From positions 1-54,063 of the IMG/VR virus record IMGVR_UViG_3300002242_000171: 54,063 bases of DNA; one strand, written 5' to 3'. Position numbers and translations under genes: made by a program. The DNA is from a virus. Lineage: Duplodnaviria; Caudoviricetes. A model generated the notes under the pieces. That model searched no databases, was not told the origin of the DNA, and saw only the letters and a list, made by a program, of their open reading frames with translations. Below are positions 1 to 54,063 of the stretch, piece by piece (position 1 is the stretch's first letter; every line of letters begins with the position of its first letter).

Positions 1-114
1 AATCAAAGCTAACGTTATCGTTTGCGTTTAAAAAGTTGAGTGTTTTTACTGTGCCACACTCACACAGCCTTGCACATTAAATTTTCAATATCCAGTCGAT
101 ACCAGTTCACCCCC
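1..114 (-). ncRNA. ssrA: tmRNA (transfer-messenger RNA), 5' portion; truncated by window edge
   Basis: Minus strand reads GGGGGTGAACTGGTATCGAC (typical tmRNA 5' end GGGG...TCGAC), then an H-type pseudoknot PK1 (CTGTG/CACAG and TGAGTGT/ACACTCA), then TTTTAAAC|GCA AAC GAT AAC GTT AGC TTT GAT = resume codon at 25..23 and tag ANDNVSFD. U at -5 and A at -4 match E. coli U85/A86. Confidence 0.93.
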
Positions 115-123
115 GTGAATATT

Positions 124-225
124 CTAACATTTTCCTGAACAATTTACACATGAGCAGCAGCCACAACAGCAGCAACAATGATTGTCGTTAAATAGATTTG
201 CTAATTTGTGTAGTATTTTTTTCAT
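124..225 (-). CDS. 33-aa poly-cysteine small protein MKKILHKLANLFNDNHCCCCCGCCSCVNCSGKC (not in ORF track)
   Basis: ATG at 225 preceded by GGAGG with 7-nt spacing; TAG at 126..124; 10 Cys in the last 17 codons; fills the gap between primase and tmRNA. Confidence 0.75.
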   Translation of the reverse strand: MKKILHKLANLFNDNHCCCCCGCCSCVNCSGKC

Positions 226-237
226 CAGAAATCCTCC

Positions 238-1179
238 TTATAGATTAATGATTTCATTAATTAAATAGTCGTATGATTTGATAAATGTTGCATCTTCTTT
301 TCTCTTTATAAATTGATCTCGCGACATTTCGCCAACATCGTTATATGGAAGAATGTTGATTTTATGTACTTCAATATCATATTCTAATAAAAGCTTTATG
401 ATCCTCAAAGTTTTTCTGTCAACATCTGGATCCAATGCAATATAAACTGGCGTGTCATTTTTTACAATTTCTTGGAACAATTTTGAATGCTCTCTTAAAG
501 TTGAACCAAGAATTGGAACTGCATTGTCTCCAGCTTTGATCGCATCAAAAACGCCCTCGACCAAAATCAGATCTTCGTCGAAGTCAAGATACAGCTCATT
601 AAAAATAATATCTTTGCTGGCTTGTGGATTTTTATACTTTCTCCAATCATCTCCATAACTTCTGGCAATGAAGAAGTTTGCTTTTCCACTCAAGCCAAAT
701 GAAGGAACAATAATTCGAGACCCAAAGTCTCCATCATCACAATAACCAATTTTCCACTTAACAATATCTTGTTTAAAGATTCCTCGACTTTCCAAATAAT
801 TTAAAGGATATAGAGATGTCTTTGGAAGATTTTTGTTTGCAAGAGATGCGAATTCTTTTGGCAAATCAAGAGTTTGTTCTTCTTCAACGAACTTATCATC
901 TTGCAGTAAAACTTCTGCGAAAGTCGAGACATCAATTTGTTGTGTTAACTGGCCCCATTCTTTTCGCTCTTCGTAGTTTCCATACTTACGAATTAAACGG
1001 TAGATTGATCGGCCGGCATATTCACAAACCCAACACTTAAAAACATCGCGCTCAATATTGACTGAAAGTTTATTTTTGTGATGATCACATTTTGGACAAG
1101 CGAAAAGAAGTTCGTTTCCAGCTTGATGATAATATCCTAAAACGTTTCTTAGGATTGAACGCTTTTTTCCGTCTGACAT
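238..1179 (-). CDS. DNA primase (zinc ribbon + TOPRIM), phage type
   Basis: CPKC...CWVC zinc finger; YLESRGI; RIIVP; TOPRIM LVEGVFDA and ALDPD. Start likely ATG 1179 (MSDGKK); the track extends to 1206. Confidence 0.9.
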   Translation of the reverse strand: MSDGKKRSILRNVLGYYHQAGNELLFACPKCDHHKNKLSVNIERDVFKCWVCEYAGRSIYRLIRKYGNYEERKEWGQLTQQIDVSTFAEVLLQDDKFVEEEQTLDLPKEFASLANKNLPKTSLYPLNYLESRGIFKQDIVKWKIGYCDDGDFGSRIIVPSFGLSGKANFFIARSYGDDWRKYKNPQASKDIIFNELYLDFDEDLILVEGVFDAIKAGDNAVPILGSTLREHSKLFQEIVKNDTPVYIALDPDVDRKTLRIIKLLLEYDIEVHKINILPYNDVGEMSRDQFIKRKEDATFIKSYDYLINEIINL

Positions 1180-1688
1180 ATATACCCTGCTTTTGCAATC
1201 ACCCAACTGTCTGCTTTATCAAAACAGTACGGTTTTGGATTGCCATGCTTAGTATATTCTATAAGAACAGACGGTACATTGTCAAGAACATAATCTATAA
1301 CAACTTGTTTTGCCTTGACACCTTTAGGTATTTTGATGCCACATTTTTTTCTTGCGGAGGTCGCTGCGACATATTCTGGTATTATATCTAGAATCGAATA
1401 ACATAGCCAGGATACGATTCCATTAAATCGAGAAAGAGTCGAAAGAGTCTTTGCTGATGAAAAGCCACTTCGAAAACTTTGTAAAGATTGTTCTATATAA
1501 ACAGCCTCTAGATGAAACATATCGTCTAGTTCCCATATTCTATCTTTAATAAAATCAGACTTGTCAAACAAAGTAGGAAAATACTTTTTATTGCGCATAT
1601 CCCAAGCTGTACAAAAAATAACTTTACCATCTTTATCTAAGACTGTTGCGCCAGTTATGCTCGTACTAATATCTAAACCTAAAATCAT
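1149..1688 (-). CDS. RuvC-like Holliday junction resolvase (RNase H fold)
   Basis: N-terminal ILGLDISTSITG, VYIEQ and C-terminal DKADS acidic catalytic motifs. Confidence 0.85.
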   Translation of the reverse strand: MILGLDISTSITGATVLDKDGKVIFCTAWDMRNKKYFPTLFDKSDFIKDRIWELDDMFHLEAVYIEQSLQSFRSGFSSAKTLSTLSRFNGIVSWLCYSILDIIPEYVAATSARKKCGIKIPKGVKAKQVVIDYVLDNVPSVLIEYTKHGNPKPYCFDKADSWVIAKAGYICQTEKSVQS

Positions 1689-1694
1689 ATTAAC

Positions 1695-1703
1695 ATTATA
1701 TCA
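1695..1703 (-). promoter_or_regulatory. Putative sigma70 extended -10 promoter (TGnTATAAT) for a probably leaderless resolvase-primase transcript
   Basis: TGATATAAT ends 6 nt before the resolvase ATG; no SD; sits at the boundary of structural and DNA-metabolism genes. Confidence 0.5.
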
Positions 1704-2843
1704 ATAATCTAGTTTAAGTTTAAATGTATAGTTATCGTTTTCTTGTTTACGGACCGGAGTGGCTACTTTGGCAATTCCAATTAAATTTTTATCTTTATCG
1801 AAAATGCCAACTTTAGAAATAAAAGTTTGTTTTCTAAATTCTGCATTATGCCCTGAAAAAGAACTGCTAATTGTATTCGCGATGGGTCTTTGTGTTTCCT
1901 GAAAATTAACAGAAGAAGTGCTTAAAGTACTAATATACTCGCTATCTTGAAATTCTGCATAAGTAGGATTATTCGAATAATTTAATTCACCTGCGGGGGC
2001 GTGTGCCAGCATTGTTATAATATTTGTTTTGGTCACTCCCTCAGCTTTAATTTTATAACTTGCATATGGAGTTAACATAGTTTTGCGCGCAAATGTATTC
2101 CAGCGGGGAGCAATTGCGCCGGCAGCATCAGATAAATATTTTGCATCAGTATAACTCGGACCTTCTGAAATATCCCAAGATCCTGTCAAAACTATTATTC
2201 CCTCGTTATATAAAACGACACCAGCCACCAAACCCTCGTGATCAGAAATAGTACCAGAAGATTGAATTAATTCTCCATTTCTGTTTTTATCTGTTAACTT
2301 GCCGATCAAAGATCCGGTGATATAAAAACATAATTCAACAGTGCCTTTCTTGATTGCGCTTCCGTAAAAGATAGAAGGAAAGTCAACTAATGTCAATCTT
2401 TGAGTTGCTTTATCACCCATTGACGATGAAAAATTATAATGAGAACTTAAGTATTTATAATAATTTAATGTATTTTTTAGCGCATCGATCTGGAGACGTG
2501 CGGAATCTGTGTTATATACATCTGTTGTTAAGGTCGCAGTTAATGGATAACTTCCTGTCATTAAAGTTCCCATATCCATGGCAGCATAAGTATATGAACT
2601 TACTCCTCTAAAAGCTTCTAACGACGAACCTTTCGGAAGAAAAGGATAAATTAAATTATCAGCAGCTCTGTTGACATTTAATTCATGTAAGTTGATGTTG
2701 CCAGCCGGCGTATTCGAATTTCCATCAGATTGATCTAAATTATTATAATATGCCCACTGGCCATAGATCCAAAAATTAAACTCAGGATTTAATTCAATCG
2801 TGTTTACAAAGACGTCATTTTCTTGAAATTCATAATAAGGCAT
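1701..2843 (-). CDS. Virion structural protein (baseplate/tail-collar-like C-terminus), paralog of 2855..4024
   Basis: Ends NYSNNPTY...FISKVGIFDKDKNLIGIAKVATPVRK...KLDY; shares the IKKG and GVVLY-G blocks with its neighbour. Confidence 0.65.
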   Translation of the reverse strand: MPYYEFQENDVFVNTIELNPEFNFWIYGQWAYYNNLDQSDGNSNTPAGNINLHELNVNRAADNLIYPFLPKGSSLEAFRGVSSYTYAAMDMGTLMTGSYPLTATLTTDVYNTDSARLQIDALKNTLNYYKYLSSHYNFSSSMGDKATQRLTLVDFPSIFYGSAIKKGTVELCFYITGSLIGKLTDKNRNGELIQSSGTISDHEGLVAGVVLYNEGIIVLTGSWDISEGPSYTDAKYLSDAAGAIAPRWNTFARKTMLTPYASYKIKAEGVTKTNIITMLAHAPAGELNYSNNPTYAEFQDSEYISTLSTSSVNFQETQRPIANTISSSFSGHNAEFRKQTFISKVGIFDKDKNLIGIAKVATPVRKQENDNYTFKLKLDY

Positions 2844-2854
2844 ATTATAATACC

Positions 2855-4024
2855 CTAGTAATCTAATCTAACTCTAATTGTTATTTCATTTGAAGGATCT
2901 TTACGGAGTGGTTCCGAAAGTTTCGCTGTTGCCAATAGTTCATTATCTGCTGAATATAAACCAATGGTTGTCACATATGAAACCGGTAGATCCGTTGATA
3001 CTGTTTTTGTAACAATTTGGCTAGCAGATAGATATGTCGGATTTGAACTGTAATTAAATTCATTATTGTTTAATCTACAGAAATAGATTGTAGAATTTAA
3101 TTCTGTAGTGTTATTAAAGTCGATGCTCTCGACGCGGTGACGTAAAGCGTCGCTGGCGCCAGAAATAGAAGACCCGGTAAGAAGAGCATTAATGGTTCCA
3201 GCTCCTTCGCCAAGTGCATTTCCGCCGCCGTCATACATAATGACATTTTCGCCCAAGCCCAAGCCGCCGGTGTCTGAAGCTCCGGTTAAGAAAACAGAAG
3301 CTGTTAGCACAGCAATGCCGGCCTGATAAAAAACCAAACCTGCCGAATCGCTAGTTTTAGGCTGAGCGTCTTGTGGTGTGCCGCTAAGGGGTGTGCCAAC
3401 ATGATTTGAAGCATATAAGATTCCATATTCGCCAACCGGTGAATTCACATAATAGCCGCTACTTCCTGAACTATCATTTAATCTTATTTGTTTTGCGAAA
3501 GTTGTTGCTGCTGTCGGGGTCGCATCATAATAAGCGGCACTAACGCCTAAATCTAAATAAAAACTACCTTTCTTAATCTCATCTTTATTGAGAAGTCGTG
3601 CGAAATTAATAAAAACAACTTCATTCATTTTGCCAGCGCCATCTGCCAAATTGCCATCGATGTCGAATCTTTGAATTTTTCCACTAGAATCATGTCCCAT
3701 TAAAACTTGAGACATTTGATTATATAAATTAACTTTATTTTTCTGTTGTGTTGCGCTAAATGGCGAAGAACTGGACAGTGCCGAACCGGTTGATAAACCA
3801 ACTGCTAAGTCCATAATATGATTAGCAGAAGAACTTAGGTAAGAATAGTCGTAAACAGCCTGAAACATTCCATGGGAAAAATTTTTAATATTAGTTTCAG
3901 TTGCCGTACCACCTTCGTTATAAGTACCTGATAAGATCGTGCCAGTCACTGGTATTGCTTCGTGCAATAATGTTCTAGTTGTTGTCTTGTCGTTGTTTAC
4001 AAATGTTTTATAAGTGCTTGCCAT
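2855..4024 (-). CDS. Virion structural protein, paralog of 1701..2843
   Basis: Ends FNYSSNPTY...YVTTIGLYSADNELLATAKLSEPLRK...RLDY; rich in Gly/Ser/Thr. Confidence 0.65.
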   Translation of the reverse strand: MASTYKTFVNNDKTTTRTLLHEAIPVTGTILSGTYNEGGTATETNIKNFSHGMFQAVYDYSYLSSSANHIMDLAVGLSTGSALSSSSPFSATQQKNKVNLYNQMSQVLMGHDSSGKIQRFDIDGNLADGAGKMNEVVFINFARLLNKDEIKKGSFYLDLGVSAAYYDATPTAATTFAKQIRLNDSSGSSGYYVNSPVGEYGILYASNHVGTPLSGTPQDAQPKTSDSAGLVFYQAGIAVLTASVFLTGASDTGGLGLGENVIMYDGGGNALGEGAGTINALLTGSSISGASDALRHRVESIDFNNTTELNSTIYFCRLNNNEFNYSSNPTYLSASQIVTKTVSTDLPVSYVTTIGLYSADNELLATAKLSEPLRKDPSNEITIRVRLDY

Positions 4025-4041
4025 TTTTATATCCTATTAAA

Positions 4042-5079
4042 TTAAGCTGTCTTTTTTAGAAAACGAATTGGAATATCAACTCTGTATCCTGTTGTTACAC
4101 CGGTTACTCTTACCGTTGAATCAATGTATTTGAATGTGCCTTGAAAATCATTCGCGGGAGGGCCGCCTGTAAGTCCAGTAGCTCCCCCTAGGCGGTCAAA
4201 CAAACTTTCGCTCGTATTTAGCTCTAGAGAAGCCTTTATTCCAAATCCAATTCGGGAGCCGCGAGGGCCGGCTATAGCAGAATTGTTGCCTACCGTAGAT
4301 GGGTCCTGTGTTAGTGCTTTGTAATTGGAATCAAAAAAAGCTGAATTATTATTTTTTGATATATAATAACTAGCAATTCGGTCATCGTCAACAAAATTAG
4401 GCTGAATTGTTGTCATCGAAAGTATTCCGGCGCCGCCGACAGCTCCAACAGACGCTATCTTTCCTAGCCTATCATCGATCTCAATAATATATTGATTTTC
4501 AATCAAATCAGAATCTAACTGAAAGGAAGCCGGAATATCTGTTGTATCCAATCCTTGATCCAAAACTATTCTTGTTTTATTATTATAATTTGGATTACCA
4601 TCTCCAACTATGATTCCCGTTACTCCATGAAGGGGCGCTCCGGCGCCGTCATTTTTGCATGTACTAGTAGTCTCGTCGACAGTTATAACATACATACCAG
4701 AAGAAAGATCATCGAATGCTGTTGCGGTAGCTCCGCTTTTGCCAAACGTGTTTGAATTTACAACTAGGTCATCGTCATTTACTAATTTAACAACCGGCAA
4801 ATAAAATAAATTATTTCTCGGTATTGTCATTAACTTATGCTTGCAAGAGCCAATATTGTTAGTAAATGCTTCCAAAATCGGTGTTGTCAAGATATCTAAA
4901 TCATAATAAGCTGATCCGGATGCATTATTTTTATCATATTTTCCATAATCAATCTCGTCATCAGCAACTGCAAATTTTGTAATTTTAAAAGAGCCATCGC
5001 CTCTCGCTAAACGTTCGCGGCCTAGGTCAGTTAAAACGGCGTCAAGAATAATGTCGCCTGAATTGTCTAAAAATCCCAT
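4042..5079 (-). CDS. Virion structural protein with tail-collar-like N-terminus
   Basis: N-terminus DAVLTDLGRERLARGDGSFKITKFAVADDEIDY resembles the start of P2 gpH-type tail-collar (DUF3751) domains; SD GGAG upstream. Confidence 0.6.
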   Translation of the reverse strand: MGFLDNSGDIILDAVLTDLGRERLARGDGSFKITKFAVADDEIDYGKYDKNNASGSAYYDLDILTTPILEAFTNNIGSCKHKLMTIPRNNLFYLPVVKLVNDDDLVVNSNTFGKSGATATAFDDLSSGMYVITVDETTSTCKNDGAGAPLHGVTGIIVGDGNPNYNNKTRIVLDQGLDTTDIPASFQLDSDLIENQYIIEIDDRLGKIASVGAVGGAGILSMTTIQPNFVDDDRIASYYISKNNNSAFFDSNYKALTQDPSTVGNNSAIAGPRGSRIGFGIKASLELNTSESLFDRLGGATGLTGGPPANDFQGTFKYIDSTVRVTGVTTGYRVDIPIRFLKKTA

Positions 5080-5111
5080 TTAAGTTCTCCAAATTATAAG
5101 TGATTTTAACA

Positions 5112-5136
5112 TAAATAGTGTACTACTTTAATTAGT
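5112..5136 (-). promoter_or_regulatory. Two copies of candidate phage late-promoter motif (ACTAATTA 5136..5129; ACTATTTA 5119..5112)
   Basis: Located in the longest intergenic gap of the structural module; related motifs occur at 8091, 26497, 26911 and 262. Confidence 0.45.
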
Positions 5137-5155
5137 CTTTCTTGTTTAATATTGA

Positions 5156-8071
5156 CTATTTTTGTAAAATTGGTTTTTTAAATCTAGTAAAGATGTCAAG
5201 TTTTCTTCCTGTTTTTTTCGAAACTAATCTTATTTTAAATTGATTATAGCTACTGTTTGTATTGTTTTCATCAAATCCAAAAACAGATTCTTTTTTGACT
5301 CCTAACTTTATTGTTTTTGTGTCATTGTTTAGTGTATCTTCTACATATTCTTTCAAAGAATTTTGTATTTGTTCATTATTCAGATCTAGACCGCCGGTGT
5401 CTGTTTTTTCATCAATAATTGATTGGCCAAAATTAGGCTTTAATCTTAAATATTTTCGAAAACTTGTGGCCGACTTATTTAAGTCGCGCAATTTTTTATT
5501 TAAATAATAAAAATGATCATGATCGTAGGTGTTTAATACAAAATATATTGCGCCCTCGTTGTTTATCGCCTGAAGTTCAAAAATATTTGTTGGATTAGAA
5601 AAATTCATTGCTTCCAAAGTATCAACATGTTTTTCATCTAATGAACGGAATATATACCAATATTTTGTATTAGGCGAAATATTATCCAAATATGACGGAT
5701 TACCATCTGCAGCGCTTAATGTCACTTTTTTAGACAGGCCCGGGTTGCCAAAATCAAATAAACTAGCCGGACCATTAGGCATTGTATTTTCCGATATTCG
5801 ATATAATTCAAAAGCAGAAACGTCGCCTTCCGATTTAAAACGAACTCCTCCACTTTTTTCCTTGGGAGTACTTTGGATCGCTGGAAAATCTGTTTTCTTG
5901 ATAGCGTCAGGTCTTAATACTATATCTCCTGTTCCATTTTGGAACATAATTAAAACTTCACGATCATTGTTGCGATATGGCACAAAATCAACAATTGGTG
6001 CCAAAGGCGGCGACTCATGTACAACTGTTTTTTTAGGCTTTACATATGGAATTTCTACTAATCTAGCAGATGTTCTATATTGAACATCTACTTCTACTTC
6101 AAATCTTGGGCGTCCCTCATCTGGATTTCTAATTGTTGGATTATCTTTATAGTTATACAAATTACCCAAGACAAATTGAATTGCAAAAATAGTATATTGA
6201 TATTCTTTGCCATAAACAACTTGTGTATCTATTATATTGGCATCGATTAATTGTGAGTCATTTAATACATAAAAATTCTGAATGAACGTTCCGTCCATAT
6301 CTCTTTTTTCAATTCGATAAAAAAGTGTTTCGTTATAACATGTTTTCCCTCGCATTATATCTTTAAAGCCTCTTGCTTTGCTTTTGGTGAGAGTGTCATA
6401 TAACGATAAAAATTTTATTTTTTTAATCAAGGCTGTCAAAGGATTAACCTGCAATAGATTAATATCATCATCAAAAAACTCTTCAGAAGAAATAGATATG
6501 GCCTTATCTTGCGCATTGGAAATTGTATTACTCAAGAAGCTAGTATTACCGCTGACCAACTCAATAGCATATTGAACAAAAAGATCAAAATCACAAACGT
6601 TTAAATCATGTGGAAATCCAGTAGCCCAAGTTTTTTCTCCGCTAGCCACATTATTGTCTATAATTTGCTCTTCCTGGTATGTATAAAATGATTTTGGTGC
6701 TTTGGATGATTGTATATAATATGCTACCAAAACATCGAAGAGGCCAGCAATTTTCAAAATATCTGCAACTTGAGTATTGGTATCTGTATTAAAAGTAACT
6801 TCATTATAAAAAGGAAAAGATCCTTTTGTGATATTGATATCATCTGTTTTTAAAGCCTCTAAGGGGAAAATAACATTTCGAAACTTCTTGCATGTATCTT
6901 TCAGAACTGGATCACCAGTAATTTCTAGAGATTTTTTTCCAAATACATCTCCCCATGTTTCATAGTATTCATTTCCAGATCTTCCATGAGAAACGCCGTC
7001 ATAAGCAGGATCTGTTTTTTCTAGAGCCCTCAAGATATTTCCCTCAAGTCGATTATTGAGAGTAGTATGTGTCGCATAATTTCTATCAACAGAAACATTT
7101 TCAACATTATCCATTTGTGATGAATTAATTGGATTATTTTTTTCTGCCAAAATTACATTAAAATTTGGAAGATATAATTCTAGCGGTATTTCATTATCGA
7201 CAGGCGATGAGAAGATTGACTCATAGGCCGGCTGATGGAAATTGTAATTTGATTCTAAATTTGTATATAAGACTTTTACTACACCTAATTCATCACTAGT
7301 TATACTATCGTACGGATGTAAAAACACAAATGGAAAATCATAATAACCATTTGCATTATGAGTGCCTAGTCCTAGTTTATGAATATTTAAATCTTCAACA
7401 AAATCTCTCCAAGCATCCGGCGGGAAACTTGATAAAGTAATTGGTGCTAAATAATTTGTCTTCTCCTCTAAGCCGCCCTGCGGGATCGAAATAATAAAGC
7501 TAGTTAATTTAGAATCTGTGTAAGAAGCGATCTGGTTTCCCATATCTGCAAAATTATAAAAAACAGACGCTTCAAAACGATCAGTGCTGATGTCTTTGTT
7601 TATTTCTATATGTTTGTTGTCTAACGCTTGTAGATTAGTGTTTAAGAATTCATATTTTCCAGAGCCCGAGTATCTATAGAAAAACTTGCCTAGATTATAA
7701 CGAACCAAATCTGCATTATATAATATTGATGAATCAAGATCGGTTTTAAATTTTCCGTAGGAAGGAGGCAAAGTAGGCAAGCCGACCAAATGAGATAGTC
7801 TTTGCAAATTTCCATCATGCACAAATAACGTTTCGTATCCTACCAAAGATAAATTTTTAAAATTAGACGCCGTAGTATTATTATTATCTGATGTGCCAGC
7901 TGGTGGCATTGGAGTGTCCTGGTCCGAACTTTGATCCCCTAAAGGCGGGTGCACAGTATCATACGCGCCGTTGTCTGCTGCGTTTTCTCCTTGAGTTGAA
8001 CCATCTTGTGCTGGCTGATTGACCGCATTCGTCATTTCTTCGACTAGGTTTTTTCCGTCTTCATTAAACAT
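5156..8071 (-). CDS. Large hypothetical virion protein (971 aa), possible Fn3/Ig-like C-terminal domains
   Basis: Long ORF in the structural module; PPLAP...FELYR...YLDNISPNTKYWYIFRS and DTQVVYGKEYQY patterns are Fn3-like. Confidence 0.55.
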   Translation of the reverse strand: MFNEDGKNLVEEMTNAVNQPAQDGSTQGENAADNGAYDTVHPPLGDQSSDQDTPMPPAGTSDNNNTTASNFKNLSLVGYETLFVHDGNLQRLSHLVGLPTLPPSYGKFKTDLDSSILYNADLVRYNLGKFFYRYSGSGKYEFLNTNLQALDNKHIEINKDISTDRFEASVFYNFADMGNQIASYTDSKLTSFIISIPQGGLEEKTNYLAPITLSSFPPDAWRDFVEDLNIHKLGLGTHNANGYYDFPFVFLHPYDSITSDELGVVKVLYTNLESNYNFHQPAYESIFSSPVDNEIPLELYLPNFNVILAEKNNPINSSQMDNVENVSVDRNYATHTTLNNRLEGNILRALEKTDPAYDGVSHGRSGNEYYETWGDVFGKKSLEITGDPVLKDTCKKFRNVIFPLEALKTDDINITKGSFPFYNEVTFNTDTNTQVADILKIAGLFDVLVAYYIQSSKAPKSFYTYQEEQIIDNNVASGEKTWATGFPHDLNVCDFDLFVQYAIELVSGNTSFLSNTISNAQDKAISISSEEFFDDDINLLQVNPLTALIKKIKFLSLYDTLTKSKARGFKDIMRGKTCYNETLFYRIEKRDMDGTFIQNFYVLNDSQLIDANIIDTQVVYGKEYQYTIFAIQFVLGNLYNYKDNPTIRNPDEGRPRFEVEVDVQYRTSARLVEIPYVKPKKTVVHESPPLAPIVDFVPYRNNDREVLIMFQNGTGDIVLRPDAIKKTDFPAIQSTPKEKSGGVRFKSEGDVSAFELYRISENTMPNGPASLFDFGNPGLSKKVTLSAADGNPSYLDNISPNTKYWYIFRSLDEKHVDTLEAMNFSNPTNIFELQAINNEGAIYFVLNTYDHDHFYYLNKKLRDLNKSATSFRKYLRLKPNFGQSIIDEKTDTGGLDLNNEQIQNSLKEYVEDTLNNDTKTIKLGVKKESVFGFDENNTNSSYNQFKIRLVSKKTGRKLDIFTRFKKPILQK

Positions 8072-8100
8072 ATTTCAGTACCTGTTTACTTAAATAATTA

Positions 8101-8382
8101 TTAAGTATAAGATTTTCCTCCAGAAGTATTTGAGTCGCTTTTTGTATTCGTATTTTGTTTTGGGGGCGTCTTAAGTTTCGAAGTATTCTGTTGAACTGTT
8201 TTATCTTTTTTCAAATCATCTAAAGTCTTTGTTGATGTCAACGTAGGATCCAAGATTATGTCTGCTGATATATCACCCAAAACTTCTCTCATTTCTTTTA
8301 ATTCTTTTGCGATTGTTTTTCTTTCTTTTTCTTTTGGTTTATTTGTTTTTGGTAATGCGATAGAAGGGTCTTTTTTTGCCAT
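8101..8382 (-). CDS. Hypothetical Lys/Thr-rich protein (93 aa)
   Basis: GAGG upstream of ATG; fills the gap on the coding strand. Confidence 0.6.
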   Translation of the reverse strand: MAKKDPSIALPKTNKPKEKERKTIAKELKEMREVLGDISADIILDPTLTSTKTLDDLKKDKTVQQNTSKLKTPPKQNTNTKSDSNTSGGKSYT

Positions 8383-8397
8383 TATGTTTCCTCGTAA

Positions 8398-11300
8398 CTA
8401 TATAAATTTTTTCGTTGATTTGATTACAAAATATTCATTATAAATCGGTAGATTTAAAAAGGAATTACTTCGAACTCCAAAATTATCATTAGTATATTTA
8501 ACAAATTTGCAAACAATATTTTTTCCAGCATGAACATGTTCAAAATAATCATTATGTGTAAGAGTTCTCCAAACAGGATTTAAAGATTTATCTAAAGAAT
8601 CAATAAACATTATTTTTACTGTACTTGAATAATTGAACCACCACCAACCGAAAGTTTCAATACTTCTGTTTATATCTTCGAAAATTGCTGGATATAGAGG
8701 TGGATCTGAGATCTTAGCTGCAGCTTTTTTGTTACTAAAAGAAGGGTTGTAAGTAACAACTAAAGATTTGATATTATTTGGTATTCTTGTTGAAACTATT
8801 TTTTTTGTTTCTTCTTGCTTAGGTATACCAGATGCATCTGCCGTTTCTGTCAAAAAATCCACTAGTTTTGCATAAATTTTTAATTTTGTATTATCATTGG
8901 TAATAATCTTGCCAAGGATTCCAGATAATAAAAAGTCTATTTTTCCAGCGTATTCATCGCCGATATTTAGACTGTCCATATATTGATCAATAACTTCATC
9001 CTCTAGGGATCCTCCGATGCTTTCATCTTCTAATAATACAAGATTGGCTGAATCCAAAGAACTTATTGTATCTTCTGACTCGGACGTATCAACAAAATCT
9101 GTCTCTTCGGATGTTCCAGGTATAGCAGCATCATTAATAAAGTTTAACTGTTGATACAAATCATTCAAGAAAGAAACGCCATATGGTGATAAGATTTCTA
9201 TATATTTTTTTACTTGATTTCTTGTTGCATTTGGATCTTGTATATCTTTTCTGCTGTTTGTCATAGAATATCTTATGGTATCTAGCAAAATATCTTTATA
9301 AAATAAAAAATTGTTTTGATATGGATATATTCTTGGTCGCGGGTCGACGGCTGGTATTCCTTGACTAAAAGTAAAATTATCCATATTTGTGGATCGCATT
9401 TGACCATCTAAATATACTTTCGCTAAACCTAAAAATGTAACCGAATATTTTTGAATGTTTAACATATTAATGTTGTTTAAAGCCTGCGGAGCTTCAGAAA
9501 AATATTTGTTCTGTTCTTGTATAACTCTTTCTTCAAAAACATCACTGCTTATTTGAATATTTCCATCCGGATTAAGTGGCACACTAGTGCCATCGGCATT
9601 TGGAATATCAGAAATTAAATATTCATAGCCTGTTTGATAATATTGATCTAAATTAACAATGCCAGTCAATGTTTCTTTAAAAGAAATTGTTCTTTTATAT
9701 GTGTTTTCCCCTGATTTTACTCCAGATCCAAAACTATCTAATTTTTCTATTGTGCCTAGGCCAGCATTTGGTGACCAAAATTCTTTTATAATATTGTTGC
9801 CTTCTTTTCTTGTTATTAATTTAATATCTAAAACATCTTTATTGCAGCCAGATATTTTTATCATTTTTTCAAGCAACGTCCGGAATAAATCAAAAAGCTT
9901 AATTAATCCTTGGTAGTTTCCAGAATCAGGACTTGCAATTTTAATTAATTTTGCCATCATATCCCAGTCAACAGCGCCAGATTCTAAGTTCGACAAACCA
10001 TATAAACACCATGTTTTATACATCCGGATTACACAATCTTCAATAATATCATTAACTTCGTCACCATGGTTGCCTTCATAGCCATCAACAACTGCGTTAA
10101 CATTGAATTTATCTAATTTATCATTATAATATTTTTGTAAATTACTATCGATAAAATTAACATATTTTTTTAATCTTGCGTAAGTATTCAAACTAGTTTT
10201 AAGAATGCCTTGTAATTCCCTAGCTATTCCATCTTCAATTTCTACTTCATAATAATATTGATATTGGCCCTTTTTCTTTGACTTAACAGACGCATCTTTA
10301 AAGGACAAGAGAAGGTTTCCCGGTCCAAGAAAATTGACATCATTAATTTTATTAAGACCAGAGCTGGTGCCCAAATCAGAATATGTAGCTACCAATTCCG
10401 GTATCGCATCTTCATAAGAGTTTCCAATATCAGCGTCTAGTGTATCTTCTATGAAATTATTTCGACTTTTTGCTGGTGTTCCTAATCTATTTTGGCCGTA
10501 TCCAATCGACCTTACTCTTTTTCTATAAACTCTAAGATCGATTATTTTGGTTTTTAAAAAGATATTATTTATTGTTGTTTCTAAAATGTTCGCAGCAACA
10601 TAATTTTGTCCTCCAATCATGTTAATGACATTTTTTGCAATATTACTGTGCATTGATTTATCTAATAAAATTTTATTTTTATCCAAACAAATCAAGCCAG
10701 AAAACGTTCCATCCGAATGAGAAGACATACAATCAAAAGAATATCCTTCTGGTAACTCTGTTTTATAAGCACCATCTTTTCTTCTGGGCTGCTTATTTAT
10801 TTGTGACATCTTATCGTAAACATTATCTATTTGATATAAGTCTTGTAGAAATATTTTTTCTATTTCTTCGTCGTCTCTTAAATCGACAATTTTTGTGTTA
10901 ACAACCTCGATAGGATTAAGAATTACATTTTTATTGTGAATCGGCAGATTAGGGTCATTATGAACTTGTCCTGTCATGAGTGTGCCATCCGGCATTGCAT
11001 GCCAATTTCCAAACCACAAGTGTCCATTATCTTCTCTCTGAAGAACTACAGCACCATTATTAACAGTTTTTTGATTAAATATTATATCATAAGATACTGC
11101 TGACGCAGCATTGGTTTGGACTAAATCTGTAATTGTTTCCGTTAGGGCGCCAAAATCAATAAGTTGGCTGATTCCTGGTGCGTCGGAAGGAAGATCTGCT
11201 GTAATTGTATCAGTTATACTTTTGATCATCGACTGCGGATCAACCTCTGTTACAACCAAATAAGCCAAGAAACCAGGATTCAAATCTTGCAATACGAAAG

Positions 11301-11928
11301 GCTCTAATGTAATCGGCAAATTATAAAGTGTAGAGCCATTTTGATCAGTACTAATAAACTTTGCTTTATCCGCTCTTATTTTACTAGCTGAGTCAGCCTG
11401 AAATAAAATATCTGATACATTGATTCTTCTTAGCGGACCATCATTAGTTCCAAAATCCGCAGGAAACATGTTTTCTACATACGCAAGAACAGCAGGATCA
11501 TTAAGTTTTATTCCTACACCAGATGACGGAGTCTTAAGCGCCGGCGATCCTTTCATTCCATTCCAAAATGCTTCATCAATTTGGTATACTTTAACTGTAA
11601 CCATTGAAGCCAAATTTACATCGTCAAACCAAAGTCCGGAAGCTTTTGCTGACAGTTTTGTACTTTTTTGCAAAAATCCTTGCAAAGATAATGTTAATGT
11701 AATTTTAAGGTTGTTTGCGCTCTGATCTGTGGGGAAATCTGTAATATTTTGCATAATATGCGGATCTTTAACGCGAGAAGTACCAGAAACTCCATCGATA
11801 GAATAAATCGTATCATTCGTTAAAGCAGAAGTTTCCAGCGTTGCTGTTTGAATTGAAACTTTTGGCATGCCAGAACTAATAAAATCTTGAATTGATTTTT
11901 GTTTATTCTGTTCTAAAATCATAGACAT
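8398..11928 (-). CDS. Large hypothetical virion-associated protein (1176 aa)
   Basis: Long ORF, TAATG-coupled to the upstream gene; contains a short WFGNWHAMPDGTLMTGQVH motif; no catalytic motif recognised. Confidence 0.55.
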   Translation of the reverse strand: MSMILEQNKQKSIQDFISSGMPKVSIQTATLETSALTNDTIYSIDGVSGTSRVKDPHIMQNITDFPTDQSANNLKITLTLSLQGFLQKSTKLSAKASGLWFDDVNLASMVTVKVYQIDEAFWNGMKGSPALKTPSSGVGIKLNDPAVLAYVENMFPADFGTNDGPLRRINVSDILFQADSASKIRADKAKFISTDQNGSTLYNLPITLEPFVLQDLNPGFLAYLVVTEVDPQSMIKSITDTITADLPSDAPGISQLIDFGALTETITDLVQTNAASAVSYDIIFNQKTVNNGAVVLQREDNGHLWFGNWHAMPDGTLMTGQVHNDPNLPIHNKNVILNPIEVVNTKIVDLRDDEEIEKIFLQDLYQIDNVYDKMSQINKQPRRKDGAYKTELPEGYSFDCMSSHSDGTFSGLICLDKNKILLDKSMHSNIAKNVINMIGGQNYVAANILETTINNIFLKTKIIDLRVYRKRVRSIGYGQNRLGTPAKSRNNFIEDTLDADIGNSYEDAIPELVATYSDLGTSSGLNKINDVNFLGPGNLLLSFKDASVKSKKKGQYQYYYEVEIEDGIARELQGILKTSLNTYARLKKYVNFIDSNLQKYYNDKLDKFNVNAVVDGYEGNHGDEVNDIIEDCVIRMYKTWCLYGLSNLESGAVDWDMMAKLIKIASPDSGNYQGLIKLFDLFRTLLEKMIKISGCNKDVLDIKLITRKEGNNIIKEFWSPNAGLGTIEKLDSFGSGVKSGENTYKRTISFKETLTGIVNLDQYYQTGYEYLISDIPNADGTSVPLNPDGNIQISSDVFEERVIQEQNKYFSEAPQALNNINMLNIQKYSVTFLGLAKVYLDGQMRSTNMDNFTFSQGIPAVDPRPRIYPYQNNFLFYKDILLDTIRYSMTNSRKDIQDPNATRNQVKKYIEILSPYGVSFLNDLYQQLNFINDAAIPGTSEETDFVDTSESEDTISSLDSANLVLLEDESIGGSLEDEVIDQYMDSLNIGDEYAGKIDFLLSGILGKIITNDNTKLKIYAKLVDFLTETADASGIPKQEETKKIVSTRIPNNIKSLVVTYNPSFSNKKAAAKISDPPLYPAIFEDINRSIETFGWWWFNYSSTVKIMFIDSLDKSLNPVWRTLTHNDYFEHVHAGKNIVCKFVKYTNDNFGVRSNSFLNLPIYNEYFVIKSTKKFI

Positions 11929-12923
11929 TAATCACAAGCCTCCACTTCATCGTCCGGAATATCATAAACATTGGTTGAGGTTGTAATTTTCTCTTCCAAA
12001 TCAGAGCAATTAAATATAAATGTATCTGTATATGTTTTTTCTAGTTTTTCGGATTTAACGGCGCGGCAATAAGCTTCTTCTGATATTTCAGAATCAACGT
12101 TAAAATCAAAATAATATTCTACAGTATCTGGTTCACTATTGTCTGTTACACCTGAAAAATACAATCTTTCTTCTGTTCCGTCCGACATAATTCTAAAAAC
12201 CTCTACATCGAAATTTTCATTTAAAAAGTCTGTGTTTTTTTCCAAAACCTTAATAAAAAGACTGTCTTCGACCACCGATAAATAGCTTCCGTCAGCAGAA
12301 ATATATGTTGTATCTCCATCTTCTGTTTCAAAATCAACTTCAGATACTTCTCCTGGGGCGCCCATTTGAGTTGCAAATTCAGGACTAGTCTGATCTATTT
12401 TAATTTTATATTGTATATCACATTCTAATTTTGGTATATTTTCATTGCAGCTGCCGGTTGTTACAGACAAAGACCCTGTTAGTTTCGCCTCATAAAAATC
12501 AACCATCCAGATTGGCATTTGTTTTGTACTATAAGACATGTTGCCCAAAGGACCAAAGCCTTCTAATTCAAGCTGTTTCTTTTCAATTGTTTCCGTTTTT
12601 ATAGTAGCAGTTGTGCCGGGTTCAAGCATGGACTGAAATAAATTTTCTTGATATATTGGAAAATCATTCGTAGTTGTATTTTTGTTTATTTTTTCTTCAA
12701 CAGAGTATAAATATGTTTGTTGCTTTACTCTCGGCGTTTCCTTGATTCGATCATAAGTTTCATTCTGTGTTTCTGTCACGCCGGCGTATTGGCCATCATA
12801 AATTATATCATCATCATAAAATGCATAAAATTTTGGTTTAAGGCGGCCTATTTGCATTAATCTTTTGCCCAGCGGAGTAAGCTGAATATCTAAGACTTCT
12901 TGTTTTCTATCAAAAAATTCCAT
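11928..12923 (-). CDS. Virion structural protein, N-terminus paralogous to 4042..5079
   Basis: LDIQLTPLGKRLMQIGRLKPKFYAFYDDDIIYD aligns with LDAVLTDLGRERLARG...KFAVADDEIDY. Confidence 0.6.
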   Translation of the reverse strand: MEFFDRKQEVLDIQLTPLGKRLMQIGRLKPKFYAFYDDDIIYDGQYAGVTETQNETYDRIKETPRVKQQTYLYSVEEKINKNTTTNDFPIYQENLFQSMLEPGTTATIKTETIEKKQLELEGFGPLGNMSYSTKQMPIWMVDFYEAKLTGSLSVTTGSCNENIPKLECDIQYKIKIDQTSPEFATQMGAPGEVSEVDFETEDGDTTYISADGSYLSVVEDSLFIKVLEKNTDFLNENFDVEVFRIMSDGTEERLYFSGVTDNSEPDTVEYYFDFNVDSEISEEAYCRAVKSEKLEKTYTDTFIFNCSDLEEKITTSTNVYDIPDDEVEACD

Positions 12924-12927
12924 TTAT

Positions 12928-15900
12928 TTAAAAATCCGTTCCTTCTTCTTGTCGCTGGGCTGGCGTATAAGCATTTTCACCTTCCGGTAGGTCCGAATTC
13001 TGTGGTCCCTGCTCTTCAAAGAATGAGTCTTCTGGAGCGGATTCTGGTGTTTCCGCAATAACTTCCGGACTAGTCAACTTTATTGAAGTTTCCAATTTTG
13101 CCAATTCAACCAAAGAACAATAATCATAGGGCCAATTATAACTATACGTATGATCAACATCTGCAGTATTTTCAACTTGATTTGTAATAAAAGCTAGATT
13201 GTCAGACTCAGTTTCAGTTACATTAATATATTTATTTCTTGCGCGCTTCTTAACTTTAAAAACCATCCATCTTAAGTTTCTAGTTATTTTTTTAATATCG
13301 CTCTTGCTCATCCCTTCGCCGGTGAATTTTTGCCAGAATTCGCTCATTAATTCTCCATCTTTGCAGGGAATACTCAAAGTTGAACTATCCGGCACAACTT
13401 TCATTGCTATATCCGGCATTACTCCTTGCCATATATCCTGCAGTTCTTGTCTAGAGAATTTATGCTTGAATTCAAAAGCAAACATCACAAATGGATCAAT
13501 AATTGGATTTGAATTATTTACAAAATCCCAACGAGGCGGGAATATAAATCTTCTCATTTTATCTTTGAGATTCAAAACAGATGGTGACTGGCTAGTTTCA
13601 GCGCTCTGTTCATCAATTTGTTCCTCAACTTGATTAACAATATCCAATATACTTGTGGCGTCGTAGTTCGCGGCGTCGGATTTTACTTCTATATTGTAAA
13701 TCGGGAAGAAATATTTATTATCTGCTTTCGAATGTATGCAATTAAATTTGGCTGCCAAAGCTTTAGATTGCAAATATGGTATTGCGACAATACATTCTGA
13801 TATTGATTTTTCTCCATCAGTAGGCAACTCACCAACTTTTTGATTTTTTGGTGTTCCTTGTGCAAACATTGTTGCCAATAATGATTTACTGTTTGATGTA
13901 TAAGCGCCAAGTTCACTAGGCTCTGTATCTCTCAAGGTAAGTTTGAGGCCGCGGCCGCCTTCTGGAATATTTCCATATCCATTCCACATGCCTCTTGCTT
14001 TGCTATCATCAGTATAATGATTAAAACTTAGAACAGGGCATTCGTATTTGGTAGAAATGACCCATTGTTCTTGTTCTGTTGGATCGTCTGGCTGTTGAAC
14101 AATAATCCCATCGGGACCTGAAGCAACCAAAGGAGCAATCTTTTTGCCAAATAAATCCAAAGAGGAAGAAACATTCATCATAGTACTAATTGCTGGGGAT
14201 GTTTGGTCGACCCAAGTTCGCAATGGATAATTGCCTCCCTTAAGGGTACCCGGGGCCCATTGCGCATATCCTGAACTTCCTGTATCATATGACGCTGAAG
14301 GAATGTTGTTTAAATTATTGTAATAAGATGCCGTTAATTTGCTGAATATTGTACCTAGGGAGGGCTGTGGCGTATCCTCGACAGTATTTGTATAAGTTAA
14401 ATCAACAGTTGCTTTTCCATAAAAGTACGGAGGAGTATAAGGTGCATATGCCGGATCTTGCCTTTCGCCGTACAACATCTCATTGAACAAATTTGAGGCG
14501 GTATAAAAGGCCGTAGAGGCGCCATAAATTTCGCCGCGGCAATTTCTATAATAGAAAGATGCTGTATTGCCTGGTTGCAATCCATTGAAATCTAAGCCAT
14601 TTCCATAAGCTATAGAGCTATTAATCGCACCCTCTGTCATAATATTCTCAACCATTTCTATGTCAATTGACATTTGGTATGTAACATCTTGCTTGAAAGA
14701 AATTTCTGACATTGGCTTTGATGTCCATGAAGTTAGTCTTCCATCTTTAATAAATAAGTTAACAGATTCTGCCAAGAAATTATCCATAGCTCGACGATAT
14801 AAATCATGACTTTCGTTGCCATTCCAAGTAAAGAATGCATCAGTATAATTGTTTGCAACTGCATATAATTTATTTCGTCTGTTGCTCGCATCTTCTGAAT
14901 CATAAATTGGTAATTTCGAAAAATCATATAAAGCTTCGAAAGGCAATCTATAATTTGAAGCAGTCGCATATGTAAAAGCCTGCAAGCCCTCAGGAGCTTC
15001 CGGGACGGAACCGGTATAAATTGGCCAGTCAACTGCAATTCCAGATTTAATAGTATTATATAAAATACCAGGAGCAAAATATGGCTGCAACAGAGCCTGT
15101 GTGCGTGCTGCATTCTGATTAACATACCCGCTCCATGGATCATCTGCAGATTCAATACTTTGAGAGCCGCTGATGTGGGCGCCCAAAGACTGTGACAAGA
15201 GTGTCGCTAATTGTATTGTTCTATTAACAGGATAGAATCCGTTATATGGCAATAGTTTTTTGAGGCCATGACATGTCAATCTAATAGAGGTTGCATTTGC
15301 TAAATTCTTATGATCTTCTACAATAATATCAAAATTTTTCAAGAAGTCTGAATGTAAATAATCTTTATAAAATTGTGTATTCACGCTAGCGGAATTAATT
15401 ATACCATCAATTCTAAAATTATTTCGATACGGAACTGGTGCCATAAAATCAGAATCTTTATCTATTACGTAATATGGCATATGGTTGGAAATATTGAATT
15501 CAGGAATAACTGAATAGTCTTTTCCAATCTTACTTAAATCTGCAGAATAATCTGTGTATGAATCATACCAAGGATTTCTGCCGCGATCGATATTTGTAGT
15601 CCAATTAATATTAGACGAGCCAGACTGTAAATCGTTAGTCCACTGACTAAGAGCAGTTGCGTTTGAACCAAGCCAGCCGGCGGGGTTGGAGGGAGTTCCA
15701 GGCGCAATTGCGCGCATTGTAGAATCTAGACCATGGTATCGAACCGAGGCTGTGGTCCAAATTAAATCTCGGGGTGATCCGGACCTAGAGGAGCCGACGT
15801 CTGTCGTCGGGCCCGTATCAACAAAAGAAGGGCCATTAAACAATTGTCCAGAATACTTATCTCTAGAATTAAGTGCTTGTGGGGCCGGCCAAGCGAAGAT

Positions 15901-18900
15901 GGAGCCGGCCGGACCGGAAGAAGCAGAAAGCTCTTCAAAAGAGCCCGTCCATGCACCTTCGAGTGGCCATATGCTTAAAGAAGCGCCAGTCGAGCCGCTC
16001 ATCACAGTCCATGACTGGTAAGATGGCGACGCGTGATAAGGCCAATCAGTAACGTTCGAGGCACTTAAATAATAGTTTTGGTTGTTCAGTGCGATTAAAT
16101 CTGTTCTCACACGATTTTCAATATCATCTCTCCAGAAAGATCTATGAGATATGCGATCATAACTGTTGTCTCCGCCGCCGGCAACTTCAGTATAATTATT
16201 TCTTGCCCTTGTTCTATTCAAGAATGTATTTTTAGACTGAGGCCATATAACTTCCGTATATCGCAAAGACTCAAAACGCTTAATTGGATTCAAGGGGCTA
16301 ACAATGTCGTCATCTCTATATAAGGAGGTTATAGAATCATATATTGGCGGAGGCTTAGTAGTTGACTTAAACCATTCGTTGTGATTAAACAAGAAAGCAT
16401 GGTAAGCTGCTTGCGGATTAGCAAAAGAACAAATATTATTATTAAATGTATAATCGAAGACCATACCTTGAGTTTCAGTAGGCTTATAAAGATCTTGAAC
16501 TGCCCGGACTCTTATTTGAACTGGCTTATGCTTTATTGTCACAACAGATTCTGTAAAGTTTAATATTGGATTTACACCAAACTTCAGTGCTTTTTTGTCA
16601 TTAGTGTCAGGAATGCTTTGTTGCTTTGCTTGCATCTTAACGGCACTAAAAGTATTTGTTTTCCTATGATGTCTCATAATCGGATGATTTCCGCCACGAA
16701 TCTGTTTCCAAGATGGCCAGCCGTATGGGCCTTGGCGATGATGTATGATACCATTCAATAATGCGTTGCCGGCATAAGTCGAAAGAAGCACACCCTTGGA
16801 AATTAAACCACCTTGATATTGATAAGACGTTGCATTGTTTTCATAGCCAGTGTTAGTGCCTGGATATCCTAAGCTATTTTCGCTAGCTGTTACTGGCTCA
16901 TATATGTTAGTGTTGAGGCCTACGAAATCATTACGAATAAGTGGATATCCAACTGCAAGGAGGGGGGCCTCTGGAAGTCCATATCTCCATGTTGAGTCGC
17001 CGGCGAACCAATAACTTGCAAAATCGCTAGAACTAACAAATGTCATATCATTTGATTTTATCGAATATCCCAAAGGCGCTGTTAATCCATCTCCTCCGCC
17101 TGCATAATAAAGGTTGCCAAAAATATTTGGACCTGCATAATTGCCAGATAGAGAAGCAGTAATCCAAGCATACTGACGATCACTCTGTGGAATTGCGTGC
17201 TGTATGAAGAAATTATCATATCGCTGCCTATTCACTGCTATTTCTGTTCCATCGGGCATAATATACGCTTCAGCACTTTGACCAACATTTCTATTGACTT
17301 TGTGTACTGAAGCAGTTAGAGCGGCGCCGTCTGTTGTAGATAAGCGCGCATCATAACCAGGATATGGGCCGCCGGCCATATGATTTCGTTGTAATATATC
17401 CAAAGGCGGCGTTGTTGTCAAGGTTCTCAAATTTATATCATGAGGATTGCCAAATGGACGTGTTTCGTAAAAGACACTTGGATTAGTTCCGCTGCGAAAT
17501 GTTTCCAAAGTGGCTCCTTGGTGAGATCTCTCTTCCATTACGGCGCGGCCATTTCCTGCAATACCCGGCTCAGTCTGATATATCCAAAAACGAGCTTGTG
17601 CGGGGTCTGTGGCACCCGGATAATTGGTGATCACCGCGGAAGCAGTTATTCCTAACACTCCACCAGAAAAAGCAGTATTAATTGCGTGAGCTAACGAATG
17701 TGCAGAGCCAGATTCTGCCAGGCCCGGGCCGATTGCAGCACAATCAGATGCATCCCAAAAAGCCGAACACCTAGTTCCATAATTGAATACCAAACCATTA
17801 TTATCATATCCTACAGTCGGATCCGTTAACCATGTTGCAAGATAATTTTCTCTAAATGTTATATTAAGGCCCGCGCTGGAAGTCAATCCTATAGTAAAAG
17901 GCTTAGCCCAGCCGCCCAAGCCTTGACTAGTGATGCTAACAACTGCCACTGCACTATCACCGGATGCAGTGATATTTGATCTTGGTTTTCTAACCGTCAT
18001 ATTACGGTAGTTTAGGCTGTTATAGACGGAGAAGGTGTGTGAAGCAGGGTCAAGATAGCCTAGGGCCATTGCTTCCGGAGAACCGGGTGCAGAGAAGCGG
18101 TCAGCGATCGTCACACTTTGCAACGATGAGCCGGTTCTGTCCATCATATTAAAATCAATATTTCCGGAAAGATTGAAGACCTCTGCTGTTGCTTGTGTAA
18201 AGTTGGCGAAATTATCTTTTAGCCAGCCTTTTTGTGTATTGGCGCCGACCGTTTGAACTATCTGATATTCTTTAGAATAATTGCCCAAATATAATGACCC
18301 GGTGCTGGTTTTTATGTTTTTGATAACAACCGGTCTTTTGGCGATTTCATCTAAGAAATATTTTGATTTTGGATCATCATCGGCGCGTTTACTTAAAGTT
18401 AAATTAGAAGCGTTAACTGCCAAATCATATTCTTCAATACGGTCAGTTGTCGTAAATGGAGCAACTTTTCTTGATTTTTTGCCTCCGACATGAATTTTTG
18501 TAAATGGACCTTGCAAGGTTTCTTGCGTTTCGGCGCCATATACATCGCGATGATTATCGTTGATTTCAATTCCACTATTAAATGTAGTAAGAGACGTTTT
18601 GTAGCCAGTGTCAACGGAAGAAGAGTAAACTGTAAATGGCGCAATGTTGCGGCCTTTTATTGGACTTTGTTCTAAGTTTGCTTTAAAGTCTAATCTTCGT
18701 TTGACATTTAGATCATCTTTATCTGTACAATCTACAAAGCTCTCAATATCTTGTAGAATAATATTTTCTGTTTTGCTGCTTTGATCTAATTCAGTTTTTA
18801 CAAAGTTATATTTAATATTATCAATCTTAAAATCTTGGGCTCGATCGACGGCAAAATGATAAGGTCTGGTGAATTTTCTTAATGCATATGTGGATCCAGA

Positions 18901-21900
18901 GACAACCGAATTTGAAATTCGTTTAATTATTTCTCTTTGTTCGTCAACTGTTGAATCTCCAGAAGATATAAGAATTCTATCTCTTTCTGCCCTATCTTTC
19001 CAGTATAAACAATTAACATTTTCTTCTGCTGCGCCTTGAATAAAGTAGCTAAATGTTATATGCAGGGCGAAGACGTCGGTATCGATATCTGTGTTTCCTA
19101 GGGGACCTGGCTCCAATTGATTAAATCTAAAAGTATTCGTTATCGAGCCAATCATTGCCAAAATTTTACCTTGATGGCCGGCAGATGAATTGACCGCTTC
19201 TATAATCTCGCCTCTAAAATCAGATTGGCTAGACATTCCTTGAATTTGAACCCAAACTTCTGTTGAATTGCCGGTACCTGTTTTTACGGTACCGGTGGAG
19301 CCCGCGCCATTATCATCAAAAACATACTTGCGCTTTGTTCCATCTGTCGATATTAATGTAAAATATTCTCCATCTAAATCAGAAGATGTGCTTGTAATAA
19401 CAGCAGTTTGTGTCCATGCATATGTAAAATTGCCTGGCTCGTGGCCTTCTTTCCAATTATATAATAATTCGTTAATGCCTTTGATTCTTCCATCGGGCTC
19501 AGGCTGCTGAAGATTTAAGTTTGTATACTTTGTCTCAATCCTATTTCTTTCTAATACATGACTCTCAATCATATTCCTTACATTATCTGCCATATCAGCA
19601 GTTGCAGGAACCAAATTTAAAAGCATTGTAGAAATTGAATTATCAATCCATTTAAAATATTCTATAAATTTATCTAAATCCGGTATGTTGTCAACTCGAC
19701 GGAAAAACAATTCTTTGATTTTATCCATCTCTTTGCTTGATTTTCGATATCTGGTGACTGGATCTCCAATTAAATTATGAAAATCTTTGATGCCGGCGAA
19801 CATGTTCAGCATTTCATAAGAAATATTTGCATACATGCTCTTTTCGAAAGCATAAAAATATTTAACCGGGCGATGTTCACGAGTAAATATTTCTCCTTCG
19901 AAATCAACTATATTAACCATATCATCAGAATTAATCAAATCCGGAGCGACTAATCTAGTCGAGGGTACGTATTTCTTTTCAACTACTTGTGTGCTGCTAG
20001 CAGCAAAATTATGTCCCAATCCAGTATGCTGTCTTTCAACGATATTGGATAATGGATAACTTAATAGTTCATTTGATCCGCTAGAAAAATCACTAACTGC
20101 AAATTGTCCCGAAGCATCAGAGGCAGTAACCTGTGCAAAATCCCAATTTAGTGCCAAAGAAGAGATTTTTGGCATTTCTGTTTCAGATAAACTCTTGTTT
20201 GAGGCGACGCCTTGAAATAAATACGTATTTCTGTGAGGATGATTAACGCCATAAGATGCATCATTTTTGGCATGATATTCCAAAGTATCATTTTCAAGAT
20301 ATGAATTCCAATAGCGCGCATAAGATACGTAAACATCTGATTCATTCAAAAGTGTACCACTAAAGTTTGTTCTATGTGCACCAACAAATAAACGCTTTGG
20401 AACAGAGAAAAAAGTAGATCCATATGCAGACTGTAGCGTACCCGATATTGCGAAACTGTTTATGATGGTGTCGCCAAGATGTTGGTATCCAATTAATTCC
20501 GCAGTTACTTCAACCGGAGTATCAGATCCTGTAACAAAATCAACTTGTGGATATTTTGTATCTCTAAGCCTAACACTCAAATTCCATTCTGTGTTGTCAT
20601 ATATATCTGTGTATACTGATGATGTAATCGGCCCTAGGGCGCTGCCTGTTAAAAGAAAGTAAGCCTCTGGGCTGTCTCTCATCGATTGTTTTTGTTTTCT
20701 AACAATATAAACTTGTACTGAGCCGCTATCACTTGTAGCCCAAGCAGTATCTGTATTACTATCTGTTTTTGCTGTATGTAAGCCAAAAAGCGACGAGGTT
20801 GTTTCACTATAAATTTTTGAATCTCTACTTTGTAACAAAGGATATTTGGGAAATAAAATTTGTGTTTCAACCGTAACAGCGCCTAGTGCGTCAATACCAT
20901 TAGTTTCATCATCGCTTCCAGATATATAAGATTTTGAATTTGGATTTCCAGCTTCGGGATATCCATATACAGATGCAGCATTATTATTATAAAAATCAAC
21001 ATATTTTGATTTTGACGACACATCTCTTGTATTAGTTTCTAAACGCCAATTTGTATTTTGTCCATATAAGTTAAGTCTTACTAGTTCTTCATCAATTCCA
21101 ACACATCTTAAGAGATTTCTAAATGATTTCTTTGTGCCTTTTGTTTTATAGATATGAATTAAATTGTTATAAATGTTTTTGTATATCTGGTTCTTTACAT
21201 CATATAATTTTTTCTCAAATAGCTTCTTATCATCTCGGGTATTTGCATATGCAAAGATATCAATATCTGTTAAAATTTCGTCAACATCAAAACCATAATC
21301 TTTCAGAAGTCGATCATTAAAGAAATGTGGGCGTGCGCTACTAGAGGCATATTGTATATTCTTAATTGTAGGAAGTGCTTCGATTTGCAAATGCAAAGTA
21401 TCAAGATAGCTAGCTAAAATTTGTGTTAATTTGTGTAATTGTCCTTCGCCTTGAGCATAATCATCTTCTGATATCCAGGCTGGCAAACTATTAATTAAAG
21501 AAGATCCGTTGTTGAAATCATGTTCTTGGCCTATAGTCTTTAAATTCTCTAGTTTACTAGCGACGTCCGGATGAAAAGAATAAATAATTGGATCTTGAAA
21601 TTCGCGGCTGGCATGGCCAGATTCTACTAACGCTGAAGATGTAGAACGACTATCTGTGGAACTATATCCTTCCCAAAGGCCATCGCTGATTCTTCCTGAA
21701 TAGTCCAAAACAACGCTATCTACTGAAGATGTTTGAGTTATTCCTTCATTAAATTTATAATATACTCCCAAGTACGTATTTGATAAATCAGTGTTTGTTC
21801 CGCCATAAACTTGATCTTTATAAAATCTTCCAATCTGTTTCGCGTTTCTTGCTGTTTTCCAAAATCTAAATTCATCGATAGAGCCACTTAGTTTACCCCA

Positions 21901-23010
21901 ACCTAAATCACCTTTATTATCATTCAAGATTGTTGTAACCTGAGATCCTATTGTCGCGATAAAAGCTCCAGTGACGGGGCCCTGGGATCCCCAGTGATCA
22001 TCACTGCCGGAAGTCTTAGTAGAAGTTAAGACGCCGTCGACATATAACTCACTTTTGTTAATGTTGCCACTGTTTTGTGATACTAGTGTATAGTGGTGCC
22101 ATTTATCGTCTGCAATGTTTGTTAAGCCGGTATCAAAGCCGCCGGCACACCAAACAGAATCACCAGAAGGACAATATTGCGCGTTATTAGAGCCAGATTG
22201 TATACCAGCAAAGATTTTATTTGGCTCTGAACTTCTTAGATAAATCATAAATCTACCATAAGTTCCACCAATGCCAATATCCGATAAGCTAGCGCTATTC
22301 CATAAATCGAATATTGTTTCGCTGGTTCCGCCCGGGCTGCCAGTTATTTGTGTATCGTCGTTTGCCCATTGTGCCTTTTTAAGCCAAAATTCTACAGTGT
22401 TACCATAAGTAAGATCTAATTTTAAATTAGATTCTCTAAAACTACCGGTGTCATAAATATTTGCTTTTGACAAGCCTTTGATTGATTGTCCTGGCTCTAT
22501 TTCTGATTTCCAATCTTCATTAGGGTCTGCGTTTGGGCCACCTTTGATAAAGATGTATTCTTTTGTAGAAGAATCATAAGATCTGTGGAGCGAGTGAGCA
22601 GGGGATCCAGTCAAGGCAGTCTGGTAGGCACCAATTGTGATATGTCCAGTTGTACGAGGATATTCATTTTCAAATATATGTTTATCTAAATAACTTGATG
22701 ATAGGTCCCATAATACTTTTTCTTTTTGACTTCCATCATAAGGATACTGATTGTAGATTCTAGTAAATGCATCTTTATAATATTCTTCTGCCGATCCATA
22801 TCTTGCAAAATTTGATGCTGAAGCAAAATCAATTTGTGGCACAAATCGATCTTCTTGCGCTTCATAAGCTTGAAGAAATTCACTAGATTCAATTTCATTA
22901 GCAAGAGACGCAGTTGTACTGCTGGTCAAATAACTAAAATTTTTACTCCCAGGCTTGAAATAATCTGCTATTTTTCCAGCGCTGTTAGGATCTATAATTT
23001 TTTTATCCAT
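12928..23010 (-). CDS. Giant (3360 aa) baseplate/adhesin protein with LamG (concanavalin A-like) domains and a gp7/P2 gpI-like segment
   Basis: LamG motifs TVEFWLKK...DDKWHHYTLV...LYVDG...GSIDEFRFW (~21830-22410) plus a second degenerate copy (~20140-20880); YNNLIHIYKTKGT wedge-protein-like motif; lies downstream of gp6/gp25. Confidence 0.7.
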   Translation of the reverse strand: MDKKIIDPNSAGKIADYFKPGSKNFSYLTSSTTASLANEIESSEFLQAYEAQEDRFVPQIDFASASNFARYGSAEEYYKDAFTRIYNQYPYDGSQKEKVLWDLSSSYLDKHIFENEYPRTTGHITIGAYQTALTGSPAHSLHRSYDSSTKEYIFIKGGPNADPNEDWKSEIEPGQSIKGLSKANIYDTGSFRESNLKLDLTYGNTVEFWLKKAQWANDDTQITGSPGGTSETIFDLWNSASLSDIGIGGTYGRFMIYLRSSEPNKIFAGIQSGSNNAQYCPSGDSVWCAGGFDTGLTNIADDKWHHYTLVSQNSGNINKSELYVDGVLTSTKTSGSDDHWGSQGPVTGAFIATIGSQVTTILNDNKGDLGWGKLSGSIDEFRFWKTARNAKQIGRFYKDQVYGGTNTDLSNTYLGVYYKFNEGITQTSSVDSVVLDYSGRISDGLWEGYSSTDSRSTSSALVESGHASREFQDPIIYSFHPDVASKLENLKTIGQEHDFNNGSSLINSLPAWISEDDYAQGEGQLHKLTQILASYLDTLHLQIEALPTIKNIQYASSSARPHFFNDRLLKDYGFDVDEILTDIDIFAYANTRDDKKLFEKKLYDVKNQIYKNIYNNLIHIYKTKGTKKSFRNLLRCVGIDEELVRLNLYGQNTNWRLETNTRDVSSKSKYVDFYNNNAASVYGYPEAGNPNSKSYISGSDDETNGIDALGAVTVETQILFPKYPLLQSRDSKIYSETTSSLFGLHTAKTDSNTDTAWATSDSGSVQVYIVRKQKQSMRDSPEAYFLLTGSALGPITSSVYTDIYDNTEWNLSVRLRDTKYPQVDFVTGSDTPVEVTAELIGYQHLGDTIINSFAISGTLQSAYGSTFFSVPKRLFVGAHRTNFSGTLLNESDVYVSYARYWNSYLENDTLEYHAKNDASYGVNHPHRNTYLFQGVASNKSLSETEMPKISSLALNWDFAQVTASDASGQFAVSDFSSGSNELLSYPLSNIVERQHTGLGHNFAASSTQVVEKKYVPSTRLVAPDLINSDDMVNIVDFEGEIFTREHRPVKYFYAFEKSMYANISYEMLNMFAGIKDFHNLIGDPVTRYRKSSKEMDKIKELFFRRVDNIPDLDKFIEYFKWIDNSISTMLLNLVPATADMADNVRNMIESHVLERNRIETKYTNLNLQQPEPDGRIKGINELLYNWKEGHEPGNFTYAWTQTAVITSTSSDLDGEYFTLISTDGTKRKYVFDDNGAGSTGTVKTGTGNSTEVWVQIQGMSSQSDFRGEIIEAVNSSAGHQGKILAMIGSITNTFRFNQLEPGPLGNTDIDTDVFALHITFSYFIQGAAEENVNCLYWKDRAERDRILISSGDSTVDEQREIIKRISNSVVSGSTYALRKFTRPYHFAVDRAQDFKIDNIKYNFVKTELDQSSKTENIILQDIESFVDCTDKDDLNVKRRLDFKANLEQSPIKGRNIAPFTVYSSSVDTGYKTSLTTFNSGIEINDNHRDVYGAETQETLQGPFTKIHVGGKKSRKVAPFTTTDRIEEYDLAVNASNLTLSKRADDDPKSKYFLDEIAKRPVVIKNIKTSTGSLYLGNYSKEYQIVQTVGANTQKGWLKDNFANFTQATAEVFNLSGNIDFNMMDRTGSSLQSVTIADRFSAPGSPEAMALGYLDPASHTFSVYNSLNYRNMTVRKPRSNITASGDSAVAVVSITSQGLGGWAKPFTIGLTSSAGLNITFRENYLATWLTDPTVGYDNNGLVFNYGTRCSAFWDASDCAAIGPGLAESGSAHSLAHAINTAFSGGVLGITASAVITNYPGATDPAQARFWIYQTEPGIAGNGRAVMEERSHQGATLETFRSGTNPSVFYETRPFGNPHDINLRTLTTTPPLDILQRNHMAGGPYPGYDARLSTTDGAALTASVHKVNRNVGQSAEAYIMPDGTEIAVNRQRYDNFFIQHAIPQSDRQYAWITASLSGNYAGPNIFGNLYYAGGGDGLTAPLGYSIKSNDMTFVSSSDFASYWFAGDSTWRYGLPEAPLLAVGYPLIRNDFVGLNTNIYEPVTASENSLGYPGTNTGYENNATSYQYQGGLISKGVLLSTYAGNALLNGIIHHRQGPYGWPSWKQIRGGNHPIMRHHRKTNTFSAVKMQAKQQSIPDTNDKKALKFGVNPILNFTESVVTIKHKPVQIRVRAVQDLYKPTETQGMVFDYTFNNNICSFANPQAAYHAFLFNHNEWFKSTTKPPPIYDSITSLYRDDDIVSPLNPIKRFESLRYTEVIWPQSKNTFLNRTRARNNYTEVAGGGDNSYDRISHRSFWRDDIENRVRTDLIALNNQNYYLSASNVTDWPYHASPSYQSWTVMSGSTGASLSIWPLEGAWTGSFEELSASSGPAGSIFAWPAPQALNSRDKYSGQLFNGPSFVDTGPTTDVGSSRSGSPRDLIWTTASVRYHGLDSTMRAIAPGTPSNPAGWLGSNATALSQWTNDLQSGSSNINWTTNIDRGRNPWYDSYTDYSADLSKIGKDYSVIPEFNISNHMPYYVIDKDSDFMAPVPYRNNFRIDGIINSASVNTQFYKDYLHSDFLKNFDIIVEDHKNLANATSIRLTCHGLKKLLPYNGFYPVNRTIQLATLLSQSLGAHISGSQSIESADDPWSGYVNQNAARTQALLQPYFAPGILYNTIKSGIAVDWPIYTGSVPEAPEGLQAFTYATASNYRLPFEALYDFSKLPIYDSEDASNRRNKLYAVANNYTDAFFTWNGNESHDLYRRAMDNFLAESVNLFIKDGRLTSWTSKPMSEISFKQDVTYQMSIDIEMVENIMTEGAINSSIAYGNGLDFNGLQPGNTASFYYRNCRGEIYGASTAFYTASNLFNEMLYGERQDPAYAPYTPPYFYGKATVDLTYTNTVEDTPQPSLGTIFSKLTASYYNNLNNIPSASYDTGSSGYAQWAPGTLKGGNYPLRTWVDQTSPAISTMMNVSSSLDLFGKKIAPLVASGPDGIIVQQPDDPTEQEQWVISTKYECPVLSFNHYTDDSKARGMWNGYGNIPEGGRGLKLTLRDTEPSELGAYTSNSKSLLATMFAQGTPKNQKVGELPTDGEKSISECIVAIPYLQSKALAAKFNCIHSKADNKYFFPIYNIEVKSDAANYDATSILDIVNQVEEQIDEQSAETSQSPSVLNLKDKMRRFIFPPRWDFVNNSNPIIDPFVMFAFEFKHKFSRQELQDIWQGVMPDIAMKVVPDSSTLSIPCKDGELMSEFWQKFTGEGMSKSDIKKITRNLRWMVFKVKKRARNKYINVTETESDNLAFITNQVENTADVDHTYSYNWPYDYCSLVELAKLETSIKLTSPEVIAETPESAPEDSFFEEQGPQNSDLPEGENAYTPAQRQEEGTDF

Positions 23011-23016
23011 CTAGAA

Positions 23017-24669
23017 TTAACTATCCTCGGTATCTTCTACTCTAAATTTAAAAGTTCTATTAAATTCTTTATATCCTGGCTCCTGATAGGATGCCAAAAT
23101 AATACCATACATATACCCGCCTTCAAGCATTGTCATATCGAGATCAAAGTATGAGCCAGATACATCAGATGATAATCTAGTGTATGAGCCTGTATTTCCA
23201 ACTTCTAGGGGCGCTGTGGAGCTGCCAGTGCCATATGATATCACTTCATAATCATCAAATGTTCGAACAATTCTGAAATACATATTATCTAATATTGTAT
23301 TTTCAACTTTTGCAACAGCTTTAGAATAGATCGTAGGATTCCAGTCTTTAAGTCTGGTTGTAATACGGAATCTTGCTTCTTCAGATGTTGTATATGATGG
23401 TTTTATATTTGCTATGTTGACCACATGTTGAGTTCCGGCATTTTGTCTAGAAGCGGCAAACACTTTTGGCTCAAAAGAACCGGTACTGACCTGAACGCCG
23501 AGCTTATCCGTGCCGTCTAAAGACCATACATCATAAAGAGTTGTTATAGGAGTAGCAGCAGATGTTAAAGCGAATGAGGCTGAATATATTCCAGTTGATG
23601 CCCAGCCACCAGTAACAACTGTTGGGACTCCGGCTGCAACATAATCAGTCGTAGTGACCAAATTCAAAGCTGAAGCTGAAGGAACTGTGTTGTTTTCTGA
23701 ACCTGAAAATATTTGTAAATAAATATTTGTTGATGGATCAGTAATACCAGGAATATTTTTTAGACGACCATTGACATAATTATATAAATATAAAGTATTC
23801 AAATTATCTTCTGCGGAGAGTAAGGAACTACTATATTGAACTTTCGCTCTATCGTCTTTTATTGTAGAATCCCACCTGGCTTCGATACAGGGCCTTTTAA
23901 AGAAAAATTCACTAGTTCTAGAGAAAAACTTCTTTGTGTAATAAGATCTTTGGGCTCCGGAGACGTTCTGAATAATATTATCATTTGCGAAGCCGCCGAC
24001 GGAGCTAGAGTAATAGGCTTCTTGGGTTCCAGTTACGTGAATTCCAAGTCCATAATTTTCAAACCCGGTGCCGTGAGTATCAAAGCCTTTTATCCAGCGC
24101 TCGACTGTATCAGTTATATCAAGTTTTAGATTTTCAGTGCCATTTTCGAATGTTACAGTTTGTGTTCTGTCGCCGGAATCATTACCAGCTGAGGCTGTAA
24201 GATATGTCCCCCCAACCGTTGTCCATGTTGCAGATCCGGTTCTCATTACCCAATTAGAGCCTTCATAATCTTTTGTAATGTCTAGGTAACTTTCCATATC
24301 GAGGCCGAATCCTTCTTCCCAAGAAGAGGAAGCCGGCACCACTGTCAATGTTAAGTTTTTCGGTACTGTTGAGGCATGCTTTGCATTGAATAGTCTTAAG
24401 CAAAATTGAACATTTCCGGAAGCAGGAATGTCTCCCGCCGTACGGTCAGCTACAATTTCGCTAGTTGGAAAATGAACTAATATTCTAGATAATTCTTGAC
24501 TTCTTGAAATTCCAGAAGAATTTGATGTAAAATTTTGTCCATAGATTGAAAACGTTTCTAAAACATCTGAGGCGCCCATATTTGAACCAGTGGCGCGAGT
24601 AATCAAATTGCTCTTGTAGGCATTTGTAATTGTATTATCTTTATTTGCTATATATTTTTTAATACCCAT
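23017..24669 (-). CDS. DNRLRE-like domain virion protein (550 aa)
   Basis: KDNTI...SRILVHF...LRLF...SWEEG...W..GG...DITDTVERW...NYGL pattern; Ig-like C-terminus. Confidence 0.6.
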   Translation of the reverse strand: MGIKKYIANKDNTITNAYKSNLITRATGSNMGASDVLETFSIYGQNFTSNSSGISRSQELSRILVHFPTSEIVADRTAGDIPASGNVQFCLRLFNAKHASTVPKNLTLTVVPASSSWEEGFGLDMESYLDITKDYEGSNWVMRTGSATWTTVGGTYLTASAGNDSGDRTQTVTFENGTENLKLDITDTVERWIKGFDTHGTGFENYGLGIHVTGTQEAYYSSSVGGFANDNIIQNVSGAQRSYYTKKFFSRTSEFFFKRPCIEARWDSTIKDDRAKVQYSSSLLSAEDNLNTLYLYNYVNGRLKNIPGITDPSTNIYLQIFSGSENNTVPSASALNLVTTTDYVAAGVPTVVTGGWASTGIYSASFALTSAATPITTLYDVWSLDGTDKLGVQVSTGSFEPKVFAASRQNAGTQHVVNIANIKPSYTTSEEARFRITTRLKDWNPTIYSKAVAKVENTILDNMYFRIVRTFDDYEVISYGTGSSTAPLEVGNTGSYTRLSSDVSGSYFDLDMTMLEGGYMYGIILASYQEPGYKEFNRTFKFRVEDTEDS

Positions 24670-26477
24670 TAGGTCACAACACCTTCAAAATCAATTCCGT
24701 TTCTAAACTCGTATATAGTGTCGAAAGGAAATGTTAAATAACGACGATCTGCCGAAAATGCCTGTTCTACACTAAATGTAGTATCCGCATAATCGGCTCC
24801 AATTTTTTGGTATACATCAACTTTTACAGTATCTGCTACTCCCTTGATAGAATTTAATAATTTATAAATTTTTGTTATCTCTAAAAATTCGCCTATATCT
24901 GGTTGTTTGTTAATGTATTTGCTGTTTAACACCATAAGACAATTATTAAGCACGGTTGTCTTGTTAACATTTCTTTCGGCAACTATCTCAAATCTTACAC
25001 CTAAATTAACAATTTTAGCATCTAGAATATCAATAGAATCATTAATCATTCTATACTTGTTTATCCAATTTTTTAAATTTTGTTTAATAGTAGAATTGGC
25101 GGGCACTAAATTATTAGTAGAATTTTTACATAGTATATATAAATTTAAGTTTCTTTTAAATGAATCTTTATCTTTATTCATGGTGCAGCGCGCAATAGAA
25201 CCAAATTTGGGAGGCATTGAATAAATCATAGATTTATAATCCTGCATTGTAACTGCTCTGTTTTGGGAATAAAAAATGCCGTAAGCTTTTTGTTTTATTT
25301 CATCTACAGTCGCACTCATCTCATCACCCAAAACAGGATCTTCGTTGATAACCTCCAAAGATCTTCGAACAGCTCCCAGTTTTGTTCCACTTAAATTAAA
25401 CTCATCTTTGAACACCAGATCTGGCTGTGAAGCCTCTGTAATTGTTCCAACCGGTGAATTTACTTGCGCAGTATTATTGTGTCTATAAACAACTGTTAAA
25501 GTCGTATTCGATGGGCCGACGCCGAGTTTATCAGAACTTATTAAATTAGTTGGATCAAAACTTTGATCAGTGCTGTACTCTCTGCCATGTAAATTAATAA
25601 TCGCTTGATTTGGCTCTGCTATTGGGTCTGTTGAAATATCTTCTTCGGAGCCATGGCCAAAGACCAAGAGCGTTTGTCGGGCACTTCTCTCAACTGTAAA
25701 GCGGCGAGGCACTACATGCGGCTTAAGAATATTGGGCGCCAACAATCTTTGTGTTGGATCCGGATTAATCAATTCTTTATAAACTACATCCTGAGAAAGG
25801 TAGTCGACCTCTATATAAGAGTTACCGTTGGAGTCATAGACAGACATTATTTCTGCGATACTGGATGCGCCCGGAATTTCTAATTTTCTAAATCTTTGAA
25901 ATTCACCAATAGTAAAGCTAGCTGTTTTAAAGTTTCCGGAAATAATTCTACCTTTTGCTTTTACAGCATAATTTATTGGAGTTCCAGTACTCGGGTTTAC
26001 ACGGCCAACGACCACCATATTTGAAGATTTTGAAAAATCTACATTTTCCACCAATATATAAGAATTCCCAGCTGTCGATGAAAAAGTGCTTCCTCGTTTT
26101 AGTGTTGGCAAATACAACGGGTCCGGGCCGCCTCCTGTGGTAGCAGGAGGTACTAAAATATATAATGTAACAACACCATGTGAAGATGGAGCTGCATCAA
26201 ATTTATATCCTAACTGGCGACTTAACTTAATAATATTATCATATTCTATAGCTGTCTGTAAAAAAGATTCGTTAGCCTGATAATCTAGATAGAAAGACAT
26301 AACGTCACCGACATAGGCAACCATATCAAGCATTAAGGCGCCAAAAGAAGCTTCACTGAAGTCTTTATAGGTATTTGGATAATATCTTTTTGCGTAACTC
26401 GTTAATTCATCCTTGATAGATGAAAAATTTCTTGCAGTATAATTTATCGATAGTTCTTCGATTTTTGTTTTTGCCAT
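24669..26477 (-). CDS. Baseplate wedge subunit (T4 gp6 / baseplate J-like)
   Basis: INYTARNFSSIK...DFSEASFGALMLDMVAYVGDVMSFYLDYQANESFLQTA...LGY and QNRAVTMQDY motifs. Confidence 0.88.
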   Translation of the reverse strand: MAKTKIEELSINYTARNFSSIKDELTSYAKRYYPNTYKDFSEASFGALMLDMVAYVGDVMSFYLDYQANESFLQTAIEYDNIIKLSRQLGYKFDAAPSSHGVVTLYILVPPATTGGGPDPLYLPTLKRGSTFSSTAGNSYILVENVDFSKSSNMVVVGRVNPSTGTPINYAVKAKGRIISGNFKTASFTIGEFQRFRKLEIPGASSIAEIMSVYDSNGNSYIEVDYLSQDVVYKELINPDPTQRLLAPNILKPHVVPRRFTVERSARQTLLVFGHGSEEDISTDPIAEPNQAIINLHGREYSTDQSFDPTNLISSDKLGVGPSNTTLTVVYRHNNTAQVNSPVGTITEASQPDLVFKDEFNLSGTKLGAVRRSLEVINEDPVLGDEMSATVDEIKQKAYGIFYSQNRAVTMQDYKSMIYSMPPKFGSIARCTMNKDKDSFKRNLNLYILCKNSTNNLVPANSTIKQNLKNWINKYRMINDSIDILDAKIVNLGVRFEIVAERNVNKTTVLNNCLMVLNSKYINKQPDIGEFLEITKIYKLLNSIKGVADTVKVDVYQKIGADYADTTFSVEQAFSADRRYLTFPFDTIYEFRNGIDFEGVVT

Positions 26478-26511
26478 ATAATAACCTCAGCAATATTAAT
26501 TAGTTTTATAT

Positions 26512-26889
26512 TCAGTTTGAGAGAGTAACAAGTAGATTATCTGTAGTTCCTAAATCAGATATTTGATATACAATCAGCACATTAAGTCTTGCTGTGTTCT
26601 GCGAACTATTGCCAATTTGTATATCTGTAATATCGATAAATGGCATATATGTTTGTGCTTGTCCAATTATATTTCCGTATAGTGTATCTTTGACATCTTC
26701 GGTCATGCTCTCAAATAAATATTTTCTTAGCCCAACCCCAAAATTAGAATCCATGATCTTTTCTCCAGGAACAGTAAGAACTAAGTTTTTTAAATTTTGT
26801 TGTACAGCCTCATGTATAGTCTTAGTTAGACCATAGTGGCCATCGATGGCGTCGACTAGTAGTGGTAACTTTGGGGAAATTCCATACAT
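26512..26889 (-). CDS. Baseplate wedge subunit / sheath initiator (T4 gp25 / GPW-like)
   Basis: QNLKNLVLTVPGEKIMDSNFGVGLRKYLFE motif; 125 aa; adjacent to gp6; SD AAGGAG. Confidence 0.9.
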   Translation of the reverse strand: MYGISPKLPLLVDAIDGHYGLTKTIHEAVQQNLKNLVLTVPGEKIMDSNFGVGLRKYLFESMTEDVKDTLYGNIIGQAQTYMPFIDITDIQIGNSSQNTARLNVLIVYQISDLGTTDNLLVTLSN

Positions 26890-26924
26890 TTTCTTCTATC
26901 TCCTTGATTATAATTATTTGCTTA

Positions 26925-29900
26925 TTATTTTTTACACTCATCTTCTGGATCTGCAGAGAAGCCATCTAAGTCAATTTCTACGTTGGGGGCACCAAGTGTG
27001 TCGTCGGTGGCCAACTCAGGCTCTGGTGCTCTTGGGAATTCGACCGGCATGAAAGCTAGAGCTGCATAAATAAACCCTAGGGGGCCGACATGTATTGATG
27101 GATCTCCAAACGCGGGAAAGCCTGGCGGATATATGGGTGTTGGGCGATCGCCGAAGGGATCCCACATCATTTCCAACAACGCCTTATCTGGTAAACCCTG
27201 CTCTTCTTGAACATTCATAAAGTGCGCTAGCCCGGGATCAATTTGTTTTACCAGATATCTTAATAAAAATTTGGGCACGACAGTGCCAAGCCACTGAATA
27301 AATGGATCGCTTGTGTTTCCAAAAGAAAGAGCCTTTTGCATTGCTTCGTTCCAGCTTTCCATTTCAGGACCTTCGGCGCCAGATAAAGGCTCGGACTCAT
27401 CCCAATTATTTTTTGGCTTATTCTGCTCTTTTAACAGTGCTGCAGCAATTTTTCTACTTTCTAAGAACATCTTGTCATAATTGTATTTGTCATCATATGG
27501 GAAATACATATGATGCAACATCGCGAAATTTAATAAATTCGAAGTTGGAAAAACAAAATCATCAAATATTCGTACTGATGGTAAATTAAATAAATCTTCT
27601 ACCAAATCTCTAGAATCAATTCCGTGACGCGTCACCAAAGGATCGAGAGCAGAGAGCGCCTCTGAGTCAAGTATACTATAATCCAGCCATTCCGGATCAA
27701 CGTTAAATGCTTGTTTAATATCTGCAAAAGTTAGATTTTTAAAATCATGCATTTCTTTTTCTATAAACGCATCTTCAATTGGTATTATAAAAAACGGTTT
27801 AATGATTCTAAATGAGTCCCTGATCGATAAACTTGGCCATCCAGTATCATCTGCTATAGCTTGAATTTGATTTAACTTAGATGTGTTGGGGCTTTTTATT
27901 AATTCTTTTATTTCATAGGCACGCTCTAAAAATCCTTTATTCCGCATTGATGAATCATGATTTTTTTCCTCGGCATGTTTAATCGAATTTTTAATTAAAT
28001 CAATAAAAGTACCATTTTGATCTAAGTCAGATGATGATATCGGTGAAATTTTATTCTTACTTCTATCTTCTACTACATTTTGAATTTTATTTTGATCTAG
28101 ATCAAGCGTGTCCCATAAATTATGAGGAGCTACATAAACTAATCTTAATCCATGTTTTATACTGCTAAGAAAATAAGAAATAGCAGTATCAGCCAATTCA
28201 AGCGTCAGACCTGGCATGCCTGAAACTCCATTTATATAATTATCAAATACTTCTAAAGACTTTAAAATTGCAATATCGAAATTTTTATATGAAATAGTAA
28301 ATTCAGTTGCGTTATCCGTGTGTATAAATTCTACACCTAGGGCTGCCTGGAATGCTTCGTACATGGTTACAAATAAATCTTCTTCTCCTGTCCATAAAAA
28401 ATCCTTTGAATAGTTAAATTTTATTTTTAAATATTTTTGCAGTATAAATCCGCCGTCTTTTGTTAGTCGGCCCATGTGGGTAAGATTCCCTTCGGCATCA
28501 TAAAATGAAGATAAGACCTTATTTGAAGGAGAAGTATATGCTTCGTTATAAGCATCACAATTGATATTTTTTGAATCTACTGTATTTTCTGTGTTAAACA
28601 GCGAGCGCTCTTCATCTAATCGCATAACAATATTGTTTGGACTATTCGGTGGTACTTTCCAAGTACCTAGGTATTTACCGTTGACAGCAAGGCCTGAAAT
28701 TCCATGGAATGATAATTTATTGTTATGGTTTGTCCAAGGAAAATAATTAACTAAATTTGGCTTAAAGGTCGATGGATTATCTGCATACATAAGCTGACTA
28801 GACCCGTCAGCAAAATTTGCTATTGTAGCATCTCCAAATCCATGAGTTCCTTCATCAATATTTTTAAATGTAAGCAACTGGCTTGGAACATCATAAATCG
28901 CTTGTGATGCTAATAAATTCTTAGCCTTCTTATTTCGACGAACTTTATCCAATAAAATGTTATCTAAACGTGACACCATTGATTTTGTGTTATCGTTGAT
29001 AAGCACTTTAAATGCCAAATCAAGAAAAATCGATTTAAGACGACTTTTAATTTCAAATACAGAGTTGACTTCATAATTAAATCCATTATTTTCAGCAATA
29101 ATTTTTACAACATCTGCGTTTATTACACCCATGTCTTTATTCAATTCATCTAAATCTGCTAAATTAAAAATCTTATCCTGAAGGCTTGTGAATGTACGTT
29201 TTGTTATATCTTTGGAATCATCATATAAAACTTTGTTTGATAAAATCTTTACTTCAAGTTTTTCATCAACTTTCCTTCTCAGGTTTTCCATGACAGTTAC
29301 TTGTAATTGTTTATAAAGGCTAGGGTCGATCAAGTTAGCATTTTCTTTCATTTTGGTTTTCATCAAAGTTAAGAATATGCTAGAATCAACTAATGAATCT
29401 TGTACGCTGAATCTAGAAAAGAAAAATAAAGATCTTATCATGGCTTCAGCTAAAATAAGACGTGTATAAGCCAAAGCCATTCCATATCTTAAGGCATCGT
29501 TAAATGGATCCGGGTCGGCTTCAGATCTAGAAATTGCTTCACATGCATTTTTTTTATAATAATCTTTTATTAATTTTTTTAATCCTTCATAATCCAACAT
29601 TCCATCTCTAAGTTTTTTTAAATTTGGATTAGCGCTATCATTACAAATTAACTGTTTCGATAAATAATCTGACTGGCTTCCCAAAATCAAACTAGTAAAT
29701 TCATCAATATTAAACAATCTAGATTTGGAACATTGCCGAAAGATATCTCCTTGTTTTTTAACAAGATGCATCTGATGTATGTTCACCAAATGTTCTTCTA
29801 ACTCTTTATAATTGTTTATATATTCTTGTTTGGCAGCGCCCATGGCGGCGCCAGGAAATGCATTAGCAATAGATTTAGAAATAGATCTAGCAAACGTAAA

Positions 29901-32900
29901 TTCTGGCAATGTAACGTCGGGATCTGAATCGAAAGTTATTCCTATATTTTTTCCTGTAAGATCTTGACCTTCTTGATAAAGCGAAAGAAGATGATCATAT
30001 GTTTTCTTATCTTTTATCAGATCACTTACTTCAAAATTATAAACTTTATTATTTCCATTTTGGCTTTTATCAAAAGCATATGTTCCATGTTTTAAAACAA
30101 CAAATTTGGCATAATCTAGCGGAATGTTAGTCTGCTCTATGTGCTGTTGTTTGGGAATATGAAGATCAACTAGCCTTATATCTTGAGAAGCATATAGCGG
30201 AGCATATTTTTTATCACCAGAAATCATGTCTTCTATTGATGCGTTGTGCTGCATTGCTCCGTTAACAATTGTAAGTTGTTGCCATAATTCAGGCATCCTA
30301 TCTTCAATTTCTGTTTGAAGATCTTCAATCGCCGATTCGGCCTCGCTTAAATCAATTTGTAATGGATACATTTGATCTTGCAGTTCCCATAAAACAGGCA
30401 TGTCGATAAATGAAATAGCACCTAAATCATCTATTTTCTGCTGAATCAATGCTATTTCTTCTTGCAATTGAATCTTTTGTGTCTGAAGGCTAAAAATTTC
30501 TTGATTATCCGCGGCGTTGGCGCTCGAAAGAGTATCCATCAAGTCCCAATTATCTGAATAACCAATTAATAGATCTGTATAGTCTTTTTTTGCGCCGGCG
30601 CTTTTTATTTCAACAGTTGAATAAAACTTTTTAAATTTCTGTGAAGCTCCGTCGATACTAATATTTCCTTTCTTCAAAATATTAGATTCATCTGTTTTTT
30701 CTATATTGGTTTTCAATCTTGGCGCAACCTTGCGAATAACTTTATCTTGTTTAGGAAAACTACCGGTTTGAGGCGTGTTGTTTTCGTCAAATAGAACAAC
30801 GCCATCCAAAGGAGTGCCTTCGGCTCCGACTACCTCATTGCCTGGTGTCCATGGCTGTGTATAGTCTCTTCCCAGAACAGGATATCTGAAAGGAGCATCC
30901 TCGCCGGCGCCATAGGGAACAAATTCTTCTTTAATTAAAAGAGATTTTGCACCCAAAACATCAGCATTGAAGCGATCCGATAAGGAATCAAATATGGTTT
31001 TCAAAAGCCTATCGGTCATGCGATTCATATAATCATTATCAACCAGGGCGCCGTCCATACATGCATTATATGAGTTATCAAAAGAATCTTGGAAATAATC
31101 TGAAATTTCTTCATATGCTAAAATTCCTTCTAATGTTTCAAGTTTTTCTTTATTAATTTCGTCACTAGACTTAAGAATTTCTTCGCATTGTTCTTCGGAA
31201 AATCCCTTACTTTTCAGCATGTTACAATAAGCCTCATCTTTATATTTCTTTTCACATAATAAAGTAATCAAGCTTAAATCTTGTACAACGGTATTGCAAT
31301 AAGCAGTGTTTACATACCGTCCTAATTTTAGAAAATATGTTGCAACATCATCTGTTGTTTTAATAATCAAGCCTAAAATTCTGAATGCTTTTATTTCTTG
31401 TACAGCCTTGAGTACTAATTTCTTTGTTTTAGGAGAGGCCTCGAAAGAAAACAAACTACATATTTCAGATGGTTTTAATAGGCCCGAAACATAGTTTAAC
31501 AATTTTTTTAATTCTTCTATTAAGTCAATAGTTATTGGTATTCTATCATTTGAATCTTCTAACATTTTTCTTAAATTATCATCGATCCTGGCGGCATCCT
31601 CGAATAACGAAGCAATATCTAGATTGCCAGCGTTGTTAAGAGGAAGATCTCCTTGTTGGTCCGGGATGGATGGTATTAAATTAGCTAAATTCATGAGTGC
31701 CGCGGAAGTATTGGCGGTAACTTCATCATCAGACAATCCTGCTATCAAATCATCAACTGCGTTTTCAGTCGAGGGCCAATTAACCATATCTTCTAATATA
31801 TCTTGTGTGTTAGAGGGAATATCTGAAACGTTTCCTTCCGCACACATCATGAGTGCCTCTTGCAAGATTGTTTTTATTGTCGATAGCAGAACACTGTTCA
31901 AGCCCTCATCAATCCCTTTCTCGATTGCCATATCAACGGCGCCCAGAGGATCGTCACTATAGTCTACAGTAGGTACTTCAACACTGGGAACATCCATTTC
32001 TTTAGTGAAAACACCGGTTGCATCTGCTGTCATTTTGCTTTTTAGCGCTGTAATTCCAGGAACATTATCAAATTTTCCGCTTATGCTTATAATTTCTTTA
32101 AGGCCTGGTATTTCTTCGGCGCCGGCTTCTAACATGTTAGCAAATTCATCAGACTTGTAAAATTCTGTTGCATTTTTAATAGCGTTAAAAAAATCTTGAA
32201 CAAGATTTTTCTCTTTAATTAATTTCATTAATGCGACAGTAGCAAAAGCTAATTTTTCTTTTGTTACCGGTGGCTTGGCTGTTTCGGCAATCATCTGCAA
32301 TTGTTCTAAAGTATCCGGATCTAAAATTTTTGACAACTCTTCGTTAACTTTTTCATTTGCGGCCATGGCCATCAATACTGTGTCTGATAAGGCTTTTAAT
32401 ATCGCCATGGTAGCGGCTTCGATTGCATCTTCGATTGGAACTAATTTGCGAAGACACATCGTGGCTTGAATAATAAATTCTCGTATGTTAAGGCGGTATA
32501 CTATGTCAAATAAGTCATCGACATCATCGATATATGGTAATATCAACATCATTCCTTTAATGAAGTCGTCACCATCGTTGTTTTCTTTATCTTTTACCTT
32601 GGCCTTTTTCTGATCTGTTTCTGATTCCATGTCCTCATTTTCTTTTGTCAGATCTTCTTTTGTTTTTACCTTCTTTTCTTCTTTTTCTTTTTCATTTCCG
32701 GCTGCTTTTTCATATGCCTCATACGCGCCAGAGGGACTGTCCCCGCCTGGCGATTCTTTCTCTTTTGCCGGCTTAATTGCTGGCGATGGAATCGTAAATT
32801 TTTGTACTAATTTAATACCAGCATATTCCTTTTCCAAAACGTCAATATTTGATCTTAATACTAGATCAAGTTTTTTAGCATAGAAAAGATAACCAGTAGC

Positions 32901-35420
32901 TGTTTGATCTGCAAAAACAGAAGTTTCTTCATCAGGTATCGTCTCAACACAATCTATGGCGGCGCCGAGATAATGAAATGTGCGAGGAGGTGATACTGTC
33001 TCAAAACCATCTGAATCCACGTCCGAAGGAGCTGCGGCCGGGTCTTCTGAGTAAGCTGCATACAATACCTTAAGCTCTTTTGTTAGACCAAACTTAAGTA
33101 TATTATTTTTTGTATTATCATATTCTATATCATTTAATTTTAAGAAATCTTTAACAAATTGAACAAAATTCTCTAAACGATTCTTTTTCTTATTTATATC
33201 CGGAAAAGAATCCACGTTGCCGCCAGAGGCGCTATATCTCCTGATTCTTGTCTTAAATTCAACCTCTAGATCCTGCAGCAAAGTTTCGATTTTCTTTTCA
33301 ATTTTATCAGTTTCAACGTCTATTTCTGGGATGATTCCGTCTTTGGCGGCATCGGCATACTGTTGAACCGACAGGGTGTTATATTCTATAGGCACCTGCG
33401 TTAGCCATCGAGCTTCAAGATAAGATTGAGAAACCTGAACTAAAACTTTAATTTTGTTATCTTGTCTGTTCTCACTGTGATATTTCTTTGCTTTGAAAAA
33501 CAAGCCGTCAGACATGCTTGAATCGTCGATGATTCCGCCTTTAGATTTTGTATTAAAAATTACTATTTTGTCAACAACTTCTGAACTACTTACTTTTCCG
33601 AGATATTTAAGTAAAGCTTTAAGGCCTTTTCGGGCTGCGCCTTGGCGGGCGCCGTTCAAAAAATCACTTTCGCGATCGCCTTCCTTCGTCTCATCTTCGA
33701 AATCGTCCTCCGTGCACTTGTCTGCGCAAATGTTAGTTGCGGCGGTATGTGCGGCGTCGATAGTTGAGCCTTCGTTAAGTATTCTCGCAGTTTCTTGTGT
33801 CACGCATTCATCGTAACATTCTGTATCTTCTACAGACGTCAAATTTTCAGTAATCAAATTATTCGGATCAATATCCATTTCTGGATTTTTCGACGCTGAA
33901 CTTAGAGCTTGTAAGAACCCTTCCGAAAACTTTGGTACCTCGACCGTAATCCACCATTCGTTTTCTTTTTTATTTAAAAATGGTTGGCACTCGTCTCTTT
34001 CTCTCCAATCTGGCGCAACATAAGCTTCATCAGGCTCTGGTACCTCTGTCACTGGCATGGACCCTTGTTTAATTAAGTTACATAACCACTGAACAAGTAT
34101 GTCCTCCTCACTAGCCGGAGATAACGGAAACCCTCTCAAAACTCTAGAATCTAGATACCCTTCGCTTCGATTTCCTGCTTCATCAATAATTTCAACACTA
34201 TTGAAGACACCGCGCTTTCCTAGACCAGCTTTTATAATTTGTACTTGTGTTCCCGGAGACAATTCTTCAATGATACTACCATCGAACAAACTTTGGTCTA
34301 CTTTGTAATCACCACCTACTTTTATATCAACTGAGGATAAATTACCCGCGCGATCTGAGGGAGCATAGCCACTTCTTAATAAAGCAACTGCCTCTTCATC
34401 GCCAACTGTTAATTTACGAACATAATGAGTCGCTCCACTAAACTTTGTTTCTGGTTCTAGCGTTTCATCAAACGCTGGCAGACTGCTTAAAAACAAAAAG
34501 TCTATCAAACGAGGATCATTCTCTAGCTGAGCCTCTGCATCTTCTGCTAAAGTAGTGCCGCCGCTCTTGAGTTTTTCATTAATTTTCGCACGATCATTGC
34601 CAAGAGCAAAAACTTGTGGATATTTTTGTACAAAAGCGAGAAAATCTAGATAAGTAATCGCTCTTTGTTCTGTTGGGGAGCCTAGGCCCGGGGATCCAGG
34701 AAATATATCTAAAGGAACATTGACCAAAGTAGAAGTTGTTAAATCTCCTTGAGGCTCTTTCTTTAAATATTTATAGGCGTCTACTTTTAAGAAATCTTCA
34801 TATACTTCTTCTGTCAATACTTCTTTTAAAACATTAAAGTTATCAAATTGACTATAGTCATTGCCGCTGCTTTCGGCAGAATCAAATTGAACGTATAATT
34901 CATACGCCACTTTTGCAAAAAGAGTTAATACGCCGTTTTCTCTTATAGTGTTGTGTGCCTCAGACAAGGCGCTATAAAAAACACTTTGATTTTCCCATGT
35001 ATCCTGTGACCAATTTATGAAACCGCCGAGCCATAGGGCCATCTCAGGGGAAGTTGAATAGATATCCGGAGTATAATTATAATTTTTACCAGCTATATTA
35101 TTTAAATTATATGCTGTAGGTGCACCAGAAAGCAGATCGGCATATCCTGCATATCCAGAATTAGAAGACCAGCCTGGAACGGAAAAAGATGATATATTTT
35201 CCGGAGGAACTTCACCTGGAGCTAAAAATGTATTATCTATCATAGATAAAATGCCTAGTAGCTTATCATTTTTTGCGTAATTGTTAAATATAGCTGGATC
35301 TGTATTCCCTAGGGAATCTCCTTCCTGCCAATCATTATCCATGTTTACAATCGCTTTCACAAAATTACGCGCGTTTTGTAAATCATTATAAGTCAGATCA
35401 TGTAATTTTAATATTGCCAT
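26925..35420 (-). CDS. Giant (2831 aa) acidic, largely helical virion protein with an SH3b-like domain and a coiled coil
   Basis: Uninterrupted 8.5-kb ORF between spike and gp25; IIEELSPGTQVQII...SVEI...EGYLDSRVL is SH3-like; heptad region ~30280-30500. Confidence 0.6.
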   Translation of the reverse strand: MAILKLHDLTYNDLQNARNFVKAIVNMDNDWQEGDSLGNTDPAIFNNYAKNDKLLGILSMIDNTFLAPGEVPPENISSFSVPGWSSNSGYAGYADLLSGAPTAYNLNNIAGKNYNYTPDIYSTSPEMALWLGGFINWSQDTWENQSVFYSALSEAHNTIRENGVLTLFAKVAYELYVQFDSAESSGNDYSQFDNFNVLKEVLTEEVYEDFLKVDAYKYLKKEPQGDLTTSTLVNVPLDIFPGSPGLGSPTEQRAITYLDFLAFVQKYPQVFALGNDRAKINEKLKSGGTTLAEDAEAQLENDPRLIDFLFLSSLPAFDETLEPETKFSGATHYVRKLTVGDEEAVALLRSGYAPSDRAGNLSSVDIKVGGDYKVDQSLFDGSIIEELSPGTQVQIIKAGLGKRGVFNSVEIIDEAGNRSEGYLDSRVLRGFPLSPASEEDILVQWLCNLIKQGSMPVTEVPEPDEAYVAPDWRERDECQPFLNKKENEWWITVEVPKFSEGFLQALSSASKNPEMDIDPNNLITENLTSVEDTECYDECVTQETARILNEGSTIDAAHTAATNICADKCTEDDFEDETKEGDRESDFLNGARQGAARKGLKALLKYLGKVSSSEVVDKIVIFNTKSKGGIIDDSSMSDGLFFKAKKYHSENRQDNKIKVLVQVSQSYLEARWLTQVPIEYNTLSVQQYADAAKDGIIPEIDVETDKIEKKIETLLQDLEVEFKTRIRRYSASGGNVDSFPDINKKKNRLENFVQFVKDFLKLNDIEYDNTKNNILKFGLTKELKVLYAAYSEDPAAAPSDVDSDGFETVSPPRTFHYLGAAIDCVETIPDEETSVFADQTATGYLFYAKKLDLVLRSNIDVLEKEYAGIKLVQKFTIPSPAIKPAKEKESPGGDSPSGAYEAYEKAAGNEKEKEEKKVKTKEDLTKENEDMESETDQKKAKVKDKENNDGDDFIKGMMLILPYIDDVDDLFDIVYRLNIREFIIQATMCLRKLVPIEDAIEAATMAILKALSDTVLMAMAANEKVNEELSKILDPDTLEQLQMIAETAKPPVTKEKLAFATVALMKLIKEKNLVQDFFNAIKNATEFYKSDEFANMLEAGAEEIPGLKEIISISGKFDNVPGITALKSKMTADATGVFTKEMDVPSVEVPTVDYSDDPLGAVDMAIEKGIDEGLNSVLLSTIKTILQEALMMCAEGNVSDIPSNTQDILEDMVNWPSTENAVDDLIAGLSDDEVTANTSAALMNLANLIPSIPDQQGDLPLNNAGNLDIASLFEDAARIDDNLRKMLEDSNDRIPITIDLIEELKKLLNYVSGLLKPSEICSLFSFEASPKTKKLVLKAVQEIKAFRILGLIIKTTDDVATYFLKLGRYVNTAYCNTVVQDLSLITLLCEKKYKDEAYCNMLKSKGFSEEQCEEILKSSDEINKEKLETLEGILAYEEISDYFQDSFDNSYNACMDGALVDNDYMNRMTDRLLKTIFDSLSDRFNADVLGAKSLLIKEEFVPYGAGEDAPFRYPVLGRDYTQPWTPGNEVVGAEGTPLDGVVLFDENNTPQTGSFPKQDKVIRKVAPRLKTNIEKTDESNILKKGNISIDGASQKFKKFYSTVEIKSAGAKKDYTDLLIGYSDNWDLMDTLSSANAADNQEIFSLQTQKIQLQEEIALIQQKIDDLGAISFIDMPVLWELQDQMYPLQIDLSEAESAIEDLQTEIEDRMPELWQQLTIVNGAMQHNASIEDMISGDKKYAPLYASQDIRLVDLHIPKQQHIEQTNIPLDYAKFVVLKHGTYAFDKSQNGNNKVYNFEVSDLIKDKKTYDHLLSLYQEGQDLTGKNIGITFDSDPDVTLPEFTFARSISKSIANAFPGAAMGAAKQEYINNYKELEEHLVNIHQMHLVKKQGDIFRQCSKSRLFNIDEFTSLILGSQSDYLSKQLICNDSANPNLKKLRDGMLDYEGLKKLIKDYYKKNACEAISRSEADPDPFNDALRYGMALAYTRLILAEAMIRSLFFFSRFSVQDSLVDSSIFLTLMKTKMKENANLIDPSLYKQLQVTVMENLRRKVDEKLEVKILSNKVLYDDSKDITKRTFTSLQDKIFNLADLDELNKDMGVINADVVKIIAENNGFNYEVNSVFEIKSRLKSIFLDLAFKVLINDNTKSMVSRLDNILLDKVRRNKKAKNLLASQAIYDVPSQLLTFKNIDEGTHGFGDATIANFADGSSQLMYADNPSTFKPNLVNYFPWTNHNNKLSFHGISGLAVNGKYLGTWKVPPNSPNNIVMRLDEERSLFNTENTVDSKNINCDAYNEAYTSPSNKVLSSFYDAEGNLTHMGRLTKDGGFILQKYLKIKFNYSKDFLWTGEEDLFVTMYEAFQAALGVEFIHTDNATEFTISYKNFDIAILKSLEVFDNYINGVSGMPGLTLELADTAISYFLSSIKHGLRLVYVAPHNLWDTLDLDQNKIQNVVEDRSKNKISPISSSDLDQNGTFIDLIKNSIKHAEEKNHDSSMRNKGFLERAYEIKELIKSPNTSKLNQIQAIADDTGWPSLSIRDSFRIIKPFFIIPIEDAFIEKEMHDFKNLTFADIKQAFNVDPEWLDYSILDSEALSALDPLVTRHGIDSRDLVEDLFNLPSVRIFDDFVFPTSNLLNFAMLHHMYFPYDDKYNYDKMFLESRKIAAALLKEQNKPKNNWDESEPLSGAEGPEMESWNEAMQKALSFGNTSDPFIQWLGTVVPKFLLRYLVKQIDPGLAHFMNVQEEQGLPDKALLEMMWDPFGDRPTPIYPPGFPAFGDPSIHVGPLGFIYAALAFMPVEFPRAPEPELATDDTLGAPNVEIDLDGFSADPEDECKK

Positions 35421-35429
35421 TGTGATTAC

Positions 35430-36377
35430 CTAGTTTAGGTGGTGCCATGCAGAAAGAATATAACCAGGATTCTTTTTTCCGTTTTTATTTGTCTTTGAAA
35501 GATTATTTGTTGATAGTGTTTTTATATTGTGTCTTTGGTTGACTAAAGATCTTCCAGTTCTGGTAAGGTGTTTTGTCATGTTATCGAGTGTAAGTGGGAT
35601 AGCGTTGAATGAAGGTGACGTAGGCATAATGGGAAATATTGTTATATGATAGTGCTGTATAAATGCTGTATTCACCATCATCTGATATTCTACATAGCCG
35701 GCTATGATACCATTTAATTTTGCGATTTCTTTATTAACTAATAATAAATAATCTTTTAATTTGTCTCCCAGCACCATTGGTTGCATATCTTTGGTTTTGC
35801 AATTTCCCCCCATTAAATCAACGCCGACATTTCCATTATCTTTAGCTTTGCCTCCTTGTGCATTTTCGCTATCAACAACAGTGACTAATTTTATTCCTTG
35901 CCTGGCACAAATTCGAATATCATCTGATTTTAAAGCAATTGCGGCTTTTGCTTCACTTTCTCCTACTTTACCAGGACTTAAATTCATATTTTTGTCAATA
36001 TCGGTCTTTTGAGAAATAATAATTCTTGATGCATCTTTTACGAAATCCGGATCTGCATATATCTTGTTTCCTTTTTTATCGACAGTTTTGGCTTTGGAGC
36101 CTAGTCGGCCGACAACTAAATCAATTGATCCGGCGTGCGATTCGCCTGCGCCGCCTCGTCCTGAAGAACGCGTTCCGGGACGGTCTCTTCCTAAAACAAT
36201 CCAAGTATTGTTTTCGCCTTTAATTACTTTTTCGCAACTGGCTGCAAGATATTCCGGAATTGGCTCAATTAATTTGGTGTTTCCAACACCATCTTCCGCA
36301 TTTGATCCTTGAGAAGATCTTGCGCTTTTTTGAGATGCTGACGCGCCACTTAAATTTTTTGCTTTATTTGTACCCAT
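35430..36377 (-). CDS. Baseplate central spike-like protein (gp5 C-terminal / gpV-like)
   Basis: Beta-repeat segments (IVLGRDR, SIDLVVGR, AIALKSDDIRICAR), QPMVLGD, and an HxH (QHYH) motif as at P2 gpV-type spike tips. Confidence 0.6.
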   Translation of the reverse strand: MGTNKAKNLSGASASQKSARSSQGSNAEDGVGNTKLIEPIPEYLAASCEKVIKGENNTWIVLGRDRPGTRSSGRGGAGESHAGSIDLVVGRLGSKAKTVDKKGNKIYADPDFVKDASRIIISQKTDIDKNMNLSPGKVGESEAKAAIALKSDDIRICARQGIKLVTVVDSENAQGGKAKDNGNVGVDLMGGNCKTKDMQPMVLGDKLKDYLLLVNKEIAKLNGIIAGYVEYQMMVNTAFIQHYHITIFPIMPTSPSFNAIPLTLDNMTKHLTRTGRSLVNQRHNIKTLSTNNLSKTNKNGKKNPGYILSAWHHLN

Positions 36378-36385
36378 AGTTTTCC

Positions 36386-39300
36386 TTAGTTTGTTCCTGC
36401 ATCTGCTACCAATGGTTCATCATCTTCTTCAGTCCAATCTTCTCGGCCTAAAATCTGATTCCAGTTTGGTATTTTTTCATTTGCCGGGATTAATGTATAT
36501 GGCCAGCCCGGGAATTGTGGCGGCTGTTTACTATTTTTTAGATAATCTTCAAGGAAGGAGTGCACCTCTGGATTGTATTTTTTGAGAAAATCCATGGACA
36601 CCGTAGTATAATTCCAGCCTTTTAGTTGAAATTTATTTTTCGCCTTCTTAAAGCTATAGCCAATATCACTTACATCATTGGAAGCATGCGAATTTATGAA
36701 TATATAATAATCAGTAGCGCTCCCGGGTAAGCCGCCTTCGCCGCGGAAATCATAATGAGGGCCGCCACCTTGGCCGCCGGGAGAGATAAAGCCACCATTT
36801 CCCTTCACTGGGTGTCCTTGTTGGTCAAAAGATAAGCCAGTGACACCCATATGCGCTGCGCCGCCGCGATCTTTACTAGATTCTTCTGTATATCCTGGTA
36901 CTCCAGGAATATTTTGATTCAAATATAAGCCGGCACAGCCTTTGGGTATTCTTTTCGCGCCGTTCATCAAATACCAATTGATGGCCCACATGTAAAGTTG
37001 TGGGACCGCTTTCTTTTCGCCATTATCATAATAAAACACATGATAATCCATGGCCCCGGCATGATAATGCCGGCTTGTACCACTTAAGTGTGGGCGCCAA
37101 CTAGACATAATTTTTAATCTAACGTTACTAATATTCGGAAAAGGTGCGAAAACCATTTGCCAATATCTCTCCATAATATCTGCAGCTGCCCATGTCATAA
37201 TCGTGTATCTTTTGTTTGCCTCACTAGGTGTCCATGGACCCTTGTCACCCGCATCTTTGCGTTCTTTTGACGGATTTCCAGTGTTCAAAGGACTCGGCGT
37301 AGTAGAAAAGTACGCATTTTGGTTTTCTCTGGTCTTGCCTTTCTTATTCCATTTCTTAATTAACCATTCTCCGTCGCCGCCAGTCTCAAATCTATCCCAA
37401 TCAACATCATCCAATTTCTTTGGCCAAGAGGCTTTTCGCTTTTGACCGCCGTTCTTGATTCCGGAATATGACTCACCGGTATTAGGATTAGCATCTGGCA
37501 CCTTCTCTTCAACACATTTTCCAGATTCTTTCTTTTCTTTTGGACCTTCTTCTTCATTCTGATGTTCTAAAATTTGCTGCAGCTCAACTAACTTGGCTTG
37601 CAGTTCTTCATGATATTCTTGAGCTTGCCTTAAAGCTTCCTTTGCCGCATCAATTTTAGATTGAGTTGCGGCAAAACTTTCATCAATTTCAATAGTTTTT
37701 CCTAAACATTTATATAATTTTTTAAAGCCTAGGTCCGAAAGAGCAGGACCCATAGCATTTAAGTTTTTTGTATGCTCTTGTATGGTCTCTTCGTTAGATT
37801 TAAGCTGTTTTAGCTTATCTTGAATATCTTCTTCAAGTTCTTTTTTTCCTTCTGCATCTAGTTTAGGATAAACAGCATAAGGATCTCTAGCTTCCCATAT
37901 AGCTTTATTTGGAATAAAAGAGTTTGCTTTGTTTATATGTTCCTTATTTTTGTTAATGAAGTTTTTAAACTCTTGGACAACGTCGCTTAAATAAGTTTCA
38001 ACAGGGTTTTGCAATATCATTGTCTTGTTCGCGACGTCTATTTCTGGTGTGGAATTAAATTTTTCTGCAATTGCTTCCGCGTCTCCCAATTCTTTTATCA
38101 AGTCCCATCTTTTTTCTGGCCATTTATTTGAATGATAATTAATATTTTCCCAATCATACCAAATTATTGCATTTGGATTTTCTAACGAACTTTCAAATGT
38201 CCATTTAATTTCTTGACGAGAAGCTAAAGGAGGCTTGTTGATTACACCGTCGTTAAGAGCATAGTTGGACCAACCTTCTGGATCCGGTCTTGCCCCTAAC
38301 ATTCCCAAGCCAGGAATTATATTTTTAAATCCTAGTTTGACAAAAATATCGAATATCTTTGTAAATTCTGCTTTTCTAGTTTGTGACTCCGGGTTTTCTG
38401 GGGTTAAGAAAGTATCACTTCCTTCGTTTTTGGCACTTTGTGCTAAAATTTGAGGAATAAAAAAGTCAGGCCTCCACTCAGAATGTGCAATGTGGCTCCA
38501 CGGAATATTTCCGTGATTTAAAATATTAGAAATAGTTATTCCGACGCTATAGCCGGCCTCTTTAGCTGCATTAAAAGTATTATTATAAAGAGATAAGATA
38601 TCATTTCTAATTTTCAAAGATGTTAAAGAGCTTCCAGGAGGAACATATTGACCAAGATCAATTACAATTCCAATAGTTTTTGCAGCGTCAGCTAATTCAA
38701 TTATTTTATCAATAAAATCTTGCTCTCTTCCATGTATTGGGTATCCCAAAACATAAGTCCTGATTCCATTATATTGATATTCTTGAACAAGCTTTTTCAT
38801 TTTTTCAGTATTTGCAATTCCGTCGGCGCTTGAATCGACTCTATCTTGGCTATATCCGGTAAAACAAATCCAACTCAAATTAACATCTTGAGCTTGTTTC
38901 AGGGGATGGGTTGATATATCCGGATATCCAGTAAACACTCCCTTTCCTCTTGGAATAGCCCCTTGATCGGATGTTACATCAATGCTCGGCTTAACAACAT
39001 GTTGTCCCGTTCCCCATTCTAGAGCTTCGTTTAAATAATCCAAGAACTCGCCACTCATCGGCTCACCACAAAAATCTCCCTTGCAACGATCTTCGAATTT
39101 GAGTTTTGGAGCATCCTCGGCACTTTTTACCGTTACTATGTTTGTCTCGTCAAAGCCCAAATACCAGCGGCCGTCGGTACCAAGAGGATCATCAATTCTT
39201 ACCCTGACTACGTACCCGGGCTTTGGGACAGCGGCTCCGGGAATTCCTTGATATATGGGATACCCTTTAATAGCCTCATCTCCGCCATGGCCGGCCTCAT

Positions 39301-39649
39301 TGGGCAATTTATAGATTTTGGGTAAGTGAGCGTCTAACATGGGATGTAAACATACAATCTCTATAGGCGCTGTGGCTTCTTGACCATATACAACTTCTTT
39401 AAGTTTGTTGAACGCTCCTTTAAAGTCGCTAGAATCGGGCTTGTCGGTGGCCATGGAATTCAAGACTTTTAAACAAACAACGTTTGCAAACAAAGCTCCG
39501 TCTGGTATTGTTTTCTCAGTATAATCTTTAGCTAGCATATCTCTTGCAGCATATACAGGATTTGTAGTACTGCTCCAAGACTTTACTTTTTTTGATATCG
39601 TTGAGCCGGCATTTAAATCACCTGGAAATAAATTATCAATTGTCGCCAT
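36386..39649 (-). CDS. gp5-like virion-associated lysin: OB-fold-like N-terminus, TIM-barrel-like middle, coiled coil, C-terminal peptidase M15 (LAS) domain
   Basis: VPKPGYVVRV OB-like motif; SSWRP...SRHYHAGAMD (HxxxxxxD) and PHYD zinc ligands. Start likely ATG 39649 (GAGG upstream); the track gives 39664. Confidence 0.65.
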   Translation of the reverse strand: MATIDNLFPGDLNAGSTISKKVKSWSSTTNPVYAARDMLAKDYTEKTIPDGALFANVVCLKVLNSMATDKPDSSDFKGAFNKLKEVVYGQEATAPIEIVCLHPMLDAHLPKIYKLPNEAGHGGDEAIKGYPIYQGIPGAAVPKPGYVVRVRIDDPLGTDGRWYLGFDETNIVTVKSAEDAPKLKFEDRCKGDFCGEPMSGEFLDYLNEALEWGTGQHVVKPSIDVTSDQGAIPRGKGVFTGYPDISTHPLKQAQDVNLSWICFTGYSQDRVDSSADGIANTEKMKKLVQEYQYNGIRTYVLGYPIHGREQDFIDKIIELADAAKTIGIVIDLGQYVPPGSSLTSLKIRNDILSLYNNTFNAAKEAGYSVGITISNILNHGNIPWSHIAHSEWRPDFFIPQILAQSAKNEGSDTFLTPENPESQTRKAEFTKIFDIFVKLGFKNIIPGLGMLGARPDPEGWSNYALNDGVINKPPLASRQEIKWTFESSLENPNAIIWYDWENINYHSNKWPEKRWDLIKELGDAEAIAEKFNSTPEIDVANKTMILQNPVETYLSDVVQEFKNFINKNKEHINKANSFIPNKAIWEARDPYAVYPKLDAEGKKELEEDIQDKLKQLKSNEETIQEHTKNLNAMGPALSDLGFKKLYKCLGKTIEIDESFAATQSKIDAAKEALRQAQEYHEELQAKLVELQQILEHQNEEEGPKEKKESGKCVEEKVPDANPNTGESYSGIKNGGQKRKASWPKKLDDVDWDRFETGGDGEWLIKKWNKKGKTRENQNAYFSTTPSPLNTGNPSKERKDAGDKGPWTPSEANKRYTIMTWAAADIMERYWQMVFAPFPNISNVRLKIMSSWRPHLSGTSRHYHAGAMDYHVFYYDNGEKKAVPQLYMWAINWYLMNGAKRIPKGCAGLYLNQNIPGVPGYTEESSKDRGGAAHMGVTGLSFDQQGHPVKGNGGFISPGGQGGGPHYDFRGEGGLPGSATDYYIFINSHASNDVSDIGYSFKKAKNKFQLKGWNYTTVSMDFLKKYNPEVHSFLEDYLKNSKQPPQFPGWPYTLIPANEKIPNWNQILGREDWTEEDDEPLVADAGTN

Positions 39650-39956
39650 TAGCTTTGTCCTCATCGCTTATTAGATCAAAAAGCTGTTCTTTGTCTTCTA
39701 AAGTAAGGCCTTGAGATGAGGAGGATTTTTTGAAAAGTAACGCGTTAAGTTTCACCAATTGTTCGTTTGATCTTTGTAACGTTTCTAAATACTTAGCTGC
39801 TATTTGGCCGGCCTCTTTATGTTCGTGTTTATTTGTGCCGATGTGGCTCATAATATCTACCAATAAAGTAGAGGCCATGGCGCGATCATCTCTAATATTT
39901 TGAAGAGACTCGCCTATTAATGATTCTAGATCTGATTGTTTATTTTTTCGCGACAT
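39636..39956 (-). CDS. Hypothetical helical phage protein (106 aa)
   Basis: Coupled to both neighbours; helical KYLETLQRSNEQLVKL segment. Confidence 0.7.
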   Translation of the reverse strand: MSRKNKQSDLESLIGESLQNIRDDRAMASTLLVDIMSHIGTNKHEHKEAGQIAAKYLETLQRSNEQLVKLNALLFKKSSSSQGLTLEDKEQLFDLISDEDKANGDN

Positions 39957-39959
39957 ACA

Positions 39960-40694
39960 TTAGATATCTCCCTCGTCCCACCTAGTTTTAAACTCTCTAT
40001 AGCGGGCCCTCATTTTATTGAGATTGTTGACCACTTGTTTTGTGTTAAGGCCGGTAATTTCTCTTATATACAAGTAAATAGCTTTTTTGTTAAAAATCTC
40101 TATATCCTCGACACTTTCGAAAAGAATTTTAATTGCGTCTAGGACGCGTCGCTCATTTTCTTTTAAATTTAGATTTTCCCACTTATTAATTTCACCCTTT
40201 AAATAAAATAAAAATTCTGCCTTTTGCCGCATTTCATCATATTCGTTCTTTATGACCAAAGTTTCATGAACGCTATGCCCACTTGTAACAAGATCTTCAA
40301 AACATATTTCTCTCTTTAGACTTTTTGAATTCTTTTTAACTTTGTGAATGAACCAATTTTTCGTGATAACACTAAAATAAGAAAAAGCTTTTGATTTTCT
40401 ACTTGGATCATATTTGTTTAAAATTGTTGTAAGCCAAATTTTACAGTCATCTTTAAGATAATCTATGTTAGGAAGATTCGTAAATTTATATGTGTATACG
40501 ATCTTATCAACTAGTTCGTTAAAGGCCGGCCCAATTAATTTTATATATAATTCGGACCTTACTTTATTACAATCTGTTGACGCATATTTTATTATTGCAT
40601 TTTCATGTACTTTTGTGAAATACATGTTTTTAGTTCTTTTTTTACGGCGTTTCGGAGGTGTCTTCGGTTTCTCTGTCATTAGTTTCTCTGTCAT
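39960..40694 (-). CDS. Phage sigma factor-like protein (T4 gp55 / sigma region 2-like)
   Basis: YFT...ENAI; LNKYDPSRKSKAFSYFSVITKNWF region-2 motif; C-terminal HTH-like IREITGLNTKQV. Start ambiguous (ATG 40694 or 40679; the track uses TTG 40712). Confidence 0.7.
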   Translation of the reverse strand: MTEKLMTEKPKTPPKRRKKRTKNMYFTKVHENAIIKYASTDCNKVRSELYIKLIGPAFNELVDKIVYTYKFTNLPNIDYLKDDCKIWLTTILNKYDPSRKSKAFSYFSVITKNWFIHKVKKNSKSLKREICFEDLVTSGHSVHETLVIKNEYDEMRQKAEFLFYLKGEINKWENLNLKENERRVLDAIKILFESVEDIEIFNKKAIYLYIREITGLNTKQVVNNLNKMRARYREFKTRWDEGDI

Positions 40695-41064
40695 TAGTTT
40701 CTCCGGGGTCAATATCTAATTCTTCTTCTACTACTTCAGTAAAATATACATTCTGATACTCATAAAAGTTATTAATCAGTTCTTTTGAATGATTGATTAA
40801 ACTCTCTAAAGTTTCATCACCATAGAACATTTCTAGCTCATATATTTGCGACATATGATCTGAGAACTTCTCCATATTACGAAGTAACGAATTAAAATCA
40901 TTATATAATTGCGTACGCTCGCCTAACAAGTATCGCATGTAAAAAACTACACCAATATTTATCAAGGCAGAAACAAATAATAAGAATGGTATTAAGCCAA
41001 ACAAATATATTAGCAAAAAAGAATTTAATATTATAGAGCTAATCAGTGGCAGGTGTTTCATCAT
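40642..41064 (-). CDS. Hypothetical membrane protein (two N-terminal hydrophobic segments)
   Basis: Hydrophobic first ~45 aa, then helical YELEMFYGDETL segment and acidic tail. Confidence 0.7.
   Translation of the reverse strand: MMKHLPLISSIILNSFLLIYLFGLIPFLLFVSALINIGVVFYMRYLLGERTQLYNDFNSLLRNMEKFSDHMSQIYELEMFYGDETLESLINHSKELINNFYEYQNVYFTEVVEEELDIDPGETNDRETNDRETEDTSETP
40667..40703. repeat. 15-bp tandem repeat (GTTTCTCTGTCATTA x2 + 7 bp partial)
   Basis: Exact copies at 40667-40681 and 40682-40696; partial copy at 40697-40703. Confidence 0.9.
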
Positions 41065-41314
41065 GTGTATTATTTTCCAATTCTTTCCTATAGTCTTTTA
41101 AAATTTCCCTATTATCTTCAATAAATTCTTTAGTTAATTCACCGATATTTTTAGTTAAATTTTCTTCTTGTTTTTTAATAAAAACTTTGTTGACTTCTCG
41201 TTTTAATCCATCAACTGCCTCACATTGTGGACAATTTTTTAATTTCTCTTTTGGGCTATGATATGCTGCAAAAGAGTGGTTGCATTCATTACAAGAATAG
41301 AAATACTTAGGCAT
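41039..41314 (-). CDS. FmdB-family zinc-ribbon protein
   Basis: MPKYFYSCNECNHSF...CPQC motif. Confidence 0.8.
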   Translation of the reverse strand: MPKYFYSCNECNHSFAAYHSPKEKLKNCPQCEAVDGLKREVNKVFIKKQEENLTKNIGELTKEFIEDNREILKDYRKELENNTHDETPATD

Positions 41315-41507
41315 CAGTATCTGTTAGCTTGTCATAATCTTGATGATTCATTTTATAGATCGGCGGATTCATGACAAATAATTCATCTTTATCACCTACT
41401 TGAAAATTAAAATTCTTCAATACAGGAACGATATCACTCTGTTCCAATAATGATTTTTGTAGTGCCATCATAACTGCTCCTAGCGCTTCATCTGAAAGTT
41501 TAAACAT
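41307..41507 (-). CDS. Hypothetical protein (66 aa)
   Basis: SD AAGGAG; overlaps the next start. Confidence 0.7.
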   Translation of the reverse strand: MFKLSDEALGAVMMALQKSLLEQSDIVPVLKNFNFQVGDKDELFVMNPPIYKMNHQDYDKLTDTDA

Positions 41508-41537
41508 TTTTTTCTCCTTTTTTTGTTTTAGACAATT

Positions 41538-42494
41538 TTACCATTGCCATTTGAAATTGTTTTTGTAAAACTTAACAATTTTTTTGATTTCAATATCGAA
41601 ATCTTTTTCTGGTTTCCAGCCAAGTGATCTTAATTTAGAATCATCTAAAGCATATCTAACATCTTGGCCCGGGCGCTTATAAGTCAAATTAACATATTGT
41701 TGCCAATTCTCATCAGTGCCGTAATAATGAAGAATGATTTTGCGAACTGTTTCTTTGTTCTTTTGTTCGAAAGATCCCGCAATATTAAAAATCTCATTCT
41801 TTCTATTGGATTCTATTATTTTTATAACAGCGCTCGCTGTATCTTCTGCATGCAGCCAATTTCTGTAAGGTTCTCCTTCATTGTGAAGACGAACTTCTCT
41901 ATTCCAATTAAGAAGCTTGATGCTCAGTGGAATTAATTTTTCTGCATGCTGCCTGGTGCCATAATTATTCGTCGGGCGTAAAATAATATATTCTATTCCA
42001 TATGTTCGAGCCCATGCTTCGATTAACAAATCTGCTGCAGCCTTGGATGCCGAATATGGATTGCTTGGCTTTAATAAATCATTTTCTGTGTGGGCGCCAT
42101 CTAAAATGTCGCCATAAACTTCATCTGTACTAAAATGTAATAATATTGGCTTGTTGCAAATATTAGAGGGTTTTTTTCTTATTAATTCCAAGAGGTTTTT
42201 AACGCCTTCAATATTTGATCTAAGAAAATCTTTACTATCAATAATGCTATTTCCGACATGTGTTTCGGCTGCAGTATTAATAATATAGTCACAGTCTGGC
42301 AATGTGTTTAAATCACAGATATCTAGCCGCTTAAACGAAAAATTTTTATAGGTTTGCAAGTTTGTTAAAAATGCTTTATTGGCAGCATATGTCGTTTTAT
42401 CAATACCTAAAACTTTCCAGCCTTTTTGTAAACATTTTTCAGCTACGTGCGAGCCTATAAAACCCAAGCATCCTGTGACAATCACAATTTTCAC
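41538..42494 (-). CDS. rmlB: dTDP-glucose 4,6-dehydratase-like SDR (RmlB/RfbB family)
   Basis: TGCLGFIGS, AAETHV, STDEVYGD, YSASK, NNYG and RPGQDVRY motifs. Confidence 0.85.
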   Translation of the reverse strand: MKIVIVTGCLGFIGSHVAEKCLQKGWKVLGIDKTTYAANKAFLTNLQTYKNFSFKRLDICDLNTLPDCDYIINTAAETHVGNSIIDSKDFLRSNIEGVKNLLELIRKKPSNICNKPILLHFSTDEVYGDILDGAHTENDLLKPSNPYSASKAAADLLIEAWARTYGIEYIILRPTNNYGTRQHAEKLIPLSIKLLNWNREVRLHNEGEPYRNWLHAEDTASAVIKIIESNRKNEIFNIAGSFEQKNKETVRKIILHYYGTDENWQQYVNLTYKRPGQDVRYALDDSKLRSLGWKPEKDFDIEIKKIVKFYKNNFKWQW

Positions 42495-42854
42495 TTAATC
42501 GCCCTTAATAATCCTATGAGAATCACTATCAAAATGCTGTGTTGAAAATTCAAACAATTCTGTATCTTCAAGTGCAACCATCTGATGCCTTAATCCACGA
42601 TAAACATGAAAATTATCTCCACGTTCTAAAATTAATTCTGATGCATTCTCTATATCATCATCATCTGAATATTTCACAAGCATTTTGCCAGATTGAATAT
42701 AGAAAACCTCATCTTTCAATTCATGAAAGTGCCAAGAACATCTCTTTCCTTTGACAAAATATAATAATTTTCCACAATATTCTTCACAATTGACGATCCA
42801 TTTTTCAAATCCCCAACCTTTTGGTACAAAATTAATCTCCATAGAAGTGTTCAT
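42495..42854 (-). CDS. Cupin (mannose-6-phosphate isomerase C-terminal-like)
   Basis: VPKGWGFE...SWHFHELKDEVFY...H. Confidence 0.8.
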   Translation of the reverse strand: MNTSMEINFVPKGWGFEKWIVNCEEYCGKLLYFVKGKRCSWHFHELKDEVFYIQSGKMLVKYSDDDDIENASELILERGDNFHVYRGLRHQMVALEDTELFEFSTQHFDSDSHRIIKGD

Positions 42855-43545
42855 CTTTCATCCCCTTATCGTCAATATAAACATCGCCAGCCGGTTTCCC
42901 TAAAACAACTCTATGAAATTTAACACCCCAGCTTTCAAGCTGACGTACTGTAAACAAATAAAATTCTGGTCTGGCCTTGCTGCCATCATTGTGATAACGG
43001 CCCATTCCTCTGGCTGTGTGATAAATTATTTGTTTACCTTTATCATAAAGTTCGTTATTTATTTTAATTCTATCCATTAATGGTTCAGCTTTTTCATAGT
43101 CTCCGTCAGATAAGGTACATATTGTTCCATCAATATCAAAGACATATGATTGTATTTCTTCTTTTTTCTTTTCTAATATTTTAGTTGTTGAGTATCCCTC
43201 GACAAAATTAAATATTTTAACTTCTGCCAAGTCGTTTCCAACAACTTCTTCTTTTTTGTAATCTCCACCTTTTACTATTATATCAGGTTTTATTTTCTTT
43301 ATTAAGTTATATGGCGTTTCTTCTTCAAAAATTATTACATGATCGACATATCTGCAAGACTCTAAAGCAAACTTTCTATCATTTTCAGAAAAATAAGGTC
43401 TTGTGTCACCCTTTAGTTTTTTAACACTAACGTCGGAATTTAAACCAACAATCACCATAAAGCCCAAAGATTTACAATATTTAAAAAGCTCAATATGGCC
43501 TCGATGAAGAATATCAAAACACCCATTTGTAAACACAGTTGTCAT
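42832..43545 (-). CDS. HldE domain II-like (RfaE2/HldC) sugar-1-phosphate nucleotidyltransferase fused to a C-terminal HAD phosphatase
   Basis: TNGCFDILHRGH, GLNSD, KGGDY, STT; then FDIDGT...TARG...GKP..DVYIDD. Confidence 0.85.
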   Translation of the reverse strand: MTTVFTNGCFDILHRGHIELFKYCKSLGFMVIVGLNSDVSVKKLKGDTRPYFSENDRKFALESCRYVDHVIIFEEETPYNLIKKIKPDIIVKGGDYKKEEVVGNDLAEVKIFNFVEGYSTTKILEKKKEEIQSYVFDIDGTICTLSDGDYEKAEPLMDRIKINNELYDKGKQIIYHTARGMGRYHNDGSKARPEFYLFTVRQLESWGVKFHRVVLGKPAGDVYIDDKGMKDEHFYGD

Positions 43546-44279
43546 ACCACACTGACTCCTCTTTTCTGAACAACAACAGTTGCACAGTCATTTGCATATC
43601 TGATAGATTTTTTAATGTCCTGAGTTGTGCTGTAATTAACAACTAAGCCGGACAAAAAAGTATCGCCTGCTCCAGAAACATCTTTAATTTCAACAGATTT
43701 AACAGGATAAACTTTATCTTGATATTTGCAGCCTCTAGGCCCTATCGTTACGATTAATTTATTTTTAATATTTTCCGGAATGCTATTTTTTGTTTTTTCA
43801 TATTCGTGATGGTTTATCTTTATAAATTTAACATTCTCACACCATGATCCAAGATCTTTCTTTGTATCCAGAAAAACACATTTATGATTTCGCGCAATAT
43901 ATTCGACATCTTCTTCTGTTAGAAATCCTTTGCAATAATCTGAAATTACTATAATTTCATAATTTGATAATGGAATTTCTTTAATATCGCATCTGTCTAT
44001 TTCATGATCGTTTTTGTCTATTCTAATAAACATTTGATTTGTGTTTTTGTGAACATATCGCGTTTTCATGACTTGTTGCCAGTTATCATTAGTAATGATA
44101 TCACAATCTTGTCCTAAAGCTATTATATTCCTTTGGACATTCATAGCCATGCCAGAACTTTCCACCTGTTCGATCAGATTAAAAACAGGTACTGGAGCTT
44201 CTGGAGCTAAACGATCACAGCTGCCGTAACAATATATATCCTTGCACGATTCTCCAATTACTAAAATGTTTGATGCCAT
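43542..44279 (-). CDS. HldE domain I-like (RfaE1/HldA) PfkB-family sugar-phosphate kinase
   Basis: RLAPEAPVPV, ISDYCKG and DVSGAGDTF motifs. Confidence 0.85.
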   Translation of the reverse strand: MASNILVIGESCKDIYCYGSCDRLAPEAPVPVFNLIEQVESSGMAMNVQRNIIALGQDCDIITNDNWQQVMKTRYVHKNTNQMFIRIDKNDHEIDRCDIKEIPLSNYEIIVISDYCKGFLTEEDVEYIARNHKCVFLDTKKDLGSWCENVKFIKINHHEYEKTKNSIPENIKNKLIVTIGPRGCKYQDKVYPVKSVEIKDVSGAGDTFLSGLVVNYSTTQDIKKSIRYANDCATVVVQKRGVSVV

Positions 44280-44282
44280 TGT

Positions 44283-45290
44283 TTACCGACTTAGAAATTT
44301 ATTTCCTGAATGTATTCTTTGTCTCCAATAGTTTAACAGATCATTCATCGTTTTGTTAAATGAAATTTCAGGAGTCCAGCCGGTATGATTGGTAAATTTT
44401 GTTGTATCTGGAACTTGTAAATCTGCATCGATAGGGCGTAGTCGACTTTGCTCAATTTCAACTTTTATATCTTTTACGGCTGAACATTCAATTAAATAAT
44501 TTAGCATCTCTTTCACCGTACAGGAAAAACTACCGCCAATGTTGTAATATTCTCCGGATTGCGGATCTTTTGTGACCAACATATAATATGCGCGAACTGC
44601 ATCTCTAACGTCAGACCATGTTCTCAAAGAATCTAAATTTCCAACTTTGATAACCGGCTCTAATTGGCCGGCTTCAATCATTGCAATTTGTTTAGCAAAT
44701 GTCGATTCAGCAAAAACATCTCCTCTTCGTGGTCCAGTATGAGTAAACATGCGAGTAGTCATAATTGTCATATTATAAGCTTCTGCGTAATATCTACCAA
44801 TTAAATCTGTTCCTACTTTTGATATTGCATATGGAGATGCCGGATGAAATGTGCACTCTTCGTTAATAGGCAAATATTCTTTGGGTACTCGACCAAAAAC
44901 TTCAGATGATGCACATACGTGAATCACCGGATTATAGGCCGATTTTCGAATAGCTTCCAATAACTTAGCCGTACCTAGTATATTCGTCTCTAACGTCTCT
45001 AAGGGGGCTTTAAAGCTAGTCTGTGGGTAACTTTGAGCCGCAAGGTGGAATACATAATCCGGCGAGGCCTCAGAAACAGCTGAATCTAAAGATGGATAAT
45101 CATTTAGATCTCCATAAATCAAAGATATGCGATCTTTGTTGTTTATGCGCTCAAACAAATGTTCAATATTTGACATGTCATCATTCCAACGACAAAAACC
45201 ATATATATCCCAATCTGTATGTTCTAGAAGAAAGTCAGTCAAATGAGAACCGACCATGCCTGTTATACCTGTAATGAGTGCTTTTTTCAT
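44283..45290 (-). CDS. GDP-mannose 4,6-dehydratase family SDR (Gmd/Rmd-like)
   Basis: ITGITGMVGS, HLAAQS, SSEVFG, SPYAISK, GNLDSLR, RLRPID. Confidence 0.8.
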   Translation of the reverse strand: MKKALITGITGMVGSHLTDFLLEHTDWDIYGFCRWNDDMSNIEHLFERINNKDRISLIYGDLNDYPSLDSAVSEASPDYVFHLAAQSYPQTSFKAPLETLETNILGTAKLLEAIRKSAYNPVIHVCASSEVFGRVPKEYLPINEECTFHPASPYAISKVGTDLIGRYYAEAYNMTIMTTRMFTHTGPRRGDVFAESTFAKQIAMIEAGQLEPVIKVGNLDSLRTWSDVRDAVRAYYMLVTKDPQSGEYYNIGGSFSCTVKEMLNYLIECSAVKDIKVEIEQSRLRPIDADLQVPDTTKFTNHTGWTPEISFNKTMNDLLNYWRQRIHSGNKFLSR

Positions 45291-45291
45291 T

Positions 45292-46458
45292 TTAAGGCCT
45301 TCTGTTTAATTTTTCGCACAAAGATACAATTTGCTTTTCAGATAATTCAGTATGGTTTCCGATATATAAACTATTTTCATGAATAAAATCAGCATTATTC
45401 AAATTACCTGAAATTCTAAATTCGTAGTTCTTTAAATACGGCTGTCTGGCTTGATTGCCGCCGCCGGCAGTGCCCAGACGATATTCTACCCCTTCTTCTT
45501 CCAAAGTTCTGCAAATTTGTTTTAATAATAGAGAGTTGGCTTCTTTTAATATTAGAGGTAATGCAAAACTACTATTGCCCTGTAGATTAAAATCAGTAAA
45601 AAACATATCTTTGTCTAATGAATTGAGCCATGTGTTCAAATTATCTTTTCTACAGGAAATGTTATAATCTAGCCTTTTTATTTGTTGCAAACCCAATACT
45701 GCATTCAGTTCAGTGCTGCGCATATTGTAGCCTGGTACTCCAAATGTAAAAAGTGGATTTAAGCCTGTTTCATAATATCCTTCATGGGTTTTTTTATCGA
45801 CTTCTCGCGTCATCCCATGAGAACGAAAAAGTCTAGCTAATTGATATATCTTATAGTCATTTGTGCAAACCATGCCTCCTTCTATCGTTGTGATATGGTG
45901 ACCAAAATAAAAAGAGAAGCAAGACATGTCTCCTAAAGTGCCAACTTTCTTATTTTCATGTTCAGCTCCGTGTGATTCACAGCAGTCTTCAATTAACAAG
46001 AGATCATTTTTCTTTGCTAATCGAATTATCTCTTCGTTCAAGCCATCAAAACCCAAACAATGAACCAAAACAATTGCTTTTGTATTTTCATTGATTGCGT
46101 TTTTAATATTTTCATAAGAAATTGCCATAGTCTCTTTATCAACATCAACAAAAACCGGCTTGAAACCAGTATTGATCACAGAAGCAACATCAGAAACCCA
46201 TCCAATTGGTGGAACAATAATTTCTCCTTTCTGTCCCTTCATTTCGCGGGTTATGGCCATGGTAATATAATTCGCAGAAGCTCCGGAATTGACCATGACA
46301 CTATATTTAACTCCTAGCCATTTTGACCAAGCTTCTTCAAATTCTTTTACTTTTGGCCCATTTGTAAAGCGGTTTGAATTTAATATAAAATCTGCCAATG
46401 CTAGCTTATCTTCTTGAGTTATATTATCGTTAATTAAGGGTATATTAAAGTTCTTCAT
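45292..46458 (-). CDS. PLP/PMP-dependent NDP-4-keto-6-deoxyhexose 3-dehydratase (ColD/RfbH-type, DegT fold)
   Basis: NSGASAN, IEDCCE; SFYFGHHITTIEGGM has His instead of the Schiff-base Lys. Confidence 0.8.
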   Translation of the reverse strand: MKNFNIPLINDNITQEDKLALADFILNSNRFTNGPKVKEFEEAWSKWLGVKYSVMVNSGASANYITMAITREMKGQKGEIIVPPIGWVSDVASVINTGFKPVFVDVDKETMAISYENIKNAINENTKAIVLVHCLGFDGLNEEIIRLAKKNDLLLIEDCCESHGAEHENKKVGTLGDMSCFSFYFGHHITTIEGGMVCTNDYKIYQLARLFRSHGMTREVDKKTHEGYYETGLNPLFTFGVPGYNMRSTELNAVLGLQQIKRLDYNISCRKDNLNTWLNSLDKDMFFTDFNLQGNSSFALPLILKEANSLLLKQICRTLEEEGVEYRLGTAGGGNQARQPYLKNYEFRISGNLNNADFIHENSLYIGNHTELSEKQIVSLCEKLNRRP

Positions 46459-47978
46459 TAGTCTCCTAGTAATTTTCTTTTTAATTTAATTTTTGTATTT
46501 TCAACAATATTATCTGCGGCAATATCTCCGAACTTATTTCTTATTTTAGCTAAGAATTTAGGCGATGTATGAAATTTATTATAAGCTTCGTCTCTAAATT
46601 TTAAAATTTCTGCAGCAGTTAAATTATTGGTTGACAAAGGAAGCGTGTTATATGAATGCCATGAATATCCTGCATAATCTTCTGGGAGTTCTGCTCCTCT
46701 TTCAATAGCATCTTTATATAACTGACTTCCAGGCAAAGCCATTGATGCATAAAAGTTTGCCATGGCCGGCGCCAGATCTATGGCTAATTCTAAAGTTTTC
46801 TCCATGCTCTCAACAGTATCGGTCGGTAATCCAAATATAAAATTTGCTCCTACATTTATGTCAGCTTCTTCAACTTGTCGTACAACTTCATGAATATCAA
46901 CATCTTGAAATTTACCTTTTGAAACTTCTAGTCTTACGTTTCTATCTCCGCTTTCAATACCTAAGCCAAGCCATCTAATTCCTGATTCTCTTACTATTTT
47001 TAAAACATCTGGGCGTCGAATAGTATCAATTCTAGAATAGGCCCACATTCGTAAATCTTTTCCATATCCTCTTTCGATGAGGCCTTCACATACTGGCAAA
47101 TAATATTTCGGATTTAATAAAAACATCTCATCAATGATTCGAATATTTTTGACACCCATCTCAACTAATTTATCGAATTGCTTTAAAACAAATTCAGGTG
47201 ACCAATATCTCATCATACTATAATTTCCAGCAACTCCAATTGGATCATTGTCATTGCGATTTAAAATATTAATCATACAAAATTCACACTTAAATTGACA
47301 CCCCAGAGAGGTATTGATAGCTGCATATGGAGTTCTAATTTCATGATCGTATTCGGCATGCCACATAGGGCAACGATATAAATCAAATGGCTTTTCTTTA
47401 AAAGGTAATAAGTCCCAAGCATAGCCAGGTAAATCAACATCCATTCTTGAAGTAGGAACTACTTTTTCCGGCTTATTCAAAATAATTTGATCATTTTCTC
47501 TATATCCAATACCTTTTATATTTTTTAAATTATCCAAATTATTTAGTAAGTTTCTTAAAGCATATACACCTTCGTTGGTAAACACGATATCAACACTTTT
47601 CTCTTCTTTTAGTGTTTCGTATGGAAGTGCCTGCACATGAGAGCCAATAAAAGAAATTGGAATTTGAATACCGGATTTTTTAATATGATCCGATAGAGCA
47701 ATTGCGCCGCTCATAGTAGTTGTGCCGGCATTTACATTTTGACCATATGCAACAACGCATATTAGCCTAGGATCGGCTTTTTTTATTCTTTCGATAGCAT
47801 TATCTAAAGTTAGTTTTTCGGCGGCCGTATCTAGTATATCTACTTTAAAACCAACAGATCTGCAAGATTCTGCCAACAAACATGCCCAGGTCGGTGGTTC
47901 AACTGCTGCATAATCTTTTGCCAAATCTTGATATAATGATTTGGCATTGCCCGGGGCTATGAATAAAACGTCTAACAT
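46458..47978 (-). CDS. Cobalamin-dependent (class B) radical SAM enzyme
   Basis: N-terminal B12-binding-like Rossmann domain; GCQFKCEFC CxxxCxxC; IDEMF; GIESG; FIFGLP. Confidence 0.88.
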   Translation of the reverse strand: MLDVLFIAPGNAKSLYQDLAKDYAAVEPPTWACLLAESCRSVGFKVDILDTAAEKLTLDNAIERIKKADPRLICVVAYGQNVNAGTTTMSGAIALSDHIKKSGIQIPISFIGSHVQALPYETLKEEKSVDIVFTNEGVYALRNLLNNLDNLKNIKGIGYRENDQIILNKPEKVVPTSRMDVDLPGYAWDLLPFKEKPFDLYRCPMWHAEYDHEIRTPYAAINTSLGCQFKCEFCMINILNRNDNDPIGVAGNYSMMRYWSPEFVLKQFDKLVEMGVKNIRIIDEMFLLNPKYYLPVCEGLIERGYGKDLRMWAYSRIDTIRRPDVLKIVRESGIRWLGLGIESGDRNVRLEVSKGKFQDVDIHEVVRQVEEADINVGANFIFGLPTDTVESMEKTLELAIDLAPAMANFYASMALPGSQLYKDAIERGAELPEDYAGYSWHSYNTLPLSTNNLTAAEILKFRDEAYNKFHTSPKFLAKIRNKFGDIAADNIVENTKIKLKRKLLGD

Positions 47979-48877
47979 ATGATTTCCTGCTTAATTTTTG
48001 AAATTATTTTTGATGCGGAGGGTGGCAAATTATCTACCGTTGGATAAAATCCTGCTGTTCTGTTCTCCAGACACATCGTGCGAACACATTTTCCTGATTG
48101 GACCATCATCCTGTGTGCAATACTGCTAGCGGCACCTTCCTCATAATCATCATCCAATACAATACCACCATATTTTGAATTATTTAAGGCTTTTTTCCAC
48201 TCTTCTTTAAAGACAAAAGGCTTAATCCATAATTGGTGAATTACATTAACTTTCAATCCTTCTTTTTCCAGTTCTATTCTAGCTTTTTCTGCTTCAAATC
48301 TTGTTATTGATATTGGAAAAAGAGTTATATCTGCTTCTTGATGAATTGTATTTTTGAATTCTTCTGTATTATCATAGCTTTTTCTGTGTTCTGAGATATA
48401 GTAGACCTCATCATCTTTCATGAATTCATCATACGCGTATTGATATTCAGCGGAACTCATTGGAGATAATATTTTAACTCCAGGCATTCTCTGGTATATA
48501 GAATGATGCGAAGATCCTGCAACGGGCCCCATTCCTCCTTCCATCGCGATGCTACGAATCAGAAGAGGGCATGATCGATCCCAAACTTCTTTTGATTTCA
48601 TAGCATAATTTGCAATAATTGGAGAGTTAAACCATTGAAATCCTTGATATCTAACAACATAAATCGGCCTTTCGCCGGCCAGCGCTGCTCCAACAACAAT
48701 TCCGGCGCCTGCAACATCAGCCATTGATAATTCTACCATCCCATCTTTTTCATAAAGTTCAGGTAATGTGCCGCCGACCCATCCAACTGCAGTTAAACAC
48801 TGGCCATAACACTTTGAACCATTTTTTAAGTGGTGCCTGGTGATGTCTTTTATTGTTTGTCTAACTGTTTTTGCCAT
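47972..48877 (-). CDS. ThDP-dependent E1 beta / transketolase C-terminal-like subunit
   Basis: ELSMADVA...GAALAGERPI, PGVKILSP, SEHR; paired with an alpha subunit. Confidence 0.8.
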   Translation of the reverse strand: MAKTVRQTIKDITRHHLKNGSKCYGQCLTAVGWVGGTLPELYEKDGMVELSMADVAGAGIVVGAALAGERPIYVVRYQGFQWFNSPIIANYAMKSKEVWDRSCPLLIRSIAMEGGMGPVAGSSHHSIYQRMPGVKILSPMSSAEYQYAYDEFMKDDEVYYISEHRKSYDNTEEFKNTIHQEADITLFPISITRFEAEKARIELEKEGLKVNVIHQLWIKPFVFKEEWKKALNNSKYGGIVLDDDYEEGAASSIAHRMMVQSGKCVRTMCLENRTAGFYPTVDNLPPSASKIISKIKQEIIC

Positions 48878-49692
48878 AGTTGCTCCACCTTTTCTTTAGT
48901 TTCATTATGAATTTTTTGAGCTATTTTGCCTAATCCGGACATTTCATGCTCATATCGATCAAAAGTATTCGGATCATCAATGCCAGCGCCTGAATGCCAA
49001 AATTTTCTATGAGTATTTATGTTTAATAGCATAGGGGCCTCAAAGACATTTTCTAAACATTCTTTAATCTCCAAAGGGTTGTCAGAAGTTTGCATGCCTT
49101 TCATTCCGAAAGCTTTTGCTACGTCATCCATCTCCCACTTTCTTCTTACTTTTTTTTCTGTCAAGATAGATAAATTGTTATCTTCAACAACAAATAAAAT
49201 AGGTAAATTTTTAGTAGAGGCCCAGCCCATTGCCCCTAGGACATAATCTTCTTCAGCGGACGCGTCTCCCATATAAACAATTGTGGGCTGTTCGGTCTGA
49301 TAGCAGTGGCCAACCGAAATTGGAACTTGGCTTCCCATTAGGCCATCATGGCCAAATATGTTTTTTTCCTTTGAATGGATAGACGCTGACCCGCCCATTC
49401 CTCCTGCACAACCAGATTTTCTTCCCAATAATTCATCGATCAATTTATCTATTGGTGCTTCGAATGACAAGTATGTAGAATGACCGCGGTGTTGTATGAA
49501 TATGTTTGGTTCAATATTTTTTTCTGCCATAACTTCTGCAATCGATGCAGATATATATTCTTGTCCTGCTGACAAGTAAATTGGAAACTTGAACATTTTA
49601 TTTTGAATACCATCAAAAACATATTGCTCAAAGTTTCTGCATAAAGAAGCTCTTTTGAAAACATTAAGCCTATATTGGTTATTCACATTCAT
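48850..49692 (-). CDS. ThDP-dependent E1 alpha-like subunit
   Basis: SAGQE, HRGH, GMGGS, and ThDP motif GDA...EDNN. Confidence 0.85.
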   Translation of the reverse strand: MNVNNQYRLNVFKRASLCRNFEQYVFDGIQNKMFKFPIYLSAGQEYISASIAEVMAEKNIEPNIFIQHRGHSTYLSFEAPIDKLIDELLGRKSGCAGGMGGSASIHSKEKNIFGHDGLMGSQVPISVGHCYQTEQPTIVYMGDASAEEDYVLGAMGWASTKNLPILFVVEDNNLSILTEKKVRRKWEMDDVAKAFGMKGMQTSDNPLEIKECLENVFEAPMLLNINTHRKFWHSGAGIDDPNTFDRYEHEMSGLGKIAQKIHNETKEKVEQLWQKQLDKQ

Positions 49693-50602
49693 GAAATTTT
49701 AAATTTCCTGTTGTATAGTGGGAGAAGGTGGTTTTTTTATGTAAAACATGATCATCGTTTATTGATCTTTTCGTAGAAATCAGCAAATCTTCTCCTATAA
49801 TTTTAAAGTCATTAGTATATTCTGCTTCTCTATCCGGATGGACGCTGTGCTCTCCTATTAGGATTGTAGTATCAATTGAAGCGCGCGTTCCTGATTTTTT
49901 CTTTCTGTTGGTTGCATGAATCAGCGCATAATCACTAATGTGAACTTTGCCTTTTTTTGGTATCAAACTCTCATCAGGCTCATAATAATCTAGCACCCAT
50001 TGCATTTCTTCATATGTTGCGGCAGTGTTCAAAAACCTATCTGAAAAAGATGATTTATCTTTAGGGCTCCAAAAAATAAGATTATTTTTCTCAACATCCC
50101 CCAGCAAAGGAATATAACAATTCATTGACCATGGGCCCTCAACCCAAGCATCAGAATGAGGAAAACTGGTATTTAATGTTCTATTAACATTGTCCTCTAA
50201 TTCTGTTCCAAATTTAATTCTAATATTAGGCGTCATTCTAAATTTTGTCATTAAATTAGGATTATTTTTAATAATGCTATTGACTATGTTAGACCAGCTT
50301 CTCAAAACTAAATTATATTCTATTTGATATTCTTTTTTAGGAACAACTCCGCCATTTGGAGTAACATTATCTCTTTTTAATCTATTATCATCTATTTTTT
50401 GGATAAATTCTTCTTCATTTGTTGTAAAATCAAAATATAAAGCTTTCGATATGTAGAGCATCATAGAAAATTTTAAAGATCGTAATTCTTCATCTGTTGG
50501 AGTATAAGAAACCATAAGATCATGTACTCTATCTAAATTCCAATCATTTTGCATTTTTAAAAATCTAGATTTTCTATACGTATAATCCTCACTCATTTTC
50601 AT
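49679..50602 (-). CDS. Putative 2OG-Fe(II) dioxygenase
   Basis: PHSDAW (HxD), NCYIPL, distal IHAT and RASID (RxS) motifs. Confidence 0.6.
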   Translation of the reverse strand: MKMSEDYTYRKSRFLKMQNDWNLDRVHDLMVSYTPTDEELRSLKFSMMLYISKALYFDFTTNEEEFIQKIDDNRLKRDNVTPNGGVVPKKEYQIEYNLVLRSWSNIVNSIIKNNPNLMTKFRMTPNIRIKFGTELEDNVNRTLNTSFPHSDAWVEGPWSMNCYIPLLGDVEKNNLIFWSPKDKSSFSDRFLNTAATYEEMQWVLDYYEPDESLIPKKGKVHISDYALIHATNRKKKSGTRASIDTTILIGEHSVHPDREAEYTNDFKIIGEDLLISTKRSINDDHVLHKKTTFSHYTTGNLKFHECE

Positions 50603-50991
50603 TTTAATCTCTCTTTTATATCACGCATGGTGTCTTCCCAATTTTGAAAATAATATCCTTTATCATCAATATAGAGCTGAGCGCGGGGCTTTTCGCATGT
50701 AATTTCATCAATATATTGCAAAACATTATATTTTTCCAACCACTCTGTAACCAACTCTGTTCCGTTTTTCCCATTAACCAGTGGTCGCGAGGGTTTTACT
50801 TTTGCTGTAAAAATAATAATATTAAAATTTTTTGATAAATCTTTGATCGCCTCTAAGGATCCCGGAAGGGGATCTCCATAGCATGTACCATCGTGCCATC
50901 CTTTACTAAAATCATGTATTACTCCATCAAAATCGATCGCAACATTTTTTAAATCTTTTTCAAATCCTGGTGGTACTTCTTTATTGCTCAT
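50599..50991 (-). CDS. Small HAD-family phosphatase
   Basis: IDFDGVI, IFTA, KP..LYIDD. Confidence 0.8.
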   Translation of the reverse strand: MSNKEVPPGFEKDLKNVAIDFDGVIHDFSKGWHDGTCYGDPLPGSLEAIKDLSKNFNIIIFTAKVKPSRPLVNGKNGTELVTEWLEKYNVLQYIDEITCEKPRAQLYIDDKGYYFQNWEDTMRDIKERLK

Positions 50992-51652
50992 TGCTTTTCT
51001 CCATGGTAATAATAATTGTTTCTATGTCTAAGACAGTAAAAACTTGCATAAGTTGTTTGAGCGTGTTAGATGATATAACGTCCCCGGGGCCGGCGACAGT
51101 TGTTCCATAATTTGTTTTTAAGCCGCCGCGCAAAAATATAATATTTTTATCATCTTGAATATTTTTTAAAGAGGAAATACTTTCTATCTTAACAACATCA
51201 ATTTTTGAATTTGCAATCTTATATGCATGTGCGTCGACGGGGTCTTCTATCCACAAACAATCGTTCTTCTTGGGCATCTCAAACGTTTTATCTTCATACG
51301 GAGTGCCTTCGCGACCATACTTGTCTTTAAGTCGTACTAAGTCATGCTTATCAACAGGAGTCTCAATTTCAAAAATATATGCACCTTCCTTTGAAGTTGC
51401 TTTCGTCGAATGAAACAAGCCTTTTCGAATCATGATTTTTTCTAGAGATTTAAGTTCGAAAGAATCATTGAGAAAAGAGACTTCAACTTTGCCATCAATC
51501 AAAATCAAACCAGTAGTTTTATTTGGATGACAATGCATAGAAGTGCTTTGATCCGGCGCTATGTATAAACACCATAGAGCAACATTTTCATTTTCGTATG
51601 CAAGGTATTCATATCCCCATGGTTTCTTAACAATGTTATCAAACTTTCTCAC
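50981..51652 (-). CDS. Cupin-domain protein
   Basis: KKPWGYEY, SMHCHPNK, FHST, EIETP; GTG start. Confidence 0.75.
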   Translation of the reverse strand: MRKFDNIVKKPWGYEYLAYENENVALWCLYIAPDQSTSMHCHPNKTTGLILIDGKVEVSFLNDSFELKSLEKIMIRKGLFHSTKATSKEGAYIFEIETPVDKHDLVRLKDKYGREGTPYEDKTFEMPKKNDCLWIEDPVDAHAYKIANSKIDVVKIESISSLKNIQDDKNIIFLRGGLKTNYGTTVAGPGDVISSNTLKQLMQVFTVLDIETIIITMEKSNEQ

Positions 51653-51655
51653 AAG

Positions 51656-52195
51656 TTATTTGCCTCTTTTTTCAAAAGTTTGATATCCCGCTCTCATCCA
51701 TTCACCCATAAAATCATAATGAGGTGAAGAGACTATATTGCTATCAACTACAACTGGGCCTCGATGATATTTTGCGCCGGCATTGTTAATATCGGCTTCA
51801 ATGGCATAATAGCCAGATACAGTTTTTCCTTCAATAACGCCGGCTGTAATTAATAATTGTGCTCCGTTGCACAAAGAAAAAATAGTCTTGTCTAGAGCAT
51901 TCCATTCACGAACGAATTCAACAACTCCCTCTTCTAATCTTAATTTTTCTAAAGCTTTGACACCGCCTGGAACAACCAAAATATCGTATTCTAGATATTT
52001 TTTTCTATTTTCAGAGTCATTAAAATCAGTTGTTAATACATCGCCAACCATATGACAGCCCAAAATACCATAAAATCTGCCTAGCTGATTAGCAACAACA
52101 GTAACTTCAAAATTATTTTCTTTCAAACTATGATACGGATAAATAACTTCATGGTCTTGAAATCCGGTATACGTAAGAATAAGCGCTCTTTTCAT
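51656..52195 (-). CDS. DJ-1/PfpI family protein
   Basis: GFQDHE, VPGG, SLCNG nucleophile elbow, VVVDSNIVSS. Confidence 0.85.
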   Translation of the reverse strand: MKRALILTYTGFQDHEVIYPYHSLKENNFEVTVVANQLGRFYGILGCHMVGDVLTTDFNDSENRKKYLEYDILVVPGGVKALEKLRLEEGVVEFVREWNALDKTIFSLCNGAQLLITAGVIEGKTVSGYYAIEADINNAGAKYHRGPVVVDSNIVSSPHYDFMGEWMRAGYQTFEKRGK

Positions 52196-52204
52196 TTTAT
52201 TTCC

Positions 52205-52681
52205 TTATTTGTCTCTTAATTGTAATATTGGCTTATCTATAGGCCAATTTATATTAATATCTTTGTTATCCCATTTTAACGTAAACTGCTGGTCAACGTC
52301 AGGATATTCGCCCTCATAAGACCATTTATAATGGAACACAGAACTATCTGATAGTACTAAAAATCCATTTCCTACTCCCGGAGGTACTAGGACTTGTTTT
52401 CTAGTTTTATCGTCTAAAATCAACCAATCCCATTGTTTGTAGGTATTAGATTCTGGCCTATTATCAACCACAACAAAATACATTTCGCCATGGAGACACG
52501 TTATTAGCTTATGAGATTTAAAATCTCCGTGAATTCCACGGAGAACATATTTTCTGCTAGTCGACACCTTATCATGATTAAAATCTAGATCGTGATCTCC
52601 ACTTTTCCACAAAGTCCACAAGTCACCTCTGTAATCAGTGAATACATCCGGATTAAAAATCTTTACATCATGAATTTTCAT
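52205..52681 (-). CDS. rmlC: dTDP-4-dehydrorhamnose 3,5-epimerase family (RmlC)
   Basis: DYRG, VLRGIH, KLITC, VVVDNR, VPPGVGNGF. Confidence 0.85.
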   Translation of the reverse strand: MKIHDVKIFNPDVFTDYRGDLWTLWKSGDHDLDFNHDKVSTSRKYVLRGIHGDFKSHKLITCLHGEMYFVVVDNRPESNTYKQWDWLILDDKTRKQVLVPPGVGNGFLVLSDSSVFHYKWSYEGEYPDVDQQFTLKWDNKDININWPIDKPILQLRDK

Positions 52682-53087
52682 CCCAGCTAATTTCCCAATC
52701 CTTAAATTCTGCCGCTAAACAATCAATTTTATAATCTTTTCTACCGCCAGCTAATTCTTGAATTTTATTTTTAGCAGTATTTCTAATGCCATTTAGTCCA
52801 TGAGTTAGTTCTAAATTATTTCCATCTTTTACGCCTTTACGATAATTTGACTCATTGTGCCAAATATGTAAATTCATTTGAGATAAAACAATAATTGCCC
52901 TGACTGTATTTGCATCTAATATAACATTTTTTTCGCTTAATGTTAAGTCAATATCATGTAAGATGTCGGAAATTTCTTGAGCGTATTCTTCTTTGTGCTC
53001 TGGTATAAAAACTTCTTTAAGCTGAGCTATTGATAATCTATCTACTAATTCAGATAAGGTTGGTAAATATTTTCTTCTTTCTTTCAA
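52668..53087 (-). CDS. Hypothetical helical protein (DUF4254/DUF6165-like) of glycan clusters
   Basis: LSELVDRLSIAQLK...NLHIWHNE...NGIRN..KNKI pattern. Confidence 0.6.
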   Translation of the reverse strand: MKERRKYLPTLSELVDRLSIAQLKEVFIPEHKEEYAQEISDILHDIDLTLSEKNVILDANTVRAIIVLSQMNLHIWHNESNYRKGVKDGNNLELTHGLNGIRNTAKNKIQELAGGRKDYKIDCLAAEFKDWEISWDENS

Positions 53088-54055
53088 CGAAGCCTCTTTT
53101 CTACTATATCTTTAAATATTCTTTCGGTTGAATACAGATTAATAGCCTTTTGATATGCGTTCTCTGCTACCAGCTGATAGTGGTCCCAATTATTTAATAT
53201 TTCTCGTATTTTATCTTCTAGATCTTCATCATTCTTATAATAAACAAATTCTTTTTCTGGCTCAAACCAATAATCAAATATATGCCATGGATCTTCTTTC
53301 AACAATACTAGTGTCTTGTTGAAAATGGCCTCAATCGGACGCGTTTTAATTTGAGGTGCGATTTTCTGATCCAATCTACAAAAAGCTTCATTTTCGCGCC
53401 AATCCGGAAGCTGTTTTATGATCTCTATTTCACTATCTGTAAAATATAAAAGATTTGACGTTACCATGATTTTGCTTGCTCTTAAGTATCGCCACATGGC
53501 GGGCCTAGGAATATTAACTCCGGTTACATACTTTACTAGGTTTTGTGGTATGCCTAGGCCAAGTGTGAAGAAAGCATGCTTAAACTTGGGAATAGTTTGT
53601 ATAATATTTAATACTGTAGACTGATCTCTAATTGACGGAGTAGGTACATTTCCCCAATAAATTACATCTAAAATTTTATCGGGATTTTCATTTTCTGGAG
53701 CACTCCAGTTAATATTGTGAGGAAAAATAATAGGCCTATATTTATCATAATTATTTATTTTATTCATCCACTCCGCACTATACGGACATGTCGAATATAT
53801 CTCATGAAAATAATCGGCCACTTCTAGGCTTTTTTTTACTTCTTGCGGGGGGCCATAGAAACCACAGGGTTGCTCTCCTTGATAATATACTTTTCTTTTA
53901 AAATTTTTATATTTATTTTTTATCTCACTGTTATATGGAGTGGCATATCCATAAAATAGCACTTCCTCTTCGCTATCATTATCAAATTTTTCAAAATCTA
54001 AATATTCGTACGCACAGTCGCCATATTCTCCCGTCTTGTCTCTAACAATTTTCAT
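53084..54055 (-). CDS. Glycosyltransferase (GT-B, CgeB/Glyco_trans_1_2-like)
   Basis: DVIYWG, RPIEA, FEPEKEFVYY..DLEDKI...AENAYQKA C-terminal pattern. Confidence 0.75.
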   Translation of the reverse strand: MKIVRDKTGEYGDCAYEYLDFEKFDNDSEEEVLFYGYATPYNSEIKNKYKNFKRKVYYQGEQPCGFYGPPQEVKKSLEVADYFHEIYSTCPYSAEWMNKINNYDKYRPIIFPHNINWSAPENENPDKILDVIYWGNVPTPSIRDQSTVLNIIQTIPKFKHAFFTLGLGIPQNLVKYVTGVNIPRPAMWRYLRASKIMVTSNLLYFTDSEIEIIKQLPDWRENEAFCRLDQKIAPQIKTRPIEAIFNKTLVLLKEDPWHIFDYWFEPEKEFVYYKNDEDLEDKIREILNNWDHYQLVAENAYQKAINLYSTERIFKDIVEKRLR

Positions 54056-54063
54056 TCATTAAT

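Follow-up and report, generated by a model that had tools for sequence, protein, structure and literature searches.

The window, i.e., the whole stretch of viral DNA that was analyzed (54,063 nt, positions 1–54063), has a G+C content of 35.8% and is 98.6% coding, with all long ORFs on the minus strand. Direct counting gave exactly 39 copies of GCCGGC and exactly 25 of GGCGCC; an earlier note on this DNA had claimed at least 39 and about 25, and all 24 coordinates that it listed for GCCGGC are among the counted sites. Every GCCGGC copy (39/39) lies within a long minus-strand ORF, 30 as Ala-Gly (GCC|GGC), eight as Pro-Ala and one, at 37069, as Ser-Arg-His, and the claimed occurrence in all three frames, with examples at 1012, 2704 and 37069, held. 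The Gly-Ala frame holds 22 of the 25 GGCGCC copies. GGC makes up 37% of glycine codons, and CGG is the rarest arginine codon, with 10 uses in all. Site spacing is random (CV 1.01), and GCCGGC has a density of 721 copies per Mb and an observed/expected ratio by composition of 21.8. The sites are listed below by coordinates, with no strand assigned.

GGCGCC, 25 copies, span 3155–48709
GGCGCC, first half, starts 3155, 4429, 4642, 11146, 12357, 14518, 15178, 17323, 18241, 18532, 24571, 25735
GGCGCC, second half, starts 26337, 27375, 29847, 30906, 31047, 31938, 32118, 32961, 33648, 37093, 42093, 46768, 48704
GCCGGC, 39 copies:
1012–1017, Ala-Gly (YAGRS), primase-like ORF 238–1206
2118–2123, Ala-Gly (AAGAI)
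2704–2709, Pro-Ala (NTPAG)
3317–3322, Ala-Gly (QAGIA)
4267–4272, Ala-Gly (IAGPR)
7227–7232, Pro-Ala (HQPAY)
11540–11545, Pro-Ala (GSPAL), within the 8-bp palindrome CGCCGGCG
12780–12785, Ala-Gly (YAGVT), within CGCCGGCG
15676–15681, Ala-Gly (PAGWL), giant ORF 12928–23010
15884–15889, Pro-Ala (AWPAP), within GGCCGGCC
15904–15909, Ala-Gly (PAGSI)
16177–16182, Ala-Gly (VAGGG)
16768–16773, Ala-Gly (YAGNA)
16999–17004, Ala-Gly (FAGDS), within CGCCGGCG
17371–17376, Ala-Gly (MAGGP)
19177–19182, Ala-Gly (SAGHQ)
19792–19797, Ala-Gly (FAGIK)
22141–22146, Ala-Gly (CAGGF)
24332–24337, Pro-Ala (VVPAS), missing in related contigs of three metagenome runs (A at 24332)
30594–30599, Ala-Gly (SAGAK), core of the 10-bp palindrome GCGCCGGCGC, 30592–30601
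30903–30908, Ala-Gly (GAGED), overlaps GGCGCC 30906
32121–32126, Ala-Gly (EAGAE), overlaps GGCGCC 32118
32767–32772, Pro-Ala (IKPAK)
35697–35702, Ala-Gly (IAGYV), core of the 14-bp palindrome CATAGCCGGCTATG, 35693–35706
36929–36934, Ala-Gly (CAGLY), residue preceding Gly variable among homologues
37069–37074, Ser-Arg-His, Arg = CGG, Gln or Asn there in five homologues
38552–38557, Ala-Gly (EAGYS)
39290–39295, Ala-Gly (EAGHG), within GGCCGGCC, abuts CCATGG 39285
39605–39610, Ala-Gly (NAGST)
39807–39812, Ala-Gly (EAGQI), within GGCCGGCC
40525–40530, Pro-Ala (IGPAF), within GGCCGGCC
44667–44672, Ala-Gly (EAGQL), sugar dehydratase gene
45463–45468, Ala-Gly (TAGGG), aminotransferase gene
46765–46770, Pro-Ala (LAPAM), overlaps GGCGCC 46768, radical SAM gene
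47724–47729, Ala-Gly (NAGTT)
48674–48679, Ala-Gly (LAGER)
51089–51094, Ala-Gly (VAGPG), adjoins CCCCGGGG
51776–51781, Ala-Gly (NAGAK)
51839–51844, Ala-Gly (TAGVI)

The analysis confirmed that the GCCGGC excess is real and exceeds both chance and protein coding. Markov models of orders 0 to 4 predict 1.75, 3.4, 10.6, 24.0 and 20.8 copies (Poisson P = 0.003 at order 3 and 2e-4 at order 4). Synonymous shuffling gave 8.1 copies within genes (sd 2.7, maximum 16 in 1000) and 15.6 inside 30-codon blocks (z 7.9). A third-position shuffle fixing the protein, the codon family and all dinucleotides gave 11.2 (z 8.5), or 18.0 (z 6.4) with the next two bases also fixed, and a null fixing the G/C-versus-A/T state at each site gave 22.7 (z 5.4). 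The count thus lies above the codon-aware expectations (z 5.4–8.5) as well as the fourth-order one. Codon usage predicts 6.3 GCC-GGC pairs among the 87 Ala-Gly dipeptides, yet 30 occur, and the two third positions are coupled (Fisher P 1e-5). GGCGCC is enriched too, as had been suggested, with 8.3–12.4 copies expected across shuffles (9.1, z 5.6, under the protein- and dinucleotide-preserving null), but its signal is weaker than that of GCCGGC (18.3 expected under Markov order 4, P 0.08).

GCCGGC is not a lone iterated word; it is the most frequent one in a general excess of short palindromes. Nearly all ungapped C/G-containing palindromes of 4–8 bp are in excess, genome-wide and in coding DNA. 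Under the protein- and dinucleotide-preserving null, hexamer palindromes number 1337 against 1086 expected (z 9.8) and 8-mer palindromes 462 against 323 (z 9.5); about 55 of the 64 hexamer palindromes exceed expectation, and more than 20 different ones are raised in the window. The ratio is 1.21 with two C/G positions, 1.59 with four and 2.65 with six, and AT-only palindromes, which lack cytosine, show no enrichment in the window (1.02). Ratios are homogeneous within the two-C/G (P 0.43) and six-C/G (P 0.22) classes; all-G/C palindromes share a common ratio of 2.63, and GCCGGC (3.4×) is indistinguishable from the others (heterogeneity P 0.22). Non-palindromic all-G/C hexamers are also up, 1.68×. 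The palindrome excess was detected in each reading frame (1.40×, 1.15× and 1.15×), in 29 of 36 genes and in all six regions tested (1.18–1.56×), sugar genes included. Values are highest (1.40–1.56×) across the giant tail-fibre-like ORFs and within the 35–41 kb block, and lowest in the sugar cluster (1.18×).

Reverse-complement symmetry at gap 0 is the only enriched symmetry (1.23× for 6-mers, 1.44× for 8-mers, z about 10). The same window shows values of about 1.0 for mirror, complement, direct and gapped repeats. Perfect hexamer palindromes gain 249 copies, and words with a one-pair mismatch lose 206. Near-palindromes needing a transversion are depleted (0.87, z −5.6) and those needing a transition are not (0.99), which argues for a force blind to substitution type. 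Flanks of CCGG, CTAG, CATG, CGCG and GCGC are enriched only if mutually complementary: around CCGG, complementary pairs reach 2.57× versus 0.82× otherwise, with GCCGGC at 3.4×, ACCGGT at 2.8× and ACCGGC/GCCGGT at 14 copies versus 15.2 expected. These flank data do not fit a single dimeric binding protein; in that form, the earlier suggestion of a protein-binding site is not supported. In the window, added outer pairs are complementary beyond expectation out to a length of 8 bp.

Nine control phages and 15 palindrome-poor relatives were put through the pipeline used for the window. Control phages (0.85) and palindrome-poor relatives (0.87) show the usual deficit, as the earlier note had expected of phages in general, and in the controls the avoidance ends at 6 bp. 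The excess recurs in many of the uncultured IMG/VR relatives and characterizes a single lineage of uncultured marine myoviruses. In 22 palindrome-rich relatives, GCCGGC (278 vs 115.7, 2.4×) and GGCGCC (240 vs 110.9, 2.2×) rank first and second among all 4096 hexamers, ahead of words overlapping them, and lead in 19/19 and 20/20 relatives; non-palindromic GCCGCC and GGCGGC reach only 1.16–1.18×, and TGGCCA, ACCGGT, TCGCGA and CAGCTG are near 1.0. Pooled relatives show extension from 6 to 8 bp (z 9.6) and from 8 to 10 bp (z 3.5).

Across lineages, a given palindrome is either missing altogether or enriched. GAGCTC, CTCGAG and CACGTG are absent family-wide, sister lineages flip to total avoidance, and lineages with zero copies exist; the palindromic sites therefore serve no core phage function. 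Words that palindrome-poor sisters do not avoid are not enriched there either (0.66–0.82). The trait changed at least six times on the baseplate tree, and the sisters L058 (0.25) and L063 (1.27) have baseplate proteins 73% identical. A comparison proposed in the earlier note revealed that sites are not kept in place: none of 13 aligned GCCGGC sites is common to the window and its closest relative, and conservation is 15.9% at the sites versus 13.3% where the same amino acids are encoded by other words (P 0.10). Metagenome contigs related to the window show extensive mosaicism, and reported joints run to the hundreds. Since the sites are mostly synonymous, occur in all frames, turn over in position and come at the cost of near-palindromes, our results show that they are upheld by a directional force on the DNA duplex, not by coding, codon usage or local G+C.

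At 721 per Mb, GCCGGC is HIP-like in size (500–2500 per Mb; Elhai 2015). In the window and its relatives, GCCGGC and GGCGCC are the same words, at the same density, as the methyltransferase-linked cyanobacterial ‘alternate HIPs’ GGCGCC and rCCGGy/GCCGGC (Elhai 2015). The likeness to HIP1 initially proposed thus stands for density, observed/expected ratio and words, and fails for one-word iteration: unlike HIP1, the phage excess spans nearly all C/G palindromes. Elhai's model needs a G-C step, whereas many words enriched here have none, including CCATGG, CCTAGG, CCCGGG and ACCGGT. Phages usually avoid short palindromes; the window and its palindrome-rich relatives do the reverse.

A search suggested in the earlier note found no C5-methyltransferase or Vsr gene among the window's 36 ORFs, and neither the window nor the records of 23 relatives, four of them 81–100% complete, yielded a base-modification gene. 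C5-methyltransferase, Vsr, DpdA/TGT, ThyA-type hydroxymethylase and psbA/psbD were each found in 0/23 of these records; PF01555 enzymes, present in 3/23, look adenine-specific. Deamination neighbours of GCCGGC are not depleted (GCTGGC/GCCAGC 23 vs 16.6 expected; GTCGGC/GCCGAC 15 vs 9.8).

By analogy with the alternate HIPs, we tentatively favor a host-linked, DNA-level drive to dyad-symmetric sites, tied to cytosine methylation. The rise of the palindrome ratio with C/G content, the flat AT-only words, the identity of the relatives' top two hexamers, the absent-or-enriched pattern with its repeated changes on the tree and the lineages with zero copies would fit such a host- and methylation-linked drive. 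Against it stand the gene search in the 23 records, with its adenine-specific-looking PF01555 enzymes and missing psbA/psbD; the diversity of raised palindromes, homogeneous within C/G classes; the dependence on flank complementarity, impossible for one dimeric enzyme per core; the enriched words without a G-C step; the reach to 10 bp in pooled relatives, beyond usual methyltransferase sites; and the undepleted deamination neighbours and random spacing.

A close rival, possible though on balance unlikely, is a sequence-general mutational process in which, during replication or repair in these lineages, one half of a short self-complementary core would serve as template for the other, perhaps through strand switching at a palindromic core rich in G/C. 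Flanks would become complementary whatever the word, and restriction avoidance would later delete particular words. Such a process would explain why complementarity of flanks matters and base identity does not, the homogeneous ratios, the outer-pair complementarity reaching 8 bp in the window and 10 bp in pooled relatives, where the controls' avoidance stops at 6 bp, and the depletion of near-palindromes, which hits transversion neighbours and spares transition ones; annealing strength would account for the dependence on C/G content. However, known template-switch mutagenesis acts via looped hairpins, whereas inverted repeats with a gap do not rise above background here. The process would also have to differ between phages as close as the two sisters above, non-avoided words in palindrome-poor sisters are not enriched, and some word-specificity is evident in the relatives. 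To our knowledge, it has no genome-wide precedent, and none was found in a literature search.

Positive selection for the sites themselves appears improbable. They could serve symmetric proteins as binding sites, or as break points, cut occasionally by restriction enzymes of the host or by a nuclease of the phage, fuelling recombination between co-infecting relatives. The mosaic contigs and the regional peaks and trough of the excess are compatible with this. In Neisseria gonorrhoeae, CCGG is locally over-represented in pilE/pilS, and antigenic variation needs two restriction systems cutting undermethylated CCGG (PMC13321361). Still, selection for evolvability acts only weakly, as a second-order effect, the excess spans the whole genome and is not local, the sites are not better conserved, copy-free lineages do well, and the flank test excludes one dimeric protein per core.

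The repair-driven ratchet raised in the earlier note is highly unlikely. In its Dcm/Vsr form, 5-methylcytosine would decay to T and site-specific very-short-patch T:G repair would restore C, inflating the methylated word. Bhagwat and McClelland reportedly set a precedent with E. coli CCWGG in 1992, and only C-containing palindromes are raised here. With neither a C5-methyltransferase, a Vsr nor a base-modification gene found in the window or the 23 records, and with deamination neighbours undepleted, a Vsr-type ratchet is not supported; near-palindromes one transition off also stand at 0.99 overall. As a system encoded by the phage itself, it is largely refuted. Least credible of all is a mere leftover of codon usage, Gly/Ala-rich proteins, local G+C clustering or GNC-codon runs, which the predominance of Ala-Gly copies, the GGC share, the raised non-palindromic all-G/C hexamers and the shrinking excess at higher null orders would favor but which is contradicted by the shuffle nulls (z 5–8 with even S/W state fixed), the coupled Ala-Gly third positions, the symmetry controls of equal composition, the low GCCGCC/GGCGGC ratios and the deficits of the control phages.

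Together, our results show that the force upholding palindromes toggles from one sister lineage to the next and coexists with ordinary restriction-type avoidance of GAGCTC, CTCGAG and CACGTG. It could consist of biased fixation of mutations completing dyad-symmetric sites, or of weak selection in their favor. Under the host-linked drive that we tentatively favor, it would come from the host environment and be tied to the methylation of cytosines in palindromes. Where a site is methylated but uncut, mismatch-repair strand choice, or some benefit of methylated sites, may ratchet its copies up; where it is cut, copies would be purged to zero.

Exact counting returned 39 copies of GCCGGC and 25 of GGCGCC in the window; the earlier note had reached the first figure by eye, and the copies it had located were all recovered in place. 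Its assignment of reading frames also held, with 30 copies read as GCC-GGC (Ala-Gly), eight in the Pro-Ala frame and one as Ser-Arg-His; this sole frame-1 copy uses the rare CGG codon where homologues carry Gln or Asn. The densities correspond to 721 copies per Mb for GCCGGC (composition O/E 21.8) and 462 per Mb for GGCGCC (composition O/E 14.0). The codon-aware and 4th-order Markov models that, according to the same note, might reproduce the GCCGGC count were run, and all null models fell short of 39 copies.

Copies of GCCGGC expected in the window under each null model (39 observed)
Base composition: 1.75
3rd-order Markov: 24.0 (P 0.003)
4th-order Markov: 20.8 (P 2e-4)
Synonymous shuffle within genes: 8.1 (z 11.6)
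Synonymous shuffle in 30-codon blocks: 15.6 (z 7.9)
Protein, codon family and all dinucleotides kept: 11.2 (z 8.5)
As the preceding, with the next two bases also kept: 18.0 (z 6.4)
G/C-or-A/T state of each third position kept: 22.7 (z 5.4)

With coding accounted for, the excess of GCCGGC thus shrinks from 22-fold by composition to about 2-5-fold. Ala-Gly dipeptides are written GCC-GGC in 30 of 87 cases (6.3 expected), and their third positions are coupled (Fisher P 1e-5). Codon usage and dipeptides were rejected as the cause by the synonymous and dinucleotide-keeping shuffles. The 39 copies show no regular spacing (gap CV 1.01 against 0.97 for random placement), and an 8-bp 'true' motif around GCCGGC was discarded, symmetric extension being found in 12 of the 39 copies, near chance.

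The excess is a property of many palindromes rather than of one word. The hexamers most enriched over the synonymous shuffle were GCCGGC, CCTAGG, TCCGGA, GGCGCC, CCCGGG, CCATGG and ACCGGT, and the 64 hexamer palindromes had a mean z of 1.89 against -0.05 for the remaining hexamers; a ranking by the 4th-order Markov model placed nine palindromes among its 15 leading hexamers. When protein and dinucleotides were kept, hexamer palindromes numbered 1337 against 1086 expected (1.23x) and octamers 462 against 323. The ratio rises with C/G content, from 1.02x in the A/T-only class through 1.21x and 1.59x to 2.65x, as compared with 1.03, 0.99, 0.97 and 1.68 for non-palindromes of the same composition classes; since the all-G/C non-palindromes are raised too, a layer of G+C clustering is present, with a palindrome layer above it. 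The all-G/C class is homogeneous (P 0.22), GCCGGC (3.4x), CCCGGG (3.7x) and GGCGCC (2.8x) being indistinguishable, and so is the class with two C/G positions (P 0.43). The class with four is heterogeneous (P 2e-4), chiefly owing to the absence of GAGCTC, CTCGAG and CACGTG (0 copies each against 4.8, 2.3 and 1.4 expected) and to the high count of CCTAGG (17 against 4.7). Palindromes are in excess in all three frames (1.40x, 1.15x and 1.15x), and the genome-wide spread described at first sight, sugar genes included, was borne out in six of six regions (1.18-1.56x) and 29 of 36 genes.

Among the tetranucleotides of bacteria and phages CTAG is usually the least frequent; in the window it is above expectation (169 against 138), reaching 2.1x with complementary flanks. 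Several non-palindromic words are strongly depleted on the gene strand under the synonymous shuffle, namely TACACC (0 against 8.4), ACTCTA (1 against 11.4), ATTAGG (4 against 16.6), TAAGGA (3 against 14.5) and the 5-mer CATTG (28 against 54); these may be asymmetric defence targets or internal Shine-Dalgarno-like words.

The window, which is the entire 54,063-bp virus record, has 35.8% G+C and is 98.6% coding, with all long ORFs on the minus strand. Among its products are a gp25-like protein, a gp6-like baseplate wedge protein and a weak match to a DnaG-type primase. As records of IMG/VR relatives span 148-210 kb at 82-100% completeness, the window is probably about one third of a myovirus genome. 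Two giant ORFs and a sugar cluster are located as follows:

12928-23010, minus strand: giant ORF, 3360 aa
26925-35420, minus strand: giant ORF, 2831 aa
41538-54055: nucleotide-sugar cluster, 12 kb

Family matches in the giant ORFs are almost nil, a single Laminin_G_3 domain, and both probably encode fibre or tail proteins. The sugar cluster contains two NDP-sugar dehydratase/epimerase genes, a cytidylyltransferase, a PfkB kinase, a DegT-type aminotransferase, a B12-binding radical SAM enzyme, a split transketolase/E1-like pair, cupins, DJ-1/PfpI, a dTDP-sugar 3,5-epimerase and a glycosyltransferase. The aminotransferase gave no host signal, its matches at 32-51% identity falling in Lachnospiraceae, Bdellovibrionales, Patescibacteria and others. 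Protein relatives exist at 64-84% identity. Scans of viral and metagenome contigs with single proteins and with an alignment (A1) returned no close relatives, nor did tblastn of two large ORFs match GenBank phages (50,697 phage records for the 2831-aa ORF). The baseplate protein is 32-33% identical to its homologues in Microcystis phage Mel-JY01 and Flavobacterium phage vB_FspM_immuto, and 28% identical to that of a 484-kb uncultured phage.

These three phages, four cyanophage-type records, lambda and T4 were employed as controls, using a gene-free measure based on a maximal-order Markov model of G/C-rich hexamer palindromes. The window scored 1.52, against 0.50-0.90 for the nine controls, and the gene-aware pipeline gave 0.85 for the pooled controls (z -16.7). 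In the eight control whole genomes (all but lambda; 67-484 kb), GCCGGC occurs in 0-2 copies.

The symmetry involved is narrowly defined. Reverse-complement symmetry with gap 0 alone is enriched (6-mers 1.23x, 8-mers 1.44x, z about 10); mirror repeats (1.02, 1.00), complement words (1.02, 1.12) and direct repeats remain at background. Hairpin or stem-loop inverted repeats were rejected, gaps of 1-12 giving 1.0-1.1x, like mirror and direct repeats, and pairwise base correlations at distances 1-12 (1.02-1.06x) were too small. To resolve the contribution of the flanks, the 4-bp core was held fixed and 6-mers were split by whether their flanks are complementary to each other.

Observed to expected 6-mers around fixed 4-bp cores in the window
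CCGG core: complementary flanks 97 vs 37.7 (2.57x); other flanks 80 vs 97.8 (0.82x)
CTAG core: complementary flanks 2.09x; other flanks 0.89x
CATG core: complementary flanks 1.67x; other flanks 0.97x
CGCG core: complementary flanks 2.18x; other flanks 0.86x

Enrichment requires mutually complementary flanks, which rules out independent half-site preferences of one dimeric protein; the binding site for such a protein, one of the options first raised, is contradicted by mixed flanks of the CCGG core, which are not intermediate. Perfect hexamer palindromes exceed expectation by 249, balanced by a shortfall of 206 among words mismatched at a single pair; words with still fewer complementary pairs do not deviate. 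Depletion is seen in near-palindromes one synonymous transversion short of perfection (0.87, z -5.6) and not in those one transition short (0.99). The next outer pair is complementary above chance at the 2-to-4, 4-to-6 and 6-to-8 bp steps in the window (z 3.6, 6.9 and 3.9) and at none beyond, and in the controls palindrome avoidance is limited to the 2-to-4 and 4-to-6 bp steps.

To place the trait phylogenetically, a broader alignment (A2), of the baseplate protein, was used for searching and recovered 597 IMG/VR relatives, of which the best 80 were kept. L124 and L128 were left out of the tree because their best match was shorter than 400 aa, so that its 82 rows comprise the window, three GenBank phages and 78 loci. 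With rich lineages defined by a Markov ratio of at least 1.1 and poor ones by 0.9 or less, 37 rows were rich (window counted), 19 poor (the three GenBank phages counted) and 26 intermediate or too short; the window stands at the extreme. Its sister L051 (63% protein identity, support 100) carries seven GCCGGC and seven GGCGCC in 21.8 kb. Gene-aware nulls upheld the rich state in five of seven tested rich-classed relatives (z 3.9-5.7), at 1.42x for L112, L120 and L088, 1.35x for L096 and 1.30x for L122; the other two were L051 (1.31x, z 3.0) and L065 (1.15x, z 2.1). The poor state was likewise upheld in L058 (0.22), L054 (0.17), L066 (0.36) and L103 (0.27), with z about -7. State changes on the tree number at least six, against a mean of 16.1 with shuffled labels, and L058 (0.25) and L063 (1.27), at 73% identity, are sisters of opposite state.

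Twenty-two rich relatives (383 kb) were pooled; as they were picked as rich, their summed excess does not count as independent evidence. Within the pool, the first two places among 4096 hexamers go to GCCGGC (278 found, 115.7 expected; 1.5x or more in 19 of 19 loci) and GGCGCC (240 found, 110.9 expected; 1.5x or more in 20 of 20), and the words overlapping them, CCGGCG, CGGCGC, CGCCGG and GCGCCG, come next. Further palindromes are raised (CCCGGG 2.17x, CCGCGG 1.95x, GGGCCC 1.73x, GCTAGC 1.66x), and many with four C/G positions are near 1.0-1.2x. Runs of GNC codons were rejected as a source, since pooled GCCGCC and GGCGGC reach only 1.16-1.18x, which excludes codon clustering. The pool repeats the frame, symmetry and flank results of the window, with an outer-pair effect strong from 6 to 8 bp (z 9.6) and persisting from 8 to 10 bp (z 3.5).

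The set of absent palindromes differs lineage by lineage. Almost no lineage has GAGCTC or CTCGAG (0.15x and 0.20x in the pool), and CACGTG, though missing in most lineages, stands at 0.76x in the pool. The 148-kb relative's record G005 has 0, 2 and 4 copies of GAGCTC, CTCGAG and CACGTG, with about 33 each expected by composition for the first two. The pattern looks like a common avoidance of three restriction-type sites. In L054 and L058, G/C-rich hexamer palindromes are nearly purged (12 against 71 and 19 against 86 expected), an avoidance far above that of lambda or T4-like cyanophages. The 146,626-bp record of L108, G014, is nearly devoid of CCGG palindromes (TCCGGA 0, ACCGGT 1, GCCGGC 1, CCCGGG 0), carries 71 CAGCTG against 24 by composition, and encodes a PF01555 and a Dam-type methyltransferase side by side at about 14.2-16.5 kb.

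Individual sites turn over. None of 13 aligned GCCGGC sites is common to the window and L051; where the amino acid is identical, G/C-rich palindromes are the same at 8 of 28 sites and other words at 105 of 635 (P 0.12). Across 12 pairs of rich relatives, each counted both ways and very diverged (45-80% amino-acid identity), 15.9% of palindromes are conserved against 13.3% of other words (P 0.10). An amino-acid-level drive was rejected for the 1092-aa gene (36386-39664), in which lineage-unique residues lie under 38.9% of G/C-rich palindromes and 37.8% of other G/C-rich hexamers. In a post hoc observation from this one gene, all five CCATGG sites involve residues found in no homologue, three of them Met where relatives have Ile, Lys/Arg or Leu/Phe/Tyr. 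Contigs 80-100% alike were present in four metagenome runs from four studies (seawater, marine plankton, marine and estuary), and at least one GCCGGC copy (24332) gives way to another sequence in related contigs from three runs. At a likeness of at least 80%, the population across window positions 11500-31499 (runs X1, X5, X6 and X7) is very diverse and mosaic, with 4209 variant places, 40 of them listed. Hundreds of joints in the metagenome contigs skip 100 bp to 10 kb within the giant ORF and baseplate genes.

Genes that could account for the bias were sought in the window and in 23 relatives' records (45-210 kb, CheckV completeness 23-100%). The methyltransferase or Vsr-like nuclease proposed as a source has no counterpart among the 36 window ORFs, where no methyltransferase, Vsr or nuclease domain was found, and neither C5-methyltransferase (PF00145) nor Vsr (PF03852) was detected in any of the 23 records. 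TGT/DpdA (PF01702), the ThyA family (PF00303) and psbA/psbD (PF00124), the last sought as a sign of a cyanobacterial host, also gave 0 of 23. PF01555 methyltransferases occur in three of the records (G005, G008 and G014) and Dam-type enzymes (PF02086) in two. The two PF01555 enzymes examined, of G005 and G014, are closest to the adenine methyltransferases DpnA, MboIIA, RsrI and CcrM, and the PF01555 and Dam-type enzymes look adenine-specific. With no cytosine-enzyme match in 23 records and PF01555 of adenine type, phage-encoded cytosine modification is not supported.

The closest known parallel lies in the alternate HIPs of cyanobacteria. The account of these words in Elhai (2015, PMC4390886) describes GGCGCC in Calothrix PCC 7103 and rCCGGy (GCCGGC, GCCGGT, ACCGGC) in Oscillatoria PCC 10802, and gives roughly 500-2500 copies per Mb and, for Calothrix D253, an O/E of 15.5 as a yardstick. 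The same two words are concerned here, both are comparable on this scale of density and O/E (462-721 per Mb; O/E 14-22), the next most enriched words in the pooled relatives are the palindrome's overlaps, and related genomes strongly avoid the same sites, as in that account. Unlike alternate HIPs, they lie in a phage genome rather than a cyanobacterium, with no word-matching methyltransferase gene among the window ORFs or the 23 records; ACCGGC/GCCGGT is not raised and ACCGGT is; and dozens of further palindromes are raised, some without a G-C step. GCCGGC and GGCGCC dominate in the pool, whereas in the window CCTAGG, CCCGGG, CCATGG and ACCGGT are equally enriched under coding-aware nulls. One-off variants lack the bias to the outermost positions that G-meC-dependent repair, extending a methylated core, would leave: variants at the outer positions occur about as often as expected (ACCGGC/GCCGGT 14 against 15.2, TCCGGC/GCCGGA 23 against 27.2), and the most depleted near-palindrome class has an inner-pair mismatch (0.947). 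The HIP1-like iteration suggested in the earlier note stands as to density and O/E, and not as to the word, with two copies of HIP1 proper (GCGATCGC) and six of CGATCG against 5.9 expected. As with HIP1, which is thought to be methylation-linked, a G/C-rich palindrome occurs about once per kb, mostly in genes; HIP1 is described, in the passage that concerns it, as conserved and quasi-periodic (PMC13756078), unlike the random spacing and turnover seen here.

Other precedents concern single words. In subcluster B3 mycobacteriophages, GATC and GGATCC are over-used more than 4-fold genome-wide (Siranosian et al. 2015, PMC4841201), likewise an excess of a palindromic restriction-type word that relatives lack, left unexplained in the passage reporting it; that excess involves a single family of words, A/T-containing at the core, in a phage of high G+C, whereas many words are affected here and sister lineages switch between excess and avoidance. 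Helicobacter offers another over-represented Type II site, CCGG (Kr about 1.4-1.5), despite the presence of systems recognising it, for which the corresponding section of Rusinov et al. (2015, PMC4687349) gives no explanation; this is a single 4-bp word in a cellular genome. Genomes of every kind are stated to be poor in short palindromes (PMC3077040, in the passage on this point). Phage restriction-site avoidance touches the same word class, palindromes of 4-6 bp, and in this family affects GAGCTC, CTCGAG and CACGTG, and nearly all G/C-rich palindromes in poor lineages. By contrast, all other palindromes of the window and the rich relatives deviate in the opposite direction, 4-6-mer palindromes are not below expectation in the window overall, and the positive effect reaches 8-10 bp. 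In open-access full text, single-word precedents alone were found, with no phage clade showing a general palindrome excess and no switching of such an excess between sister lineages.

Together, our results show a duplex-level, lineage-specific force towards perfect dyad symmetry, acting on C/G-containing words of 4-8 (10) bp. It works mostly via synonymous changes, with sites turning over, beside ordinary avoidance of a few words. As its cause we tentatively place first a host-linked, methylation-dependent ratchet or selection, a plausible reading rather than a probable one, because the leading words match methyltransferase-linked alternate HIPs in identity and density, cytosine-bearing palindromes alone respond, each word is purged or inflated lineage by lineage, and the trait flips between close sisters. 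Against it stand the breadth of words affected, the strict need for mutually complementary flanks, the reach to 8-10 bp and the lack of a cytosine methyltransferase gene in the window and 23 records.

These same four points favour a sequence-general process that perfects palindromes, for which we know of no precedent and which we consider rather unlikely. Selection of the sites as break or recombination points is improbable; its parallel is gonococcal pilE/pilS, where the relevant passage describes CCGG as enriched and used by restriction systems for antigenic variation (PMC13321361). CCGG/GCCGGC is enriched inside genes in both cases, the gonococcal ones encoding variable surface proteins; there the enrichment is local and cutting has been shown, whereas here it is genome-wide and known from sequence alone. 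The Vsr or deamination ratchet first proposed is very improbable and largely excluded, as GCTGGC/GCCAGC (23 against 16.6) and transition neighbours (0.99) show no depletion. A compositional leftover, least probable of all, is also largely excluded, local G+C clustering being real and insufficient to give the palindrome excess.

We further propose, as a possible though doubtful scenario, that this marine myovirus clade has a switchable 'dyad-symmetry drive' that would turn near-palindromes of any word into perfect ungapped palindromes. Such a drive would reverse the universal palindrome avoidance of phages, and in sister lineages it would be off or overrun by restriction avoidance. If true, it would represent new templated mutagenesis or repair, or a new phage exploitation of host restriction-modification, and the enriched words would record which host enzymes methylate and which cut.

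The palindrome deficit of phages is read as a footprint of restriction enzymes, and the clade described here shows the opposite sign; this, together with the flips between sisters, shows that the same words are subject to another force of similar strength. Should it be linked to methylation, the clade would offer a small, fast-evolving system in which to test the origin of HIP-type palindromes, a question three decades old; if it is sequence-general, a mutational or repair process so far undescribed would be at work. The palindromes absent or inflated in each lineage could act as a host-range or defence 'barcode' for uncultured phages.
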